DNA of 64,000 nucleotides from the NCBI GenBank assembly GCA_905178155.1, contig CAJINV010000005.1, forward strand, positions 5,550,279 through 5,614,278. The letters are read 5' to 3'. The translations under genes were made by a program, and so were the position numbers. Below, one piece after another: positions 1-64,000 of this stretch. Under the pieces are notes generated by a model, which saw nothing but the letters and a program-made list of their open reading frames with translations, did not search any database and was not told the origin of the DNA. Each line of letters begins with the position of its first letter. The first letter of the stretch is position 1. Source of the stretch: Amoebophrya sp. A120. Its lineage: Eukaryota > Protista > Dinoflagellata.

Positions 1-91
1 CTAGGTCATGCATTACAGGCATCTTGGGTCATGAGAAATATGCATGACAAATCTTGCATTCTTCCAGACCCAGACATTTTTACATTTGATA
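1..91. mobile_element. Introner family A, right part (truncated by window edge)
   Basis: Ends in the family-A right TIR cttccagacccagacatttttacatttgata; next 5 nt (aacag) are the presumed TSD. Confidence 0.85.
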
Positions 92-96
92 AACAG

Positions 97-885
97 ATGA
101 TGGCTGCGAAAGCTGCCGAGGCGGCCTGGTGGCAACAACAGTACCACCAGCATTGTGCTGGTGAGCAACAGCAGCTAGGACATATGGATCAGCATGCTGC
201 ATCGGGAGTTGTAGATCCAACTGGAGCATCAAGTTCTGGCGCTTCTGCACCATCATCTTCGACGCACCAGCAGCAGCAGGAGATTAGGATGCCAGGACTT
301 CTGGCCGCCGGTGCTGCTGGACGCCGCGACAGAACTTCTACGGTAAACTACCCGATGAAAAAATCTTCCACGACAGCACCTCCGACCGAGCCGTACAACT
401 CCCCTGCCGATTTTAAGGATTTTCCCGAGCACGTACAAAGCCAGCTCTTGCAAGCCGCAGAAAGGCAAACTGCAGTGCAAGAGGCAGAGCAAAACGCAGG
501 GCAGTTGGTGGACAAGGCAGAAAGGGCTGCTGCTGCTGCTGCTGCATCTTCTTCTTCCGCAGGACCGGGGGCAAGAGGAACGCCGGCCAGCACAGGAGGG
601 AGTACTACTAGAACTGCCGCCATCCCACTTAGTCTTCACGACCAAGAACTGGAGGAGCAACGTGTAATGGATGTTGACCACCCAGGAGGAGAGTTGCACG
701 TCGCGACATCCAGCGCACACACACAAAGACAAAGGATGAATCTTTTTCGCGGGCCGCCTCAGGCAGCGCACCCGTGGAAGCCATTTATCAAAAAACCTGG
801 AGCAGCGGGCGGAGCAGGAGGAGGCTCTGGCTCTGCCAGCAGTGGTGCTGCTGGAAATAAGTACAGGAAAGACCATAGAAAATGA
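97..885 (+). CDS. Last exon of a low-complexity (Q/A/S/G-rich) hypothetical protein
   Basis: ORF 31..885; its first 22 codons come from the introner; TGA at 883-885. Confidence 0.7.
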   Translation: MMAAKAAEAAWWQQQYHQHCAGEQQQLGHMDQHAASGVVDPTGASSSGASAPSSSTHQQQQEIRMPGLLAAGAAGRRDRTSTVNYPMKKSSTTAPPTEPYNSPADFKDFPEHVQSQLLQAAERQTAVQEAEQNAGQLVDKAERAAAAAAASSSSAGPGARGTPASTGGSTTRTAAIPLSLHDQELEEQRVMDVDHPGGELHVATSSAHTQRQRMNLFRGPPQAAHPWKPFIKKPGAAGGAGGGSGSASSGAAGNKYRKDHRK

Positions 886-3232
886 GAATCATATCGTGAG
901 AAGCGCAAGCTTTAAAAGTGCAACTGAAGAAGTAGGCCGCTTCTAGCTCTGCATGAACACGATGATGTCGGTATTTTTTGTGCTGTCAAGTTTTGTTGCA
1001 TTTGCATCTCTTCGCTTCTTCCACCTGATATTGTCCTCTCTGAACTGAAAAATAATTTATCGGGCAAGATTAGTGAGCACGTACACGTAGACGTAGAAGA
1101 CCTCCTCATTTTCACAAATAAATTCGAGGTAGATACAACCCGGGTTTTTTCAAAATCCGGGGTACACGTAAAGGCGTTTAATATTTTTCCATCAAACAAG
1201 AAGAACTACCGAGAATACAGCTTTAAGTTTTGTCTAAGCTCGCTTTCTTTTATAACTTGAATCCAGGGCGACGGGTGGCCAGTTTGTTGTAGCAATAAAA
1301 TGATGTTGCGTAATATGCGCTCCGCCCTAGCGCTAGCCTAACAAGAGACCAAAAAACCTTTTACGAAATAAATGAAAAGCAGCACACCTGCACGTGCTAT
1401 GTAAGTATTTGCTTTTTTGACGATCATTTGAATTTCTCGATAGGGATCGAGTACTGGATACAGCACTCCGATGCATTTTGATTTTTTTTTCTTTTGCACT
1501 AATCAGACTTAGGGATACAGTCAGACAGGGGGCAACATATATTGCATTTTCTACTACCGTGCACGACAAGCAAGCGAATACGTGCAACGAGAAGCATAGC
1601 ACCCTTGATGCGAAATATTTCACTACAACAAAGGGCCCACGTTGCGGACCCCGGCATAAAGAGAAGACGCTCGACTTTATTGTAGAAAACTAGTACAACT
1701 TCGCCCTTTGGTCTTGCTTCCTCTGAGAAGTATTAAAACGGAACTATAATCCAGATCTTAATTTTTTTGTAGATACAACAAACGGCGCTTCATGCACAAG
1801 CCCTAGCGCAACAACTTCTTTTGAGAATATAGATTTCTTCTGCGACAGCTCGCAAGTGCATGGTTGTGGAATGCAATGCTCCTTATTTCTTGCAGTCGTA
1901 TGAATTATATGAAAATAAATACAAATACTCAGTGTTGAGAACAAAGAGAAAGGCCATCAGAGATTGAAATGGTTCTCTGCAAAAATGTTGAAATGAACAA
2001 AGAGCTGCAAGAATTTCTTTAAGTTTTCGGGAACGACTAAAATGCAAAAATGATTTCTTTTTTCTCACAAATGTTCTTGACTACGCTCTTGATGAGCAAG
2101 CAGTTTATCGGAAAAATGGAGAAAGCCGGCCTCTGTTGCCACTTCCTGTCGTGGTACGACATGGAGTCGAAATTTGAAAAAGTTTTTCTCTTTCAAATTT
2201 TCCTAAATCGTGTTCCTGAACTACAAGGTCATAAGGTGTTGCTCTTGCTTTTCGTACACACATGAAATCGTTCAAGTAGATTTTTTAGACAGCACTGTGT
2301 CGTACTAGTATCATGAAAGAAGTCCTTACTATGAGAGCGCCAGGAGCATCGTGCGATCATATTATAGTTCGTGGACATGATTGGCAAAAATTCACTCCAA
2401 AATTTTCACATCAAAATTAAAATTTAGTTTCGGCCACGGGCACCACAAATCGAATTCAAATTTGAGAACTTGAGGAGCCGCAAACCGCCTGTGCGTACAA
2501 GAACTTTGCAACTTGCACTTTTCCATCAGAGACGTTCTTCTTTTCACAAAAAAAAAATCACGCATTCATACAAACTACGAAGCTTCAGTCCTCGAGAAAC
2601 GATTCAAAGTTTTGCACGAAAAAGGGTAGAAGACCCCCCAAACTTGTTTTCCCCCGATAATATCCAATATCGGATCTAAAATTTTATTGAGTTCCTTATC
2701 CTTTGAATGTTCCATACAAAGAAAAAGGTTTATTCCAACTTTCTAGCACGACGTTTCTCAGCATCTGCAACTGCATCATCTGAGTTGTACTAGAAGAGAG
2801 GGTGCATTTAACATTTCTTTCGCTTTGAGTTTCATTTTCCATTTCCCGTTCTTTCGCAGCGATGAAATGATTCCACCAGCAATAGCACACGATTTTTCTG
2901 AACTTTCCCAATTTTTTCTCAACCTGACGACATCGATAGTCAGAACAAATTTCATCCTGACAGCACGAAAATCTAAATCTTCTAGGAGCAGTACAGCAGG
3001 TTTCTGTGCGACCACAACTATCGAGCGACCGATGGTCCACCTCTGAGTCGGCGATTAAATCTTATCTCGTCGCCGCCCGGGTTCATCTTTGTTTTATTTT
3101 CGTTGAAGAACAAGATGAACAACGACCAACCTATTATTTCCTTTTAAAGTTTCATATATTGCCTTGTTCCTATTTGTATTTCCTGAACGTCCGACGTCTG
3201 AAATTTCTAGTTTCCAATTCTAGTTTCCAAAA

Positions 3233-6200
3233 ATGTCAAGTTTTATTCCCACCATGTTCGGAGGTCTCGGCGAGGTGGATATGCATATGGACAACAACCT
3301 ATCCAACAAAAAAGTGTTAACGTTAACGGTTTTCACAGATGGCAGTCATTCATTACAAATTTTGCCTTCCAGCAATACAAATCTGCGCACCTTTTTTCAT
3401 GCATCACTGCATCACAAATTCCGTTTAACGTTAACACTTTTTCTTGTGATGCAACCCTTACAATAACGACAGCACAACGGGTATTGGTGGAACAACTCCT
3501 GGTGCCAATAACATGATGACGAACAACGCGACTAGTTCTCCGACCGCGAAAATGGCCACGGGGATCATCACGCTCCTTGGAAAAGACATGGCGGTCTGCG
3601 AAACGGTGCACAATGAGAAGGACGACGAGTTCGGGCACACGAGTCTTTTCGGCCAGACAGCTTCGGAGGTGAAGGTGTACTTTCCGCAGGTATGCATTGC
3701 ATGCAAAAGTATGATCTTCGTACTCGTTCCAATGCCAGTCTTGCATATACAGATCTAGTTTTGCACCTGAAACAGCATGACAAATGCCAGCTTTTCTGTA
3801 TGGAATAATTTGTCATGCCATTCATATTGGTACGACGACGACTTCCTACGATGACGATATTTTTGCGATGCATAGCAGGGAAAGCTCGATCATTTCGTTC
3901 TCAAGCCCGGCGACCAACTCGCTTTCGAGCTCGACGAATACCAAGACCCAACGAGAAACGTCCCGGAATCCCAGGTGTGGGCTTTGAACCCAGTGTCCCT
4001 CGAGCATAAATTTTCTTCCGACATGAAAGGCCACGGCGCGAAAAGGGAACTCATCGAGCAGCAAGTCTTTCCCTTTCCGAAACATGTGGGGAAACTAGTC
4101 AGGTACAGCAAAGAACATACGAAACAGGGCGGGAACATATCCTGAGTAAAAATGTCCCCACACCAGAGTCAAGATGGGAAATCTGCTAGACAAATCAGCC
4201 AGCTTTGGTTGTTTCGCATGACAAATTTGTCCTTGTAGTGTAATCCTGTTTAGCTAGTTCCGAAGCATTACAGACCTAGCGCGTCATGCTGATTCTAGCA
4301 TCACAAATTCCGAAACGCGGCGAGGAGATGGCTCGTATGGGGCTCCGCATGAGAGACTTTTTTGGCATGCAATTTTGCATGACAACTCTGAGATGGGGAC
4401 GTTTTTACTCAGGATACAACATTCGCGGGAACTTCGGCAACGGGTTTATTGAGGCCAAGGACGCGGCGGACTGTGATATCTACATTCACCATTCGATCGT
4501 GTTAGAAACAATCCCGATGATGACCTTTGTCGCCTTCGACGTACATTACAACGCGCAAAACAAGCCGTATGGAAGCCTCAGAATCGAATAAATCAATAAA
4601 GTTGAAATAGTTTGTCATGCATAAAATGCAACGCAGAAAGTGCCTGTCTTGCAGACTAGGCAAGGGAGGCACATTGTAAGCCTGTTTCGGGGTAGAAATA
4701 GAGCTGCCAAAGCTGCATGAAAAAAGGCGTCTTCCTTACCCAAACAGCATTACAAACTGGATTTCGGCTCTACTCAAATTTGTAATGCGCGGCTTAGAAA
4801 TTGGGCTTGCAACTGGTATCGATTTTATGCATTACAAGTTACTTCAACTTTGTCGATTTCAACTCTGACACATCCATAAGCCGCAAGCCAGCGCCCCGCT
4901 GTGGCAGTTGGTCGAGGATTTGCCGAGTTCGAAAACCGTGTGGGAACAGCAGCTACAGAACAACAATAAAGGCGGAAACAACAACATCAACTCTGGTGGC
5001 CTCATTACCGCTCCTTCCTCTGCGCAGAAGCCCGCCCTGATGCAGCGCTCTTCGTCCCTCCAGACAGCGACAATGACGCAGAACAATAAACTCGATAAAA
5101 ATGATCAGCTGAATCTGTTGCAGAACATCACTTCTGTTTTAACCAACATCGTGACTGGGAATCAGTCCACGTCCGACGCCGGCGCGGCTCTGGCGCAACT
5201 CGGGCAAACCATCCAAGCGCCACAAACGCAGAGGGTTGGAGCAGGTATGGGGATGATGAGCAACAACGTGGGAACTACTACGCAGCGAATTCAACCACCA
5301 GGAGGGGTTAATACAGCGATGTTGACTTCGCAAAACAACAAAAGAGATCCAAACGAGAAGGAAACTTTTTTGAACCCAGCCCGGCACATCAAGGACGAGG
5401 CAAGGGAGTATTTGGAAAAAAATTTGGACAAAACGGTCCTGAAAGACATCCACATCGGCGTGATCGGCGATTTCACCCCCGACGGCGACCACACCATCAT
5501 CCACGCGGCGGAGTGCAATGTCTCGACCGACCGCAGCCAAATCCCGCAAAACGGTATGTACTTCGTACCGAACTACGTTTTGGGGAAGTACGAGTTGAAA
5601 CGGGGCACGATGATCGCCTTCCGGATTGAGTTGAGTAAGGAGGGACACCCGCTAATGCAGCACGCGGATTTCGTGAAATTCGGAACCGGGTTTGGGATTT
5701 GGGAGCTCACGACACCCTTCCGGGCGGAACAAGATGTAATTTTCGGAGATTACTTCGGAAAGTAGGAATGGGAAGAAGAAGTCATGGAAGTCATTGGAGG
5801 AACGCCGGTTCTCAAATCATCAATATCCGGTTGTCTGTGATCATTACAAGCTGCGATGCATTTTGAGAGGTTGATGGTTGTTAGGATCGAAAGTGTAGTG
5901 TTGTGTAAAAGTGTACTTCAACCATTTAACGTGTTAGCCAACTACACGCAAAACTCAGCGAAGTTGCAGTCTGTGCAGGCGTCACGCGCATTCGCATTTT
6001 TCGGTTATTATATATGATTTTATGGTGCCACAGAATTTCATGTAATCTCTAAACCGATATAACAACCAAATAAAGAACCGCGCACGATAAAAAAAGCTTC
6101 CACGATCTTCCTCTTCCTTTCCATACCACGATCGTGAATATGTCAACGGCTGGCAACGCGTTTGTCGAAACTAATGTGCTGAAGAAAGAGTACAAAAACG

Positions 6201-8204
6201 ACGCCTACATTCACGACAAGATCATGGAATTGTGCCACCTGGGTCTGAACAATGTTATCTGCTTTCGCGTGCACATCTCCGGTTCTGGGAATCCCCAGGT
6301 TTCCGCCCCGGTGTGGCGGTTGTGCATCCCGGGCGGGCACAAGGGGGAAAACGACCCGGCGTTGCTGTTTCAGGTAAAGATTTGTGTTTCATCTGTTTGC
6401 GCTTTTCACCATTGCGATTTATCACTCTATGCTTAGGCAGCATGACAAATTATGTATGAAGCTGCAGCTCAGGAGCAATTCTTTGTCTTTTCCACAACAA
6501 CAGCAAGCGCTGGCGGAGAAGAAAACCGGTCCGACGGTTTCCGCGGCCGCCGCCCAGCATCAAACCACCGCGACGATTCGATCGAGCAGCAAACTCCTGA
6601 TCCAGCAGGTCTCGGAGGAGGAAAAGCAGCATGATGATGGGGAAAACCTGTGGGAGCTTCGGTCCCTGGACGAGAAGCACACCATGCGGGACATCGCCTT
6701 CCACAATTTTGAGTACGAAGGCTTCGTAAACAACATCAACAAGGTCGGGCATGTATCCTGTGCAAAAGTATCGTACTCGTAGTAATCGCAATCATGCATT
6801 ACAAATTTCCATCCCAAAGCAAAATAGCATGAGAAATTCCATTCGTTATGCTGACCGAATTTGTAATGCGATTTCTACTAGTACAATGCTTTTGCAATGC
6901 ATAGCATGGCTTCGCTCGCGCCCCCGGGTATTTCGTCGACGAAAAGAACCGGAACATTTTCCTCCACAAGGACATGGTAGAACGCGGGGAGATGAAGCCC
7001 AACATGCGGTTTATGCATTGCAAAAGTATCGCACTTAGTACGAGATTGCATGACAAATTTTCTCCGGTTGAAAAATGAATTTGTCATGCTAGAACAGTAG
7101 AAAATGAGTTTTGTCATGCATGGTTGCGATGCATTACCATTACTTTGAGTGCGAAGATGCTTTTGCATTTGATACGGTTTCGTTTCAAGCTGCATTTTAA
7201 CAAGGAGGGGTTACCGCAGGCGAGCCAGCCGGTCTGGGTGTGCCTAACCGCGGAGGGGGCGGCGACGGGAGAGCAGGCGGACGGAAAGGGGGCTACAGCT
7301 TCTTCCACGGGAGGTGCGTTAAACGTGGTCCCGGTAGTGGGAGCCACAGCCGGAACAGCCATAATGGCGGGGCGGAACGGAGCAATCGGAGGTGCTCCGC
7401 GGCTAAACTTAGCAGCCACTGGCGGCTCGGTTGGAGGGCACCAGCAACCGCAACAGCCGCAGATAAACAATCGCAACCCCTTGTTTGGCACGTCCACCGC
7501 TCCTAATTTTAATCCTTCTGGTGGAGCAGCTGCAGGTACAACTTCTAAAAAGCTGATGCCATTGCCGGGTCGCCCTCCGGCGATGGGGCAGCAGCAGTAT
7601 CAACTGTAAAAATGTCTGGGTCTGGAAGAATCCACCTTGTCATGCTGATTTTGGATTCTAAAAAAATCTGTATTGCAAGAGCAGCAAAGAGAGTCCAAAT
7701 TTTGCAGCACGGAAAGAGCATTTGTCATGCGGAATAGGCTTCAGGAAGCCCTCTAAAAATCTGTGATGCTAGGGCATGCGTCACAGACTTGAGGAGTCAT
7801 GCAAAATGTGCATGACAAACCTGGCAATCTTCCAGACCCAGACATTTTTACATTTGATAAGCAGTCGCAGGTGACTACAAAGGGAAATAACAATAACTTT
7901 TCTACAAAAGGCGGCGGGAAGGGTGGCAAGGGGAAGATATGACAGGAAGAAGTGTTAACGTGAAGGTTAACGGAATTTGTGATGCAGCAATGCATCTTCA
8001 CGAAACGTATCAAAATTTGTCATGGATAGCATGCATATTGGGCTACATTTGTGATGCATGACTGCAATCTGTGAACACCGTTAACGTTAACACTTTTTCC
8101 TGTGATAGAAGAACAAGATCAACGAAGATTATAGGATGGACAGTTTTTTGCCCAAAAACCTGTTCGGAAATAGCAACCAGGCGAGCAGGCCGACTCCGTA
8201 TTAG
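3233..8204 (+). CDS. Multi cold-shock/OB-fold domain RNA-binding protein, split by 9 introners and 1 canonical intron
   Basis: Removing each element plus one TSD gives one ORF with repeated CSD-like motifs (GNGFIEAK..DIYIHHS; GNAFVE..DAYIHDK; GHGFARA..NIFLHKD), each followed by F.V/LH...G/K.PQA/VS.P.W; ends PTPY-TAG. Confidence 0.8.
3300..3451. mobile_element. Introner family C
   Basis: TIR ...aaaaagtgttaacgttaacgg / ccgtttaacgttaacactttttc; TSD caacc; join DNN-PYN in frame. Confidence 0.85.
3691..3874. mobile_element. Introner family B (diverged)
   Basis: tatgcattgc..caaaagtat / atatttttgcgatgcata; TSD gcagg also yields GT-AG ends; join FPQ-GKLD. Confidence 0.85.
4138..4416. mobile_element. 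Introner family D
   Basis: TIR tatcctgagtaaaaatgtcccc / ggggacgtttttactcaggata; TSD gaaca/caaca; join GGN-IRGNFG. Confidence 0.9.
4568..4878. mobile_element. Introner family E
   Basis: Long TIR tatgga...aaagttgaaata...tgcataaaat; TSD agccg; join NKP-QASAPLW. Confidence 0.9.
5763..6125. mobile_element. Decayed introner (singleton family)
   Basis: Degenerate TIR taggaatgggaagaagaagtcatggaag / cttccacgatcttcctcttcctttccata; TSD decayed (gaaag/ccacg); removing element +5 nt gives YFGK-IVNMS. Confidence 0.7.
6374..6503 (+). other. Canonical GT-AG spliceosomal intron
   Basis: cag|gtaaag ... ctttgtcttttccacaacaacag|caa; phase 0, joins LLFQ-QALAEK. Confidence 0.7.
6754..6903. mobile_element. Introner family B
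   Basis: TIR tatcctgtgcaaaagtatcgtac / gtacaatgcttttgcaatgcata; TSD gcatg; join VGH-GFARA. Confidence 0.9.
7012..7174. mobile_element. Introner family B
   Basis: Family-B TIRs; TSD cggtt; join NMRF-RFKLHF. Confidence 0.9.
7598..7859. mobile_element. Introner family A
   Basis: 32-bp TIR tatcaactgtaaaaatgtctgggtctggaaga; TSD agcag; frame restored. Confidence 0.92.
7938..8107. mobile_element. Introner family C
   Basis: tatgacaggaagaagtgttaacg / cgttaacactttttcctgtgata; TSD gaaga; removal eliminates a TGA and extends the ORF to 8204. Confidence 0.88.
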
Positions 8205-8219
8205 GAGGTGCATTTTTAT

Positions 8220-8434
8220 TATGCAAGAAAAAAAGAAAAACTGTGTAAGTGTAACTCTGTAATGCAAAACATGCAACAGAGTTACACCTGTCATGCCACA
8301 CAGCCATGAAGTCCTTTTTTCATGTGTATTTTCCCTTACAAGCCACACATGACAGGTTTTTTCTGTCATGTAGAGCAAATCTGTGATGCTGTCAGCCAAA
8401 GAAAGTTACACTAACACAGTTTTTTTCTTGGATA
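8220..8434. mobile_element. Introner family F, just 3' of the stop codon (3' UTR)
   Basis: tatgcaagaaaaaaa..actgtgtaagtgtaac / gttacactaacacagttttttcttggata; TSD tttat. Confidence 0.88.
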
Positions 8435-9258
8435 TTTATGGCTCGCTAGAAGTGCGTTCTTCTTGTCTATGATCTCCAACGGTGTGTCGAACATCAAGAA
8501 TAAAACGACAGCACACACTTTCGCATAAAAACCTTTCCTCCAAGTAGAATTTTCCTCGTGATATGTATGACCTCCAAGAAGCTGCTGTGCAAAAGTACTT
8601 GAAGTTGTTTTGTCCCTTGGGATGAACAACTTCTTCCCACCTGCTGCGCGGAATAAAAAGCTCTCGTTGTTCCTTTGTGCGACATCAATTAGGAAAACCA
8701 CGAAGCTAGTGACACAGAAAGAACTAAAGAACGAAGATCTAGCTTTTAGTCCAGCCTAATATCAGCGTGAAGATCATTTTTATTTTTCTGGTGACTGATG
8801 ATCCATTTAGGTTTAGCTTCAGCATCAACCAAAGCTGATGAACGCGGCCGTCGTCAGAAGAGTACCTCTAGTTCAGTACCTGTGCAACTTTTTCTTCAAG
8901 GATTGCTCTGTGTACGAGCAGTTCTGAAGAACAGATCCCTACTGGCATGTCAACATAGTAGTAGTACTTTGAGTGATCATGCCCTCATCCGCATGATTTT
9001 AAGGAGTATTATTTGTGGGACCACTACGAATTATTATGCTCCTGCGTCTCTCCTTGTACTACTTTCACAGCAAAATGCTCCATCTTCTCTTTGACATTGA
9101 AATCTTCCTTGCATAGTTTTTTAGGTCTGGATGAAACGAGAACTTACGACGTCTTATTCTTTCTCTTTCAGCACTTCAGAGCGGTAGCTCTCGTGCCTTA
9201 TTGTTATTTCAGCATTTTTTTTTCCTACATTAACATTTCAAATTAAAGCCACATAGTC

Positions 9259-12200
9259 ATGGCCATGCTGCGGTTCCAAAGCGAATCTGTTGAGTCTATC
9301 TCATCTTCCCGCAGCCCTACAAACCGACCTGGAGGTGCGAAGGTGAGGTTCTGCTTGGCGACAAAGACCATATCACATTTTCGCCTCGCAACCATTTTTG
9401 CGTTTCACTGTCTCTTGTGTAGTGTGCAGATGAAATTTTCTGTACTAGCGCTCGGGCTCGAGCTAAGGAAAGCGGTAGCTGCAACGCCTGCTGCCGGAGG
9501 TACTAGTCCAGCTCTACTCGTGCCGCACGAACACCATGTTGAGCATAGTACTCTGAGTTCCACAGCCACTGCTGCAGCTTCTGTGATTCAGCATCCTGCC
9601 GCGGCCGCTCGGAGGCCGGTGCCGGCAGCTTTGCAGCAGGCAGACCTGCAGCAGCCTCAACAACCAGAAATCAATCCAAGCGGCCCCGCTGGACAACAAC
9701 TTGGCGGCTCGCCAAAATCCCCCGATGCCACACGGTCGGACTTAGCAGCTTGGGCGAGGAGGCATCAAACTACCGGAGGCGCAGCAGCAGGGTCTTTGCT
9801 GCTGAGCACGCAGTTGCACAGTCTGATGCCCGGTGGAGGTGGTGGGTCGCCGGCAGGGAGTCCGGTCGCGGCTGCACAGCCAGGAGTACTACAGGTACAG
9901 CACCAGTACAACCCACATCACGCACCAGGATATGTTGACTATGCATTACCTGCTCAAGAACATAATGGGCATGATGCAAATCCAAATGCATCTTCCCCAG
10001 AACAGGAGCAGAATTTCTACATGCAACAGCTCCAGCTGCGGCAGCAGTTGCAGCAGGAGCAGACGCAGTTGCGGATGTGGTTGCACCACCATCAGGTTAC
10101 TAGTGCGCAAGCACAACAGCAGCAGCAGCAGCAGTACTATGCGCAATATTACCATCAACAGCAGATGATGCAGCATGCGCAAGCTGGTGGTCACACAGTT
10201 GGCCAGCAAATGGTTTGCCACGGAGGCCAACAGGCAAATGCCGTGGGAATAAACGCGGCAGTGTCCCCCGTAGTACAGGGTGGTGGTGGTAGTGTTCCAC
10301 CTAATATCATGATGTCTCCTGCGCCGCCTCCTGCCAGTGCTGGCGCAACAACTACACCTGCGGTTGATCATGTTGGTGCGGCTGCTTCGAACTTGGCAAG
10401 CGCGGGCACGGGCGGCGGGGGTGTCTATCACGTCGACCAGCAGGTCGTTATGCAACGGCCCACCGAGCACGTATGGAGTGTGCGAGGTACGCTCGGTTGC
10501 CCTGTGATGCAAGTGGTGCATCAAACTACGGTTCCGGTTCTCACGAGTGGTGCAACAACGACTGGAGAGCAAATACCGCAACAGCAATCTTCCTCTGCCA
10601 GCAGTACAGAGCCTCGCCCTACTCAGCAGCAATTTGATCGGAATGTTGCGCACGCGCGAGAGCTTGCGTCTGCCACGAAAGCAAATCTGGGGACAACGAG
10701 TCCAAAAAGTTTGGGGCTAGTGTCAGACGGTTGTTCCGCCGTTCATGCATCATATGAAGCGGGGACACAGGAACTGCAATTTGGAAGTGCGTCTACCTCA
10801 GGAACTGATGCGCAATGCGCGGCTTCAGCGCCAGCGAAAGAGCAGCACGGTGCGTCTACCTCTGATGACCATACTCACCAAGAACAGCAGCAAACGACGG
10901 GCAGTGGTGGGAGTGACGCGGGCTTTTACAACACCTACAGTGGCTGTGGGCCGCAAGAACATGGCTACCTCTACCCTCACCCACCGTATCAAACCGGGAC
11001 AGGAGAAGGGGAACAACAACAACAAGCACAGTGCCCACAGCAGCTACAGCTGCCGCCCCAGCACAACTTTATCCCTTCTGAGCACCAAGATCAATATCAA
11101 GGTCTTATTCATGCGCCCGGAAGAACCCACGATCCACCTGCGGCGCAGTTTTACAACTCTGGAGGAGGATTTGTTTGGGGCCAGCCCCAGCAGCCGTTGA
11201 CCGAGGGCGGAGTGCCTTCCTATGAGAGTGCACATCTCCCCCTCCTCCTCGTTTGTTAGGCTTGAACAGCAATACAAAAGCCAGCACTCCTGAAGCCTGT
11301 GCATGACAAGTTCACCGGTCGTCAAAGGTAGTACTGTTTGGCCTTCCAAAATTTGTCATGCAAACAGTGCTACAGGGCAGCAAATGGATTTGCGGTTTTG
11401 CATAACAAATGAGGATGAGGGGGAGCTGTGCAATGTCATACTTCCATGGATGTTACCATGATTCCTTACTCGCCGGTAGCCAGTTATGGAGGCATCAGGA
11501 TCGAAATCGACAAAGTTGAAATAATTTCTCATGCATAAATTGCAAGGCATGAAGTGCCTCTCTTGCAGGGATGGCAAGTGAGGCCGACTGGCAGCCTGTT
11601 TGCGGTCTGCGATAGAGCTGCTAAAGTAGCATGACAAAAGACGCCTTTTGTCCCTAAACAGCATGACAACTGGATTTAGACGGTGCCGAAATTTGTCATG
11701 CACCGCTTCGAAATTGGGCTTCCAACTGGTATCGATTTTATGCATGGCAAATTATTTTAACTTTGACGATTTCGATCCTGACACATCCATACCAGTCCGA
11801 GCACTGCGGAAGGTCCTCGCGCAGGCAGTACCAGTATTCATCCCGTAGTACAGCCCTTGTATGCGCCGTCGCCGGCTGGAGAAGCTTCGGCTTCAGGTAG
11901 GAAAAATCCTCAACAAGGGGGGCTGAGTCCTGCTCCTGGAGAAGTACTAGTAGACACAACTACCATGACAATCACTGCATCTCCCTCCAGTAACGCGATG
12001 ATCACATCCCCCGTTGGAACAATTTTTCCCGAAACCCCATCGCCATCCAGAATGCACAATTTGAGCCAGGAGCCGGGTGTTTTTGCAGCAGCTCAGGATC
12101 ATATTACAACTTCTAACCAGTTGTATCAGACGGCGGATGCGGACCTCCAAGCAGCTCTTATTTCTAGCATGAATCTGCAGCAAGAACCGCGGGAAATGTT

Positions 12201-15200
12201 GCCGGCTGAACAAATGGCGCATCAGTCCAACTACCATAATTCCGAAGACCATAGTAGCAGAACTGACGCAGGGTCAGGGACAGCTGCTGCAGCCGCAGTT
12301 GCGTCCTCTGCAAATAATTCCTTCGCGCGCCAGACTAGTGCATCTTCCGAAGTAGACCACCTCACTTGCTACATGTGGCAGGACTCATCAACATCTCCGA
12401 AGCCGGACCTCCAGAGCGCATTAGGTGGCCAGCAACAGCCGCAGGCTCAGGTCCTGCGCCCAGGGCAAGCCGTGAACGTGAGCTCTCATCGCGGTGCGGG
12501 GGTGCTGCCGGCGGTGGCCCAGCCGGAAGCAGTGGCAGTTCCTGCTGGAGGGGTACTATCGCAGCCGCACATAATTCCGGCGCAAGGCGGTGAGATGATG
12601 AATCATGGACAACATCAGCAAGAACTTCAATTTTTACAGCAGCAATTTCAGGGCGTTGGTGTTCTGCAGCAACCTCAATACTTTCCACTACCGCAACAGC
12701 AGTATAACCAACAGCCACAGCAGTACCAGCAGCAGTACCAAAAACCCGAACGACCTCCGCTGGTCAGCACGGCGCCGGACGGACTTCGTGTCATGTCTAC
12801 GTCGGGCCACGATCCGGCTGCCACCGTCTATCATGTCGCTGCTGCACAAGCACAATTGCAAGCAGCAAACGTAGCTGCCGGACACCAGCAGCAAGACGGT
12901 CAACAGCCCCCTGCTTGTTCTTATCTTCCAGCGTACTACACAGGAGCTGATGGGGCAGCCCAAGCAGTAGCTCCGTATGCGATGCCGCAACAGCACTACC
13001 ACCACCCCTGCATTAACCAAATGATGGTAATGAACCAAGCGACAGCACAGGCACAGCAGCAGCAGCAAATGCAAAATGTGCAGCAAATGCAGCTGCAAAT
13101 GAACGCGCCTTACCCGCCTTTTGTGTATGATCCAAATCAAACACCCACTCCGGCGGAAGATGCGTTGGTGGCCGCGCAAGAGCATGCTGTGCAGGCACAA
13201 AAACCAGCACAGCAGCACCAGCACACGGCTGTGCCTGTTATGTCCGCATCTTCCGGAGATGGGGTCGAGCAGGTGCACCAGCACAATCGGGGACATCACT
13301 ACCAACAACGCGACGTGCAAAGAGGCTCACCTAGTAGTACTGCGACCGCAGAAGCTCCTGTTGGAGAGCATAATAAAGGGCGTGGTTCTGATGTACAACA
13401 AGTTGCAAGAACTTTTTCTACACCAACACCGTCATCCCCGTCTACTCAACAACATTCTCAGCTGCTACCGCAGCCGAAGACGCCCCCGCCAGACCATCCC
13501 CCTTCTCCCGTGAATTTGCTTAGTGCGGGAGTGAAAGTTGACCTTGATCGGGAAGGAGGAAAAGAGCGCACTTCATCTACGAAAAAGACGTCGGAGCAGG
13601 TAGCAGCAGCGACAGCTGCGGCATCGTCGTACACGACAGCGACACATGGTGCACAGAGGAAGAAGGCTTCCACAGATACTACACACGCAGCGATTTTTCG
13701 CCCTAATGGAAGCGAGACAGCAGTTGTAGAAAATAACGCGAGCAGCGAATTGGAATTCGTCGCTTCCTCAGTAAGTAGCAGCTCCAGCCAGACAACTCAG
13801 CAAGTAGCAGCTCCAGGCAGACAGCGGGGCCTTGTACAGGGGCAAATGCGAACTGTGAATCATGATGCCGCCGCAGCAGGTACAGATCAGGACGCCGGTC
13901 ATGGACAGGAGTTACGTCAGCCTCGTCACACGAACGAGTCTGATTTATTCGAGGAACAGAAGGCGTTGACAGTAGACCTCGAAATCGCTGACAATGAAGA
14001 CGACACCTCATCTTCGCTGGAAATGAATCGAACTTTGTCGCAAGCTACCATCGCCTCCAGTTCCCAGCCGGTGTTGACGTCAGAGCAGGCGCAATCGCAA
14101 AACTTCTACTCCGCCTCGTCAGAAGTCACGAGCCGGGCGTCCGCAATCTCATCCACCTCCCCCCGTGGCGCAGCATCCTCATCGCAGAAAAGTAGAAAGA
14201 GCCGTAGAGGAGAAGGAGAAAAGGTGTACGATTCGCAAACCGAGACACGGTTACAGGCACGAAGTATCGGCTCCGGTCACGGGAGGCAGCACGAGCACGA
14301 AGGCGCGGGAAGTTCTGCGTCATCCAAAAATGCTCCTGTGCCTGCACCTGCTAAAGCGAAAGCCGCGGGTGTCGTTGATCACATGCGCCAGAATTTATAT
14401 GTTCCCCCGCACGCAAGGTCTTCTGCTGGACCATCGAGCGTGGAAGTTGCTGATATTACATCAAGAAAGAGTACAGCTGCAGAAAAGAGCGAAACTACTC
14501 CTCTTGTTGCCAAGAAGAAGCAGAAGAAGTCCGGCGCAGGAAGTCGCAGTGTAGGTGATGGCGCCTCTTCGTCTGTCGCCTCTTCCTCGAATAGCGGCGC
14601 GGGGGCCCCCCGTACTGGTTTGTTTGCTGCTGCACCAGCCTCGTCAACCGCCCACTCGTCCGAGTACAACCACCAAGAATTAGTAGACTTAGTGCGCGAA
14701 GTGACCACTGGCACCTCTGCTGCTCCGCACGAAAGTGCGGTAGTGGGGCCGTCGCACTACCCGCACCATCACTATTACTATCAGCAGCAAGTGGCAGCGC
14801 AGGCCACAGGAGCTGGTCAGAACCCCTGGCATGCGTATAACAACCACCTGGCCCACCTTGCGGCGCAGGCGCAGCCGCACGGCTACAACCCGCAACTTCA
14901 TGCAATAGAGCAAGGGACTTCTACTGGCAACATTCACGGCGTTTTTCACCACACCAACCATCAAAGTCCCGTCGTCGATCCCTGGACGGAGAGAAACCCT
15001 GCTCTGGCGGAGCAGGTCTTGTATCCCGAGCTGAAAAACGAAATGTTGGAGTACACGAAACACTGGTGTGTGGTTTTCCGTGCGGAAAATCGGCAACGGG
15101 GCCGGCCTCTCTGGACGATCCCGGACTTGCCGCGGTGGTTGAGTGGGGATACCAGCTCGCAGTGTCCGCAGGAACTCGCCAGAAACCCGCACCACGGGGT

Positions 15201-15495
15201 CAACCCGAACGGCTTCAACCCCGATGAGTGGGAGCTGCACATTCCGCCCCGGGACCTTGCGGATTCGCAGTGGTGGGTGCGGTTCCGCAGGCCGAGGGGA
15301 GGGGCTGGGCGAGGTCCGCTTCCGACTGCGTATGGACATCAGCACGTCGTCGGGCAGGAACAGTTACACGATCAGTATTTACGTTACCACCACGGAACCG
15401 CACTGGCTGCGCCAGAAGGCGTGCGCGCTCTGCAGCCTATGTTGCAAGCCACAACGGAAGTGGTCGTGGGGGACCCTGCAATTGAACTGTCGTGA
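9259..15495 (+). CDS. Very large low-complexity Q/S/A/H-rich hypothetical protein (alternative start 9430, signal-peptide-like)
   Basis: ORFs 9259..11259 and 11857..15495 join in frame through a short exon after removing two introners; no recognisable domain. Confidence 0.75.
11221..11440. mobile_element. Introner family G
   Basis: TIR tatgagagtgcacatctccccct / agggggagctgtgcaatgtcata; TSD cttcc. Confidence 0.9.
11485..11791. mobile_element. Introner family E
   Basis: Long family-E TIR; TSD ccagt; frame restored. Confidence 0.92.
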
Positions 15496-16450
15496 TTTTG
15501 GAAAGCGGTTGAATATGAATAAAAACGGGGCAGAGGCAGAGCAGCCTCTTCAACTTCTTGTAACTCACGAGATGAATACAAACACAAATGTAAAATCCGA
15601 TAAAATAATTTCAACTTTTTCAATGTTCTTCGAAGCTCTGTAACTTCAAGCTGACTATCGATGCAGAATGTCCGCGGCGGAACGCAAAATGCTACAGTAG
15701 GAGAAGAACCCTTCTCTGCCATAATTATGCCAAAATGAAAATCCGAAAACCGATGAGAAAAAAGAAATTGCAAGAGAATAAAGCGAAATATGGAAAATCA
15801 AAATTATTGCAAGGGCAGCACCCAGAAGAAAATGATACTGTCGGAAACAGAACAGCATGAATTTCTCGCGCATGTTGAAGATCACACTCGCGAATGCCTC
15901 CATGAAGCCTGTGTTTTGCACCACCTGCGCTAACTATATGAAGTGAGATACTTACTTCTAGCGAAGATGCACAATTTTTACAGAAAGTCTGATGGATTCG
16001 ACATCTCCAAGTTGGTTGGTGTATTCTGACTACTTCTTTGAATGCTGACGTTGTGATCTTCGGATTGGACGATTTCTATGAAATTGTGGTGATGGTGCAC
16101 GAAAGCGCAAGCGCTACGAAAAATTTGTTCTCAATTTTTTACTCTCCACAACGATCATTGACTAACTTGAAAACTTTTATTTGATCACTTTAATCCGATT
16201 TCAATTTCCTGCAAATTTCCAGCGAGAGAAGAATAAGTTTGGCCGCTCTAGACATTTCCTCCAAGCGACATCAAATAGACGTAGAAGTCTTTCGAATTGG
16301 TTTAGTTTCACCTTTGTCTCTTCTATTCAGACATTTCCATGTGATTTCTATTTTCGTGCATTACTTGATCATCTTGAAATATCAGTGAGTGTGACACTCA
16401 CGACGACTTGCACCGACCACTAAACTCCACCACCACGCAGCTCCCAAAAT

Positions 16451-19170
16451 ATGTCGACCCCCAACCCGTCCGACTTGTTCAAGAAGTTCGCCCCGAAACT
16501 GAACAAAAACAAGGCCAAAGCGGGGAACCGACCGGCGAATGCAAGAGGTGGATCCTCAGGCTCGGGTGCAGCATCCAATGCAACTGGATCTGGTCTTCGG
16601 GGGCAACAACATCATCTCCTCGGCGGGAACCAGCCAGGCGCCAAAATCGCCGGGTTGAAATCCAACAGTGCCTCTACCGCCGCGCAGAACGATGTCGAAT
16701 CCTGGTTTGACGACGGCGCGCGGGAGCGCGATCGGCAGTTGTCGAAGGAAGCGGCGATACTGCAAAAGAAAAACATGATGAAGAACAAGCAAGAACTGGG
16801 GGGCGGGCTGCAGGGATACGGAAATAAAGCTAGTAGCGCCGCGAGAGTTTTACCAGGTGCTGCGTCCGCTTCTAAAGCAGCGACAAGTGCGACCACGGGG
16901 AGAAATGTGTTGAATGGAGCGGCGGGAATAAACAATGGCAAGAACAACAACGTGCGGGGAGTGCAGAACGGCACTACAACTCAGCGATCCGGCAGCAGTG
17001 CTGGGAATGCTGTGGCTCGTGCAGCGGGGAGCAGCGCTAGTGGATCCTCCGCTCCGAAGTCCTCTCGACCGCAGCAGTTGTTGGGTGCAGCTTCCTCGTT
17101 ATGGAGGCGTCAGGATCGAAATCGACAAAGTTGAAGTAATTCGTGATGCATAAAACGGATACCAGTTGGCGCCTAGTTTCCAACTGGCGCATGACAAATT
17201 TGGGTAGAGCCGAAATCAAGTCTGTAATGCGGTTTGGGTAAGGAAGACGCCTTTTGTCATGCTACTCTAGCAGCTCTATTGCTATCCCTCAACAGGCTTA
17301 CAGCCTCCCTCCCTTGCCTACTCTGCAAGACAGGAATTTTGTGGGTTGCATCTTATGCATGACAAACTATTTCAACTTTGACGATTTCGATCCTGGCGCA
17401 TCCATACTCGTCTTCGCACAATCAAAGCAACGCTTTCGTTCAAAACCAGCAAAATAACAACACCTCCTTCAACCACGGCGATTTCCACCATAATTATTCC
17501 AACAACACCATGAGCAGCAAGCTCACCTCCCGCCCGTTGACGGAGATTTCCAAATACGAACTCGACGACCCGAACGCATTGTCTCGGCCGACGACCCTGC
17601 CCTTTCAGTTTCTCGACACAGATTACTTTGGCGGGGCGAAAAGCAGAGAATTCTTGCCGGATAGCGCGTGGGCGGGAGCTGGTGCAGTGGTGGGAGAGGA
17701 AGATGATATGGATGGCGACAATTATGCTCAGCTGGTACAACTACAAACCGCTTCCGCAGGAGGGGCGAAAAGCAACAAACCCAAGACTCTAAACGACACG
17801 ATTTCGACCCACTTGAAGGAAAACGAGGACGAAGACGAGATGGAAACTGTGCCCTCGGAGTCCGATGAAATTCCCTTGCGGAAGGTACTGTGAGGAAAAA
17901 TCCCCCCTCCACATATCGAAAAGGTATGTTCCTATAATTTGTGATGCTGATTTGTGGCCACAAGTCCTGTCTCTCTTGCAAGAAGGCAAATCTAAGGAAC
18001 CCGCCGCCTTATGGAGGCGATTTGTAATGCTGTTTCACCTACATGGCAGGCCTCTGCTATGCTAAGCGCCTACAACAAAACACCCCTACGCAGGCTGAGG
18101 CTTTGCCTGTAGTGCCTCACTGCAGGACAGGGCTGATTTGTGTACACAAATCCAGCAGCAGAAGTTTCCGCTTCAATATGGGGAGGGGGGATTTTTCCTT
18201 TTGATAGAAGGAGAAAGAGAAGCAAAGGCTGAAGATAAAGCGAAAATCCTCGACGTCCAGTATAATCATGGACGTTGACGAGGAGGAGGATCCTGGTTCC
18301 GCAGAAGTTCTTCCCGAGTGGGCGACTGTCCAGGCGAAAACCCGACAAGAGTACTTGGAGATCAAGCGAAGTGTCCGAGCGCTCGCACACAACGGGATCG
18401 TGTTGTCCGTGCGGGAGGAAGACCACGCCACCATATGCATTGCAAAAGTATCGTACTAGTTCTAGTATGAATTGCAATACAAATTTCCTCAGCATGAGAA
18501 ATAAATGCGGATTTTACTTGAGAAAGAAATTTGTAATGCATGAATGGGATTACTACATGCACCAGCACGATACTTTTGCACAGGATACACCACTGTTGCC
18601 GACAATGATTTGAACGAGTGGACACACATGGTCACTCCGATGAACATCCCGTTTGCTTCGTCCGCGTTTTACCAGCGCTACGCCAACACCCAGAACGACG
18701 TCGGGACCTTGTTTGTCTACGACGATGGCAGCGTGGAGCTGCAGACGCTCGACGGGATGCGGTTCGACGTGGACCTCGGGACCATTCGCGACCAGCACGA
18801 CCTGTTCGCCAATGACCCGTATCCTGTGCAAAAGTATCGTACTCGTATGACTGCACTACAAATTTCCTCAGCATGACAAATAAAATTTGTGATGCGGATT
18901 GACGTTAAGAAAAAGCTTTGTAATGTATGATCGAAATACGAGTACGATGCTTTTGCAGTGCATAACCCGCATGCCGACGAAATGTACGAGTTGGGCGACA
19001 TGAACCACGAACTTGTCGTGAAAACGAAAAACGACCTGCCGAAAGACCCGGAGACGCTGGCGCGGGAGGCGTTCGAGAAAGGGGAGGAGGTGGACGAAGA
19101 GGAAATGAAATTTTCGGAGGCCTTTGCGGAAATGTTGAAGGAGGTCAGGGAGGGGTTTAAGAAGAAATAA
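16451..19170 (+). CDS. RPC4: RNA polymerase III subunit RPC4 (C53)-like protein, 4 introners
   Basis: Rejoined C-terminus VGTLFVYDDGSVELQTLDGMRFDVDLGT..QHDLFA..EMYELGDMNHELVV resembles the RPC4 domain (recognised by eye); long low-complexity N-terminus is also typical. Confidence 0.6.
17100..17406. mobile_element. Introner family E (opposite orientation to 4568 and 11485)
   Basis: Family-E TIR; internal sequence is the reverse complement of other copies; TSD ctcgt. Confidence 0.92.
17886..18206. mobile_element. Introner family H
   Basis: aggaaaaatcccccctccacatat / atatggggaggggggatttttcct; TSD gaagg also yields GT-AG. Confidence 0.9.
18434..18587. mobile_element. Introner family B
   Basis: Family-B TIRs; TSD cacca; join HAT-TVAD. 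Confidence 0.9.
18820..18964. mobile_element. Introner family B
   Basis: Family-B TIRs; TSD acccg; join NDP-HADEM. Confidence 0.9.
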
Positions 19171-19198
19171 TCATATACAATGTGAATGAGACAAAACT

Positions 19199-19784
19199 TA
19201 TCGCACCAAAAAAATATATCATACTCATACCGGACCGAAAAAAGTCCAAAAAACGCATTTTTTTCAATTTTTGATTTTTCAAAAATCTTCGCGGTGTCCG
19301 GCAGAGTCAGGTACCTTGTTTTGTTTTGATGATGGAATGGCATGGATCTTGCATCTATCTATTTTGGCTGCTTGTAGTAGTTTAACTAGCTATTAGGAGG
19401 CGGTTAGGTGCCGCATATCCGGGAACGCTGCTGGCCACATCCACTCCGTCGGAATCGTCGCCTTCGGCCCCAGGTGGGGCCGAGGAGCATCATGACGAAG
19501 AGCAAGGTCTGGACAAGAGCAGCGGGAGCATCCGTGCCAGCCGCCTCCTTCTAGCTAGTTAAACTACTACAAGCAGCCAACTCATAGCGTAGCATATTTC
19601 TCATCCAAAAAAAATACTCCAGGTCTTACCTCCAAACCCCGCAAATTCGTCGCCGGAAAAAAAAAATCGCTGATGAAATACTTGAGTTTTTCGACAAAAA
19701 TGTTGCGCTTTTTCCAAAAAAATGACAATTTTTCATGGTTGAATTCGCGTGAATATGAGTATGATATATTTTTTTCGTGCGATA
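19199..19784. mobile_element. Introner-type element in the probable 3' UTR, carrying a nested element
   Basis: 31-bp TIR tatcgcaccaaaaaaatatatcatactcata (1 mismatch); TSD aaact. Confidence 0.85.
19356..19586. mobile_element. Nested inverted-repeat element (MITE/introner-like)
   Basis: 29-bp perfect IR ttggctgcttgtagtagtttaactagcta (starts 19364, ends 19580), extendable to ~40 bp; tat...ata ends; weak TSD gcatc/gcgta. Confidence 0.7.
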
Positions 19785-21191
19785 AAACTAAACGCCCACT
19801 GTAAGCAGGAGCATATGCATCTTGCTGCAAAAAACGCGACCCCTGGCGCAACAAGGATTTTCCTCTTTTGTACACCGCGAAATAACCGCTGCCACAGCTA
19901 TAAAACCTCGTCGAACTACCTCTGATATCCAAGCTGCCCACAGGGCGAATTTATTCCTCCTGCTCGTCTGACGACGGCGAGCCGGCGTCATGTGATGTTC
20001 ATCATGTTGACAAGGAGCTTCTGCGACAATTGCCATTTACATTTTTCGGTATCTTCGTGTGCGCAACTTCTGTCCTAGCCGAGAATCGGTGTCGTGGCTT
20101 AGGTTAAATCATCTTTTCGAATTTGGTTAATCGTCACTTTAGCCCAAATTTTTGTTTAGTTGAGATTGAGCAGCGCTGTCGAATTCGGTACAATCACGTA
20201 AGTACTATCAGAGATTTTGGTACCATTGCTGCGTTCGCTGTCTCTCTCTTTTCTAAATGAATGTCGGAAGCATAAAGTATTTTTCCTATACAGCGTGTCG
20301 GTATCTTCAATACAGCTTGGCCTATGGTATGTAATTCAATTCGGTTTATTTTCGTTCGCTTTATTCGCGCTTCCTTTTGTGGAACATTTCGGAATTGAGT
20401 TTATCGTCGCCGTCGTGCCACCTACAAGGGTACGTCAACAATACAAACCTTCTCGTCGGTCATGATGGACTCTGTCTTCCACTTCCTCGATGTCGGTTTT
20501 TCAGTTTTTCGTCACTATTGCTTCGTGAACGTTACTAAAAGCACTTTTCGTACTACGTATTACCACCTCGTGACGTTCACAATTTTCTTTTTCGCTTATG
20601 TTGAAATGGCAGAAGGGATCGGTAGGTTTAAAATTTGAAAGAGCTTCGAGCTAAACTAACTACACAGGACTTGTTGCTGCTGGCAAAGATATCGATAGTA
20701 CCTGAGTAGTAAAGATTTGTCTATTTGATTTGATATATGTGCCAACAACGAGCAACCCCACCCAGAAGCCTAAACAAAAAGTATCCGCCGTAGTTTTCAA
20801 TCAGAGACGCTATTGACTTTTGAGGACCCAAGTGTTGCAAGAAGTACCTCTACGGATGTTGACTGCCGACTTCCACGTGGTCTGCGGTCTCTGCTAGTCT
20901 GGATCGTTCTACAACACGTCGGTGAAACTACATTCTGCGAGCAGTTCCAAAGTCGAAGATTTATCTTGCTGCCATCCTGGTCCGCTCCAAGTCACGTACC
21001 CTGCTGCAGTTGCGGCTGATAAGAAGTACACGAAGAGCTTCATAATTTCGCCGCTCATCGTCTCGTCGCTCTACGCCTGTTGTCGAAGGACCCGAGCTTG
21101 TTACCGAAGCACGCGACGTCGCCCAGCTGTTCTGAAAGAAAATCGGAATAAGCGTAAACCGCAGAGGACCCATACTAAGAGGTATACGCAG

Positions 21192-21893
21192 ATGTTGGCA
21201 GTGGCGGTCGTTTTGTCGTTCGTGTCCGTGCTGCCTCCGGCTTCTTGTACCGGAAAAACAAAAAAGATTGCAAATAAAGTGACAACCACCTCAGCAAGTG
21301 ACGATTCTGATGATGATCCAAATCGTTCCCTTCGCGACGCCCTAGGAAAGGGAAAGATGGGGGACGCGGATAAGGCGCTTAAGAGCGCAATCAAAAAAGA
21401 CGGAAAAACTTTTCTCGAGACGCACGCGCGCCCAGCCCTTGAGTCGATGGCGACGAAGGTCGGAGAAACGCTAGACACGCTCATAGAGCAAGTATCAGAA
21501 GCAGGCACCTCAGCAGGCGCCCGCCCACTTTATGAGCCGATGCACACGTATTGGTACGATGTTAAGAAGCCTGAGGACGTAAACAACGACCTGAACAAAC
21601 TGCGGGAAATCGGAACCAGTCTTGCCCTAAATCATCTCAAACAAGAACCACGCGGCCGCGCCGATGAAGACACATCATTTTCTGGTCTGTCCGCTTTTGT
21701 GACGGCCGCGCCACCTGGTCCTTTGCGTGTTTCTCTTGCAATCGGTGCAGGTCTGCCCGACCTCGTGAGAAAATTGCAGGATGGTCCTCTGCGTGATGCT
21801 CTTGATTCCGCGGTGCGGTCCAAGTCCAGCTCCTTCCTTTCCCGTCGGATGGCCCCGAAGCACGCTCGACAACAACGGCTGGTTATGGCGTAA
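21192..21893 (+). CDS. Intronless hypothetical secreted protein
   Basis: Within ORF 20922..21893; ATG 21192 starts hydrophobic MLAVAVVLSFVSVLPPASC; helical-looking body. Confidence 0.6.
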   Translation: MLAVAVVLSFVSVLPPASCTGKTKKIANKVTTTSASDDSDDDPNRSLRDALGKGKMGDADKALKSAIKKDGKTFLETHARPALESMATKVGETLDTLIEQVSEAGTSAGARPLYEPMHTYWYDVKKPEDVNNDLNKLREIGTSLALNHLKQEPRGRADEDTSFSGLSAFVTAAPPGPLRVSLAIGAGLPDLVRKLQDGPLRDALDSAVRSKSSSFLSRRMAPKHARQQRLVMA

Positions 21894-23163
21894 AGGCTCC
21901 CTCGCCCGCTATACAATACATCCCTATTTGTTCTTCATTTCTCAAAAGAGAGCTCGCTGTTGTTCGATCCCCGTACTACGTCTATATCGTTTTTACTTTT
22001 ACAACTAGCAGCTAATGACCACATGACATAAGGAATCATCTCTCACCGCTTTTTTTTTTACACTTTCTTGACTTGGATCGTTTTTCTCATGTTGATCGTT
22101 TTCCGCTATCTTGGTCAATCATCTTCCTTTCAGGTTTTTCTTCGAAAGATCACTAGACCACCCGGTAAATAAGTAGTCGCTAGTACCGGGTCAAAGTACT
22201 TGACGTTTTCAACATTTACACTTTCACCCATTTTGGCATCTTAATTTTTTTCTCTGTTCCAGCTCTTGATGGATATAATTGGGCGGAGATAATGTTGAAT
22301 GAAGTCAAGACCAACAATTTACGTTCGAATCATATAGGTAGAATTCAAACTCATCCGGCAGGAGCGACATCTATTCCGCGTGATTGGGCAAATAGCACTG
22401 TTCTTCTTCGCAGCTTTAGGAGCTTTGTCTGATCCATGTGTCTGTTTAGTTTTCTTTGATGTGTCGGCTCAAGAATCATGGCATGTGCCAGTCCATAGCC
22501 CTGGCCGCCTTTGAGTTCGATGCGGAAGAACCCCTTGACATATCGCGCGTGATTTTTCTTGCAGTTTCGGTACCAGCACACGAGGCTCATGATCTGCTGC
22601 ATCAAAGCAGAGGCTACTAGTACTGCTCGAGGGCTCAATCTCTGAAAGGTTTCGGCTTTGTTGATGAAGATGAAAATGGATCTTCTGTTGCAAAATGCAC
22701 GACGAGTTCTCTAAAACGAGGATCTCGTTGATGATCACAAATTTGGATCGAACACCCCCTGGGAGAAATTTTGATCTGTTCGGCGATGGGCGTAGTATTG
22801 TTCGAGGAAAACTACATGACAATTGACTCATTTATTTCTGACCATTCTCAGCCCGTTTGGTGAATTCACCGTGACGATTTTTTTTCCAAGTTTTCCTTTG
22901 TAGTTGAAACAATAAACACGAACAAATTCAAAGTTTTCTTGATTAAACGAATCATCGACTCGCATTTACATCCATTTGAAACAAAGAAACAAAGCGCTTT
23001 ACTTCTCGAAGTCAGCAACATTCGGTTTCTCGCATTGAAGGAAAGGAGATTAGTACAACTCACCGCGTTCGTTCTGATTTTCTTATTCGATTAAGTTTTT
23101 CCGAAGAAATAGAATTCATTGGAATTTCTACAAAAGTTTTCCTTCCAAGAGGATTGAGACAGT

Positions 23164-26100
23164 ATGTCGGCGTTTTCCAACATTGCACCAAGCCAAGCAA
23201 CGATCTCGTCTTGTGGAGCAGCTGTTTCCGGTGGTCCTGGTCGTCACGACAAGATGCGGACTCTACCACCCAATCTCAAGCTGGCTTGTCGTCTTCTGCT
23301 TGCCGCGGACGTCTTGTCTCCTTGTTTCCTTCATCAAGACGGCAACATTTCTTCTTCTCCCACTGGAGGCCTCTTCGCAACGGGGGTCACTGCGAGAGCG
23401 ATTGGGAGTTATGCTGACGCGCCCACCTCCTATGCAGGAAACGACCAGGGCCAAGCTCGTGTCCGCACCGACGTAGGAGAAGTCTCATCGGGGGAGCTGC
23501 TCCGCCCGAACTTACATGCGGACGCAGGGCAGATTGTTCCAGAAGTGCTTGGTCATCCAAAAGACCATCTTACTCTTCCACAAGCGTCCGTGGGTGCCGG
23601 GTTGCCAGGAAAACCAGCACAAGGTGTTGAGCCAGCTCCCAAGAAGCGGGGCAAGATCCTACCGTTGAAAAACCAAAAGCTGACCCCCGTCGGTCCCAAG
23701 GCCAGCAGCCCCAAGCTCGACGCCAAGCCAGAAATTACTACACCAAAAGACGGCCGCGGTGGCAGGGGCAGCAGCTCTGACGAGGAATATGTTATGGTCG
23801 ACTCCATCTCGTCCACGCCAGCAGCGTCAGCGACAAAATCTTCCGCGTCATCTCCTCCGACGCCGACCGCGTCGGTTGGTGGTGGCCTCGCTTCGCCCGC
23901 TCGCAGCAAGAGTCGAAGTAGGAGCAGCAGTAGGAGCTCCCGTAGTAGCAGTTCATCCCGAAGAACTGCAAATGGAGCAAGACGTTGCTCCCGGTCTTCC
24001 TCTTCCTGCCGGGGAGAAAGATCACTCTCGTCCCGCTCTCGTTCGTCTTCGACGGGCAGGAGCGCGGCTGTAGCAACATCAATCGCCGAACAGCTCAGCA
24101 ACCTCTTCACCTTTAGCCCACTCTTCCAGAGCCGCGGCGAGGGGGAGCCACTGCATGAGGAGCAGCAGCCTTTTGCGTATAATTACCAGCCGGGCCTTGC
24201 GCACAAAACCAGCCAGCAACAACTGGCCGACTAGTTCGACCAGAGTCAGTACTACCATGGTCACAATCTCCGCGTGACACACTGGTACAAGAACTACGGC
24301 CCGAAGGCACACAGGAAGGACCAACTATTCGAGTATAACGACCACTTGCAATACGTATACGAACATCGGAACAACGCAGTGAGGGACTATCTAGCGGACA
24401 TGGCGAAGGAAATCATGAAGACCCTCATGGTAGAAGCCCACCAAGGGAACAAGCTCTTGAAAACAACTGAGAGAACAGCAGGAGGGGCAGCTCCAGTGCA
24501 GAAAAAAAGTACTAGCACCAGACCTACAACAACTGGTGTGAATATGAAACATCAAGCCGTCCTCGCTGCTAAAAATATCCTCGATAAGCTGCGAGCAAAG
24601 AATGACCGCACGCTCTTGCAGCTGTTTGAGACCGACTTTTTCGAACGGAAAGATCAAGATATGGAACTTGCAGCTGCCCCGGACGAGAAAGGGAGAAAGG
24701 GACCACAGCGGGGCCAGGCGTCCCTGGCGTACGCCGATGAAGAGGAAATTCTGGCAGGAAAAGTTGGACGTGACGTCGACGGGAAGGGGACACTGAAGCC
24801 ACCTTCGCTTAATGACATTATCCGGTTGTGTTGGGCACCAGCTGCAGGATCAGGAGAGGAGATGAAGCGACCGGATGTGGATTTCGGTGGAAATGATCTT
24901 CGCGCAAGTGGAGGTCAACAAGATAGTCGCACAAGAGTCTCCTCAACGCCGGCGCGTGCAAGTAGTCGTCCCAAGCCGCCAGCGCGCATGATTATGCACA
25001 ACCTGAGTGAAATCCATGACCTCTTCTCCTTCCGGACCCATCCCGCTGTTGTAGATCTTTGGAGGCACCTATCAAGTGTAAAAATGTCTGGGTCTGGAAA
25101 CTTGTGATGCTTTGTGGCATATCATGAGGAGGCCACAATTGCTGGCTCAGCATGACAAGTTTCTGAGCTTCTAGGTGTTGCCTATTCTGCATGACAAACT
25201 ACGTTTCTGCATGACAGAAAAGTGGGGCGCTTTGTCAATGTGCATGACAGATTTAAGAGTCATGCCAAACAAGCACGACAAACATGAATTCTTCAAGACC
25301 CAGACATTTTTACATTTGATAGCACCGCTGCGAAACCGATAGGGAAGGTTTGGTTCAGGACACCCGCTTGGGCTACGCATTTAGCATCTGGAAGGCGCTG
25401 AAAGAGGTGCGGGATGGGGTACTAGTAGGAAACGAAATGATTGGAGGTGGTAGGAGCGCCACCTCTTCTACTATCGGCGAGGAGATTTTGAAGCACTTGA
25501 TTTTGAACGGAGAGGCCGACCGAGTTCCTTTACTTGGCAACCTGCAATTGACCTCCGAATGGCGGCGCACCTACGATGCTGAGCACGCCTCTGGGCAGCT
25601 GTTGCAGAGGCTGGAAGACTGGCACAAAAGATTGGAGCAAGTGTTGGAACAAGAAGGGTCCTTGTCGTCGTTTTCATTCGCCATGCCGTCGTCTGCTGCG
25701 CCGGATGAAGAGCCGGAGGTTATTTCGATTTCCTCTGCCTCTTCGGACTTCGAAGTGCTGAGCAACACCAGTGATGCAAACGATGAGCTGTTAGAAGAGT
25801 TGGAACGGCTTGCCGTTTTGCCCAAGACTGTCGTGCAGAAACTCAGGCAGATGTCTTCGAGGTGGTACCAGCAACCGATCTTGTCTTTCCTTCGCGAGTT
25901 GCAGGACAAAATCGAGAGGAATCTGGAGGACCATGTCTTCGCTTTGCATTACGACCAAGTTGGGACTGACCACTTTGTCCTGCAATACAGTGCGAAAGAG
26001 GACCTTGTTGTGCAGCAACTATCTCAAGCTGCAGCTTCGCGTAAAATAAACGGCGCTACAACCAAGAGCATGGACCTTGTGCAATCCGGGTTTGAGCTCC

Positions 26101-27271
26101 TTCTGGACCAAGTGAAGAGCCAGATGAAGGCCACACGTCTGCGCGAGGGAGACGACGAGGGCGAGGGGCCCTGGGATCACATGCTCTCTAGAAGTCCTTC
26201 AGCGGAGGTCGAGGGAGGCGAGGAAAGTCAAAGTCTTCAGAAGTGGGAAGTGATCGCCGTGGAGCCGTCGTCCTCCGCGTCTTTCGAAGTGATTCTATAC
26301 CGCGAGCAAGACAATTTCTCATCATATAATGGTGGTGCCCCGGAGTTTCTGCTGGCCAAGTTGCAGCTGGTCTTTCTGGAAGACGAGAAGCATGCAAAAA
26401 TGGTGGAACAAATTCAAGCCATTCCGGACCACAAACGGCATTCCGCGGAGTACTTTCTGCAGAATCCGGCTGTGGACTTCACGTCGGGCAGGAACCACAT
26501 GCAGTTTGGGCAGCGTGTGAAACCGACACCGAAGCTATCAAAATGAAAAATCCCCCCACCCCATATCAAAACGAAGTTTGTGATGCTGGATTTGCGTACA
26601 CAAATCCGATTTGTCTTGCTGGAGAGGACTGCAGGCCCATATCAAACCTGAGCAGAGAGGTTTTGGGCTAGGCTCTTAGCAAGAGAAATGTCTGCGCTGT
26701 AGGCCCAACAGCATCACAAATCGCCTGCATGAAGCGGCGGAGCCTGTGGAGTTGCCTTCTTGCAAGACAGAGATGATTTGTGGTCGCAAATCAGCATGGC
26801 AGATTTTCTGCTACGTCGTACCTTTACGATATGGGGAGGGGGCGTTTTTCCTCACAATAGAAGCGAGTTTCTTGCCCGGCACAAAATAAGCGGTACCAAC
26901 TGACTGCGGTGAAACTGGAACTCCAGTGGGAGCTTGGTGCTCTTATGATCCCAGGTAAGAGCAAAGGCGTGTCGGGCCAACATCTGTTTGACAAAGCCGA
27001 ATACTTACAAAGACGGGAGAAGATACAGAACAAGCGGGGTGGGCTGAAGAAAGGCCAGGAGCTGAATTACCCGGCTGCCGATGATGGGATGTTCTGGTCC
27101 GATGCGTTCACTGCGTCATTTGTGGTGACACCTACAACTAGTACTCGTGCGGATTCTTCTAGCGATAAGGTTGTTCGGCCAACTTTCGTAGCACATCAGC
27201 ACCGCACGGCGTCGGACCTCATGCAGATATTTTCGAAAAAGGGGAAGACCGAGCAGCAGTATCGGTATTAG
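23164..27271 (+). CDS. Large hypothetical protein with two introners and one in-frame TAG (24232-24234)
   Basis: ORFs 23164 and 24274 share a frame separated only by TAG; ORFs 24274, 25350 and 26909 join after introner removal. Confidence 0.6.
25070..25321. mobile_element. Introner family A
   Basis: Family-A TIRs; TSD gcacc; join LWRH-RCETD; same 252-bp length as, and very similar to, 41835..42086. Confidence 0.92.
26536..26859. mobile_element. Introner family H (opposite orientation to 17886)
   Basis: Family-H TIRs swapped relative to 17886; TSD gaagc; join TPK-RVSC. Confidence 0.9.
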
Positions 27272-28327
27272 GTCCTCGTTGAAGATCTCTCATGGAACAC
27301 AGACGAAAGTGATCCTTCATTTACCTATAGATACAACTAGGCTACGCGAGTACGAATCAGTATTATAATGCTGATGTTTTTTCCGTACTTCTCCTTAGTG
27401 ATTGAGTAGCACTACAGTACTCCATCCATTTTTTTTTGTTTACAGGCCGCTTCTTCAGGTTTTCTATTTCTATAATCCTTTAAAATGTTGCACAAGCTGC
27501 TTGTGGAGGAGCAGAGGCGACTCTGCTCAATGCAGCACGAAAGCAGAGCCTACTAGTGAGCCCTAAGCAACGCGCTACCGCGCGATTTTGTTGTAAAGGA
27601 AAAGCGGCTCTCCAACAGCTTTGATGTTTTGTTCCCTTTGTTTTGCGGGAAAGAAATCAATGCATGCTTGAGTCGGATGAAAGAAGCTGAGCAGCTTTAT
27701 GTAGTTTTTCTGAAAGATCACTTGACTACATTTTATTGCTGTGGTGAGGCGGGTAGTATTTTGATCGAGGAGATGAAACGACGGACATCATGCAGCCCGT
27801 CCAAATCGTATTTGTAGGGTGCTGGATTGAAGAGCAATCGTGTATGATTTTTTACTTTTTTATCCTGAAGAAGAAGAGCTTGAACTTGTCGTGAAAGAAG
27901 TGATGAGCAGGCAGGAAAATGCCGAGGAAAAATCCATCCGACAATCGAGATGAACAAAATTTAGAAAGTTGCTATTGGAGAAGAAATAGCACTACGCACT
28001 TTACCGCTCGCTTAAGGGCGGCTCTACTACACATGCGCAAACGCAAAGAAACCACGTCTCTACAACCACTGGGTTCGTATGTGCTGAAAGAATACGTGTT
28101 GGGTTTGTAGTTTCATCGTCGTGGACGGACGAGGTAGAATAGACTTACTTTGAGCAGGCTTTTGGTGCTGCAGCGTGAGAATTTAATACCTGTTGATCAG
28201 AGACGAGCGACGAGAGAATAAAAATCTGAGTGTCATGTTCGTTCTAACGCATGTACATGTTCATCACCTGTGAAAAAAGATCAAGATGTGTTTGATCTGA
28301 GTAAAGAAATACAAAACAAAGAAAAAA

Positions 28328-31300
28328 ATGAAGGAGGTTGTCTACGACAACTACCGACCAGACTGGTGGTCTGCGACTACTGCCACAGGAGAACAACAAG
28401 CGACCTCCTCAGCTGGTGGTTCTTCAACATCCGCCTCGGCAACGACCGGAGCAGTACTAGATCCTGCTATCGCCTTGGCGGATCAAGATCCCGACGCGGA
28501 CCTCCCCCGCGATCTGCATCTGTACCTGCATGGCGAGTGGAATTCGGATTTCGACCCGGAGCACAGCCATCTCTACCAAGTTGCGAAAGAGATTTACGCG
28601 CAGCAGCACCAGGAGAATTTGCGAAAAGAATCCTCCAAACCCTCCGCCATAGAAGCGCAGAACAGAACAAAGCGATTGGAACAGGCGGTGGGCGGAACAA
28701 CAGGAACTAGCCCCACAATTTCTGGTCGTGCTACAGAAGACCACGTAGTTGACCATCATGCTACAGATCACGCGAGCTTTGCTCCCGTACAAGTAGCTTC
28801 CGACCCAACCCCACGGCGCACGCCCCAAGTCGCGCCAGCGAAGAGCGCGGCGGCACTGGCGATTGAGTCGCCGCCGGTACCGCCGGGGTTGATGCCGAGT
28901 GGGGACCACGAAAGGGGTTCTTTACCACGACCTTTGAAAAGCTTTGCGCTGACAGCAGATGGGGAGCATGAGCAAGGGGAAGGGGAATCACTACAGGCCG
29001 CACCCAGCGCAACCTCCCCCCTCGCGTCTTCTTTTCAATCTCTGATGCAGGGCTTGGAAAAGGGCCGGGACGCGCTGCTGCAGGGGTTTGCGGAGCTGAA
29101 TGCGGGCGGCGGGGACGAGGACCATGCACAGCACTCACCATCAAACTACTTCTCGAAAAAATCCATTGGAGGTGACTATGGATTGAGCGAGGGGGATCCG
29201 ATCGTGTTAGCGACCGCGATGAGAACGAACCCGGGTGGTGCATCAACTACAACTATGCCTGCTTCTACAACGAAATTAGATTTAGGCAGCACGGTAGATC
29301 AGCAACAAGCACCCGGTCGTCCCCCCGGCGCAACCAGCTTGAGCACGAAACTGTCCACAGCGATAGGGCCGACGCCCTCGGATCTCTCTATGGGGTTCTC
29401 AAACTACGTTACATTCTCAACTGTATACATGAATTTCTAATGCAAGAATAGCACAGGTCAGAGGGAGAGCCTTGCGCGTCTTGCATTACAGATTTGGCGC
29501 GGATTCTAGTGCTATTATTTAGCCCTCCGATAATTTGTCATGCGAAGCAGCTTCATCGTCTGGGCGGCTGGCGGCTCATGGTCATTTTGCATGACAAATC
29601 ATGCAACAGTTGAGATGAGTGTAACGCTTGAGAGCTCCATACTCTCTCGCCACAGAATCCCGACCAGCATCACCGCGGTGTGTTCCCACGCCAGGGAGTC
29701 GGTCGTGTTGTTCGAAAAGCAGGGTAGCTCCTCTCGCACCAGCAGTGGTAGTTCGTCGACATCCTCTTCTACTGTCCCACTATACTGGAGCGCCCCGTCC
29801 TGCATGGAGACCCTGCACTGTCCCGCGACAAAATCGAGGTTCGGAGAAAAAGTCGAAAAAGAGAACAGCGCGGGGTTTGAATTCATCGTGAAAAAGCGAA
29901 CTTCCTCTGCGGAAAGGAAAGGGATTTCGCCCTCGAATCTTGGTGGGGAACTAGATTTCGCCGGGGACAAGGAAAAAAGCTTTCAACTGCGAGATGAAAG
30001 TAATGGTGATCATCAAAACGATAGTACCAGTAGACTCGGCTATGGCGCCTTGGCGCTCAGATCGCGGTCCCCGGATGCTGAAAATGAGGATGAGGGGATA
30101 TTAAACAACTTCTACCCGCCGCTCACCGAAGACGTCCTTCTCTCCCAGCTCCCTCTGCCGGAGCAGAAGCAGCAACGCCTGGTAGCGAATGCAACGCCGC
30201 AGAAGAAGCTCCCCTCCACTTCCAACGCAGTCGTGCACCAAATTACAACGTCGAAGATCAATCCGGAGGACCACTTGGCGAGCAACAGCAGCAAGCTCGC
30301 CTTGTCCGACTTCCCGGTCTACCATGACAAATCGAAACGAAAAACGGTGGTTGTTGCAGACAATTTCGGGTCAGTCCATGAGTTTTTCCTACCGCACCAC
30401 AACGAAGTTAAAAATCCTGTCGCGGATAAACCCGACCCAGATTCATCCGTGGAAATCGGCACGGACAACGATTTCTCCACCACAAGAGGATTTTACACGG
30501 GCGGGAGGATCATGAATTTCGCGCCGAAGTATTTGAAATCGCAGGAGCAATTTTCCCCAAGTTCGAAAATCAAGTACCAGAAAATCTACAAATCCCCCGA
30601 CTGCCTGTACGCTACGGACGCGACCAGGGGATTAGTGGAGCTGGATTTTAACAAAAAGGAGGTGAAGTTTCTAAATTGCGTAGAACGTCGTAGTTGTTGC
30701 AGGCGGCGGGGGCAGGAAGCTGGTGAAAGAACTACCGGGGTGGACGAGCAGGAGCCGATAAAGACCGGGGTGGAGGGGATCCGGATGATTCTCAGCGAGT
30801 ACGACATCGAAGTCGAGGGACACCTGGTGGGACCCTCCTATCTCATGAACAGCGGGATCAAGCTCAGCTTTCCGACCGGGTTCAAGTGCAAGGAGTTGCT
30901 CGAGGCGAAGGAGGCGGTATTCAAAATTCCGAAGGCGAAGGCGGAGTACACGACGTTCCACGATAAGGTGTGCCAGCTCCTGAAAGCGCGCGCCGAGGAG
31001 GCTCTGAAGGGGGTCCGCGATTCCATCGAGCAGGTCCTGGACTACACGAGGAGCATGCAGGAGTTCCTGAGCCGGGCAAGGTATAGCTACTTAGCATTCA
31101 CAGCGTGGTAGCTTCTCGCAGCACCTTCTTGATAATACCGCCCGGCGCTCGGCTCGAAAGACCTAGCGGTCGGCCGGGGCCAGTGCTGGTCGCTGGGTGA
31201 CACAAGCGCGCCGCCTTTCTTAGCAAAAGCCCGCCGACTTTGGCACGGCCTGGGGCGGTCGGGGCTGGTAGCTGTTTCCGTGTGATGGTGATTGGCGCGG

Positions 31301-34300
31301 CGCAGATCAAAAGCCCGTAGGCTTGGCGCCCTGCTTTTGCACCCAGGAAATGCGCATGGGAACGCAGCCGGCGACGCAGCGCGCCCTTTTGTAATCTTTC
31401 AGCCGTTTCATGTGCTTCGATTTTAGTGTGTGCGCTTCTCTTTTCGCTTTGTGTTTCTCTTGCAACTATGGCAAGGGTGGGCAGCCATTCCAATAAAACG
31501 ACAAAAAACAGCAACCGCGCGATCCGGGACAACCTGGAGATCGCACTGCAGGTCTTCGCCAAGGGATCGGACGATTACCAGCGGGCGGCCCGCTGCATAG
31601 CGTATCTCCGGTACACTACGGAAGAGCTCGACGAGGAAGCGATCCAGGCTGGCGAGGAGGCGAAGCTGGAGGCGGCCTATCTCAGGAACAATGTGCCCAC
31701 AAATTACATCTCGCGGCCGCTACTTGCATGCCGGATTCCGTTTTAATGAAAGAGAGCCGTCCTTGTCTCGTTTTGTGGGCCCGTTTTTCCATTGCATAGG
31801 GTGGACACCATCTTTCGGACCGCGTTCGACCGGGTGATGGGGTACGGGTTGTTCTCGGATGCTGGAGTTGCTATGTCCAAGTTGCGGGAGCTGGTGAAGT
31901 ACTCGTTCAAGGACATGCTGAATGACACGGACAAGAAGTTGGAGGAGAGCCTGACTTTGATCGACAAATACACGACCAACGCAACGAAGTTTCTCGATCA
32001 GAATGAGCTGATGTGCCTGACCGCAGTCGCGAAGAACATCACCTCGGCCATCCACCAGAAAAACCGCACCGACCGCGTCGACGACAAGGCCGAGAAGGCG
32101 ACGAAGACCCGGAAGCAGAAGGACGCCGACAAGGCTGCGGTCCCGGCGGCGAAGCGCCAGAAAAACAACGCCGGGGCGGCGCGCATCGCGGCGGCGGCCG
32201 AACTAGCGGAAGACGAGGACAAACACGGGATTAAGGCCGGCGATGACAAGATGTTTGCGGACTTCTTTTCCGACGACTTCGCGCCGTCGCCGAGTGGGAA
32301 GGGGAAGAGCTTGTTCGCGAGCAAGTTGCTCCAGATCAAGAACAAAACGAAGAAATAAATTCAATAGTTCCTAGAAGTTTTCCTTAGATAATTGACGAGC
32401 CCGAAATTGATTCGAATCAAATCAGCAGGCCGCACCTACACAGCAACAGGCGAAGCGCAAAAGGCTTCCACCTAGACAGAGCCCGGAAGGAAAGACCTTC
32501 AAAAATATCTTAGATCGTTGCGGATGAATTTCTGAGGCTCCTACCCAAGCTAGACAAGTCCGGACTTTAGAAAGCCAGGGGCGAAACAACTTGTAAGATG
32601 AACACGGCGAAACCTGTTTTGGTGGTGCTCCGACATGCTCCGTGGCCGGCGACGAAACCTGCAGGCGGGCGTCGTTTCATCTGCGCGCAATGAGGGCGTC
32701 AAAATTTTAAAATCGCTGATATTAATAAGATCATCTTGGGAACTTGGACCTTTTGAGGGCAGGAAGCTGGTGAAATAACTACCGGGGTGGACGAGCAGGA
32801 GGGGATAAGACACGAAATCGGATTCGCCAACGGGATCTGCGCAACGGACCGGCATGTGTTTTTCACGGACAGCATATCCAGGAAGAAACTACACCCAATC
32901 CAGTTTATGCATGACATGCTCATGCATGATTTGCATGACAAATTGGATGTGGATGGGCCTTTTTTTGTGGATACAGCAGCGAGGATATCACGCCGTGGTT
33001 GGTGTATCGAGGGAGAAAAGGTGGAAATAAAGCTGATGGAAGTACTAGCTCGAGTAGTGGAACCCAAACTTCCTCTACGTCAGGAGCAACATCCACTTCC
33101 ACTACCCAAAATAGCAGCACATCATCAACCTCCCTCCACCGCTCCTACGCGATCGAAGAGGCCCTCTCCATGGACATCGCGCGGTGTCAGCCGAAGGGGA
33201 GGCTGTTCTGCTACGACAATGAGACGAAGGAGACGGAACTTTTGAAGTCCGGTCTCTATTGCCCAACAGCGGTAGCCGTCTTGCAGCATCACGGGATAGC
33301 GCAGTCGCCAACAGCGCAGTCGAGAAGTAGCAGTCCAAGCATCCCATTCGCGACACAAGGAGGAACTGCCGTTCTTAACGCTCCTCCTGTGCTAAAAATG
33401 GACCCCCACCATGGGCCCCAGGGGCAGTCGGGGCAGGCCGGGGGGAGTACTGGAACATTATTCCAGTCTCTCGCGCACAATATCAAATGCAAAAATGTCT
33501 GGGTCTGGAAGGATGTAACTTGTGATGTTGCATTTGGATTCTACAAAAATCTGTATTGCATGAACAGCAAAAGAGGCCCAGCTTTTGCGACGGCGAGACG
33601 GCATTTCTCATGCGGTATAGGCATCAGGAAGCCATCACAAAATCTGTGATGCTAGGTCATGCATCACAGACATCAGGAGTCATGCGAAATGTGAATGACA
33701 AACCTTGAATCCTTCCAGACCCAGACATTTTTGCAGTTGATACACAAGATTCACCAGCAAACTGCTTTTCTGTTGATCGCGGAAGCGTCGATATCCAAGC
33801 AAAAAGTGTGTAAGTGTAACTTTTTTGCAGAAACAGCATCACAGATTTGTTTTGCATGACAGAGACGAGAACCTGTGATGCGTAGCTAGTACGCGAAAAC
33901 ACGTATGAAAATTATAGCCTCTGATGCACATCCAGCATGACAAGTGTAACTGTATTGCAACGTCCGCAACATAAAGCTACAGTTACGCGCGTGTTTTCTT
34001 GCATACTCAAAATTGCGGATTGTGAAGTTCAACGTGGTCACGAGAGAGATCGTGTTGGTCATTGCGGACAGATATGAATCGCAAATATGTCCGGGTCTGG
34101 AAGGAAGATGCAAGGTTTGTCATGCTTGTCTGGCATGACTGAAAAGTTTGTAATGCGTGTCCAAGAAGAGAGCCTTTTGCTTGTCATGCAAGCCGCACTG
34201 TTTGTCATGCGGAAAACGCAACACGAAGCCGCGCAAATATTTTTCATGCTTGGCTGTGCATTACGGAGCTCAGCATGACAAGTTTCCAGAGGACCCAGAC

Positions 34301-35494
34301 ATATTTACACTAGATAACAGACTACCCGGCGTTCCGCTGTCCCTGTCGCCGACAATAACGATCGGGAGCACGACGAATAGCAGTAGTGGTGGTGGTGGAA
34401 AAAATCGACCGGCCGGCGCGAACAATTCCTCCCCGAACCATTTCACCTCCGTCTGGGTTTCCTTGGCGCCACACTTGATCGTCGACCGCTCTGCAACGTC
34501 CCCCACCAGCTTATTCAAAACCTTCGTCCCGAACTTTCTCCAGAAGCAAATCACCAGCTCCGCCGGGGGAAGGAGTTTGTTCCACAAAACGTCCAGCACA
34601 ACCCACGCGTCCTCCCCCACGTCCGTTCTATTGCCGTCCGGTGCTAACCCGGTCGTGAGTTTCACGGCAGCAACCGCGACTAGTTTCTTTTCGAAAATGT
34701 CGGAGAAGATTCACCTCCCGGGAGTCACTAGTACAGGATCTACTTCGACGACTGATGGTTTGACCTCTTCTAAAACCTCCTCCCACGGCATTCCGAAGGG
34801 TGTTGCGGTGAAACTCGACGCGCGGAATGGGGACGTGATATGGATTGCAAAGATGTCTGGGTCTGGAAACTTGTAATGCTAAAAGTGAATGATAGACGCA
34901 CTACAATACGCAGCTACGCATGGCAAGCTGCGTTTTTGCATGACAGGTAAGAGGGCCTTTTCGTGCCGACGCAACACAGATTCTCGAGCCATGCCAGACA
35001 AGCATGACAGACTTGCACTCTTCCAGGCCCAGACACATTTGCACTGCATACGTGATCGAGTATTACCATGCGGACTTGTTCGCTATTGGGGCGAAGATGA
35101 CGAACGTGGACGTGCCCGAGGCGGTGAGAGAGCCGGTCACAGAGGAGGACGTCGTGGTGCGGTCAGTGAGGGAAACGACCGACGATGACGGGTGCAGGTT
35201 GTTGATGATCTGTCAGGGCGACAAAGTTGGGAAGTTTTCTTTCAACTTGAACTATGGATTGCAAAACTACCGACCATGGCATTGCTGCACTAGTGGTAAT
35301 TACATTACATTACAACTTTGCTCTGCTTCTGCATGACAAGTGAAATTTGTTATGTTGATTTACCTTACGAAGTAATGCATACACGCAACCACTACGAGTG
35401 CGATACTTTTGCAGAGGATACCAGCGCGAAAATTGAAACGATCCGGAGGGCGGGACTAAGTAAGAACACGGGAGGCGGTGGGGACGGGGAGTAG
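28328..35494 (+). CDS. Strictosidine synthase/APMAP-like beta-propeller protein; 7 introners plus a 2-kb insertion
   Basis: Rejoined motifs in expected order: LYATDATRGLVELDFNKKEVKFL; FANGICA..VFFTDSS; GRLFCYDNETKETELLKSGLYCPTAVAV; FLLIAEASKLRI; IADRLPGVP; VWVSL; GDVIEYYH. Confidence 0.75.
29389..29641. mobile_element. Introner family I
   Basis: tatggggttctcaaa..gttacattctcaactgt / acagttgaga..gtaacgcttgagagctccata; TSD ctctc. Confidence 0.88.
30710..32801 (+). mobile_element. 2-kb insertion bounded by 45-bp direct repeats (30710-30754, 32757-32801)
   Basis: gggcaggaagctggtgaaa[g/t]aactaccggggtggacgagcaggag duplicated; deleting insert plus one repeat gives DEQE-GIRHEIGFANG. Confidence 0.8.
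30755..32358 (+). CDS. 5'-truncated foreign gene fragment inside the insertion (helical, K-rich tail), in frame with the host 5' exons
   Basis: Three GC3-rich coding blocks; GT-AG intron 31081..31511 joins RA-S-NRAIRD; second acceptor ~31799, donor uncertain; TAA at 32356-32358. Confidence 0.6.
32875..32973. mobile_element. Short introner (99 bp, singleton)
   Basis: tatcca..aa / tttgtggata; TSD cagca; join restores conserved FTDSS. Confidence 0.85.
33481..33742. mobile_element. Introner family A
   Basis: Family-A TIRs; TSD cacaa; similar to 7598..7859 (both 262 bp). Confidence 0.92.
33792..34005. mobile_element. Introner family F
   Basis: tatccaagcaaaaagtgtgtaagtgtaac / gttacgcgcgtgttttcttgcata; TSD gtcga/ctcaa; join AEAS-KLRI. 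Confidence 0.8.
34073..34316. mobile_element. Introner family A (reverse orientation)
   Basis: TSD acaga; join IADR-LPGVP. Confidence 0.88.
34839..35050. mobile_element. Introner family A
   Basis: TSD cgtga; join NGDV-IEYYH. Confidence 0.88.
35253..35420. mobile_element. Introner family B (decayed TSD)
   Basis: tatggattgcaaaa / ttttgcagaggata; flanks tgaac/ccagc; removal gives FNLN-AKIETIRR..GE-TAG. Confidence 0.75.
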
Positions 35495-36853
35495 GAAGTT
35501 CACGGAAGACCAGAAGTATTAAGCTGGGTTGTTGCAGGCTTAAGAGATAAAGAAGACCGGAGCTGCTGCATGCTGATTCTACTACATCCCTACTGCAACT
35601 ATAGCTCTCTATGAAAATATATGCAAAAAATAACGCCGAACGAACATCAGCAGAAAGGGATTGAAGCTGCAACTTAGACACAAGTTGTACTAAACTACGG
35701 AGATGATGATAAAACACGCCCTGTTCTCCCCCGTGCTCTCAAATAAAAAGATCAGCTCAGGGTGCTCAGATCGTGCTGCCATATTTAGCGGCATTTTTTT
35801 CTCGGAGCAAACATGTCCTGATTGAAAGGATTTTTACCTTCACCACCTGCGTAAGGAAAGATCTACATAACAAAATAGGATTGTTGCAACTACCACGGAG
35901 GAGACAGATCTCGTTGTATCTTTGACGAACATGTTTATTTGTCAAGTTTTTTTTTCATGTTGATGTTCAGATTTTTGCAGAACTCTCGAACTTTTCGATT
36001 TTTTGCAGAATTCCAATCCAAAAAAAAAAATCATCTTCATTATCATTTGCGAAGATCTCACTATCGACTGACCCAAACTACAAGTGTTATCTCCTGGTGG
36101 ACGTGGTGGACATCAACGCACCCTGCCCGCCCTTGCAAACCCGAGTTGTACGAGTCATGCTAGTATTAACGCCCTGATTTTATTCCTTTGACGACAAATC
36201 TCCTTCTGCAGTCAAGATACGATAGAATTTCAATTTCTTGTTTTGATGGCACATTGCTGTCTGTCTGTGTTTTCCATTTAGGCCAAATACCAAGGTGGTT
36301 GACCTTTCAATAGCTTCACGACCTGTAGTGCCTTCTATCGAAGACAATTAAGCAAAAAAAAATAGCTCTGGTTTTGATGGTATCTATTGGTATTGCTGTA
36401 TGTATAATCTAAATTACGTTGTTCAGAGCGCTTTTTAGGCACTCCTAATATTCCACCAAAATTTATTAAAGCAGCAACTTTGATGTCTAGCTTGTCTGGA
36501 GTGTAGCTGTTGGTGGCAGAGAAAGAGTTGCCGCACCTCGCACTGAACGGCGTTGTTATTTGGAGGAGCACACGACAACACACCCGCTTTTCCTGTTTCA
36601 TCATTTTGTTTCTATCCGAAATTTTACTTGTTTGATTTTGTGCAAGACGACCTGATTATTGACGGAGATTTTTCTATGTTTCCCGTCCTTATTTGTTGAT
36701 ACACAGACACATAGTTGCACGCTCGTAAGCAGCTGCACACATCCCTAAATACAACGTTCCCGTTTCGATACTTGAGTTCTACAACTTTTTCGCCCCATAA
36801 TTCATTCCTGTTCTTGTGTGCAGTGCTTCATTGTTCAGATTTTTTGAAAATAA

Positions 36854-39800
36854 ATGCAAATCGCTGATAAAAGCAAATTGGGTATGACGATGCAGTCGTA
36901 CGGGGATCGTCCTCTGAAAATGTTGCAAAATCGGTCTAGTGTGCTGCAGCGGGTCGCAGTTGCAGCTGCGATACTTTTCAGTGCACACCTGTCTTGCACG
37001 CGGGCGATAACAGTGGCTAGGAAAAGAGCAGCGCCCATTCTTTCAGAGCCCAGCCAGGCTGCGGCGCGACCACACCCGGACGCGAAAACAATCGCAGCAA
37101 CGGTTGTCCCTGACAAATTCGATGATGCAAACTGGCCTGATATCGCAAACTCGACACAGAAGGGCGCGGCTGCGAAGAGGAAGCCAAAGCTCCCGCCGAG
37201 GGTGACGAAAGTGGTCGAGATCAAAAAAGAAGCTCCTGTTGCCAAGACGATGACGCAAGCGCGTTCATCTCTGGGAGGAGCAGGTCAACATGGACCCGAT
37301 CTACAGGAAGTAGACCAAAAAGGAGTAGAAGGAGGTCCACCTACCACGACAAGTCCCAGCGCCGGTACAACTAGTCCAACAAGCACAAGCAGAGTCAAGC
37401 TCCCCAGCGGCCACGAAACCAGTCCAAGGAACAAAATCAGCTTGGCGGGTGGAGGAGTAGCTTCATCAGGTAGTTCTCCCCAAGGAACGCGGCGCCAAGA
37501 TCTCTTGCGCAACATGTTGACGAGGGCAGATCAAAAAGAACAGCATCACCAGCTCCACGAGGACGCATTTTTTCCCCTTGAGGATGACTCCGTGTTGGAC
37601 CACCAAATGGACGAGGATCTCCCGCCCATGACGCGCGAAGTCTCCGAACCCGCACCAGAGCCGGAAATCAACAGCAGTTGTACTTCTAAAGGAAATTATG
37701 CAGCACCACCAACAGCCGGGGATCGGGAAGATGTTGAACTTCTTGAAACGTCGAGGACGACGACCGTGGCTCCAGCTACTCTCGTCACAGAGCTGGTGCC
37801 ATTGCCTTTGCAGCCCAGCGAGACCATCACAATGGAAGAGAGGCAGCCAGTAGAAGTTGTAGATGTAGATCGTAAAAAGGATAAGGACGCAATAAGATCT
37901 ACTGGGGTAGGCGAAGTCGTGGACGGGAACCAGGAGTGGTCTCTACCCGCCGCTTTGGCTGCGATGCAAATTGGTGGAGCAGCTGCAGGCGCAGCTTCTT
38001 CGAGAACTCCATGTGCGACAACTGCTACGATAGATCGTGGGAACATGATTACGCGTTCTGCTGTACTAGCAACAGGGACCTCGGGGGCTCCGCGCGGTCC
38101 TGCCGCACCTGCACCTCCTGCTGCGAATGAGGATGGTTTTCGTGCCAGCAAATGCAAACCCTATCTGAATTTCGGCGGTCGGACCTTTGATTTCGAAAAA
38201 TTAAAGCCTTTGGGTTTTGACCAGCACGACCACGACGACGAGCCTGCTGATGATTCAGACGACCTGGACGCGTCTCATCTTTGGGCAGAAAATCGAGGAA
38301 CGAGGCCCTTTTTCTACTGTTCGGAAAACGAGGTCGAGGTGGAGCACGGGCATGCGCGGAGCAAAACGCCTGGTGATAGTACGAAATGGACGACCACGAG
38401 AGGATTTTTATTCTCTACAACTACCCCATACAACAGTTGCAAAACTAATGGCCCATCATGCGGAGAGCTGCAAGTGCAACTTCTACCGACACCGAGCACC
38501 ATGTTTTTACCGGACAGGTCGTTGTTGTCGCAGTCAAGTCTCGGTTGGTCCAGCACGCCAGGAACTGGCAGCACGATGGGTGGAAAAGTGGTTCCAGAAA
38601 GCCCAGACGTAGATCCACAGCTACTGCTGAGCACCACAAGTCGTGCGAGCAGCCACGAGCAGAGAACATCAATTCCAGCCACAGGAGCTTCTGATTCCTC
38701 TATGGACCACGTCGACGCTGATGACGACGGTCGTAAAATGAAAAACCAAAGCGCACCAGCTGCGTCGACTAGACACAGAACCCCGACGAGGACTTCTACT
38801 CCAAGCCGGTTTGGCACCATCGGCGACCACCCGTTTCATGCGAAAGGAGAGTATCAAAAGAAAAAAGTTCTTCACGATCACTCATGGCATTTTTGCAATA
38901 CAAAATTGTCTGTCATGCGTAAAAATGCATCACAGCCACACTTCATAAGGGATTTCCCTAGTGTTTCTGCAATACAAGGAGAAGTTGTGATGCTAAAAAA
39001 ATTTGTAATGCAAAAACTGCAACTTAGTGACTGTGACAAACTTTTTTCTCTCCATAGAGAGGCAGAAGCTTGTACTGGTGAATTGGATCAAAACGAAGGC
39101 GAAAGCTGCGCTGCAAAAAAAACGAAAACCACATCAGAAACACTCGTCCGACACAAGGAACAAGGTGTCGTGCGAAGAACTGAAACGCAGGAAGTAGCCA
39201 CGTCCTCCAAATGCACTACTAGCAACAGTTATTTTTCGACGTTGTCGAAAATCTGGGGCGATAACATTCTCTTTTGTGGGGCTTGTCCTGATGAAAAAAC
39301 CACTATGCCAACACCGGCGTCGACGTATGTTCAGCCGAAAAGCTTGCTGTCTTTGTTGCAGCTCTCAAAAGCTAATTATGCACACAAAGCGTCCGTGTCG
39401 CCGTTGTCGTCCACTTCTGATGTGCTGCCAGCGAAGATGAATGGACAAGCAACGTGGTCTACTCCTTTTGAAGCAGTTTTCGCGAAGTGGCTGAAGATTG
39501 TGATGGAGAGCGGAGCGACAGCGACCACTTCTACAACGACATCAAGCAGGACCACCAGATCATTACCACATCCTCCGCCACGCTCATACGCGGAAGCTCT
39601 CGAGAGAGAGGAGAAACTTCGAGACAACGAGGAGAGAAGAAAGGAGCATGTTCCAACTTGGCTCCTGAATTCGGTTGTGGAACGACATCGGGTCTTCCTT
39701 CACCGCACGGCGTCGCTTCGGACTGAAAATCCCAGCTGGTGTGGCGGCACAGCTACAGAGGAGCATTCTAGTACGGCTGGACCCCACGACCTCCAGTCGG

Positions 39801-42800
39801 AAGAGGAGGTGCTTCTTCTTGCTCCCACGAGCCCGCTACTTTGGGCGTTTCGCATGGCGAAAGCCCTGATTGCGGATAGACTCAGCGTTTTGTTCCACGA
39901 GTTGCTCTATCTGCACGACGAGAATGCTCATCTTGTTGGGAAAGGTTGTTCTACTTCTGGCGAGCCTGGAGCTGGAATTCCGAAAGAACCCGCCCGAAGA
40001 AGAGAACAAGCGCAGAAACTTCTGAAACACTTTCTCTACGACAAGGTTTTCTTCCGGTACGGGTTGCCACCTGCTGAAAGCTTCAGAGCTTTACTAGCGC
40101 AAGACACTGCTGATCATCCTCGTCTTGCCGCTTGTGCGAAGAAGAGGACCCAGCAGGCGGAGGCCGTCGAGGGGGCTGTTAAAAACGACGACGAGGTGGT
40201 GCAAAAAGAAGACCACAAGGCTAGGCTTTTTTCCCTGAAAAACCTTTTTTCTTCGGAAATCGAGAAAAACGTCGCAACCAGCGAATTCGCGGAAGAACTG
40301 GTGGTAAAGCTCCTCGAGTTATGCATTAGCATTGCAAATAGGTGTAGGTCTGGGTCTGCAGACTTGTGATGCTCCTGCGCGGCGATGATTGAGCATACTC
40401 GCAAGTACACTCAAACATGACAAATGTTTCGAACACTTCCTTAAAACAAATGTTTCGGACTACAATTCTGCAAGACAAATTTTACAGGATGATCCAAGAC
40501 ACGCAAGGCAGGTTCCACAGCACTTCCAGACCCAAACCTATATTTGCATTTGATACCAGTTTCGACAAAGCCAAGAAGACTTCACGGAGGCCCACCTTCG
40601 CCGGCTGCAGCGGCATAGTTCTGGTGCTGAACACACAGGAGCGGCAGCAGGACTAGGAGGTGCAAGAACTTCTGCTAAGCCAATATCTTCTCCTGCTGGT
40701 CCTCTGCCATGGGACCAATGGCTAACGAGTGTTCTGGATAAGAGTTACGGGGGCAGTAGTTCTTCAGACAAGGCCGCAACCGGTAGTAGTACTGCAGCAA
40801 GAACAGCCGCTGGATGTACAACTTCATCATCTCCCGGTTTGATGTTCACGACCTCAAAAAGAACCGTGTCTGCATCAGCAAGCGCGACTGTTGCTGCCCC
40901 GGCGGCTAAAGCACCAGCTACAAAGAAATATCCCAATTCCGTCCTGAAACTGGAGCCGAAGATGCCCGAGACGGACAGTTGTGCTATCAAACCGCGCAGC
41001 AAGTACTCCATGGCCCATGAGGAATCCGAGCAAAGAGTCAGCAACCAAGTATGGGACTCTCAAATGTTACATTCTCAACTGTTACACGATTTGTAATGCA
41101 AAATTGACGTGAGTATCTACATGGATGATCAAGCTCCTTCGCATGACAAATTGCCGAAGAGCCAAACAGGCTGAGAATCTGTGCCAAATCTGTCATGCAA
41201 GACGCGCTAGGTCTCCTCTTTCGCGTTTGCCATTCTTGCATCACAAATTCACGTAACAGTTGAGAGCGCAACGTTTGAGAGCGCCATACCAAGTAGCCGC
41301 AGCGTGTGCTAGTACAACTTCGGGAACTACAAACTGTGCAGCAACATTGGCCGCAGCCTGGCATACCTGGCTGGCGGGAAGCGTGAAGCTGAGCATGACG
41401 GTCGCAAAACAGAAACGATTTGGAATGAAATTGCTCCGGCCGGAAAGCAGAAGTACGGGGTCTACTGAAAATCAAGAACAGAATAGTATTCTACTCAAAC
41501 CGAAAGTAGGAGCAGGCACAGATGAACTAAGGACAGCCCCCTGCGCGGAAGCTGAAACCTCGGCTCGAGACGCTTCCTTCGCCGACCTTTTCCTGAATTA
41601 CTTTGCGTCTGGCAGAGACGTGTTCGAGGCGGCTGTAGTGCAAGATCGGCGCGTGCTGCGAGAGTTCCTTGTAGAAGATTTTGCGACGATGAAGATTTGC
41701 GGAAGTTCATCATGGCCGGGAAGTTTTGTTCAATTTGCTCGAGAAGCAGACCAACGACCCTGCGCTTTTGCTCGAGAAACAGCAGCAGCGGCAGCAGCAG
41801 CCGATGTTGGCAGGAGCTCAGGAGAAGCAGACCATATCAAATGTAAAAATGTCTGGGTCTGGAAACTTGTGATGCTGGGTGGCGTCTCATGATGAGGCCA
41901 CAAGTGCTGGCTCAGCATGACAAGTTTCTGAGCTTCTAGGTGTTGCCTTCTCTGCATGACAGACAGCGTTTCTGCATCACAGAAAAATGGAGCTCTTGTG
42001 TAACGTGCATGACAGATGTAAGAGTCATACCAGAGAAGCATGACAAACATGCAGTCTTCCAGACCCAGACATTTTTGCATTTCATAGACCAGGGGCGGCA
42101 GCGATTCGTCTCTTCCCGCTCCGCCTGCTGCGTTGGCGAAGATTATAGAAGAGGTTCGGTGGACGAGGACGATCATGCTGCTTGCTTTCTTGAGGAAGTG
42201 CGAGAAGAGGAACAGGCGGAAGCAGGGAGTTGCTGCGACAGCACGGATATGCTGTGCAAAAGTATCGTACTCGTATAAATGCATTACAAATTTCCTCAGC
42301 ATGAGAAAGAAAATTTGTAATGCTGATTTGCCTTGACAAAGAAACTTGTAATGCAGGACCTGCATTTATACGAGTACAATACTTTTGCACAGCATAACGG
42401 AACTTCTACAGAGGCTTCCTCACCAGCAGCGGTTTGCCCCGCGTTCCTCCAAGTTCGCTAATCGAGGTCGTATGAAAGAGATTACGACAAAGCCACCTAC
42501 TAGTTCCAGAGCGAGACGAGTTACTGAGACTGGACGAGATCATGAAGCGCCGCCGCCGCCGCCGCAACAACACCACTTGCCCCCGTTGTTCTCATCTGGT
42601 GGAGAAATCGACCGGCCTACAACAGTAAGAGGCCTGACGCAACAACAACAAGACGTCGATTCTCAGCTAATGTTGCAGTACTACCACCACCATTTTTCAC
42701 AACGCCAAGTACATCTCCCGCCGGGGGTCGCTCCTGCTCCGGAAGTTGTAGATCCCGCGCAGCTACCGACTCAAGAGCAAGTTTTTCACGTACCATTCTA

Positions 42801-45800
42801 CGTTGCCGTGCGCAACCCGGGGGAGGCGAATCAGCAACTCCAGTTTTTTATGAACTGCAAAAGTATCGTACTCGTATAAATGCATTACAAATTTTCTCCG
42901 CATGACAAAAAAAATTTGTCATGCTGATTTAGCTTAAGAAAAATATTTGTAATGCAAGAATTGCATTTGTACGAGTACGATACTTTTGCACAGGATATTT
43001 TTCATTCCCTCCATCGGCCTGACCTGCAACGAGGAGGCCGGGAAGAGCTTGCTATTCCACGAAAAAAGTGTTTCACTGTGATTGTTTTGCAAGTAGATCT
43101 GCATCACAAGTTTGTTACACATGACACAGAAAATTTGTCATGCGCGCTTCCCGATGGAAAACACGGCTGAAGCTCCAACGTCTTGCAGGTGTAGCAAGAC
43201 AAGTAGTTCTGTGTTCCATTTTCTGCATCACAAGTTCACAGTGAAACTGATTTTTCTTGCGATACTTTCCGCAGCAGATGCACAGCCTGAAACACAAGCT
43301 GGTCAAAGACATCCTGCCGAAGCTGCTGCTTTTCCCGCCAGACGGCACTTACGACGAGATGGAGATTATCCGACACGAGAAAAAGGCTAGCGCATCACGT
43401 AATTAAGTATCTAAATCTATCTTGGGCGAGGAGGAGGACCCCATAGCATAAAGTTAGAGCATAATTCCGATCCTGTGTTTCGTGTTCGGCTATCATGCAA
43501 AACAATTGCAATTATTTGTGACGCGCTAGGTTTTTTCTGTGTGATAGCAATGGCCAAACATTTACTGGCGACAGCGGACGCGCTCGTAGACCAGTTGCGA
43601 AGTGTGGTACACAGCCAGTTGTTATCAAAGGAAAAAAGTGTTAACGGTCACGCCGAAACAGGTTATTTTCTGGGAATGGGATTGTGATCTGATTGTGCAT
43701 GGCAAAGGTGAAGGTCGGCTGCTATGCATGGCTTGCATTTGGATTTGGCCTGTCTTCAGCATGCGCCATCAAATCAATACAAAAAATTCCACCGTTAATA
43801 TACGAATGTCTGACACGACTCTTTCCTGTGATACCTGTACGACCACAGTCATGCGGATAAGGCTTCTGGTCAACGGGGGCAACAGCAGGATCCCTGCTCT
43901 GCTGCGCAGCAGAGCCAACATTTTTTCACTTGCGGTGGCGCCATCAGTGCCTGTGTCTCCATGCCGCCGCCACCGGCGCCACTGGTCGCTGCAGCCACGG
44001 CAGGTCCTGCGCAGGGGGAGCAAGTGCATCATGATTTTCATGCGGCCATGATGATGTTGGCATCTGGAGGACCAGCAGGGTTGTCTTGTGCGCAGAATAA
44101 TGATCCAGGTCAAAACATAAGTAACGGATCATTCGAGTTCGAGGTGGTGCCCGAGCAGGCCGGATTTGGGGATGTTGAGCAAGTTCATTTTGCACAGGAA
44201 CGTCGACAAACGCATTCATTTCAACCGCGCAGTTGTGAAGTAGAATACCCAGCAGCGGCGGCCGCGTTTCCCACGAATAAAACCTCGAAAAGTAGTAGTT
44301 CTACTCAAGAGCAGATGCTGCTAACGCCGGAGTTGCAGTGTCACGCAGCTTGGGGCCGGAGCACGACTGGGGCGGGGGAATATGATTTGATGCAACCGCA
44401 GGACGAGCTTCTGGTCCTGCAGGGAGATGAAGCTGCAAGTCCATCGCATCTGGCCAGCGGAAAGGAGCAAAAGGAGGCAGCAGCGATGGAAGTCGACGAG
44501 GACGACGCTGTCCAGCACATTTCCGAGCTTTGCCGAAAGATTATCCGGGGCGCGGGCGGTGATGTGCAACATATTTCGGAGTTTTCCCGACGTGCGGTGG
44601 GTGGAGGACTTGGCAATGGCAAAGCAGTTCCTACGAAAGTACCTACACCAACCGTTTTAGCGAAAGCTAACGCAGAAGTTCTTGGACGAGCAACTTTATC
44701 GACAGCGGAAGGGTTGTCGTCATCCTCCACTTCGCGTGGTCCTTCTTGCCATCAATATATAATGCGGCCCGCCGACTTCAAAGACTGCGAAAACATATGA
44801 ACTGCAAAAGTATCGCACTCGTATAAATGCACTACACCGCTAATAGGAATGGGGGCTCTCAAAATCATGGCACTGCTAGCGGATTGAGATAAGGGGCAGA
44901 AGTAGTTGGGAGCATTTTAGGAGACGCCGGGGCACATATCCGGCGGGTGTCGGGCTACGTACCACGCCCACAGTAGCCCACCAGCAAGACAAAAGCCGTG
45001 AAGCAGCAGCGAAGGGGCAGAGTGGCAAAGCAAGCACGGCGACGATCACACCGGGGAGGCATCAGTGACAATTTTGCCAAGGCATCACGCAACTGAGAAG
45101 AGATGCGGACGGGTGCATTTTTTACATGACAAAGAAGAAAAGTGATGCGCACCCGTTCCGAAAATGTTGAAAGTTCAAAACTGAAAGCAAACCCACACTG
45201 AAATTTCTGAAAGAAAAGGAAAGAAAGAAATTGCTACCCTAACTCAATCCGATGCGAGAAAAAGAGACTTCTTTATAGTGAAACAGCTGCAGGCCGCATA
45301 CTAGTAGGTCTTAGACTTTCTAAGGTTTAGGTCGACGCTCAAGGCCCTAAGAGTAGTACTACTGCGCTAAGAAATAAAGAAGAACGACGGAGCTGCTGGA
45401 TTTTTGTTTTTTCCCCCATACTGAGTGGAGCGTGTTCACCCTTGTAGTAATTACAATTACGCACTATGACTATATGGCACGTCGTAGCCTCTCGCTCCGT
45501 CCTGTAGATTGTATGCGCATAAGTAGATATCCGTAGCGTTCATAGTGATGAGCCCTAGGGAGACCCTACGGAGTAATAAAGTTGCTTTATAAGTCGAGCC
45601 GCTAATAGGAATGGGGGCGCTCAAAATCATGGCACTGCTAGCGGATTGAGATAAGGGGCAGAAGTAGTTGGGAGCATTTTAGGAGACGCCGGGGCACATA
45701 TCCGGCGGGTGTCGGGCTACGTACCACACCCACAGTAGCCCACCAGCAAGACAAAAGCCGTGAAGCAGAAGCGAAGGGGCAGAGCGGCAAAGCAAGCACG

Positions 45801-47399
45801 GCGACGATCACACCGGGGAGGCATCAGTGACAATTTTGCCAAGGCATCACGCAACTGAGAAGAGATACGGACGGGTGCATTTTTTACATGACAAAGAAGA
45901 AAAGTGACGCGCACCCGTTCCGAAAATGTTGAAAGTTCAAAACTGAAAGCAAACCCACACTGAAACTTCTGAAAGAAAAGGAAAGAAAGAAATTGCTACC
46001 CTAACTCAATCCGATGCGAGAAAAAAAGACTTCTTTATAGTGAAACAGCTGCAGGCCGCATACTAGTAGGTCTTGGACTTTCTAAGGTTTAGGTCGACGC
46101 TCAAGGCCCTAAGAGTAGTACTACTGCGCTAAGAAATAAAGAAGAACGACGGAGCTGCTGGATTTTAGTTTTTTCCCCCATACTGAGTGGAGCGCGTTCA
46201 CCCTTGTAGTAATTACAATTACGCACTATGACTATATGGCACGTCGTAGCCTCTCGCTCCGTCCTGTAGATTGTATGCGCATAAGTAGATATCCGTAGCG
46301 TTCATAGTGATGAGCCCTAGGGAGACCCTACGGAGTAATAAAGTTGCTTTATAAGTCGAGCCGCTAATAGGAATGGGGGCGCTCAAAATCATGGCACTGC
46401 TAGCGGATTGAGATAAGGGGCAGAAGTAGTTGGGAGCATTTTAGGAGACGCCGGGGCACATATCCGGCGGGTGTCGGGCTACGTACCACACCCACAGTAG
46501 CCCACCAGCAAGACAAAAGCCGTGAAGCAGAAGCGAAGGGGCAGAGCGGCAAAGCAAGCACGGCGACGATCACACCGGGGAGGCATCAGTGACAATTTTG
46601 CCAAGGCATCACGCAACTGAGAAGAGATACGGACGGGTGCATTTTTTACATGACAAAGAAGAAAAGTGACGCGCACCCGTTCCGAAAATGTTGAAAGTTC
46701 AAAACTGAAAGCAAACCCACACTGAAACTTCTGAAAGAAAAGGAAAGAAAGAAATTGCTACCCTAACTCAATCCGATGCGAGAAAAAAAGACTTCTTTAT
46801 AGTGAAACAGCTGCAGGCCGCATACTAGTAGGTCTTAGACTTTCTAAGGTTTAGGTCGACGCTCAAGGCCCTAAGAGTAGTACTACTGCGCTAAGAAATA
46901 AAGAAGAACGACGGAGCTGCTGGATTTTTGTTTTTTCCCCCATACTGAGTGGAGCGCGTTCACCCTTGTAGTAATTACAAACTTCCTCAGCATGAGAAAT
47001 GAAATTTGTAATGCTGATTTATATTAAGTTTAAGAGATGAAAGATTTCTAACGCATGATTGCAATACGAGTGCGATACTTTTGCACAGGATGTAACATTT
47101 TGCTCCGGCAGCGCCTCGTGGAAGCCTGTAAGGAGGAGGAGAGGCGGAAGTGGTTTGCATTTTCATCCGGTACGAGCAAGTCGATTCCTTCTGCAGCATC
47201 GGACGACGAGACCGTGGCAGGTGCTGGTGGACACCACGTAGTTGCGACTGCGAGCGCCGGTCAACCGCCCCTACCGACCGATGAAGTGGTAGCTGCACCC
47301 CCGACGGCACCGCCATCGTGTCAAGAAGGAGAACCACCATTGCACGAGCAGTGGGCCCGAGAAATTTGGCTACACATCATGTATACGACTGTGCTGTAG
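36854..47399 (+). CDS. Very large, probably secreted, low-complexity hypothetical protein with 10 introners
   Basis: Long ORFs 36854, 40839, 41260, 41940, 42385, 43475, 43961 and 47055 join in frame after element+TSD removal; hydrophobic segment near 36920. Confidence 0.7.
38852..39056. mobile_element. Introner hidden in frame inside ORF 36854..40369
   Basis: tatcaaaagaaaaaagtt / aacttttttctctccata; TSD gagag; internal TGTNATGC motifs; 205+5=210 nt with no stop. Confidence 0.8.
40320..40555. mobile_element. Introner family A (diverged)
   Basis: TSD cgagt/ccagt; join LLE-FRQSQ. Confidence 0.82.
41050..41288. mobile_element. Introner family I
   Basis: ~50-bp imperfect TIR; TSD ccaag; join SNQ-VAAA. 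Confidence 0.9.
41835..42086. mobile_element. Introner family A
   Basis: Family-A TIRs; TSD gacca; join EAD-QGRQ. Confidence 0.92.
42248..42396. mobile_element. Introner family B
   Basis: 36-bp near-perfect TIR tatgctgtgcaaaagtatcgtactcgtataaatgca; TSD acgga. Confidence 0.93.
42849..42997. mobile_element. Introner family B
   Basis: Family-B TIRs; TSD ttttt. Confidence 0.9.
43053..43264. mobile_element. Introner (singleton family)
   Basis: gaaaaaagtgtttcactgtga / tcacagtgaaactgatttttc; TSD cttgc/ctttc; frame restored. Confidence 0.8.
43367..43546. mobile_element. Introner (singleton, decayed)
   Basis: agaaaaaggctagcgcatcac / gtgacgcgctaggttttttct; TSD gagat/gcaat; join EME-MAKHLL. Confidence 0.75.
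43623..43833. mobile_element. Introner family C (decayed)
   Basis: tatcaaaggaaaaaagtgttaacgg / ccgttaa...tttcctgtgata; TSD gttgt/cctgt; frame restored. Confidence 0.75.
44796..47092. mobile_element. Introner family B expanded to 2.3 kb by an internal tandem array
   Basis: Left TIR at 44796, remainder resumes ~46980; TSD aaaca/taaca; join CEN-ILLRQ. Confidence 0.85.
44837..46980. repeat. Head-to-tail array of a 762-bp unit, ~2.8 copies
   Basis: Units start at 44837, 45599 and 46361 (ccgctaataggaatggggg); copies differ at about a dozen positions. Confidence 0.97.
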
Positions 47400-48968
47400 T
47401 TCTTGATGTACGCTGGAATTGGAAACAAGAGCGGTAGAAGTGCAGGCGAGGATGAACGATACTCTTCATCTCTAAACACGACCCATCAGTACTAGATCCG
47501 AGCGCGAAGTGTTCGCTCCTTATCGGTCGTGCGAGAGTTGCAATGGTGCCTTACGATGAAAACTTCGATTATCGATCTTTATCAAAACGACAAAACAGGG
47601 GCGTTTAAAGACGTCTCGCGACCTCCACCGCAATGCTTTCCGGTGTTCCACCAACAGCACAAGAAGTTTTCACGCAAATGACAGAAGTGAAGACATGTTG
47701 CACGACTGAGTACCCCGGTAGAACAAGTCAAAGCTGCACCAGGAATTATCGTGTGGGGCACGAATTTCTCCTGAGAATAGTGTAGAATTTGAATTTTCAT
47801 CATCAGAGTCAGAAAATGCTCAATGGTTGCAAGAACAAGAACTTCAAAAATGCGAGTTTGAACGAAAACGCCTGAGCCAGCCGTACCCGAGGTCCGTGGC
47901 AAACGACTCGTCCTCGCAACATTGATATATTTTTTCGATGACTTATTTTCCCCTGCAAAATGATAGAAAGAAGAAAGTAATTGAAAACCAGATGCTATTC
48001 ATTCTCATTTTGTCGAAAACGCTCAAGCGCGACGAGCGCCACAGCAACTTACGTTTTGATGTTTATGGTTCATGCTATAGTTTTTAGAGGATTTAGTACC
48101 ACCAGCGTTGGTAGAACCCTCTTCATATTTCGCATACAATAAGTCTCTTCATGCTCTGTTTATTTTGGGAACACAGCAACGAAGGGATAACGATTTCGAG
48201 GTCTTGTTTAAGAAAATGATGTCACCTCTCTATTGAAGAGAGAGAGCAAAAAAATGACACGCCGCGAGATGATTTCTTTCCAGCATGAGCTGGAGGGAAC
48301 GAAATAATTTTGATACGTTTTTTTTTGATACAGTCCGGTTTTGATTTTCTGTGGAGCCTTTTTCCGCTTTGGTGTCACAGCATGCATTTTTGGTTCCGCT
48401 GCTGCATGATCTTGTAACTAATCTTGATGAGTCATCCATATCCGACAATCCACCACAACAAGAGCTTTCTTGTCTTTTTCTGTATTTCGTCGTGGGTCGA
48501 TGTGTCTCTGTGTCTTAAGTCTTGCGCGCGCAGGAATCTTCTCGTCGTTTTTTTTCTTTCCGGTTGTATGAGGGAAGCATATATGGAGAGTTGATCAGAG
48601 AGGCGATGAAGAAGTGGATCAAACTTCAATGAGGACTGGGAGCGGCGGCAAAGCTAAAGGGCTGGAACTGTAGAAGTTCTTTCAGCCATGAAGGAGCGCG
48701 GCTTAATTTATTTGCATTCCTGATGTAGTACCTGGCCGCTGCTGCGAAGTGACTTTACCTTCGCTTTGCGCCTCCGCCGGTGTGTGTTAATCACTGCTGT
48801 CGTGTAAAAATATACTACATGTAGTAGCTATTTGCAGGAGGGGGCTACTCCTCCATTTAGAAGTTATACAAATAGAAATACACAACTGACGGAGCCCGTA
48901 CAACTAGTACTAGAGCATATGACTAGCACGCTCCCTTCCTGGAACGACACGATTTTTCGTTTGTGAAG

Positions 48969-51748
48969 ATGGCATCAACTCCTTCTAGTGAAGAAGTTTC
49001 AGCCGTTTCAGTGGCGCCCGAGGCGGCGGGTGCAGGCGAATTATATCCCAAAGAGAATAACCGACCGCACGTGGAACCTGCATCTTCTTCGTCCACTGTA
49101 AGAACATCGCCGCAGCTACTTCGTCAAACTCAAACTCGTCTGCGCACACTGAAAGTTCACTCCGCCGCAGCTCTTGAAAAAATCTGTAACTTTTACGAAA
49201 ACCACAAGTACAAAATTGCGTTTTTCCACCTCCAGATCAGCCTCGTTTGTTACGGGCTGTCGTTGGAGGGGGGGACATATGAACTGCAAAAGTATCGCAC
49301 TCGTATAAAAATAAATGCATGACAAATTCCGTCAGCATGAGAAATAAAGTTTGTAGTGCGGATTTAGCTTGAGAAAAAAACTTGTAATGCATGATTGCAA
49401 TACGAGTGCGTTAACGCTGTACCAACCGGCGCAGAGTAGAATGTTGACCAATTGTTGACGATATTGGGACGGACAGGGTTTTTCAAAAAGCAGCGCTCCT
49501 GTTCGAGAGCACGCGCGGGCATTGCGGGAGCCAGAGCTCGTTTTGGCATTGCAAATTAGGCCCACCGTTGTGCCCCGCAGCGCACTCCCATGGTTCCCCG
49601 CGATAGAGTCTCGCCTTGGTGTGGCACCAAAACAAGCTACGCCTATACACCGGCACAGGACTGGGGAGAGATTGGAGTGGCCTGGTGTGGGTTTTGGAAT
49701 TAAGATCGTCGATTTGGAATTGCGATCAGCGATTTGAAATGGAGATCGCCCATTTGAAATGCCGATCAGGCATTTGAAATGGCGATCATCAATTTGAAAT
49801 CGCGATCACCAATTTGAAATCGCGATCACCAATTTGAAATCGCGATCATCAATTTGACATCGCGATCATCAATTTGAAATCGCGATCAGTGGGTCTGGCC
49901 CAATTTGGGACGAAGATCATGGTCTCCGGCTCAATTTGAAATGGAGGTCAGAAAAAGGTCCGAATTAGGTCAGAATTAGGTCAGAAATTCCGTCCCTATG
50001 TTTACATTCTGGATTTCTGACCTAATTCGGACCTGTTTATGACCTCCATTTGAAATTGAAAAGCTTGGCGTCAAAATCTGAAAGGTTGCGTCTTCACAGA
50101 AGCGTTTTTTTTCTCCTCGGGACATTCTCCTTGCCCGTTCGGTCGGTCTCGAATTTTTTTACTGGGTGGGCGCCTGGCACTGGCGAAAATTTTCGCTCGG
50201 CGGCCCTTCGGGCCGCCATCAACGTTCTTCCTCTTTACCTTTGCATTCTACATCTGCCAGCTTTCTGTGCTGCTATCTGTTGGCCCTTGGAAGCCGGCAG
50301 TCGTCGGCCTTTCATTCCCCTGGGTCGCCCTAAGTAGATGTGAAAAGGAACGCCCCGGGCAATGGTGTGGGGGATGATGGCCGTACTTTCGCAGCTTTTG
50401 TTTTAGGTTCTGCCCAAGCGGTAGAACACGTTAAAAACACGCGCGCTAGCCCTGCCGCCAAGTCCCGCCCCGCCCGGCCATGGCTTGGCCATATGACCGG
50501 TTTGGGGCGCCCAGAATCAGGAAAAGCTGGCCGTCCCAAATCCGTCCCAAATCTGTCACAATTTAAATCACAAACCGCATGGTATGACGTTAAGAGTGCG
50601 ATTATACTTTTGCAGTGCATAGGACAAGGGAGGAAATCGAGCAGTCAACGGAACTGTTGCAGCAGCTCTACCTCCGGTTTTTGTTCGCGTTTTTTTTTGG
50701 ATTTTTTGCCTTTGCGGTCCTTTTCCACGGCGTTTTTTCTGCGCTGATCTACGAGTGCGTGGTGCCGAAAATAGCCGAGGTCTGTTTGCCGGAGAAGTGG
50801 AGAGGAAGGGTTGGAGGAGGTGAAGATGGTCTGCTTGTTGTTCCGAGCAGGACGAGTTCAACATGTTCTTGCAACACCTTGTGCGGAAACAGGAGAAAAA
50901 GTAGCAGAACAAAGTCGAGTTCATCTGCAGAGGACGAGGAAAAATCCCTCCAGATGAAGCAGAGCCGCGTGGTTCTCAGCACCATGGCCGCAGGAGGTTC
51001 TTCTACTTCGGGAGAAGGTCCTCTACACAGCTGCACGGCGAGAAGCTTGAACGCCAACAACCGACACAAGCAAGACCCAGACGATGTTGTAGTAGAGGCG
51101 CAGCAGGTAAAGGTTCAGATAGCGCTAGCAGGGACCACAGCAGACGAAGAGGACGAGAGGAATATTTTCGTCGAGTTGTGGTCATCAAGCAGTCCAAGTA
51201 CACAGGAACAAGACATAAAGCCACGAGAGGACGAAGAGGAATTTCACTCGGCGACCTCGAATGAGGATGAAAGCGCACAACTAGGACAACGACCGCGGAA
51301 GGTTAATGGAGAAGGAAATCCACTAGAAGAAGACCTAGACCTACAGAAGCTGCCATTATCTTCCGCAACTCCCATCGACCGCAACAAGCAGCTGCACTCA
51401 GACGTACCACTGCCACGGGAGGTAGACACCGACCCGCTAGCAGAGGCACAGCGGCAGCAGAGGAGGCTTGAAAATAAAAAATCATGTCCCCCGTCGTGGT
51501 ACGCGCTCCAGATCCAGCTGTTCCTCGAGAAATTTTCTATGAAGGTGAAAACCACAACAGACAGCCTATCCCAAGCAGCCATCGCCGCAGTACTGCTTTC
51601 TTTCGGGCTGCTTGAGTTCACCGTCATGTTTCTGCTGCAAGACCACGGCTCGACCTACGAAAATCACGGAAAGCTGAACTTCCTCGCCTTTACCCTACTA
51701 CTCGCCGGGTGCCTGTTACTCGTTTTGCCGATTTCGCTGCAACCGTAG
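48969..51748 (+). CDS. Hypothetical multi-pass membrane protein
   Basis: Exon 48969..49277 joins ORF 50615..51748 (EGGT-REEIE); several hydrophobic segments; 3' end uncertain. Confidence 0.6.
49411..50593. mobile_element. Non-autonomous TIR DNA-transposon-like element, 7-bp TSD
   Basis: gagtgcg duplicated (49404-49410, 50594-50600) but single in other B copies; ends ttaacgctgtacca / tggtatgacgttaa; no transposase-like ORF seen. Confidence 0.8.
49691..49890. repeat. 20-bp tandem array, 10 units (consensus aatttgaaatcgcgatcayc)
   Basis: Exact 20-nt period read directly. Confidence 0.95.
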
Positions 51749-51751
51749 GAA

Positions 51752-51911
51752 TATGCAGTGCAAAAGCATCGCACTCGTATAAATGCATGACAAAAAATTC
51801 CCGCCTCAGCGTCAGAAATGAAATTTGTAATGCGGATTTACCTTGAGCAAAAAAGTTGTAATGCACGACTGCAATACCAATACGAGTACAGTACTTTATT
51901 TGCACAGGATA
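51752..51911. mobile_element. Introner family B
   Basis: Family-B TIRs; TSD aggaa. Confidence 0.88.
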
Positions 51912-51965
51912 AGGAAACGGAAAGAATCTTCAGAGGCGACCACGTAGGTCGTCGTGTACGGAGAG

Positions 51966-52182
51966 TATGCCAGTGCACAACTCCCCCTCCCCCTCATTTG
52001 AATCGCATGAGCAGCAACACAAGCCACGCCAGCAATGTGGCTTCCGCATGACAAAACTGCAGACGGATTGTAGTACTGTTTGAGGCTCCAAAATTTGTCA
52101 TGCAAACTGTGCTCGAAGGCAAGACGTGGCCTTGGTATTTTGCATTACAAATGAGGGCAAGGGGGAGTTGTGCACTCTCATA
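51966..52182. mobile_element. Introner family G
   Basis: tatgccagtgcacaactccccct / agggggagttgtgcactctcata; TSD gagag/gagaa. Confidence 0.88.
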
Positions 52183-52313
52183 GAGAAAGTAGAGCAACGT
52201 GAAGATGCTTCATGCTTTCAAGAAAAAGATAAACAGATATTTATGAAGAACTCGATGCACATATTCAAAAATAACAGGATGAGCAAAAGTGTGGAATCTA
52301 ATTTTCAGGCCCC

Positions 52314-55300
52314 ATGGCATTGTTCATCGCGCCACTTTTTGAAAGCATCAAGAAAGAATTGCTCAACTACTTAATCACAACTCTGTCACGTCGCGCTTTC
52401 TATCTGAAAAACCGAGATTGCCGGTGGAGGATTCTCGTCTTCCTCTTCTGCTACTGCTTGCCGTTTTCCATCCACTGTGCGGTATGCAATGTAAATTTCC
52501 CGTACATGTACAAAATGCATGACAAATTTCGCTAACTTGCAGTGTCCAACTTGTCATGCTAGACTAGGACTGAAGGCAAGTTTTGTCATGCAGAGACTGC
52601 ATTTGTACGTGTGCGGGACATTTACTGTGGATATGCGGCCACACTACCCTATTACGTTGACTTGTGGCCGCAAGGCGTCGGGTATGACACTGCACAACTC
52701 CCCCTCCCCCTTATTTGCTTAGCATGAACGGCAATACAGGCGTCCGCAACAAGAATGCAGGTTTTACATGACAAATTTGCAGAGGAGTGCAGTGCTATTT
52801 GGGCTGCCAGAACTTGTCATGCAAAAAGTGCCGGGAGGCAAAAGGTAGATTTGGTATTTTGCATTACGAATGAGGGGGAGGGGGACGGAGTTGTGCACTC
52901 TCATATCGGGCTGCACTTAGACTTCGACGATGAACAATATGGAAATTTCTGCACGGTCCGAAAAACCACGCCCTGGATAACGATCGTGCCTTTCCGCATG
53001 AACTTTCTGTTTTCGGACACGAGGTGTCGCAGTGTTGATCGATCGAAATTGGGATTTTTTGTGAGGAAAAAAGAGATCAAAGGGACGGCGGAAACCGGTG
53101 CGCATCGGGTGCTGCTGGTGGATTTCGAGTTGATAAACGCGGGCAGAAGTTCGGCAAATCCCGCAAGAACAGCAAGTACAGTCGCAGCGAATTATCCTGT
53201 TGCGCAGGCAAGTGTTTCTAGTTCTACCACACTAAGCGTAACAAGTGACCCAACAGCCAACTACAGTTCCGTCGTTGATGGTGTGGACCCCTTGAAACAG
53301 CGGGCGCTCGCGTTGCAACGTGAACTACTCGCCCGGACTGCCGTCTTTCGGACAGGGAGTGGGAGGAACGATGCAAATGGCTTTTGCGACATCTTCTTGA
53401 CCGAACCACAGCCCAGCGACCGGGCGGAAGAGCACAATCTGTATGGAGCGCTCTACCGACACGGTGGGGAGGTCACGGAGGTTTTGACGCTGCGAAACAG
53501 TCGCGACGACATATCTACTTCCGGCGGTGCAAGTGCGGATGTCCTCAATTTGGACACATATAAATCGACGACATCTACTTCAGATGGACAGGCGAAAATT
53601 ATACCGGTTTTTGTGCAGGTTGTATCAGCCGGCGGAGCATCAAGCCCTGCCGCGACCAGGGGGGGCACCAGCACGTCTACAGTTATTTTTATCTCTGCCT
53701 ACAACAGCCATGCGGTCGGAAGTACTTCGAGCCGCAATACCACAAAAAATGCAACATCAGTTGTTTTGGAGCAAGCAGATGATCCCGCCGGAGAAGCGGC
53801 CGCAATGAGCTCCACAGGAGCTGGAGCTGCAAACGCGACCTCCATGTTCTTGCAGACGGTGAACCACACTGCCCTGCGTCCGTTTGTCCACCCGGATTTC
53901 TCCCTTCTTGTCCAAGTCACAACAAGGGCAAACGACACAGCTTTATTGACAAACCTGACTGAGCGGGCTACTTCCCATTCGAAGAACAGCTCGTCCTCCG
54001 TGGACGCAGAGCAGTGGCTTCAGCGGCAGATTGAAATCCTGGAATTTGTATTGGCAGTCGCGCATGAAAATGTGGATCATGAAGCTAGTACAACATCATC
54101 ATCGAGTACAACAACTGTGGAGGCAAGTAGAACAAGTACGGCTTACGCAAGTACTAGCACACGGCGGGGCCGCACAGAATTAGAATTGCAGAAGATCTCG
54201 CTGGTCCTGTCGTCCACCAAATTTCAAAGAGCAACCTTCATCAAAGTCTCCTGTAACCACTCGCCGTTTCAACACTTCACGCAGCCGTTCTACCACTACA
54301 GGAACGTAGATGCTGATCCGACGGACACGCCAATCGGGCAAGCGCACGATGGTACAACAGCGGGCGCGACAAGGACGGGGACGGGCGAAACCTCGGGAGC
54401 CCCTTCGCCATCTTCTACTTCGAGTGGCGGTACTATCCCGACCTACAACCATTTACCCATTCTGATCCTCGTCATCGACGCGATTGGGCGGGCCGAGTTC
54501 GTGCGAAAATTTCCCAAGTCGTTTGAGTTTCTGAAGAAAATGCAAATGGAACAAACCGAGTCCGGCACTTCTACATCTCCAAGTACAAATACAGCGGGTA
54601 GAAATCTTCAAGATCAAGAGCCGCCCACGTACCACCTTTTCGACTTCTATGGATGTGTCAGAGTTGAAATCGACAAAGTTGAAAAAACTTGTAATGCATA
54701 AAATGCGATGCAAAAAGTGACTCTATTGCAGAGGACGCAAGGGAGGTAGATTATAGTCCTGGTAAGGGTCAAAAGTTGGACTGCTGACTAGCATGACAGA
54801 AGGCAGCTCTTTTGCCCTAAACCGCATGACAGACTCGCTGTCAGGACCGGGAAAATTTGTTATGCACCGACTACAAACTGCAGGTCTAACTGGCATCCAT
54901 TTTATGCATGGTAAATTATTTCAACTCTGTCGATTTCAAACCTGACACTCCCATAACTTCGTGCGACACCAGGCAAGCGGGTTTGCGACCTACCAAAATG
55001 TCGTCGGCATGTTCTACGGCTCAACTGCCTACAACCTCGAGCAGTGCCCTGTGTTTTGGAGTCACAGCGCAAATTCTTCCGTCGTGATTAGCTCTCAAAT
55101 GAACGAGACCGATTGGATTCGGAAAAGGATATGTGTTGCAAAAACTTATCGTGCTGGTACGTAATTCGAATTGCAATAGTGAGCATGGCATATTATGGAC
55201 GAATTTGTCATTGGTATTGGATTCGGAGTCCGAGTCGGATATTTTTCGGAGCCGCAACCGGAACAAGGAGGTCTGTCTTGCTCGTGTTGCATCATGTTCC

Positions 55301-57938
55301 TTGCGATTACAGTACGAGCACGATATTCTTTTTGCACAGGATGAAAGATTCTGCTTCCCGACTTCGACAAAGACGCAGGGAAAACGGAGACCGTGTCATT
55401 ATTACCCTCATCGAAAAGTAGAACGTTACACCGGCAAGTCCGGAAGCGTTTCAAAGCGGATCTCGGTGGTGCGAACGTTTTCGAAATCACTACTGTGGGT
55501 AAAAACGTTTCCACCCCATAGTGAAGTTGGTGAAATCCCAACACAAGTCTCCAAGTTTTGGGAGTTGTGCATGACAAGTCTTCATCTGCGGCGTAGTGCT
55601 GGTTAGCCAGGGAAGCTGCCGCATGAGAAAGCCACTTTCTCATCCTCTTTGCAGCAATACAAATCCCAAAACACGATAGAAAACGCGTTTCATGGATTTG
55701 CGCATTACATAATGTTCCAGTCATAGCACATTTGCATGACAACTCTGGGACCTTCATAGGGACGCTTTTGCTGAGGATAATCACCTCTCCCTTCGGCACC
55801 GAGCCCGAGCTGTGGGACCGGGAAAACCCGTATGATATCTTGAGCGGCGGGGTGTATCCTGTGCATAAGTAATATCGTATTCGTATTGCAATCAGGCATT
55901 ACAAATCTTTTTGGTAAGTCAAATCCGCATTACAACTTTTATTTCTCACGCTGAGGAAATTTCAAGAATTTGTAATGCATTTATACGAGTGCGATGCTTT
56001 TGCAGTTCATAGGGTGTATTCGGCTACCATTCGGTGTCTGCAAGACAGGTTTTCGCACCAGTTTCAACTGGACACGGCCAAGTACGAGCGAGACGATGTA
56101 GTTCTTGCAGAACAAAGAGCTAGTGGTCCGGAGGATGATCCCCGTCCTGAGGAAAGTGAGCAAGAGGAAAAGGGCTTCTCGTTTGACCAATTGATCTTGG
56201 AGGAACTGAAGGCAAGGAGAAGTACAAGTAGAGCTCTTCCTTTACTTGCGTCTGCGTGGTCGGGCAGCAGTAGTTCTACATCATCGACGCAAGAGTCGGA
56301 GGACAAAATATCACCAAAGCCGCCGCGACAGACCCGGCGCCGCCCCGCAGTTTCGATCCACTGGTTCTTGGAAGCGCACGAAGTGACCCGAGCGGTTGTG
56401 GAGACTATGGATGAGCATTTGTTGCGGTATTTGCAAACCATATTTGGTGATGGTGGTGGAACACGTAGAAGTTCTGTCGCCAACTCTACCGCAATCTTTC
56501 TTCTCTCTGACCACGGGAACCACCTAGGGGCCTACCCCGCTGTCTTTGATAACGGATTCGTCGAGATGAGTAATCCTCTGTTGCTCATGTCGCTGCCGAG
56601 GTGGTATAACGTTCTGACAACTACATCAAAAAGTACCGGAGATGGCGCTTCAAAAAACTCTTCCTTTACTATGCAGTCCCTGCTCCGACGTTTGCGGCAG
56701 CACTACACGACGCACTTCGATTATCCAAGAAAAAAGCATATATAGGAGTAACTTTTTTGGAGGAATAGCATTACAAATTTGTCTGACATGACAGCAAAAA
56801 CCTGTCATGCGCAGATAGTACGTGAAAACGCCCTTTAATGGACCCTGCGATGCATGCCAAGCATGACAGACGCAATCATCTTTCATGTTGAGCATCACAA
56901 ATTTACACTAACAACGTTTTTTTCTTGGATATCGATTTGTACGAGACCTTTGTCGACATCGTACGCACTCTATGCAATACAAATTTTTAGTCCCGTACTT
57001 ACATGTAGCACAAGATGCATCACAAATTTCGCCAGTTTATTGGGGTCTACAACTTGTCGTGCTAAACTAGGGCTGAAGCAGCTAAGGTTTGTCCTGCACA
57101 AACAGCATTTGATTGTGCGTTGTGTGCGGGAGTATCAAATTTACTTTCGATACACTCCGATTTGGAAGCAGGGGGTGCTAGATTGGAAACTTCAGCGAGG
57201 GATCTCTTTGTCCGCGGAAGAAGACTATGCTGTGCAAAAGTATCGTACTCGTAGTACTTAATCGCATGTATGCATGACAAATCTCTTTTTTAAGGTAAAT
57301 CAGCATGAGAAAAAATTCCATTTGTCATGCTGAGCAAATTTGTGATGCGATTACTACTAGTAAGATGCTTTTGCAATTCATAAAGACCTTTTGCCAGCGA
57401 CCGAACTGACGACGCCACCTTTGGAACTACGGTGCAGCGCTTTCGTATGGGAGTGTCAGGATTGAAATCGTCAGAGTTGAAATAGTTTGCCACGCATAAA
57501 ATGCAAGGCGTGAGGTGCCTGTCTTGCCGGGATGGCAAGCGAGGCAGATTGTGAGCCTATTTTTTTAGGATTTGAAATAGAGCTGCTAAAAGAGCATGAC
57601 AAAAGCAGTCTTCTGTGCCCATACAGCATGACAGATTGGATTCCGGCGCTCCGAAAATTTGTCAAGCGCCGCCTGGAAATTGGGGTTCCAACTGGTATTC
57701 ATTTTATGCATGACAAATTATTTCAACTTTGACGATTTCAATCCTGACACTGCCATAGTTCGGCCGAAGTTTCTTTCGCCAGGCAGCGTCGCTGTCAACG
57801 GATCTAAGTGGCGGGGCGGGGGCGGGGGACCAGTTCTTGAAGCGGCTCAACCAAATCAGATTCGGTGGAGCAACCGGCACGCATGTCATGGGTATCCTCA
57901 CAGGAAACAAGGTCGTTGAAAAACTGCTTCAGTTGTGA
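52314..57938 (+). CDS. DUF229-like (alkaline phosphatase/sulfatase superfamily) membrane protein with 10 introners
   Basis: Rejoined motifs LPILILVIDAIGRAEFVRKFPKSFEFL; IFLLSDHGNHLG..GFVEMSNPLLLMSLPRW; HYTTHFD-LYETFVDI; RGISL; start and end approximate. Confidence 0.7.
52483..52633. mobile_element. Introner family J
   Basis: tatgcaatgtaaatttcccgtaca / tgtgcgggacatttactgtggata; TSD tgcgg. Confidence 0.88.
52683..52905. mobile_element. Introner family G
   Basis: Family-G TIRs; TSD tcggg; join GVG-LHLDF. Confidence 0.9.
54648..54955. mobile_element. Introner family E
   Basis: Family-E TIRs; TSD acttc; join LFDF-VRHQ. Confidence 0.9.
55130..55343. mobile_element. Introner family B (diverged)
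   Basis: TSD aagga/aaaga; join RKR-ILLPD. Confidence 0.78.
55491..55779. mobile_element. Introner family D (diverged)
   Basis: tactgtgggtaaaaacgt / acgcttttgctgaggata; TSD atcac; join FEIT-SPFG. Confidence 0.8.
55855..56011. mobile_element. Introner family B (reverse orientation)
   Basis: TSD gggtg; join SGGV-YSAT. Confidence 0.9.
56722..56931. mobile_element. Introner family F
   Basis: tatccaagaaaaaa / tttttttcttggata; TSD tcgat; join THFD-LYET. Confidence 0.9.
56971..57152. mobile_element. Introner family J
   Basis: Similar to 52483; TSD cactc; frame restored. Confidence 0.85.
57226..57382. mobile_element. Introner family B
   Basis: Family-B TIRs; TSD aagac. Confidence 0.88.
57446..57757. 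mobile_element. Introner family E
   Basis: Family-E TIRs; TSD tttcg/gttcg. Confidence 0.9.
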
Positions 57939-59607
57939 TGTTCTTCTCTTTTCTTGTTGTGTTGTTCTCCTCTTTTCTTGTAACCGGGTCATCAGGACGA
58001 GGTTCTTGCTGTTGTCGCATTGACAGCACTGACTGCATGTTGGCCTCCCAAAGTTTCCACCTTGTGCTGCGAGAGAAAAAAAAAACCACGCGCGGCAAGA
58101 GGTCCATGCATGCAAAAATAGCGAGAGGTGAAACTCAAATCTTACTTGCCCACAGATGTACGTAGTGAAGCACTTTTTCCATGGGAAAAACGGCCAACTT
58201 ATCAAAGCGAAAAGGCAAAGGCTACTGTTGATTACGATCAGTTCCTCCACGACCAGTGGCAGTTCAAGTGATGTTAAGTAATACGAGGCAAGATCAAGAA
58301 CTACATGATCTCTGCCTCTGGTCACGATTGGGCCCTTGTACGATCACGACTTTCATCCTCTTTCGGCCCTTCATCTTCATCTTCAAATCTCGTAATATTC
58401 TTGCAATGATATGAAATGCAGGAAGCGCGGCGCTGCCACCTGCGATGGATGCTGATGTTGGTCCAACAGCACCATGGGCCTCATTCGGGCGTGATGGTAC
58501 ATATCAAAAGTAGGCCTTTTCGTTTTCATACAACTGCGGAAGAGCTGCATGTGTGAAGAGTGTGAACTTTTTGAGACGTGAGACACTATAATTCATATTT
58601 TCAGAAGAGTCCTCTGTATCTGTATCTGTTAGGGTACAACTTGTTTTCTACTGCGTGTGAACTACAACGCTGTTCGTGTTCTCGAACACTGGGCGTGGAC
58701 CACGTGGGTTGCGTTCCTCGCTCGCTCCTGATCTACTAGGCCTCCTGGTCGTGGCCAAAATGAAAACAAGAGCAGATCGGGCAACTGCTCCTGGCCCCTC
58801 TTCTTCAGCGGAGATGAGTACTGAAGTGGTCCTTGCTCAGCACAAAGGATCAGATTTGTAAGTCCAGTTCGAGTTCGTTCGAAGACAGCATAAATAAAAT
58901 CATGATCAAAAAATTATTTGTAAAGTCTAGTGCGAGCAGCAGTCTCATCAAATCTAACGGCTCTGTTCTGCCCTTGAGATCGATTGAAGAAGCCAACATA
59001 AACATTCCAAGAGTTGTCCGATTTGGTCGGTTTGAGGCTCAGCTAGTTTTAAATAAAATCTATGGAATAAATGTGCACACGATCATCTTCCGCTACAACG
59101 AACTTTCGTGGAAGTATGGAGGACTGCGTCGAAATTATGACGAGCTCCTCGTGAAGATCCAAGTAGTTGTAAGCCTGTAATGTGTGAAGGTGATTCTTTT
59201 GATCTGGTTCCGAATGATGTTCAGGAAAAATCATGATCAACATCACATGACGATGCTCTGGGGCAATATAATTAGAACAGCTAAATGGAGGCTTGTTTTC
59301 TGCCTCCTCCACATCTCGCCCGCTTCCTCTTTCAGTAATATAGCTTCCCGGTAAGTAAACTTCTGCTACTTCTAAATCAGCACAGGAAAGTTGTTTTTCG
59401 TGGAGGTTCTTTGCCAGCGCAGAGGATTTTCTTTCTGATACAACAGCTCTTCTTCAAAACTATTTCCCTGTAGTCCACCACATTGCACAACGACAACGTT
59501 TATCTTCGCTTAGTGTTAGTTGTATTGTGTTTAGTTTTTTCAGTTCTGTTGTACTCGTCAAGGAAGAAGAGCAGTATCGTAAAACAAAGTAAAAAGGCTG
59601 CATAAAG

Positions 59608-61288
59608 ATGTTCAACAAAATGCACTGTTTCCACCTGTTCCACCTCTCCTGCCTGGGGCAGGGCGTGGGGGCTGTGAGCTTGAGCAGTGCAGGTTCTTCG
59701 GCATCCGCCTCCGCATCCGAGGAACCCCAGAAGCCACTGCATCTATTGGACGCCGTGCGCCTTACGTATTTCCACAGGTACCAGGAAACGCCATCCCAGG
59801 AGGAGCTTGCAGCGGCGTATGCGAATCTGAGCGGAATGGCGGTGCCTCCTCAGGCGATTGGACTGTGGCACTGTGGGTTTCTCAACGGTTTTTTTATACA
59901 AACCGAAATCGCGAGCAACTGGGCAAAGGGAATAGACGACCAAAAGGAACTGCCCCTGCCAAAAGCGCAGAAGGCAATCCGGAGTCTCCTTCAAGCGTAC
60001 GAAATGCTCTCCCTGGCGCACGAGGTAGACGCTTCGCCGCCGACTGGTCCTCGTCGTGATCGCACGTTGCCCTCCTACATACGACATGTCAAGTGCTTTC
60101 CCCGGATCAACAAGAAACAAAATGTTGTAGACGGACAGCTCCCGCGAGCAGGACGAGGTGAACATGAATCACCTCGTTGCCGGCTGCCGGATGTTGGCCC
60201 CGAAGATAGTACTATTACCGCCTCGTCTTCTTCTAGTCGTGCTCCTCCCGGTCCTGCAAGTAGAGGCACAGTAGCAGCACCACAAAAACTGGGAGAGCTC
60301 TTTAGCTCAGACGCCAGAGCATTGGCCTTCTTGGTAAAAATTGACCCCGAAGATACGGATAGTCCGAGTGTGGAAGTGAAACGTTTGCTAGCGCGCGTGG
60401 AGAAATTGCAGGCCGCGTTTGAAGAATGGGAGGAAAAAGTTCTGAATGATGCCAGCCTGAGTTCCTCGGCGGAAAAAGACCAGCAGAACTTCTTCACTCG
60501 GAAAGGGGAGGACGAGTGGGAGAGCACCTTCTTTTGGTTCGAGTTCTGGCAGCTCCGGAAGATTGCTGCTTGGGTATGAAAGTGCACATTCCGAACGCCC
60601 CCTCCACCTCAAGGAAGATGAAGATCCCCTCGTTTTTATTGCTGTATGGCATCAACAAGCTCGAAAATATCATCATGAACATCAGCAGTAGAAGAAGAAC
60701 TACTTCTTGTTACCCCAAACGCCGAGAGGCGGCTTTTGCATTAACGTGACGCATTTTTGTTTTTCTCACACGACGAGTGTTGTCGTGCAGTTGGGCAGCA
60801 CCCACCTGGCAGAATCTGTAGTTTCGCGGCAATCTTCGGTGCCACGAACAACTATTGAAGGGTGTACAACCACTTAGCACGACTTCGCATGACAGATCGA
60901 TGAGGGGAGGTGACAGGGGCTTGGCGACGAGCTGTGCACGGTCATATTTGGAGATGAAGCGCCTGAAAGATGACCCACACAACTCTGAAGCGCTTCATGA
61001 CTTTTGGACCCTGTACGGGGGCGGCGCCTATTCGACCCTTCCCACCTCAACGGCAAACGAGGGCAAGTGAACAAATTCCACACGACGGAAAAGATGCGCT
61101 GGGAGGTGGTGGTTGCAGAGGAAGTAAATGGAAAGGGGTCGTGTATCATGTCTCTCGTGATATTGATCAAGCCGGAGCAACATCTGCACGTGCTCACGAG
61201 AGCAGAGCTTTTAGGCTACCTAGGTATCTTCACCGATGTGCTGGAAGCTTCGGAGTTCTATCATGGTCAAGCAGCAGCAGCCGTCTAA
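59608..61288 (+). CDS. Hypothetical secreted protein with two decayed introners
   Basis: ORF 59608..60579 has a signal-like N-terminus; joins AAW-EMKRL and GGA-SLVILIK; TAA at 61286-61288. Confidence 0.6.
60575..60946. mobile_element. Introner family G (diverged)
   Basis: tatgaaagtgcaca / tgtgcacggtcata; TSD ttggg/tttgg. Confidence 0.75.
61029..61145. mobile_element. Highly decayed introner
   Basis: tattcgacccttccc / ggaaaggggtcgtgta; no TSD left, but removing element +5 nt restores the frame. Confidence 0.5.
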
Positions 61289-61979
61289 CCTTCGGAATGA
61301 TGCCCCATATCATGATGAAAATGCCTCTACATCTACACTAAGACATGCGGATCGTGTGTCTCGCACATGCCTGAGTAGAGTGAGGCTGCGCCGCAGCTTC
61401 GCTGTACTTGTTGTCTCTACAGCACTAGTTCCTTCTTCGCGATCGTGAAAAAGTTGTATCTATATTGCAAAATATTGTACCGCTACCGGCACAGTGACAG
61501 TCAACATCTGCACCATCTCCACCACAATCGCTTTCCAGAAAAGAAGTCGTAATTATGTAGGTGATGATCGAAAAATTACAGGAAACATATTTGTTGAAAC
61601 AGAGCTTACTCGTCTCAAATGATTTTTCTTTCGGAAATCATAAATGGTTCGTTTTCTGTTTAGTTTTGGAAGTTTTGTTTTGTGCACGCTCTGAGCATTT
61701 TTTTATCAAATCTTTACCTTTTGGAGCTGTAAACTAAATTGTACTACTCGAATGAAGCACGGTGAAGAGGACCACACAAGAAACATCAAGAAACTGCAAC
61801 TTCTATTTAAGTAAAAGTAATGGCCACGACAGCGGTCGTGGTTATTTATATTTTCTCTATTTGCTACTATTTATGATCTCGAAGTTTTTCATTTTTTGAC
61901 GCCGTGCGGCAAATGTGGAAATCTACCGGTGCGTGATCAACATGCGCTGTTTTGGACGACATTGCGTTACATTCTACAA

Positions 61980-62075
61980 GCTATCCTAGCTTATCCTAGT
62001 GTATGATGAAGCCTGCTTGTCCTAGCCTGCTTGTCCTAGCTATCCTGAGCCTGCTTGTCCTAGTGTATGATGAAG
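61980..62075. repeat. Mosaic short direct repeats
   Basis: gcctgcttgtcctag x3, tcctagtgtatgatgaag x2, gctatcct x2. Confidence 0.8.
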
Positions 62076-63522
62076 TATAAGTAGCGATGTGCTACATTCC
62101 AGAGAGCAAAAGAAGATTGCAGCTGCACCGATAAATTATAGCGAACCGCGGCGGAGGAAACGCAGGCGAGCAGCTTCTTGTTGTATTTGTGGTAATTAGT
62201 TTATGCTGGAGACAAAAGTCATTCAGTGTCAACATTTTGGAACGCATTCCACATCTACTCATTAGTGTTGCTTCACTTCACGAGCACGACCTGCTTCTCG
62301 CCTTTGAGCCACCGCAACATCACATGCGCAGCAGTCGCAGAAGCAGCGTGGTCCTCGAGCACAAATTTACTTTTAGCCGGATCTAGTACTTGGACGTCGA
62401 CGTCCGTTCGTGTTGGTGCTATTTCTACGCAAAAAAAAAAGCAGGAAACAAGCTTTCCGCAGAAGGTCCGTCCGGACTGTCTTTGCCAGAGGAGGCAAGA
62501 TGTCGAAAACAAACGCGACGATGATGTCGCGAAAGTAGAGCAAGAGGCTCTACTTGAAACGGAAAACGCGCGCGAGGAAAGAACATTGCTATGAAATATT
62601 AAATTGCTCCTGTATTCTTGGTCTTCACCAGCGTCCTTTTTTGGTTAAGGGACCACGGACTGACCGCGCAGCACCGCATTTAGTGCTCGGTGTTGTTGTT
62701 CTCTGGTGAAGATGAAACCACGTAGGATATGGATATTAAACTCTAAGTATTAACTGGGTCCTCCAATCCTGGCACCCCCGAAACAGAACAGGATCCGTGT
62801 TGCGAATTGAAAATGATCGATCTGGTGTTGATGCAGCTCTGCTGGTAAAAAAGACAGGAGGTGGTCTCTCTGACCTTGTTCTAAGTGATTAGGTGTTGTA
62901 GAAGATCTTTCCTCATATCAATTAGACCCGTTCAAAAGTTCCATTTTTTTTTGCGCAACCAAAAACTGCCCGTGATTCGAACCAGAAAAAAAGGATTGCC
63001 TACAACGCTCTGATCTTCCATTTCTTTTTCACGGACGAAGATGGCGAGAGCATTTTTATACTACGCACAGTATAATTCCGGGTCTTTGTGCAGCCGATAT
63101 TAGCTGACGCCATCGACATTTCATTCCTACCTTTCGCATCAGAACATCTACCAGTTTTGATGTACCTAGAGTACTTGCTTGTACCTCTTTTTCATATCGT
63201 CCAAGGAGTCAATTCCAAGTGCAAGTTGCACCTGTGGTTTTGAATTTGATGTAGCGAAAAATCAATTTTCTACCTTTACATTTAGATTTAGATTTACTCG
63301 ACGTGGTGGGATATTCTTCCCGTGTTGAACCCTTCAACATATAAGAAGTTCCGCAGAGATATTGTGCCCTCTCCTGTACAATTTTACGTACGGCGTATGC
63401 ACAGCCGTCTACTTTTCTTTTCACAGACACTTCTACATCACACTTGCCGGCTTCGTTTTATTTTTCTCACTACAGCATTTTTGCTGGCCAAAAGTTTTGG
63501 CCCAAAACATCGATCACCAAAA

Positions 63523-63602
63523 ATGGCTTTTTTCAACTACAAGTCGCGCGAAAAGCTTCCGGCACTTCCTCCGACTTGTTTGGCCGGAGCTGCGTCGTGG
63601 CG
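63523..63602 (+). CDS. Probable first exon of a gene running off the window
   Basis: ATG MAFFNYKSREKLPALPP followed directly by an introner, as in other genes. Confidence 0.35.
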
Positions 63603-63812
63603 TATGGAAGTGTCAGGATTGAAATCGTCAAAGTTGAAATAGTTTGTGATGCGTAAAATGCTAGACGCAGAGGGCCTGTCTTGCAGAGCAGGCAACTGAG
63701 ACCGATTATAAGTCTGTTTGGGGTGTGAGGTAGAGCTGCTAAAATAGCATGACAAAAGCAGTCTTCTCTGCTCAAACAGCATGACAAATTGGATTTCCAT
63801 GCTCCCAAAATT
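63603..63812. mobile_element. Introner family E, left part, interrupted by another sequence
   Basis: Family-E left TIR and body; similarity stops at ~63812. Confidence 0.8.
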
Positions 63813-63850
63813 ACTATCTAAACTGCAGCAGCTGGTCAAAAATGCATGCG

Positions 63851-64000
63851 AGGGGTATGTTCGGGGGTATGTTCGGGGGTGTGTCAGGGGTATGCAAATG
63901 GCAGCCAATCACGACCTGAGTACAAATTTTTGGCGAAAAAGCAGAAGGTGGGGTATAAACATACCCCAGACACACCCCAGACACACCCCAGACATACCCC
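63851..64000. repeat. Inverted clusters of ~12-bp G4-tract repeats
   Basis: (ggggtatgttcg)-like x3-4 at 63851-63895; complementary (caccccagaca)-like x3-4 at 63960-64000. Confidence 0.75.

Follow-up and report, generated by a model that had tools for sequence, protein, structure and literature searches.

TAT-ended elements with 5-bp target-site duplications behave as non-canonical introns across 64 kb of the Amoebophrya sp. A120 genome

The window, by which we mean the whole 64,000-nucleotide stretch analysed here (GCA_905178155.1, CAJINV010000005.1:5550279-5614278), carries a curated list of 51 complete elements with terminal inverted repeats (TIRs) and 5-bp target-site duplications (TSDs), as well as one element with a 6-bp repeat (31086-31470) and two that are cut by the window ends (Table 1). 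The count of about 52 complete elements given by the first-pass annotation was therefore right. Median length is 215 bp, TAT starts 97 of the 102 ends, and AAA falls within positions 11-15 in 75 of the 102. The annotated layout, NNNNN-TA(T)..(A)TA-NNNNN, holds overall, the departures being 13 mismatched TSDs (38 are perfect) and three elements with a 3' end of ATG, not ATA. A scan restricted to exact 5-bp repeats, TAT..ATA ends and a TIR score of at least 20 returned 36 matches in the window compared with 0-1 in each of five Markov controls.

Table 1. Elements in the window, with TSDs (left/right where they differ) and observations.
Coordinates	Element	TSD	Observation
1..91	family B, right end, cut by window start		unpaired strong end; 95.7% match over 92 bp to L003
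3300..3451	family F, 3' end ATG	CAACC/CAACC	frame restored
3691..3874	family A, GT-AG-readable	GCAGG	
4138..4416	element	GAACA/CAACA	37 matches in second assembly
4568..4878	family C	AGCCG	
6754..6903	family A	GCATG	
7012..7174	family A	CGGTT	
7598..7859	family B	AGCAG	
7938..8107	family F	GAAGA	
8220..8434	family D, directly past stop codon	TTTAT	
11221..11440	family E	CTTCC	
11485..11791	family C	CCAGT	
17100..17406	family C, opposite orientation	CTCGT	
17886..18206	family G, GT-AG-readable, 5' end TAC	GAAGG	
18434..18587	family A	CACCA	
18820..18964	family A	ACCCG	
19199..19784	586 bp, past stop codon, no internal motif above chance	AAACT	
25070..25321	family B	GCACC	
26536..26859	family G, opposite to 17886	GAAGC	RNA-type contig resumes 26860
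29389..29641	family H	CTCTC	
31086..31470	atypical, 6-bp direct repeat, GT-AG-readable, no internal motif		from sequence
31678..31798	degenerate	CGGCC/GGGTG	
32875..32973	99 bp	CAGCA	
33481..33742	family B	CACAA	
33792..34005	family D	GTCGA/CTCAA	
34073..34316	family B	ACAGA	
34839..35050	family B	CGTGA	
35253..35420	family A	TGAAC/CCAGC	
38852..39056	element	GAGAG	98.5% copy in L028
40320..40555	element	CGAGT/CCAGT	removed as 241 nt, left base 2 kept
41050..41288	family H	CCAAG	removed as 244 nt
41835..42086	family B	GACCA	removed (sum of six)
42248..42396	family A	ACGGA	removed (sum of six)
42849..42997	family A	TTTTT	removed (sum of six)
43053..43264	family D	CTTGC/CTTTC	removed (sum of six)
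43367..43546	degenerate motif only	GAGAT/GCAAT	removed (sum of six); found via 185-nt residue
43623..43833	element	GTTGT/CCTGT	removed (sum of six); RNA resumes at right base 3
44796..47092	family A with about 2.8 tandem copies of 762-bp unit, 3' end ATG	AAACA/TAACA	
49278..50621	family A with insert of about 1.2 kb	GGACA	removed as 1349 nt; contig loose end = 49243-49272
51752..51911	family A, TSD overlapping stop codon	AGGAA	removed as 165 nt
51966..52182	family E, non-coding	GAGAG/GAGAA	removed as 222 nt, right base 5 kept (cut not at element end); one contig, depth 2.7, side 26
52483..52633	family I	TGCGG	removed as 156 nt
52683..52905	family E	TCGGG	removed as 228 nt
54648..54955	family C	ACTTC	removed as 313 nt
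55130..55343	3' end ATG	AAGGA/AAAGA	removed as 219 nt, left base 3 kept
55491..55779	5' end TAC	ATCAC	removed as 294 nt
55855..56011	family A, opposite to 51752	GGGTG	removed as 162 nt, 3 runs
56722..56931	family D	TCGAT	removed as 215 nt
56971..57152	family I	CACTC	removed as 187 nt
57226..57382	family A, opposite to 51752	AAGAC	removed as 162 nt
57446..57757	family C	TTTCG/GTTCG	removed as 317 nt
58200..58530	331 bp, in 3' UTR, no internal motif	CAACT (perfect)	retained; RNA cover ends 58529
60575..60946	element	TTGGG/TTTGG	removed as 377 nt, all 4 runs, left base 3 kept
63603..63812	family-C-like, left part, interrupted at 63812, runs off window		RNA departs window sequence at 63603

Identity past the five duplicated bases is at or near background (5-16 of 36, in a set chosen for exact 5-mers). 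In a second assembly, scanned without regard to the TSD, an exact 5-bp repeat flanked 261 of 341 TIR pairs, with four of five bases matching in 47 and an exact repeat of another length in 11. The TSD shows no base preference: G precedes 58 of 189 elements (31%, against 27% G in coding DNA), AG occupies TSD bases 3-4 in 16 of 189 (8.5% against 7.4%), and 109 of 189 have a purine at base 5, without marked bias. The window elements share TIRs, a fixed TSD and a lack of coding capacity with MITEs. BLAST groups them into 21 clusters, nine multi-copy and 12 single; these are not "unrelated", as the annotation had it, because an end consensus and an internal motif are common to them. Bins containing elements reach a summed DNA depth of up to 133,000, compared with about 23-44 in unique bins, although this is not a copy number.

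The internal feature that they have in common is the motif GCATGACAAA (consensus GCAT(G/T/C)ACA(A/G)), present in 26 of 27 clusters and in 321 of 323 elements of the second assembly. Its copies recur at 30-33 bp, about three helical turns, in 13 of 43 gaps (p = 0.004 against a best-window null) and in 20 of 70 (0 of 3000 null runs). The two strands are used about equally (412 versus 466), and 31 of 189 elements have the motif on one strand only, which may be either. No copy above chance occurs in 58200-58530 (best score 2.7), 19199..19784 or 31086..31470. The element at 19199 likewise lies outside coding sequence. One strong copy sits within a GT-AG intron candidate at 6374-6503, and a motif-less stretch, L080 296-752, lies in a frame that +5 removal reopens, as read by eye from the sequence.

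Frame restoration upon removal of an element with one repeat, a central claim of the annotation, is well supported. Excision of the element plus 5 nt leaves at least 60 stop-free codons on both sides in 40 of 51 cases (12 for +4 and 11 for +6), +5 is the best of these three choices in 43 of 51, and 46 of 51 elements then fall inside long stop-free frames. The corresponding gap in RNA, element plus 5 nt, was found at 13 of 13 joints in RNA-type contigs over 50000-63840. One further contig removes eight more elements, two measured singly (40320..40555 and 41050..41288) and six whose removals sum to exactly 1183 nt; even the nested 1344-bp element at 49278..50621 is removed in this way. Overall, 22 of the 51 elements are removed as element plus 5 nt, one is retained and the other 28 lie outside the test. 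Net removal thus equals the element plus 5 nt, with no need for GT or AG. Removal is not universal, however: 58200-58530 is kept in RNA despite perfect ends and TSD. The RNA-type runs number four, from two samples of one study, their RNA nature is assumed, and 11 of the 13 joints come from one run.

Mismatched TSDs place the cut after duplication base 3 or 4. RNA keeps left base 3 at 55130 and 60575 and right base 5 at 51966. The upper bound comes from one weak contig of depth 2.7, whose shorter side has 26 letters, and base 4 itself is unread. A cut at register 4 is likely in our judgement. The nine commonest non-canonical ends in A120 (Table S4 of PMC7789003, in its available text) all begin N-T, which equals register 4; that pattern could also stem from an aligner preference for GT-AG-like ends. 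Family A is removed in both orientations (51752 versus 55855 and 57226), and coding-called copies occur in both orientations in nine of nine reference families.

The two ends differ relative to transcription. Among coding-called elements, the terminal T is changed in none of the 5' ends and in six 3' ends (two being T>G, which breaks pairing), whereas the third base is changed 11 times at the 5' end and three times at the 3' end. This crossover (Fisher p = 0.002) is based on small counts that may include inherited variants, four of the 11 being family-G-type TAC ends. A single strand-specific mutation bias would shift both counts alike and so should not explain it. In the window, the terminal change in 44796 and 55130 is likewise at the 3' end. 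Second-base changes number two at 5' ends, and one terminal change at a 5' end (L001 1359-1507) lies inside a nest of other elements where no open frame is called. The asymmetry fits a U at +2 and an A at -7 under the base-4 register; the register being 3 or 4, the U at +2 would be invariant if it is 4.

We suggest that these short, non-coding elements are MITE-like, that a single transposase or integrase mobilises them in trans and that a relaxed spliceosome of the U2 type takes them out, and give this explanation as a whole a probability of about 0.5. As to movement, one DNA-binding enzyme of DDE/integrase type probably binds to both the phased motif and the TAT-N7-AAA ends and makes a 5-bp staggered target cut. 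The common TSD, end consensus and motif support the single mobilisation system proposed at first pass, but the enzyme itself is something we infer. Neither a transposase nor an autonomous copy was found in the 64 kb window plus 411 kb, which counts against the explanation; the sole long ORF there, L068 (415 aa), has no Pfam or atlas match and looks like a secondary insert. In its available text, PMC7789003 disfavours a general spread driven by transposase, none having been found in A120.

For removal we lean towards a putative spliceosome. Nearly all spliceosomal proteins and U2, U4, U5 and U6 are reported from A120, whereas U1 snRNA was not found (PMC7789003, available text). The intron would consist of one duplicated base, the element and four duplicated bases (exon/N-U-A-U-(G/C)...UUUU..(G/C)-A-U-A-NNNN/exon). 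The invariant U at +2 would come from the terminal T of the element. The 3' cut would be measured from the element end instead of being located by AG; the conserved A at -7 is a tentative candidate for the branch point. Because the same TAT-N7-AAA word stands at both ends, either orientation could be spliced with the protein unchanged, and such seamless removal would explain a possible spread to tens of thousands of copies. Of the "one removal system" in the annotation, the common cut register stands; that one machinery lies behind it, we infer. The most specific version is a speculative one. In it, the spliceosome is reprogrammed to recognise a transposon end, with U at +2 and the branch A placed seven bases before the 3' cut, neither terminal dinucleotide is constrained, and one motif-binding enzyme spreads all families. 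If true, any insertion, in either orientation, would be a seamless intron. The retention of 58200-58530, with its perfect ends and duplication, argues against our explanation.

The main rival, doubtful but serious, is non-spliceosomal removal guided by structure, of the kind proposed for Euglena: the arms would pair, and separate machinery would cut a set number of nucleotides away from the stem, 1-2 nt on its 5' side and 3-4 nt on its 3' side, before joining the exons. This would account for dispensable terminal dinucleotides and for removal in either orientation, and it has parallels in the fixed 3- and 5-nt spacers from the paired motif of Euglena introns (PMC12501133, available text) and in the U1 snRNA not found in A120. 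In MFE folds, 17 of 21 spliced elements have at least 11 of their first 20 bases paired with the opposite end, while the terminal stem is absent in 4 of 21. However, substitutions that disrupt the first pair from the 3' side or the third pair from the 5' side are tolerated, whereas their partner bases rarely or never change; this suggests that the identity of the bases matters more than their pairing. No excess of G-U pairs is seen in the arms (57 versus 54; 184 versus 164), and the retained 58200 element itself folds a 16-pair terminal stem.

It is improbable that GCATGACAAA acts instead in RNA, as a splicing signal for a new factor that binds it in place of U1, and is needed for removal, not transposition. 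Its near-universality among removed elements, its lack in the retained 58200 and in non-coding 19199, and the strong copy in the GT-AG intron candidate would agree with such a role. Against it stand the nearly equal use of strands, the one-strand elements of either kind, a spacing that agrees with turns of the DNA helix, the removal of 43367 with only a degenerate copy, and the motif-less L080 stretch. The retention of 58200 also has another reading, since RNA cover ends at 58529 and the 3' cut site may lie outside the transcript. Ciliate internal eliminated sequences are bounded by TA and excised from DNA, leaving one TA. Comparable excision in a feeding stage, the "RNA" contigs being rearranged genome, would fit the TA-containing ends, the precise removal and the assumed nature of the four runs, and an excised DNA form could exist beyond the joints listed for the DNA run. 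We consider it very improbable. The RNA-type runs cover genes patchily, differ between samples and leave intergenic bins empty, whereas the DNA run covers every bin, and among the joints listed its unique contigs cross exon-element borders and extend 22-29 nt inside with 0 differences. The cut is asymmetric relative to transcription, end conservation tracks transcript direction, and both TA ends are removed with one 5-mer left, unlike in ciliates.

Repeated binding sites and 5-bp duplications characterize Tn7/Mu-type ends, and integrase-like TIR transposons end in TG..CA. The window elements resemble MITEs and integrase-like TIR transposons (A120 family 38, Ginger-like; PMC12130899) in their TIRs, fixed-length TSD, repeated internal sites and non-autonomy. 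They differ from integrase-like transposons in ending TAT..ATA and in acting as seamless introns, and no cognate enzyme was found for them in the sequence searched. They are not canonical U2 introns: as annotated, only a couple (3691 and 17886, 2 of 51) can be read as GT...AG, and at register 4 the figure is 6 of 189, near chance. The non-canonical introns of Fritillaria borealis are alike in MITE origin, TIR and TSD and are reportedly removed by an altered U2 spliceosome (PMC11282704, PMC13326754); these favour particular end dinucleotides (AG-AC, AG-AT) and retain a conserved U1, whereas the window dinucleotides are wholly or partly random target DNA. Euglena nonconventional introns (PMC12501133, available text; PMC11282704) likewise lack GT-AG and have paired ends, TSD-like repeats and a cut at a fixed spacer. 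Their code, N3-CDG...CH'G-N5-6/purine, differs from N1-2-TAT...ATA-N3-4 in the window, where the junction has no purine bias and multi-copy families are clear.

The closest match is with the published A120 introner elements, whose end motif agrees with the attribution to Amoebophrya in the annotation. The class is, as the annotation acknowledged, not new: the literature already has TAT ends, direct repeats of 5 bp and removal validated by RNA-seq. Introner ends consist of TAT, seven variable nucleotides and at least three A, with direct repeats of 3-5 bp (5 bp in the Fig. S19 legend; PMC7789003, available text). Within the available text of the A120 descriptions we did not find the cut after base 3 or 4, the splicing of one family in both orientations, the 5'/3' end asymmetry or the phased motif. 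PMC7789003 there describes splice sites that vary relative to the hairpin and repeats of variable length, whereas the window has a uniform 5 bp and a cut at base 3 or 4. In other respects, as far as the available text of PMC7789003 and PMC12130899 goes, the window elements and the A120 introners agree: in TAT-N7-AAA ends, short repeats (3-5 nt), non-canonical borders, RNA-supported removal, many families, no internal transposase and genes on one strand.

In most cases, removal of an element together with one copy of its 5-bp target-site duplication (TSD) restores a long open frame around it. An exact 5-bp repeat, TAT..ATA ends and matching terminal inverted repeats together define 36 matches in the window, compared with 0–1 in five Markov controls. 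With the addition of drifted-repeat and variant-end copies to this strict scan, we count 51 complete elements of 99–2297 bp (median 215) in 21 BLAST clusters, the TSD being perfect in 38 and mismatched in 13. The roughly 52 elements claimed by the first-pass annotation are reached by including one atypical element with a 6-bp repeat and two cut by the window boundary. Excision of the element plus 5 nt leaves at least 60 stop-free codons on either side at 40 of the 51, compared with 11–12 for offsets of +3, +4 or +6, as expected from the earlier claim of frame restoration. After such excision, 46 of the 51 lie within long plus-strand frames of up to 2121 codons. Among 20 host exons scanned, the only Pfam matches are weak (DUF229, strictosidine synthase, S1), all under curated cut-offs, and an Rfam search of the window gave no matches.

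Contigs from four runs guessed to be RNA (two samples from one study; contigs only) were compared over 50000–63840. Joints were found at 13 of 14 complete elements, and every one equals the element plus 5 nt, the gap length that the first-pass annotation had predicted. Two joints occur in several runs and eleven in run X5 alone, and two have fewer than 31 letters on the short side. The nested 1344-bp element, which carries the minisatellite-bearing insert in the table, is removed whole as 1349 nt, as read from a loose end in X5. Over 24801–44780, where 8 of 19 listed elements could be judged from joints, one contig of run X3 without differences skips 241 and 244 nt at two elements. The same contig lacks exactly 1183 nt across six others, the sum of their lengths plus 5 nt each, one of the six being identified from the length residue.

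In total, 23 of the 51 elements were judged in RNA-type contigs over these two intervals. The expectation that all would be removed holds for 22, each as element plus 5 nt, and fails for one, a 3' UTR element with perfect ends (58200–58530) that is retained and may provide the 3' end of the mRNA. Location in a UTR does not by itself block removal, because two other elements located after a stop codon are removed. Family-A copies in either orientation are excised. Raw RNA runs X9 and X10 contributed 81 and 3 reads only.

Where a TSD is mismatched, the copy whose base is kept in RNA reveals the position of the cut. Five elements keep the left copy at bases 1–3 and one keeps the right copy at base 5. 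The cut therefore falls within the duplication, after TSD base 3 or base 4 (registers 3 and 4), rather than at the element boundary, with the upper bound set by one contig of depth 2.7. In register 4 the elements take the form exon/N-T-A-T-(G/C)...A-T-A-NNNN/exon (slashes mark the cuts). Two elements in the window read as GT-AG, both in this register, consistent with the few such readings claimed earlier. The nine commonest non-canonical ends of Amoebophrya A120, as given in Table S4 within the accessible part of PMC7789003, all start with N-T, in agreement with register 4; this may be an aligner effect. Comparison of the two registers by codon fit, stop avoidance and AT drift at mismatched TSDs (7 base-4 cases) gave no signal, and contig ends at 62588 are only a hint in favour of register 4. 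Under register 4, phase 0 is in excess (83/49/57, p=0.007; 21/7/13 in the window), which may reflect target composition.

Features of the window and of two loci in the second assembly (JACKZZ01); single numbers are start positions
Position	Feature	Observation
6374–6503	GT-AG intron candidate without TAT..ATA ends	One strong internal-motif copy (score 18.8); perhaps a decayed element
24232–24234	Single in-frame TAG	Divides two long plus-strand frames, 23158–24231 and 24235–27268; possibly read-through or sequence error
30716–32800	~2-kb segment interrupting strictosidine-synthase-like gene	~42-bp near-identical direct repeat at both sides (about 30713–30755, 32759–32801); own unrecognised ORF, split by elements at 31086 and 31678
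40320, 43623, 55130, 57446, 60575	Elements with mismatched TSDs	Left TSD bases 1–3 kept in RNA
41834–41864	Family-B end	71–77 raw X9 reads carry it fused to the flank of another locus; they are from an unspliced family-B copy elsewhere
44837–46970	Tandem array within family-A element	762-bp unit repeated ~2.8 times at 98% identity, the array stopping at a short shared word; possible rolling-circle or circle insertion
49400–50600	~1.2-kb insert in family-A element	20-bp minisatellite (9 copies)
51752	Family-A element after stop codon	Removed; orientation opposite to 55855 and 57226
51966	Element after stop codon, mismatched TSD	Removed; right TSD base 5 kept in RNA
55855, 57226	Family-A elements	Removed
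58200–58530	Retained element	X5 cover stops at 58529, one base before the element end
62588	Ends of X3 and X6 contigs (same sample)	Contigs stop one base before an unpaired strong TAT end (62590; region 62588–63109), where register 4 would place the cut; but X4 continues to 62610 and the X5 contig terminates at 62571
L001 1030–1796	ABC-transporter-like gene (motif identified by eye)	Several elements, nested or serial; one with variant 5' end
L068 476–2934	Rejected candidate for an autonomous element	Resembles a family-B copy into which 2.2 kb, flanked by an 8-bp repeat, has been inserted; its 415-aa ORF has no Pfam or atlas match

The second assembly extends these observations. We fetched 136 of its loci (411 kb) by the family-B end pattern, so that family B is over-represented by design. 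These loci carry the window's families at up to 98.5% identity. Of 341 inverted-repeat pairs found without regard to TSDs, 261 are flanked by an exact 5-bp repeat and 47 by one matching at four of five positions. The 189 elements called coding display no excess of G at TSD base 5 or of AG at bases 3–4. Both orientations occur among such elements in nine of nine reference families. The family-A end pattern has no match in viral contigs.

Variation at the element ends is asymmetric with respect to transcription. Across window and second assembly we examined 326 elements, of which 230 were called coding; 30 have a variant end, including 23 of those called. Among the called elements, the terminal T is changed at no 5' end and at six 3' ends, the third base at 11 and three, and the second base at two and one, respectively. 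The contrast between first and third bases is significant, with small counts (Fisher p=0.002). One exception, an uncalled copy with a terminal change at its 5' end, lies inside an element nest. If register 4 is correct, the conserved positions are a U at +2 and an A at −7. In spliceosomal introns no base varies less than the U at +2, and some protists are known to place the branch point a short, constant number of bases from the 3' cut.

A second shared property is internal. The word (T/A)GCAT(G/T/C)ACA(A/G)(A/G)T, from a model trained on these elements, has 209 matches in their 15.7 kb and 13 in the remaining 48.3 kb. It was recovered independently in the second assembly, where 321 of 323 elements and all but one of 27 clusters carry it. 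Copies fall about equally on both strands. With one element taken per family, 13 of 43 gaps between neighbouring copies measure 30–33 bp (p=0.004), as do 20 of 70 in the second data set (0 of 3000 null runs), with spacers that are dissimilar from family to family. This spacing equals three turns of B-DNA, and we therefore predict that the copies are binding sites of a DNA-binding, mobilising protein common to the families.

Considering all of the evidence, our main reading, to which we assign a probability of about 0.5, is that a single transposase or integrase would insert the elements by a 5-bp stagger without sequence preference, and that a relaxed U2-type spliceosome would remove them, positioning its cuts by distance from the element ends. 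No mobilising enzyme was found in the window or in the 411 kb of second-assembly loci, where inserts and long elements contain no recognisable ORF. By analogy with Euglena (PMC12501133, accessible part), removal might instead be carried out by a structure-guided cutter, the main rival, which we consider less likely; the element arms show no bias between G-U and A-C.

The internal motif could alternatively be an RNA signal required for removal, as suggested by its absence from the retained 3' UTR element. However, the element at 43367 is removed with only a degenerate copy, and because of this element and second-assembly locus L080 we demote this explanation to a rival of low probability. Excision at the DNA level is very improbable: the DNA run (X1) covers every bin, and its unique contigs enter the elements unchanged. 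If the spliceosomal reading is true, an intron can lose both terminal dinucleotides and be measured from a transposon end instead. With a fixed register, two end bases conserved on one side only and a phased motif, the questions of removal and mobility become directly testable, through the position of the lariat branch and the protein that binds the motif.

The accessible parts of PMC7789003 and of a 2024 review (PMC11282704) pose as open how more than 60% of Amoebophrya introns are removed without GT-AG, and which agent moves the introners. In the accessible literature, including these two papers, PMC11453091, PMC13326754 and few subscription papers, we saw no account for Amoebophrya of register, orientation independence, end asymmetry or motif; Figures S19–S25 of PMC7789003, accessible as legends, may show register or motif. 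In the accessible part of PMC12130899, most A120 families (among 22 of 58 A120 table rows) are DNA elements with terminal inverted repeats and no assigned superfamily, and integrase-like homology is noted for one. PMC7789003, as far as accessible, describes 29,850 A120 introner copies in 1,954 families, with direct repeats of 3–5 nt and inverted repeats composed of TAT, seven variable bases and at least three A. The ends of the window elements match this motif, with TAT at the start of 97 of 102 and AAA at positions 11–15 in 75 of 102, which suggests that the sequence derives from A120 or a near relative. Thus, the elements belong to an already known class, to which our analysis adds testable mechanistic detail.

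Follow-up and report, generated by a model that had tools for sequence, protein, structure and literature searches.

The system closest to the one studied here is the introners of Amoebophrya sp. A120, an algal parasite. In the available part of the original report (PMC7789003), these elements form repeated families that are removed from transcripts at borders other than GT-AG, and they carry inverted repeats composed of TAT, seven variable bases and a run of As, for which a hairpin was proposed. All of these properties recur at the locus analyzed below. Direct repeats in that report are 3-5 nt long and the duplication here is 5 nt, and 'orientation' in its available text refers to genes only. 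Introners derived from DNA transposons that serve as introns in either orientation have been described in Polarella glacialis and Aureococcus (10.1101/2020.10.14.339549, in the part available). However, the splice sites of those elements are of the form G[TCA]...AG and are supplied by the repeat or by a constrained duplication, and all classes are biased to one orientation, whereas the duplication in A120 is almost unconstrained, both dinucleotides are dispensable and no orientation bias is observed. Introns of MITE origin that bear inverted repeats and duplications also occur in Fritillaria borealis (PMC11282704; 10.1101/2025.08.15.670264, available in part), where non-canonical introns are reportedly removed by a modified U2 spliceosome. 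Their borders are mostly AG-AC or AG-AT following an exonic TAC, while both border dinucleotides in A120 vary with the target.

The nonconventional introns of Euglena, an unrelated lineage, provide the most similar geometry (PMC12501133, in its available sections). They have inverted terminal motifs at fixed and unequal spacers, of which the 3' spacer is the longer, and the downstream exon begins with a purine. Most of their junctions are slidable because of direct repeats, and a MITE origin has been proposed for them, as in A120. However, their motifs are CAG/CTG with spacers of 3 and 5 nt instead of TAT/ATA with spacers of 1 and 4 nt, and those sections describe them without a donor-exon preference, unlike A120. 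The A120 elements are consequently alike in geometry but do not belong to this class. The Euglena introns have been proposed to be non-spliceosomal (PMC12501133), and circular excision products are reported for them in the part of a review that was available.

Element families and orientation in the window

The window is the entire stretch of 64,000 nt of DNA that was analyzed. Its exon peptides are 100% identical to Amoebophrya sp. A120 proteins P0001 and P0004, which places the elements in A120 genes, and the elements are the published TAT-ended introner elements of this organism (as described in the accessible part of PMC7789003). The window holds 32 perfect TSD-TAT[GC]...[GC]ATA-TSD structures of 60-400 nt, compared to 0-4 per shuffle in 20 shuffles. 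These are non-autonomous DNA transposons with TAT...ATA ends and a 5-nt target duplication (TSD), and they display the traits of MITEs: a TIR, a TSD of fixed length, no coding capacity and many copies. TAT occupies positions 1-3 in 45-47 of 47 cases, and A occupies positions 11-14 in 34-41 of 47. Twelve families had at least three copies in the window and the further loci listed. TIR elements with integrase-like ORFs have been reported in A120 (PMC12130899, in part). A Pfam search of 45 exon peptides gave three weak matches, none across a junction; a further protein search found nothing, and there were no matches to viral contigs or Rfam.

The original prediction held that copies of the same family lie in opposite orientations within + strand genes and that their removal restores the reading frame in both cases. 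All nine copies it named begin where it placed them and are flanked by a perfect direct repeat of 5 nt, and all four opposite pairs were confirmed, with long frames after removal. In family E, the copy at 17100..17406 (-, TSD CTCGT) is reversed in a + strand gene with respect to 4568..4878 (+, the majority orientation, TSD AGCCG) and 11485..11791 (+, oriented as 4568, TSD CCAGT); alignment values were 0.83 when reverse-complemented versus 0.57 direct for the first comparison, and 0.76 versus 0.60 for the second. The corresponding values were 0.71 versus 0.63 in family H, between 17886..18206 (-, TSD GAAGG, with a TAC variant end) and 26536..26859 (+, TSD GAAGC); 0.63 versus 0.55 in family A, between 34073..34316 (-, TSD ACAGA) and 25070..25321 (+, TSD GCACC); and 0.75 versus 0.44 in family B, between 55855..56011 (-, TSD GGGTG) and 42248..42396 (+, TSD ACGGA). 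The reverse-complemented alignment remained the better one for every named pair when 35 nt were trimmed off each end. A fifth opposite pair, not named originally, is formed by the family K copies at 29389..29641 (+) and 41050..41288 (-).

The comparison of orientation ratios that had been suggested for the genome, carried out here on the window and at least 154 pattern-matched loci rather than the whole genome, revealed no bias. Orientation was close to 1:1 in family B (47:52) and family A (13:15) across the window and the 154 further loci listed, and in the multi-element loci listed (24:26); family B gave 12:21 at the strictest threshold (p 0.16, loci listed). Note that 153 of the further loci come from one assembly, that family B is over-sampled, and that host strand in these loci is a codon-model call and not RNA. 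The further loci listed contained 277 unique elements, 176 of them with a strand call. Four of 48 multi-element loci were discordant in strand and were dropped, and 165 elements were retained together with 42 from the window, giving 207.

Removal from transcripts and the cut register

The contigs X1-X3, whose records carry no RNA label, were taken as RNA because a GT-AG intron is lost from them and gene coverage is uneven. This intron, 31081..31511 (+, GTATAG...AAAACAG), is missing from an X3 contig that also lacks seven element introns, which shows both RNA and + strand sense. The raw RNA runs X9, X10 and X11 contributed 8, 0 and 0 reads on the stretch. In the transcript contigs, the element plus one copy of its 5-nt target duplication (L+5) is removed at 14 of the 14 element joints listed, among which families A and K are represented in each orientation. 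Joints were seen directly for the named copies 17100 (312 nt skipped, X1 record 6), 26536 (329 nt, X1, X2 and X3), 34073 (249 nt, X3) and 42248 (154 nt, X1, X2 and X3). Other skipped segments correspond to 42849..42997 (family B, +, TSD TTTTT; 154 nt), to the family K copies 29389 (258 nt, X3) and 41050 (244 nt, X1 and X2), and to three family A copies: 33481..33742 (-, 267 nt), given the orientation of 34073 by the family graph, its direct alignment with 41835 being weak; 34839..35050 (+, 217 nt), oriented as 25070 and in the same gene as 34073; and 41835..42086 (+, 257 nt), 88.5% identical to 25070. The joint of 25070 itself is absent from the 15 of 18 joints listed, although its same-orientation relatives 41835 and 34839 are seen spliced, and an X1 piece ends at 25064, exactly at the duplication.

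Indirect evidence extends this pattern. Contig arithmetic accounts for four elements in X1 record 1 (637 = 637 nt), including 4568 (intron 4567-4882 by the register described below) and the family B copy 3691..3874 (-, oriented as 55855). Removal of 17886 matches annotated protein P0004, and 55855 is missing from P0001; in all, these two proteins are consistent with loss of the element plus 5 nt at 13 of 13 junctions. Such removal yields + strand frames of 531, 1903, 599, 816, 1080, 507, 1691, 721 and 418 aa, the 1903-aa frame containing 11485, for which the evidence is frame restoration. RNA joints and annotated proteins thus agree that elements are spliced out whichever way they were inserted. 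The search for an empty orthologous site found none, since loci matched the window at elements or repeats only.

The cut falls at N|TAT...ATA-NNNN, that is, one base upstream of TAT and four bases downstream of ATA along the transcript (-1/+4), a position that the available part of PMC7789003 describes as variable or unknown. A single RNA junction does not slide at all: the intron C-TATC...GCATA-GGGT at 31677..31802 (+, decayed TSD CGGCC/GGGTG) is cut exactly at -1/+4. Two others slide by one (-1/+4 or 0/+5), at 33791..34009 (+, decayed TSD) and 43052..43268 (+, TSD CTTGC/CTTTC), and one slides by four but excludes -4/+1, at 40319..40559 (+, TSD CGAGT/CCAGT, with extra bases in the left inverted repeat). 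The mirror register -4/+1 is excluded in all four of these informative RNA joints; for three of them the element ends were chosen after the joint was seen. Furthermore, at 55130..55343 (+, TSD AAGGA/AAAGA) the annotated protein retains the left copy through position 3, and stop-codon logic at loci L053 and L077 is compatible with -1/+4. All seven cases allow -1/+4 and six exclude its mirror, the set holding no family in both orientations. Elements with decayed duplications reveal that the register follows the direction of the transcript and does not depend on how well the two duplication copies match. A compatible cut position is also seen in three elements that lack in-register pairing. Pairing of the duplications as a cut guide was ruled out: the copies at 31677 match at 2 of 5 positions, yet the cut is at L+5. 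In Table S4 of PMC7789003, as far as available, T is the second base in 9 of the 9 commonest A120 non-canonical motifs, which fits -1/+4.

Junction bases, splice signals and the terminal stem

Bases at the junctions are also mildly biased in the direction of the transcript. Against expectations that took codon phase and target-motif side into account, G|R occurred at 51 junctions versus 31.2 (z 3.9), its mirror at 27 versus 22.4, and G at the last exon/last intron base at 77 versus 55.8 (z 3.4; n=197 for these counts, loci listed), while a purine started the downstream exon in 132 cases versus 110.9 (loci listed). The G|R bias is uneven, with 15 versus 12.6 on the contig + strand and 28 versus 14.9 on the - strand, and the bias is one among many comparisons. 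Removal is therefore asymmetric, and the original prediction has to be adjusted on this point. The asymmetry of the cut and the transcript-biased junction bases indicate a machine that reads one strand, whose signals the inverted repeat writes onto both. It is likely that a modified splicing machine reads the element ends themselves in this fixed, lopsided register.

GT...AG borders do not define these introns. Of the 207 elements (window and loci listed), 71 have G at +1, 24 end in AG and 9 read G...AG at the -1/+4 register; 17886 reads GT...AG by virtue of its TSD, and the non-slidable case reads CT...GT. The only confirmed canonical donor (31081) also reads G-TAT, a single donor and not a consensus. 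No pyrimidine tract was found in either orientation, the Y fraction being 0.48-0.59 over the last 45 nt. This supports the expectation that a strand-specific polypyrimidine signal is unlikely to define these introns, but removal is not blind to strand, given the polar register and junction bases. An intron phase bias (94:47:66) was dropped as evidence for a spliceosome, since it can largely be attributed to how often the target motif is available in each codon phase.

The ends read alike on both strands, as predicted, since the composition of the 5' end equals that of the reverse-complemented 3' end. In-register pairing of positions 8-14 is predicted in 40 of 46 sense folds and 39 of 46 antisense folds, and folding energies of the two strands did not differ. 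There was no excess of G-U over A-C on the sense strand (58:58), and position 4, which is G or C, showed no covariation (25 of 47 paired versus 21.8 expected). The predicted folds make it plausible that a stem juxtaposes the ends, but these two results, and the three elements cut at a compatible position without in-register pairing, weaken the case. Given the lack of G·U bias, the cut seems to be determined by the terminal motifs more than by a perfect stem. An extension of the stem into the exons was ruled out, with no excess complementarity at ±1..30.

Explanations of removal and their implications

Precise developmental excision from DNA in the manner of ciliate IESs, with transcripts made from excised templates, would accommodate the symmetric TA-containing ends, the exact restoration of targets and the independence of orientation. 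However, a two-fold symmetric cut should produce -1/+4 and -4/+1 alike when orientations are 1:1; it was not found here, the mirror being excluded in the four informative RNA joints and two indirect cases, and the polar register together with the G|R bias argues against removal at the DNA level. Contigs of X5, the one DNA-like run, cross element borders at an even depth of 40-46, two of them with whole elements, and one X3 contig has lost both the GT-AG intron and elements. The L+5 joint is absent among the X5 joints listed, which are only 15 of 478 and come from contigs that lose rare variants. DNA-level excision, already ranked lower in the original prediction, is very improbable. An ordinary spliceosome using internal strand-specific signals present on both strands is an unlikely reading. 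The motif TGT[ACG]ATGC / GCAT[TGC]ACA would give a U-n-A-y branch-like core; it occurs in both orientations in 209 of 324 elements listed, in one in 102 and in none in 13, and 124 of its 133 matches in the window lie in listed elements, most others being in element fragments. In families A and E, copies of either orientation also have YTRAY close to the 3' end (within the last 45 nt in 17/28 and 9/10 of the copies listed, and in 6/99 of family B). However, the distance of the internal motif to the ends varies, whereas the position of the 3' cut is set by ATA and there is no AG to be scanned for. In addition, insertion targets in DNA are marked by a weaker form of this subterminal motif, which suggests that a transposase binds it. 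The target motif is one-sided and lies 13-15 nt from insertion sites.

A non-spliceosomal machine like that suggested for Euglena, in which a protein would bind the hairpin capped by TAT/ATA in the RNA, cut at a set distance from each motif, ligate the exons and release a circular or linear RNA, is possible though doubtful. It is the alternative closest to the stem model first proposed. The architecture is the same, with two motifs set off from the cuts by fixed spacers of different lengths (3 and 5 nt in Euglena, 1 and 4 nt in A120); both systems prefer a purine at the downstream exon start, neither GT nor AG is needed, U1 was not detected, and stems are predicted equally in both orientations. 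However, A120 shows a G bias at the last exon base, where Euglena has no requirement in the sources as available, TAT occupies donor positions +2..+4 as in the canonical donor seen, and the stem is free of G-U bias. An almost complete spliceosome is also present in A120: nearly all spliceosomal proteins and U2, U4, U5 and U6 have been reported, and U1 was not found (PMC7789003, in its available part).

We favor, with a probability of roughly 0.55, a divergent spliceosome that recognizes terminal motifs identical on both strands and removes the elements from pre-mRNA in either orientation and in the fixed -1/+4 register, with likely help from the stem. The 5' end N-UAU-[G/C] would be recognized like a GUAUG-type donor (positions +1..+5) in which +1 is relaxed, and U6/U5 together with protein might do this, given the reported absence of U1; the ACAGA of U6 is described as pairing with donor positions 2-6. 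The distance to the 3' site would be counted from [G/C]AUA; the first A of this motif lies 7 nt from the 3' end and is a candidate for the branch point. The inverted-repeat stem probably aids in joining the ends. Since 1 + 4 equals the length of the duplication, each insertion restores the original mRNA whatever the target or orientation, and a spread through exons at almost no cost would follow. The elements themselves were already known, as were two-orientation introners in other organisms; new are the splicing of both orientations at about 1:1, the fixed -1/+4 register, the G|R polarity and the one-sided target motif.

More tentatively, splicing in A120 may have been rebuilt around the transposon end, without U1, GT, AG or a set target. 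The palindromic TAT/ATA cap would then be read with a 1 + 4 ruler that matches the 5-bp stagger of the transposase, any insertion in either direction would make a perfect intron, targets would be picked via a one-sided copy of the transposase binding motif a helical turn away, and A120 would represent a second independent origin of ruler-type splicing beside Euglena (3 + 5). With a fixed N|TAT...ATA-NNNN register, borders described as 'variable' become one rule, which would explain the near-zero cost of insertion orientation and target sequence, predicts the place of the branch point, offers a minimal synthetic intron and would permit re-annotation of the genome. It bears on the question raised in the available part of PMC7789003 of how tens of thousands of non-canonical introns are removed in Amoebophrya without a detected U1.

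Elements and their orientation

Two exon peptides were identical (100%) to proteins named Amoebophrya sp. A120, and the elements of the window fit the A120 introner elements described in the accessible text of Farhat et al. 2021 (PMC7789003). We catalogued 47 elements and later one more (55130), each laid out as a 5-nt duplication, TAT[G/C]…[G/C]ATA and the duplication again; perfect-duplication elements of 60-400 nt numbered 32 in the window compared with 0-4 in 20 shuffles. The original prediction, that copies of one family lie in opposite orientations and that removal in either orientation restores the frame, was borne out. Interior alignment placed all four named pairs in opposition (E 17100 and 4568/11485, H 17886 and 26536, A 34073 and 25070, B 55855 and 42248) and added a fifth, 29389/41050, while removal of each element plus 5 nt opened long + strand frames, the strand of every long frame in the window. 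Of the 42 elements inside these frames, 39 would, if not removed, bring a stop into the host frame, two more would shift the frame and one (38852) would read through. This last element (38852-39056; a 210-nt intron without host-frame stop) is 98.6% identical to a copy at an outside locus, L033; it is young, and its retention could be tolerated.

Ten elements interrupt the coding sequence of the annotated protein P0001 (DUF229, PF02995; 52302-57938), and a weak strictosidine synthase match, below cut-off, lies at 32978-33478 (region 32757-35336). A family B element of 1344 nt (49278-50621) has about 1.2 kb of foreign interior with a 20-nt tandem array at 49704-49888 (9.2 copies), an 11-nt repeat and no long ORF, and its removal opens a 490-aa frame. 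A 586-nt element (19199-19784), with long nested inverted repeats and unrelated to other families in the window, sits in noncoding sequence just past a stop codon. Decayed, truncated or edge-cut copies without matching duplication occur at 35253-35420, 46974-47091, 63603-63812 and 1-91. A 762-nt unit occurs as an array of three tandem copies (44837-46660, 98% identity), which begins beside the truncated end of a family B element at 44796.

Scanning for the family B end motif yielded at least 154 loci, with 277 unique elements among the matches listed; one match, L036, lies on a contig that differs in source from the other 153 loci, and no complete element was called in it. Host strand, from a codon model and open frame, was called for 176 elements among the matches listed, with agreement in 44 of the 48 multi-element loci; the 4 discordant loci were dropped. 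The orientation ratio, proposed earlier as a check, was 47:52 for family B in the window and listed loci (95% interval 0.37-0.58), 13:15 for A and 7:3 for E, all other families being compatible with 1:1. Strand-call errors would bias the ratio toward 1:1; the strictest subset of calls gave 12:21 for family B among the matches listed (p 0.16). In at least 8 loci, the same family occurred both ways round along a single called strand.

Introners in two orientations are also described for Polarella and Aureococcus, where the sites are of canonical type and orientation is biased (10.1101/2020.10.14.339549). Gozashti 2022 took into account that insertion could occur in the opposite orientation (PMC9860276), and Gozashti 2025 described integrase-like ORFs in TIR elements of A120 (PMC12130899). 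Our literature search found no paper testing orientation, register or target motif of Amoebophrya elements; subscription papers (Huff 2016, Henriet 2019, Roy 2023) and Farhat Figs 3 and S19-S25, outside that scope, may bear on the matter.

Removal from transcripts and cut register

Element removal is real, occurs at the RNA level, and is independent of orientation but polar. Contigs of runs X1-X3, whose sequencing kind is not on record, were taken as RNA with + as sense because the GT-AG intron 31081-31511 was lost and gene coverage was uneven. The joints listed (15 of 18) comprised one GT-AG and 14 elements, and the skip was exactly element length plus 5 in 14/14 element joints. Both orientations were joined in family A (33481, 34073 vs 34839, 41835) and family K (29389 vs 41050), together with H 26536 and B 42248 and 42849. 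The reversed E copy 17100 was joined across in X1, and a 637-nt gap in another X1 contig equals the remainder after removal of 3300, 3691 (a reversed B), 4138 and 4568. The annotated proteins P0004 and P0001 matched removal at 13/13 internal elements, including 17886 and 55855, but these models are not independent of RNA data since they were built by the transcript-based pipeline of PMC7789003. For 11485 the evidence is that of frame, and the 25070 joint is not among the 15 of 18 listed.

An X3 contig (29116-35250) spans two co-oriented frames, one ending at 32358 and one starting after 32757, with no joint between, which suggests read-through or overlapping UTRs. The only reads from run X9, 8 in all (7826-7859), matched a family A end, with adjoining letters the same as in an X1 contig, which hints that an abundant transcript from elsewhere retains one copy.

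A perfect duplication lets its junction slide; decayed duplications give unslidable or less slidable junctions. The intron at 31677-31802 (C-TATC…GCATA-GGGT) does not slide, and 3/3 of its duplication mismatches lie in intronic halves. The joints of 33791 and 43052 are compatible with -1/+4 (1 nt before TAT, 4 nt after ATA in transcript direction) or 0/+5, and that of 40317 with -3/+2 to +1/+6; P0001 retains the left duplication copy of 55130 through position 3, and if a stop is to be avoided, the cut must follow position 2 or a later one at outside locus L053, and position 4 or an earlier one at L077. The register -1/+4 alone agrees with all seven informative cases, of which one is a completely fixed junction and three are elements whose bounds were drawn once the joint was known. 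Cut at this register, 3691 (duplication GCAGG) and 17886 (GAAGG, end TAC) give GT...AG; such duplications may be a source of reported canonical introns with inverted repeats. The nine commonest non-canonical A120 motifs in Table S4 of PMC7789003, a partly accessible source, all have T second (GT-AC, CT-AG, AT-AG, GT-CG, GT-AA, CT-AC, AT-AT, AT-AC, TT-AG), which fits N+TAT, though mapper preferences may contribute; a figure legend there gives the position as variable and unknown.

Terminal motifs, junction bases and candidate machinery

Element ends are symmetric in composition in the window and listed loci. Among the window elements TAT/ATA are invariant, position 4 is G or C and does not covary, and pairing is weak at 5-7 and strong at 8-14. 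The sense strand showed neither G-U excess (58 vs 58; isolated mismatches 25 vs 18, p 0.36) nor a folding advantage (24/46), and elements 31678, 33792 and 40320 lack in-register pairing, their cut register being still compatible. Thus, of the proposal that the stem juxtaposes the ends, what stands is that it may draw them near; the cut itself, we infer, is set by the terminal motifs.

Junction bases were compared with backgrounds that had the same codon phase and the target motif on the same side (n=197, window and listed loci). G at the last exon base, also the last intron base, occurred 77 times (55.8 expected), a purine as the base that follows 132 times (110.9 expected), and both together (G|R) 51 times against 31.2 (z 3.9), compared with 27 against 22.4 for the mirror. 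Elements of either orientation showed the G excess (34 vs 26.9; 35 vs 27.3), which was uneven between contig strands. Removal in both orientations agrees with the original prediction, but the junction bases are polar along the transcript.

The G|R junction resembles the AG|G exon context of spliceosomal introns. Read as N-UAU-[G/C], the element start puts TAT on donor positions +2 to +4, where it likewise lies in the one canonical donor confirmed in the window (GTATAG), and U6 pairs with donor positions 2-6 according to the available text of 10.1101/2022.06.08.495308. The accessible part of PMC7789003 reports most spliceosomal proteins and U2, U4, U5 and U6 in A120, with U1 not detected. Because of these likenesses we favour a divergent spliceosome as catalyst, with a probability of about 0.55; its candidate branch point would be the A that opens the 3' ATA.

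Removal by an Euglena-like machine is a lesser though serious contender, kept because the geometry is shared: in Euglena the spacers are 3 and 5 nt and the following exon opens with a purine, and that system has been put forward as one distinct from the spliceosome (PMC12501133). Excision at the DNA level, the less likely alternative of the original prediction, has become very improbable, since it predicts both registers and excised alleles, whereas a single register fits all seven cases, the mirror -4/+1 being excluded in six of them, and contigs of the DNA-like run X5 keep the elements at even depth (among 15 of 478 joints listed).

Target motif and probable selection of sites

Reconstructed empty sites of the window and listed loci carry a one-sided motif on either strand, with T at position -15 and G at position -13 counted from the centre of the duplication (n=304: T-15 160, G-13 140, C+13 136, A+15 165). 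Left and right motifs are anticorrelated (odds ratio 0.21, p 1e-10), and TnG, in the context W-D-T-Y-G-Y, flanks either side of 182/301 sites (about 60%) compared with 12% of random centres. The motif resembles the start of the elements' subterminal repeat ATTTGT, and a transposase may bind both. A subterminal motif, TGT[ACG]ATGC / GCAT[TGC]ACA, is common to otherwise unrelated families, with both orientations in 209/324 elements (window and listed loci), and is likely a transposase binding site. Element orientation has no bearing on which side carries the target motif (family B 72:67). Given the 1:1 orientation, the polarity of the junctions points to events after insertion, and the G|R bias is best read as selection for those sites that splice well.
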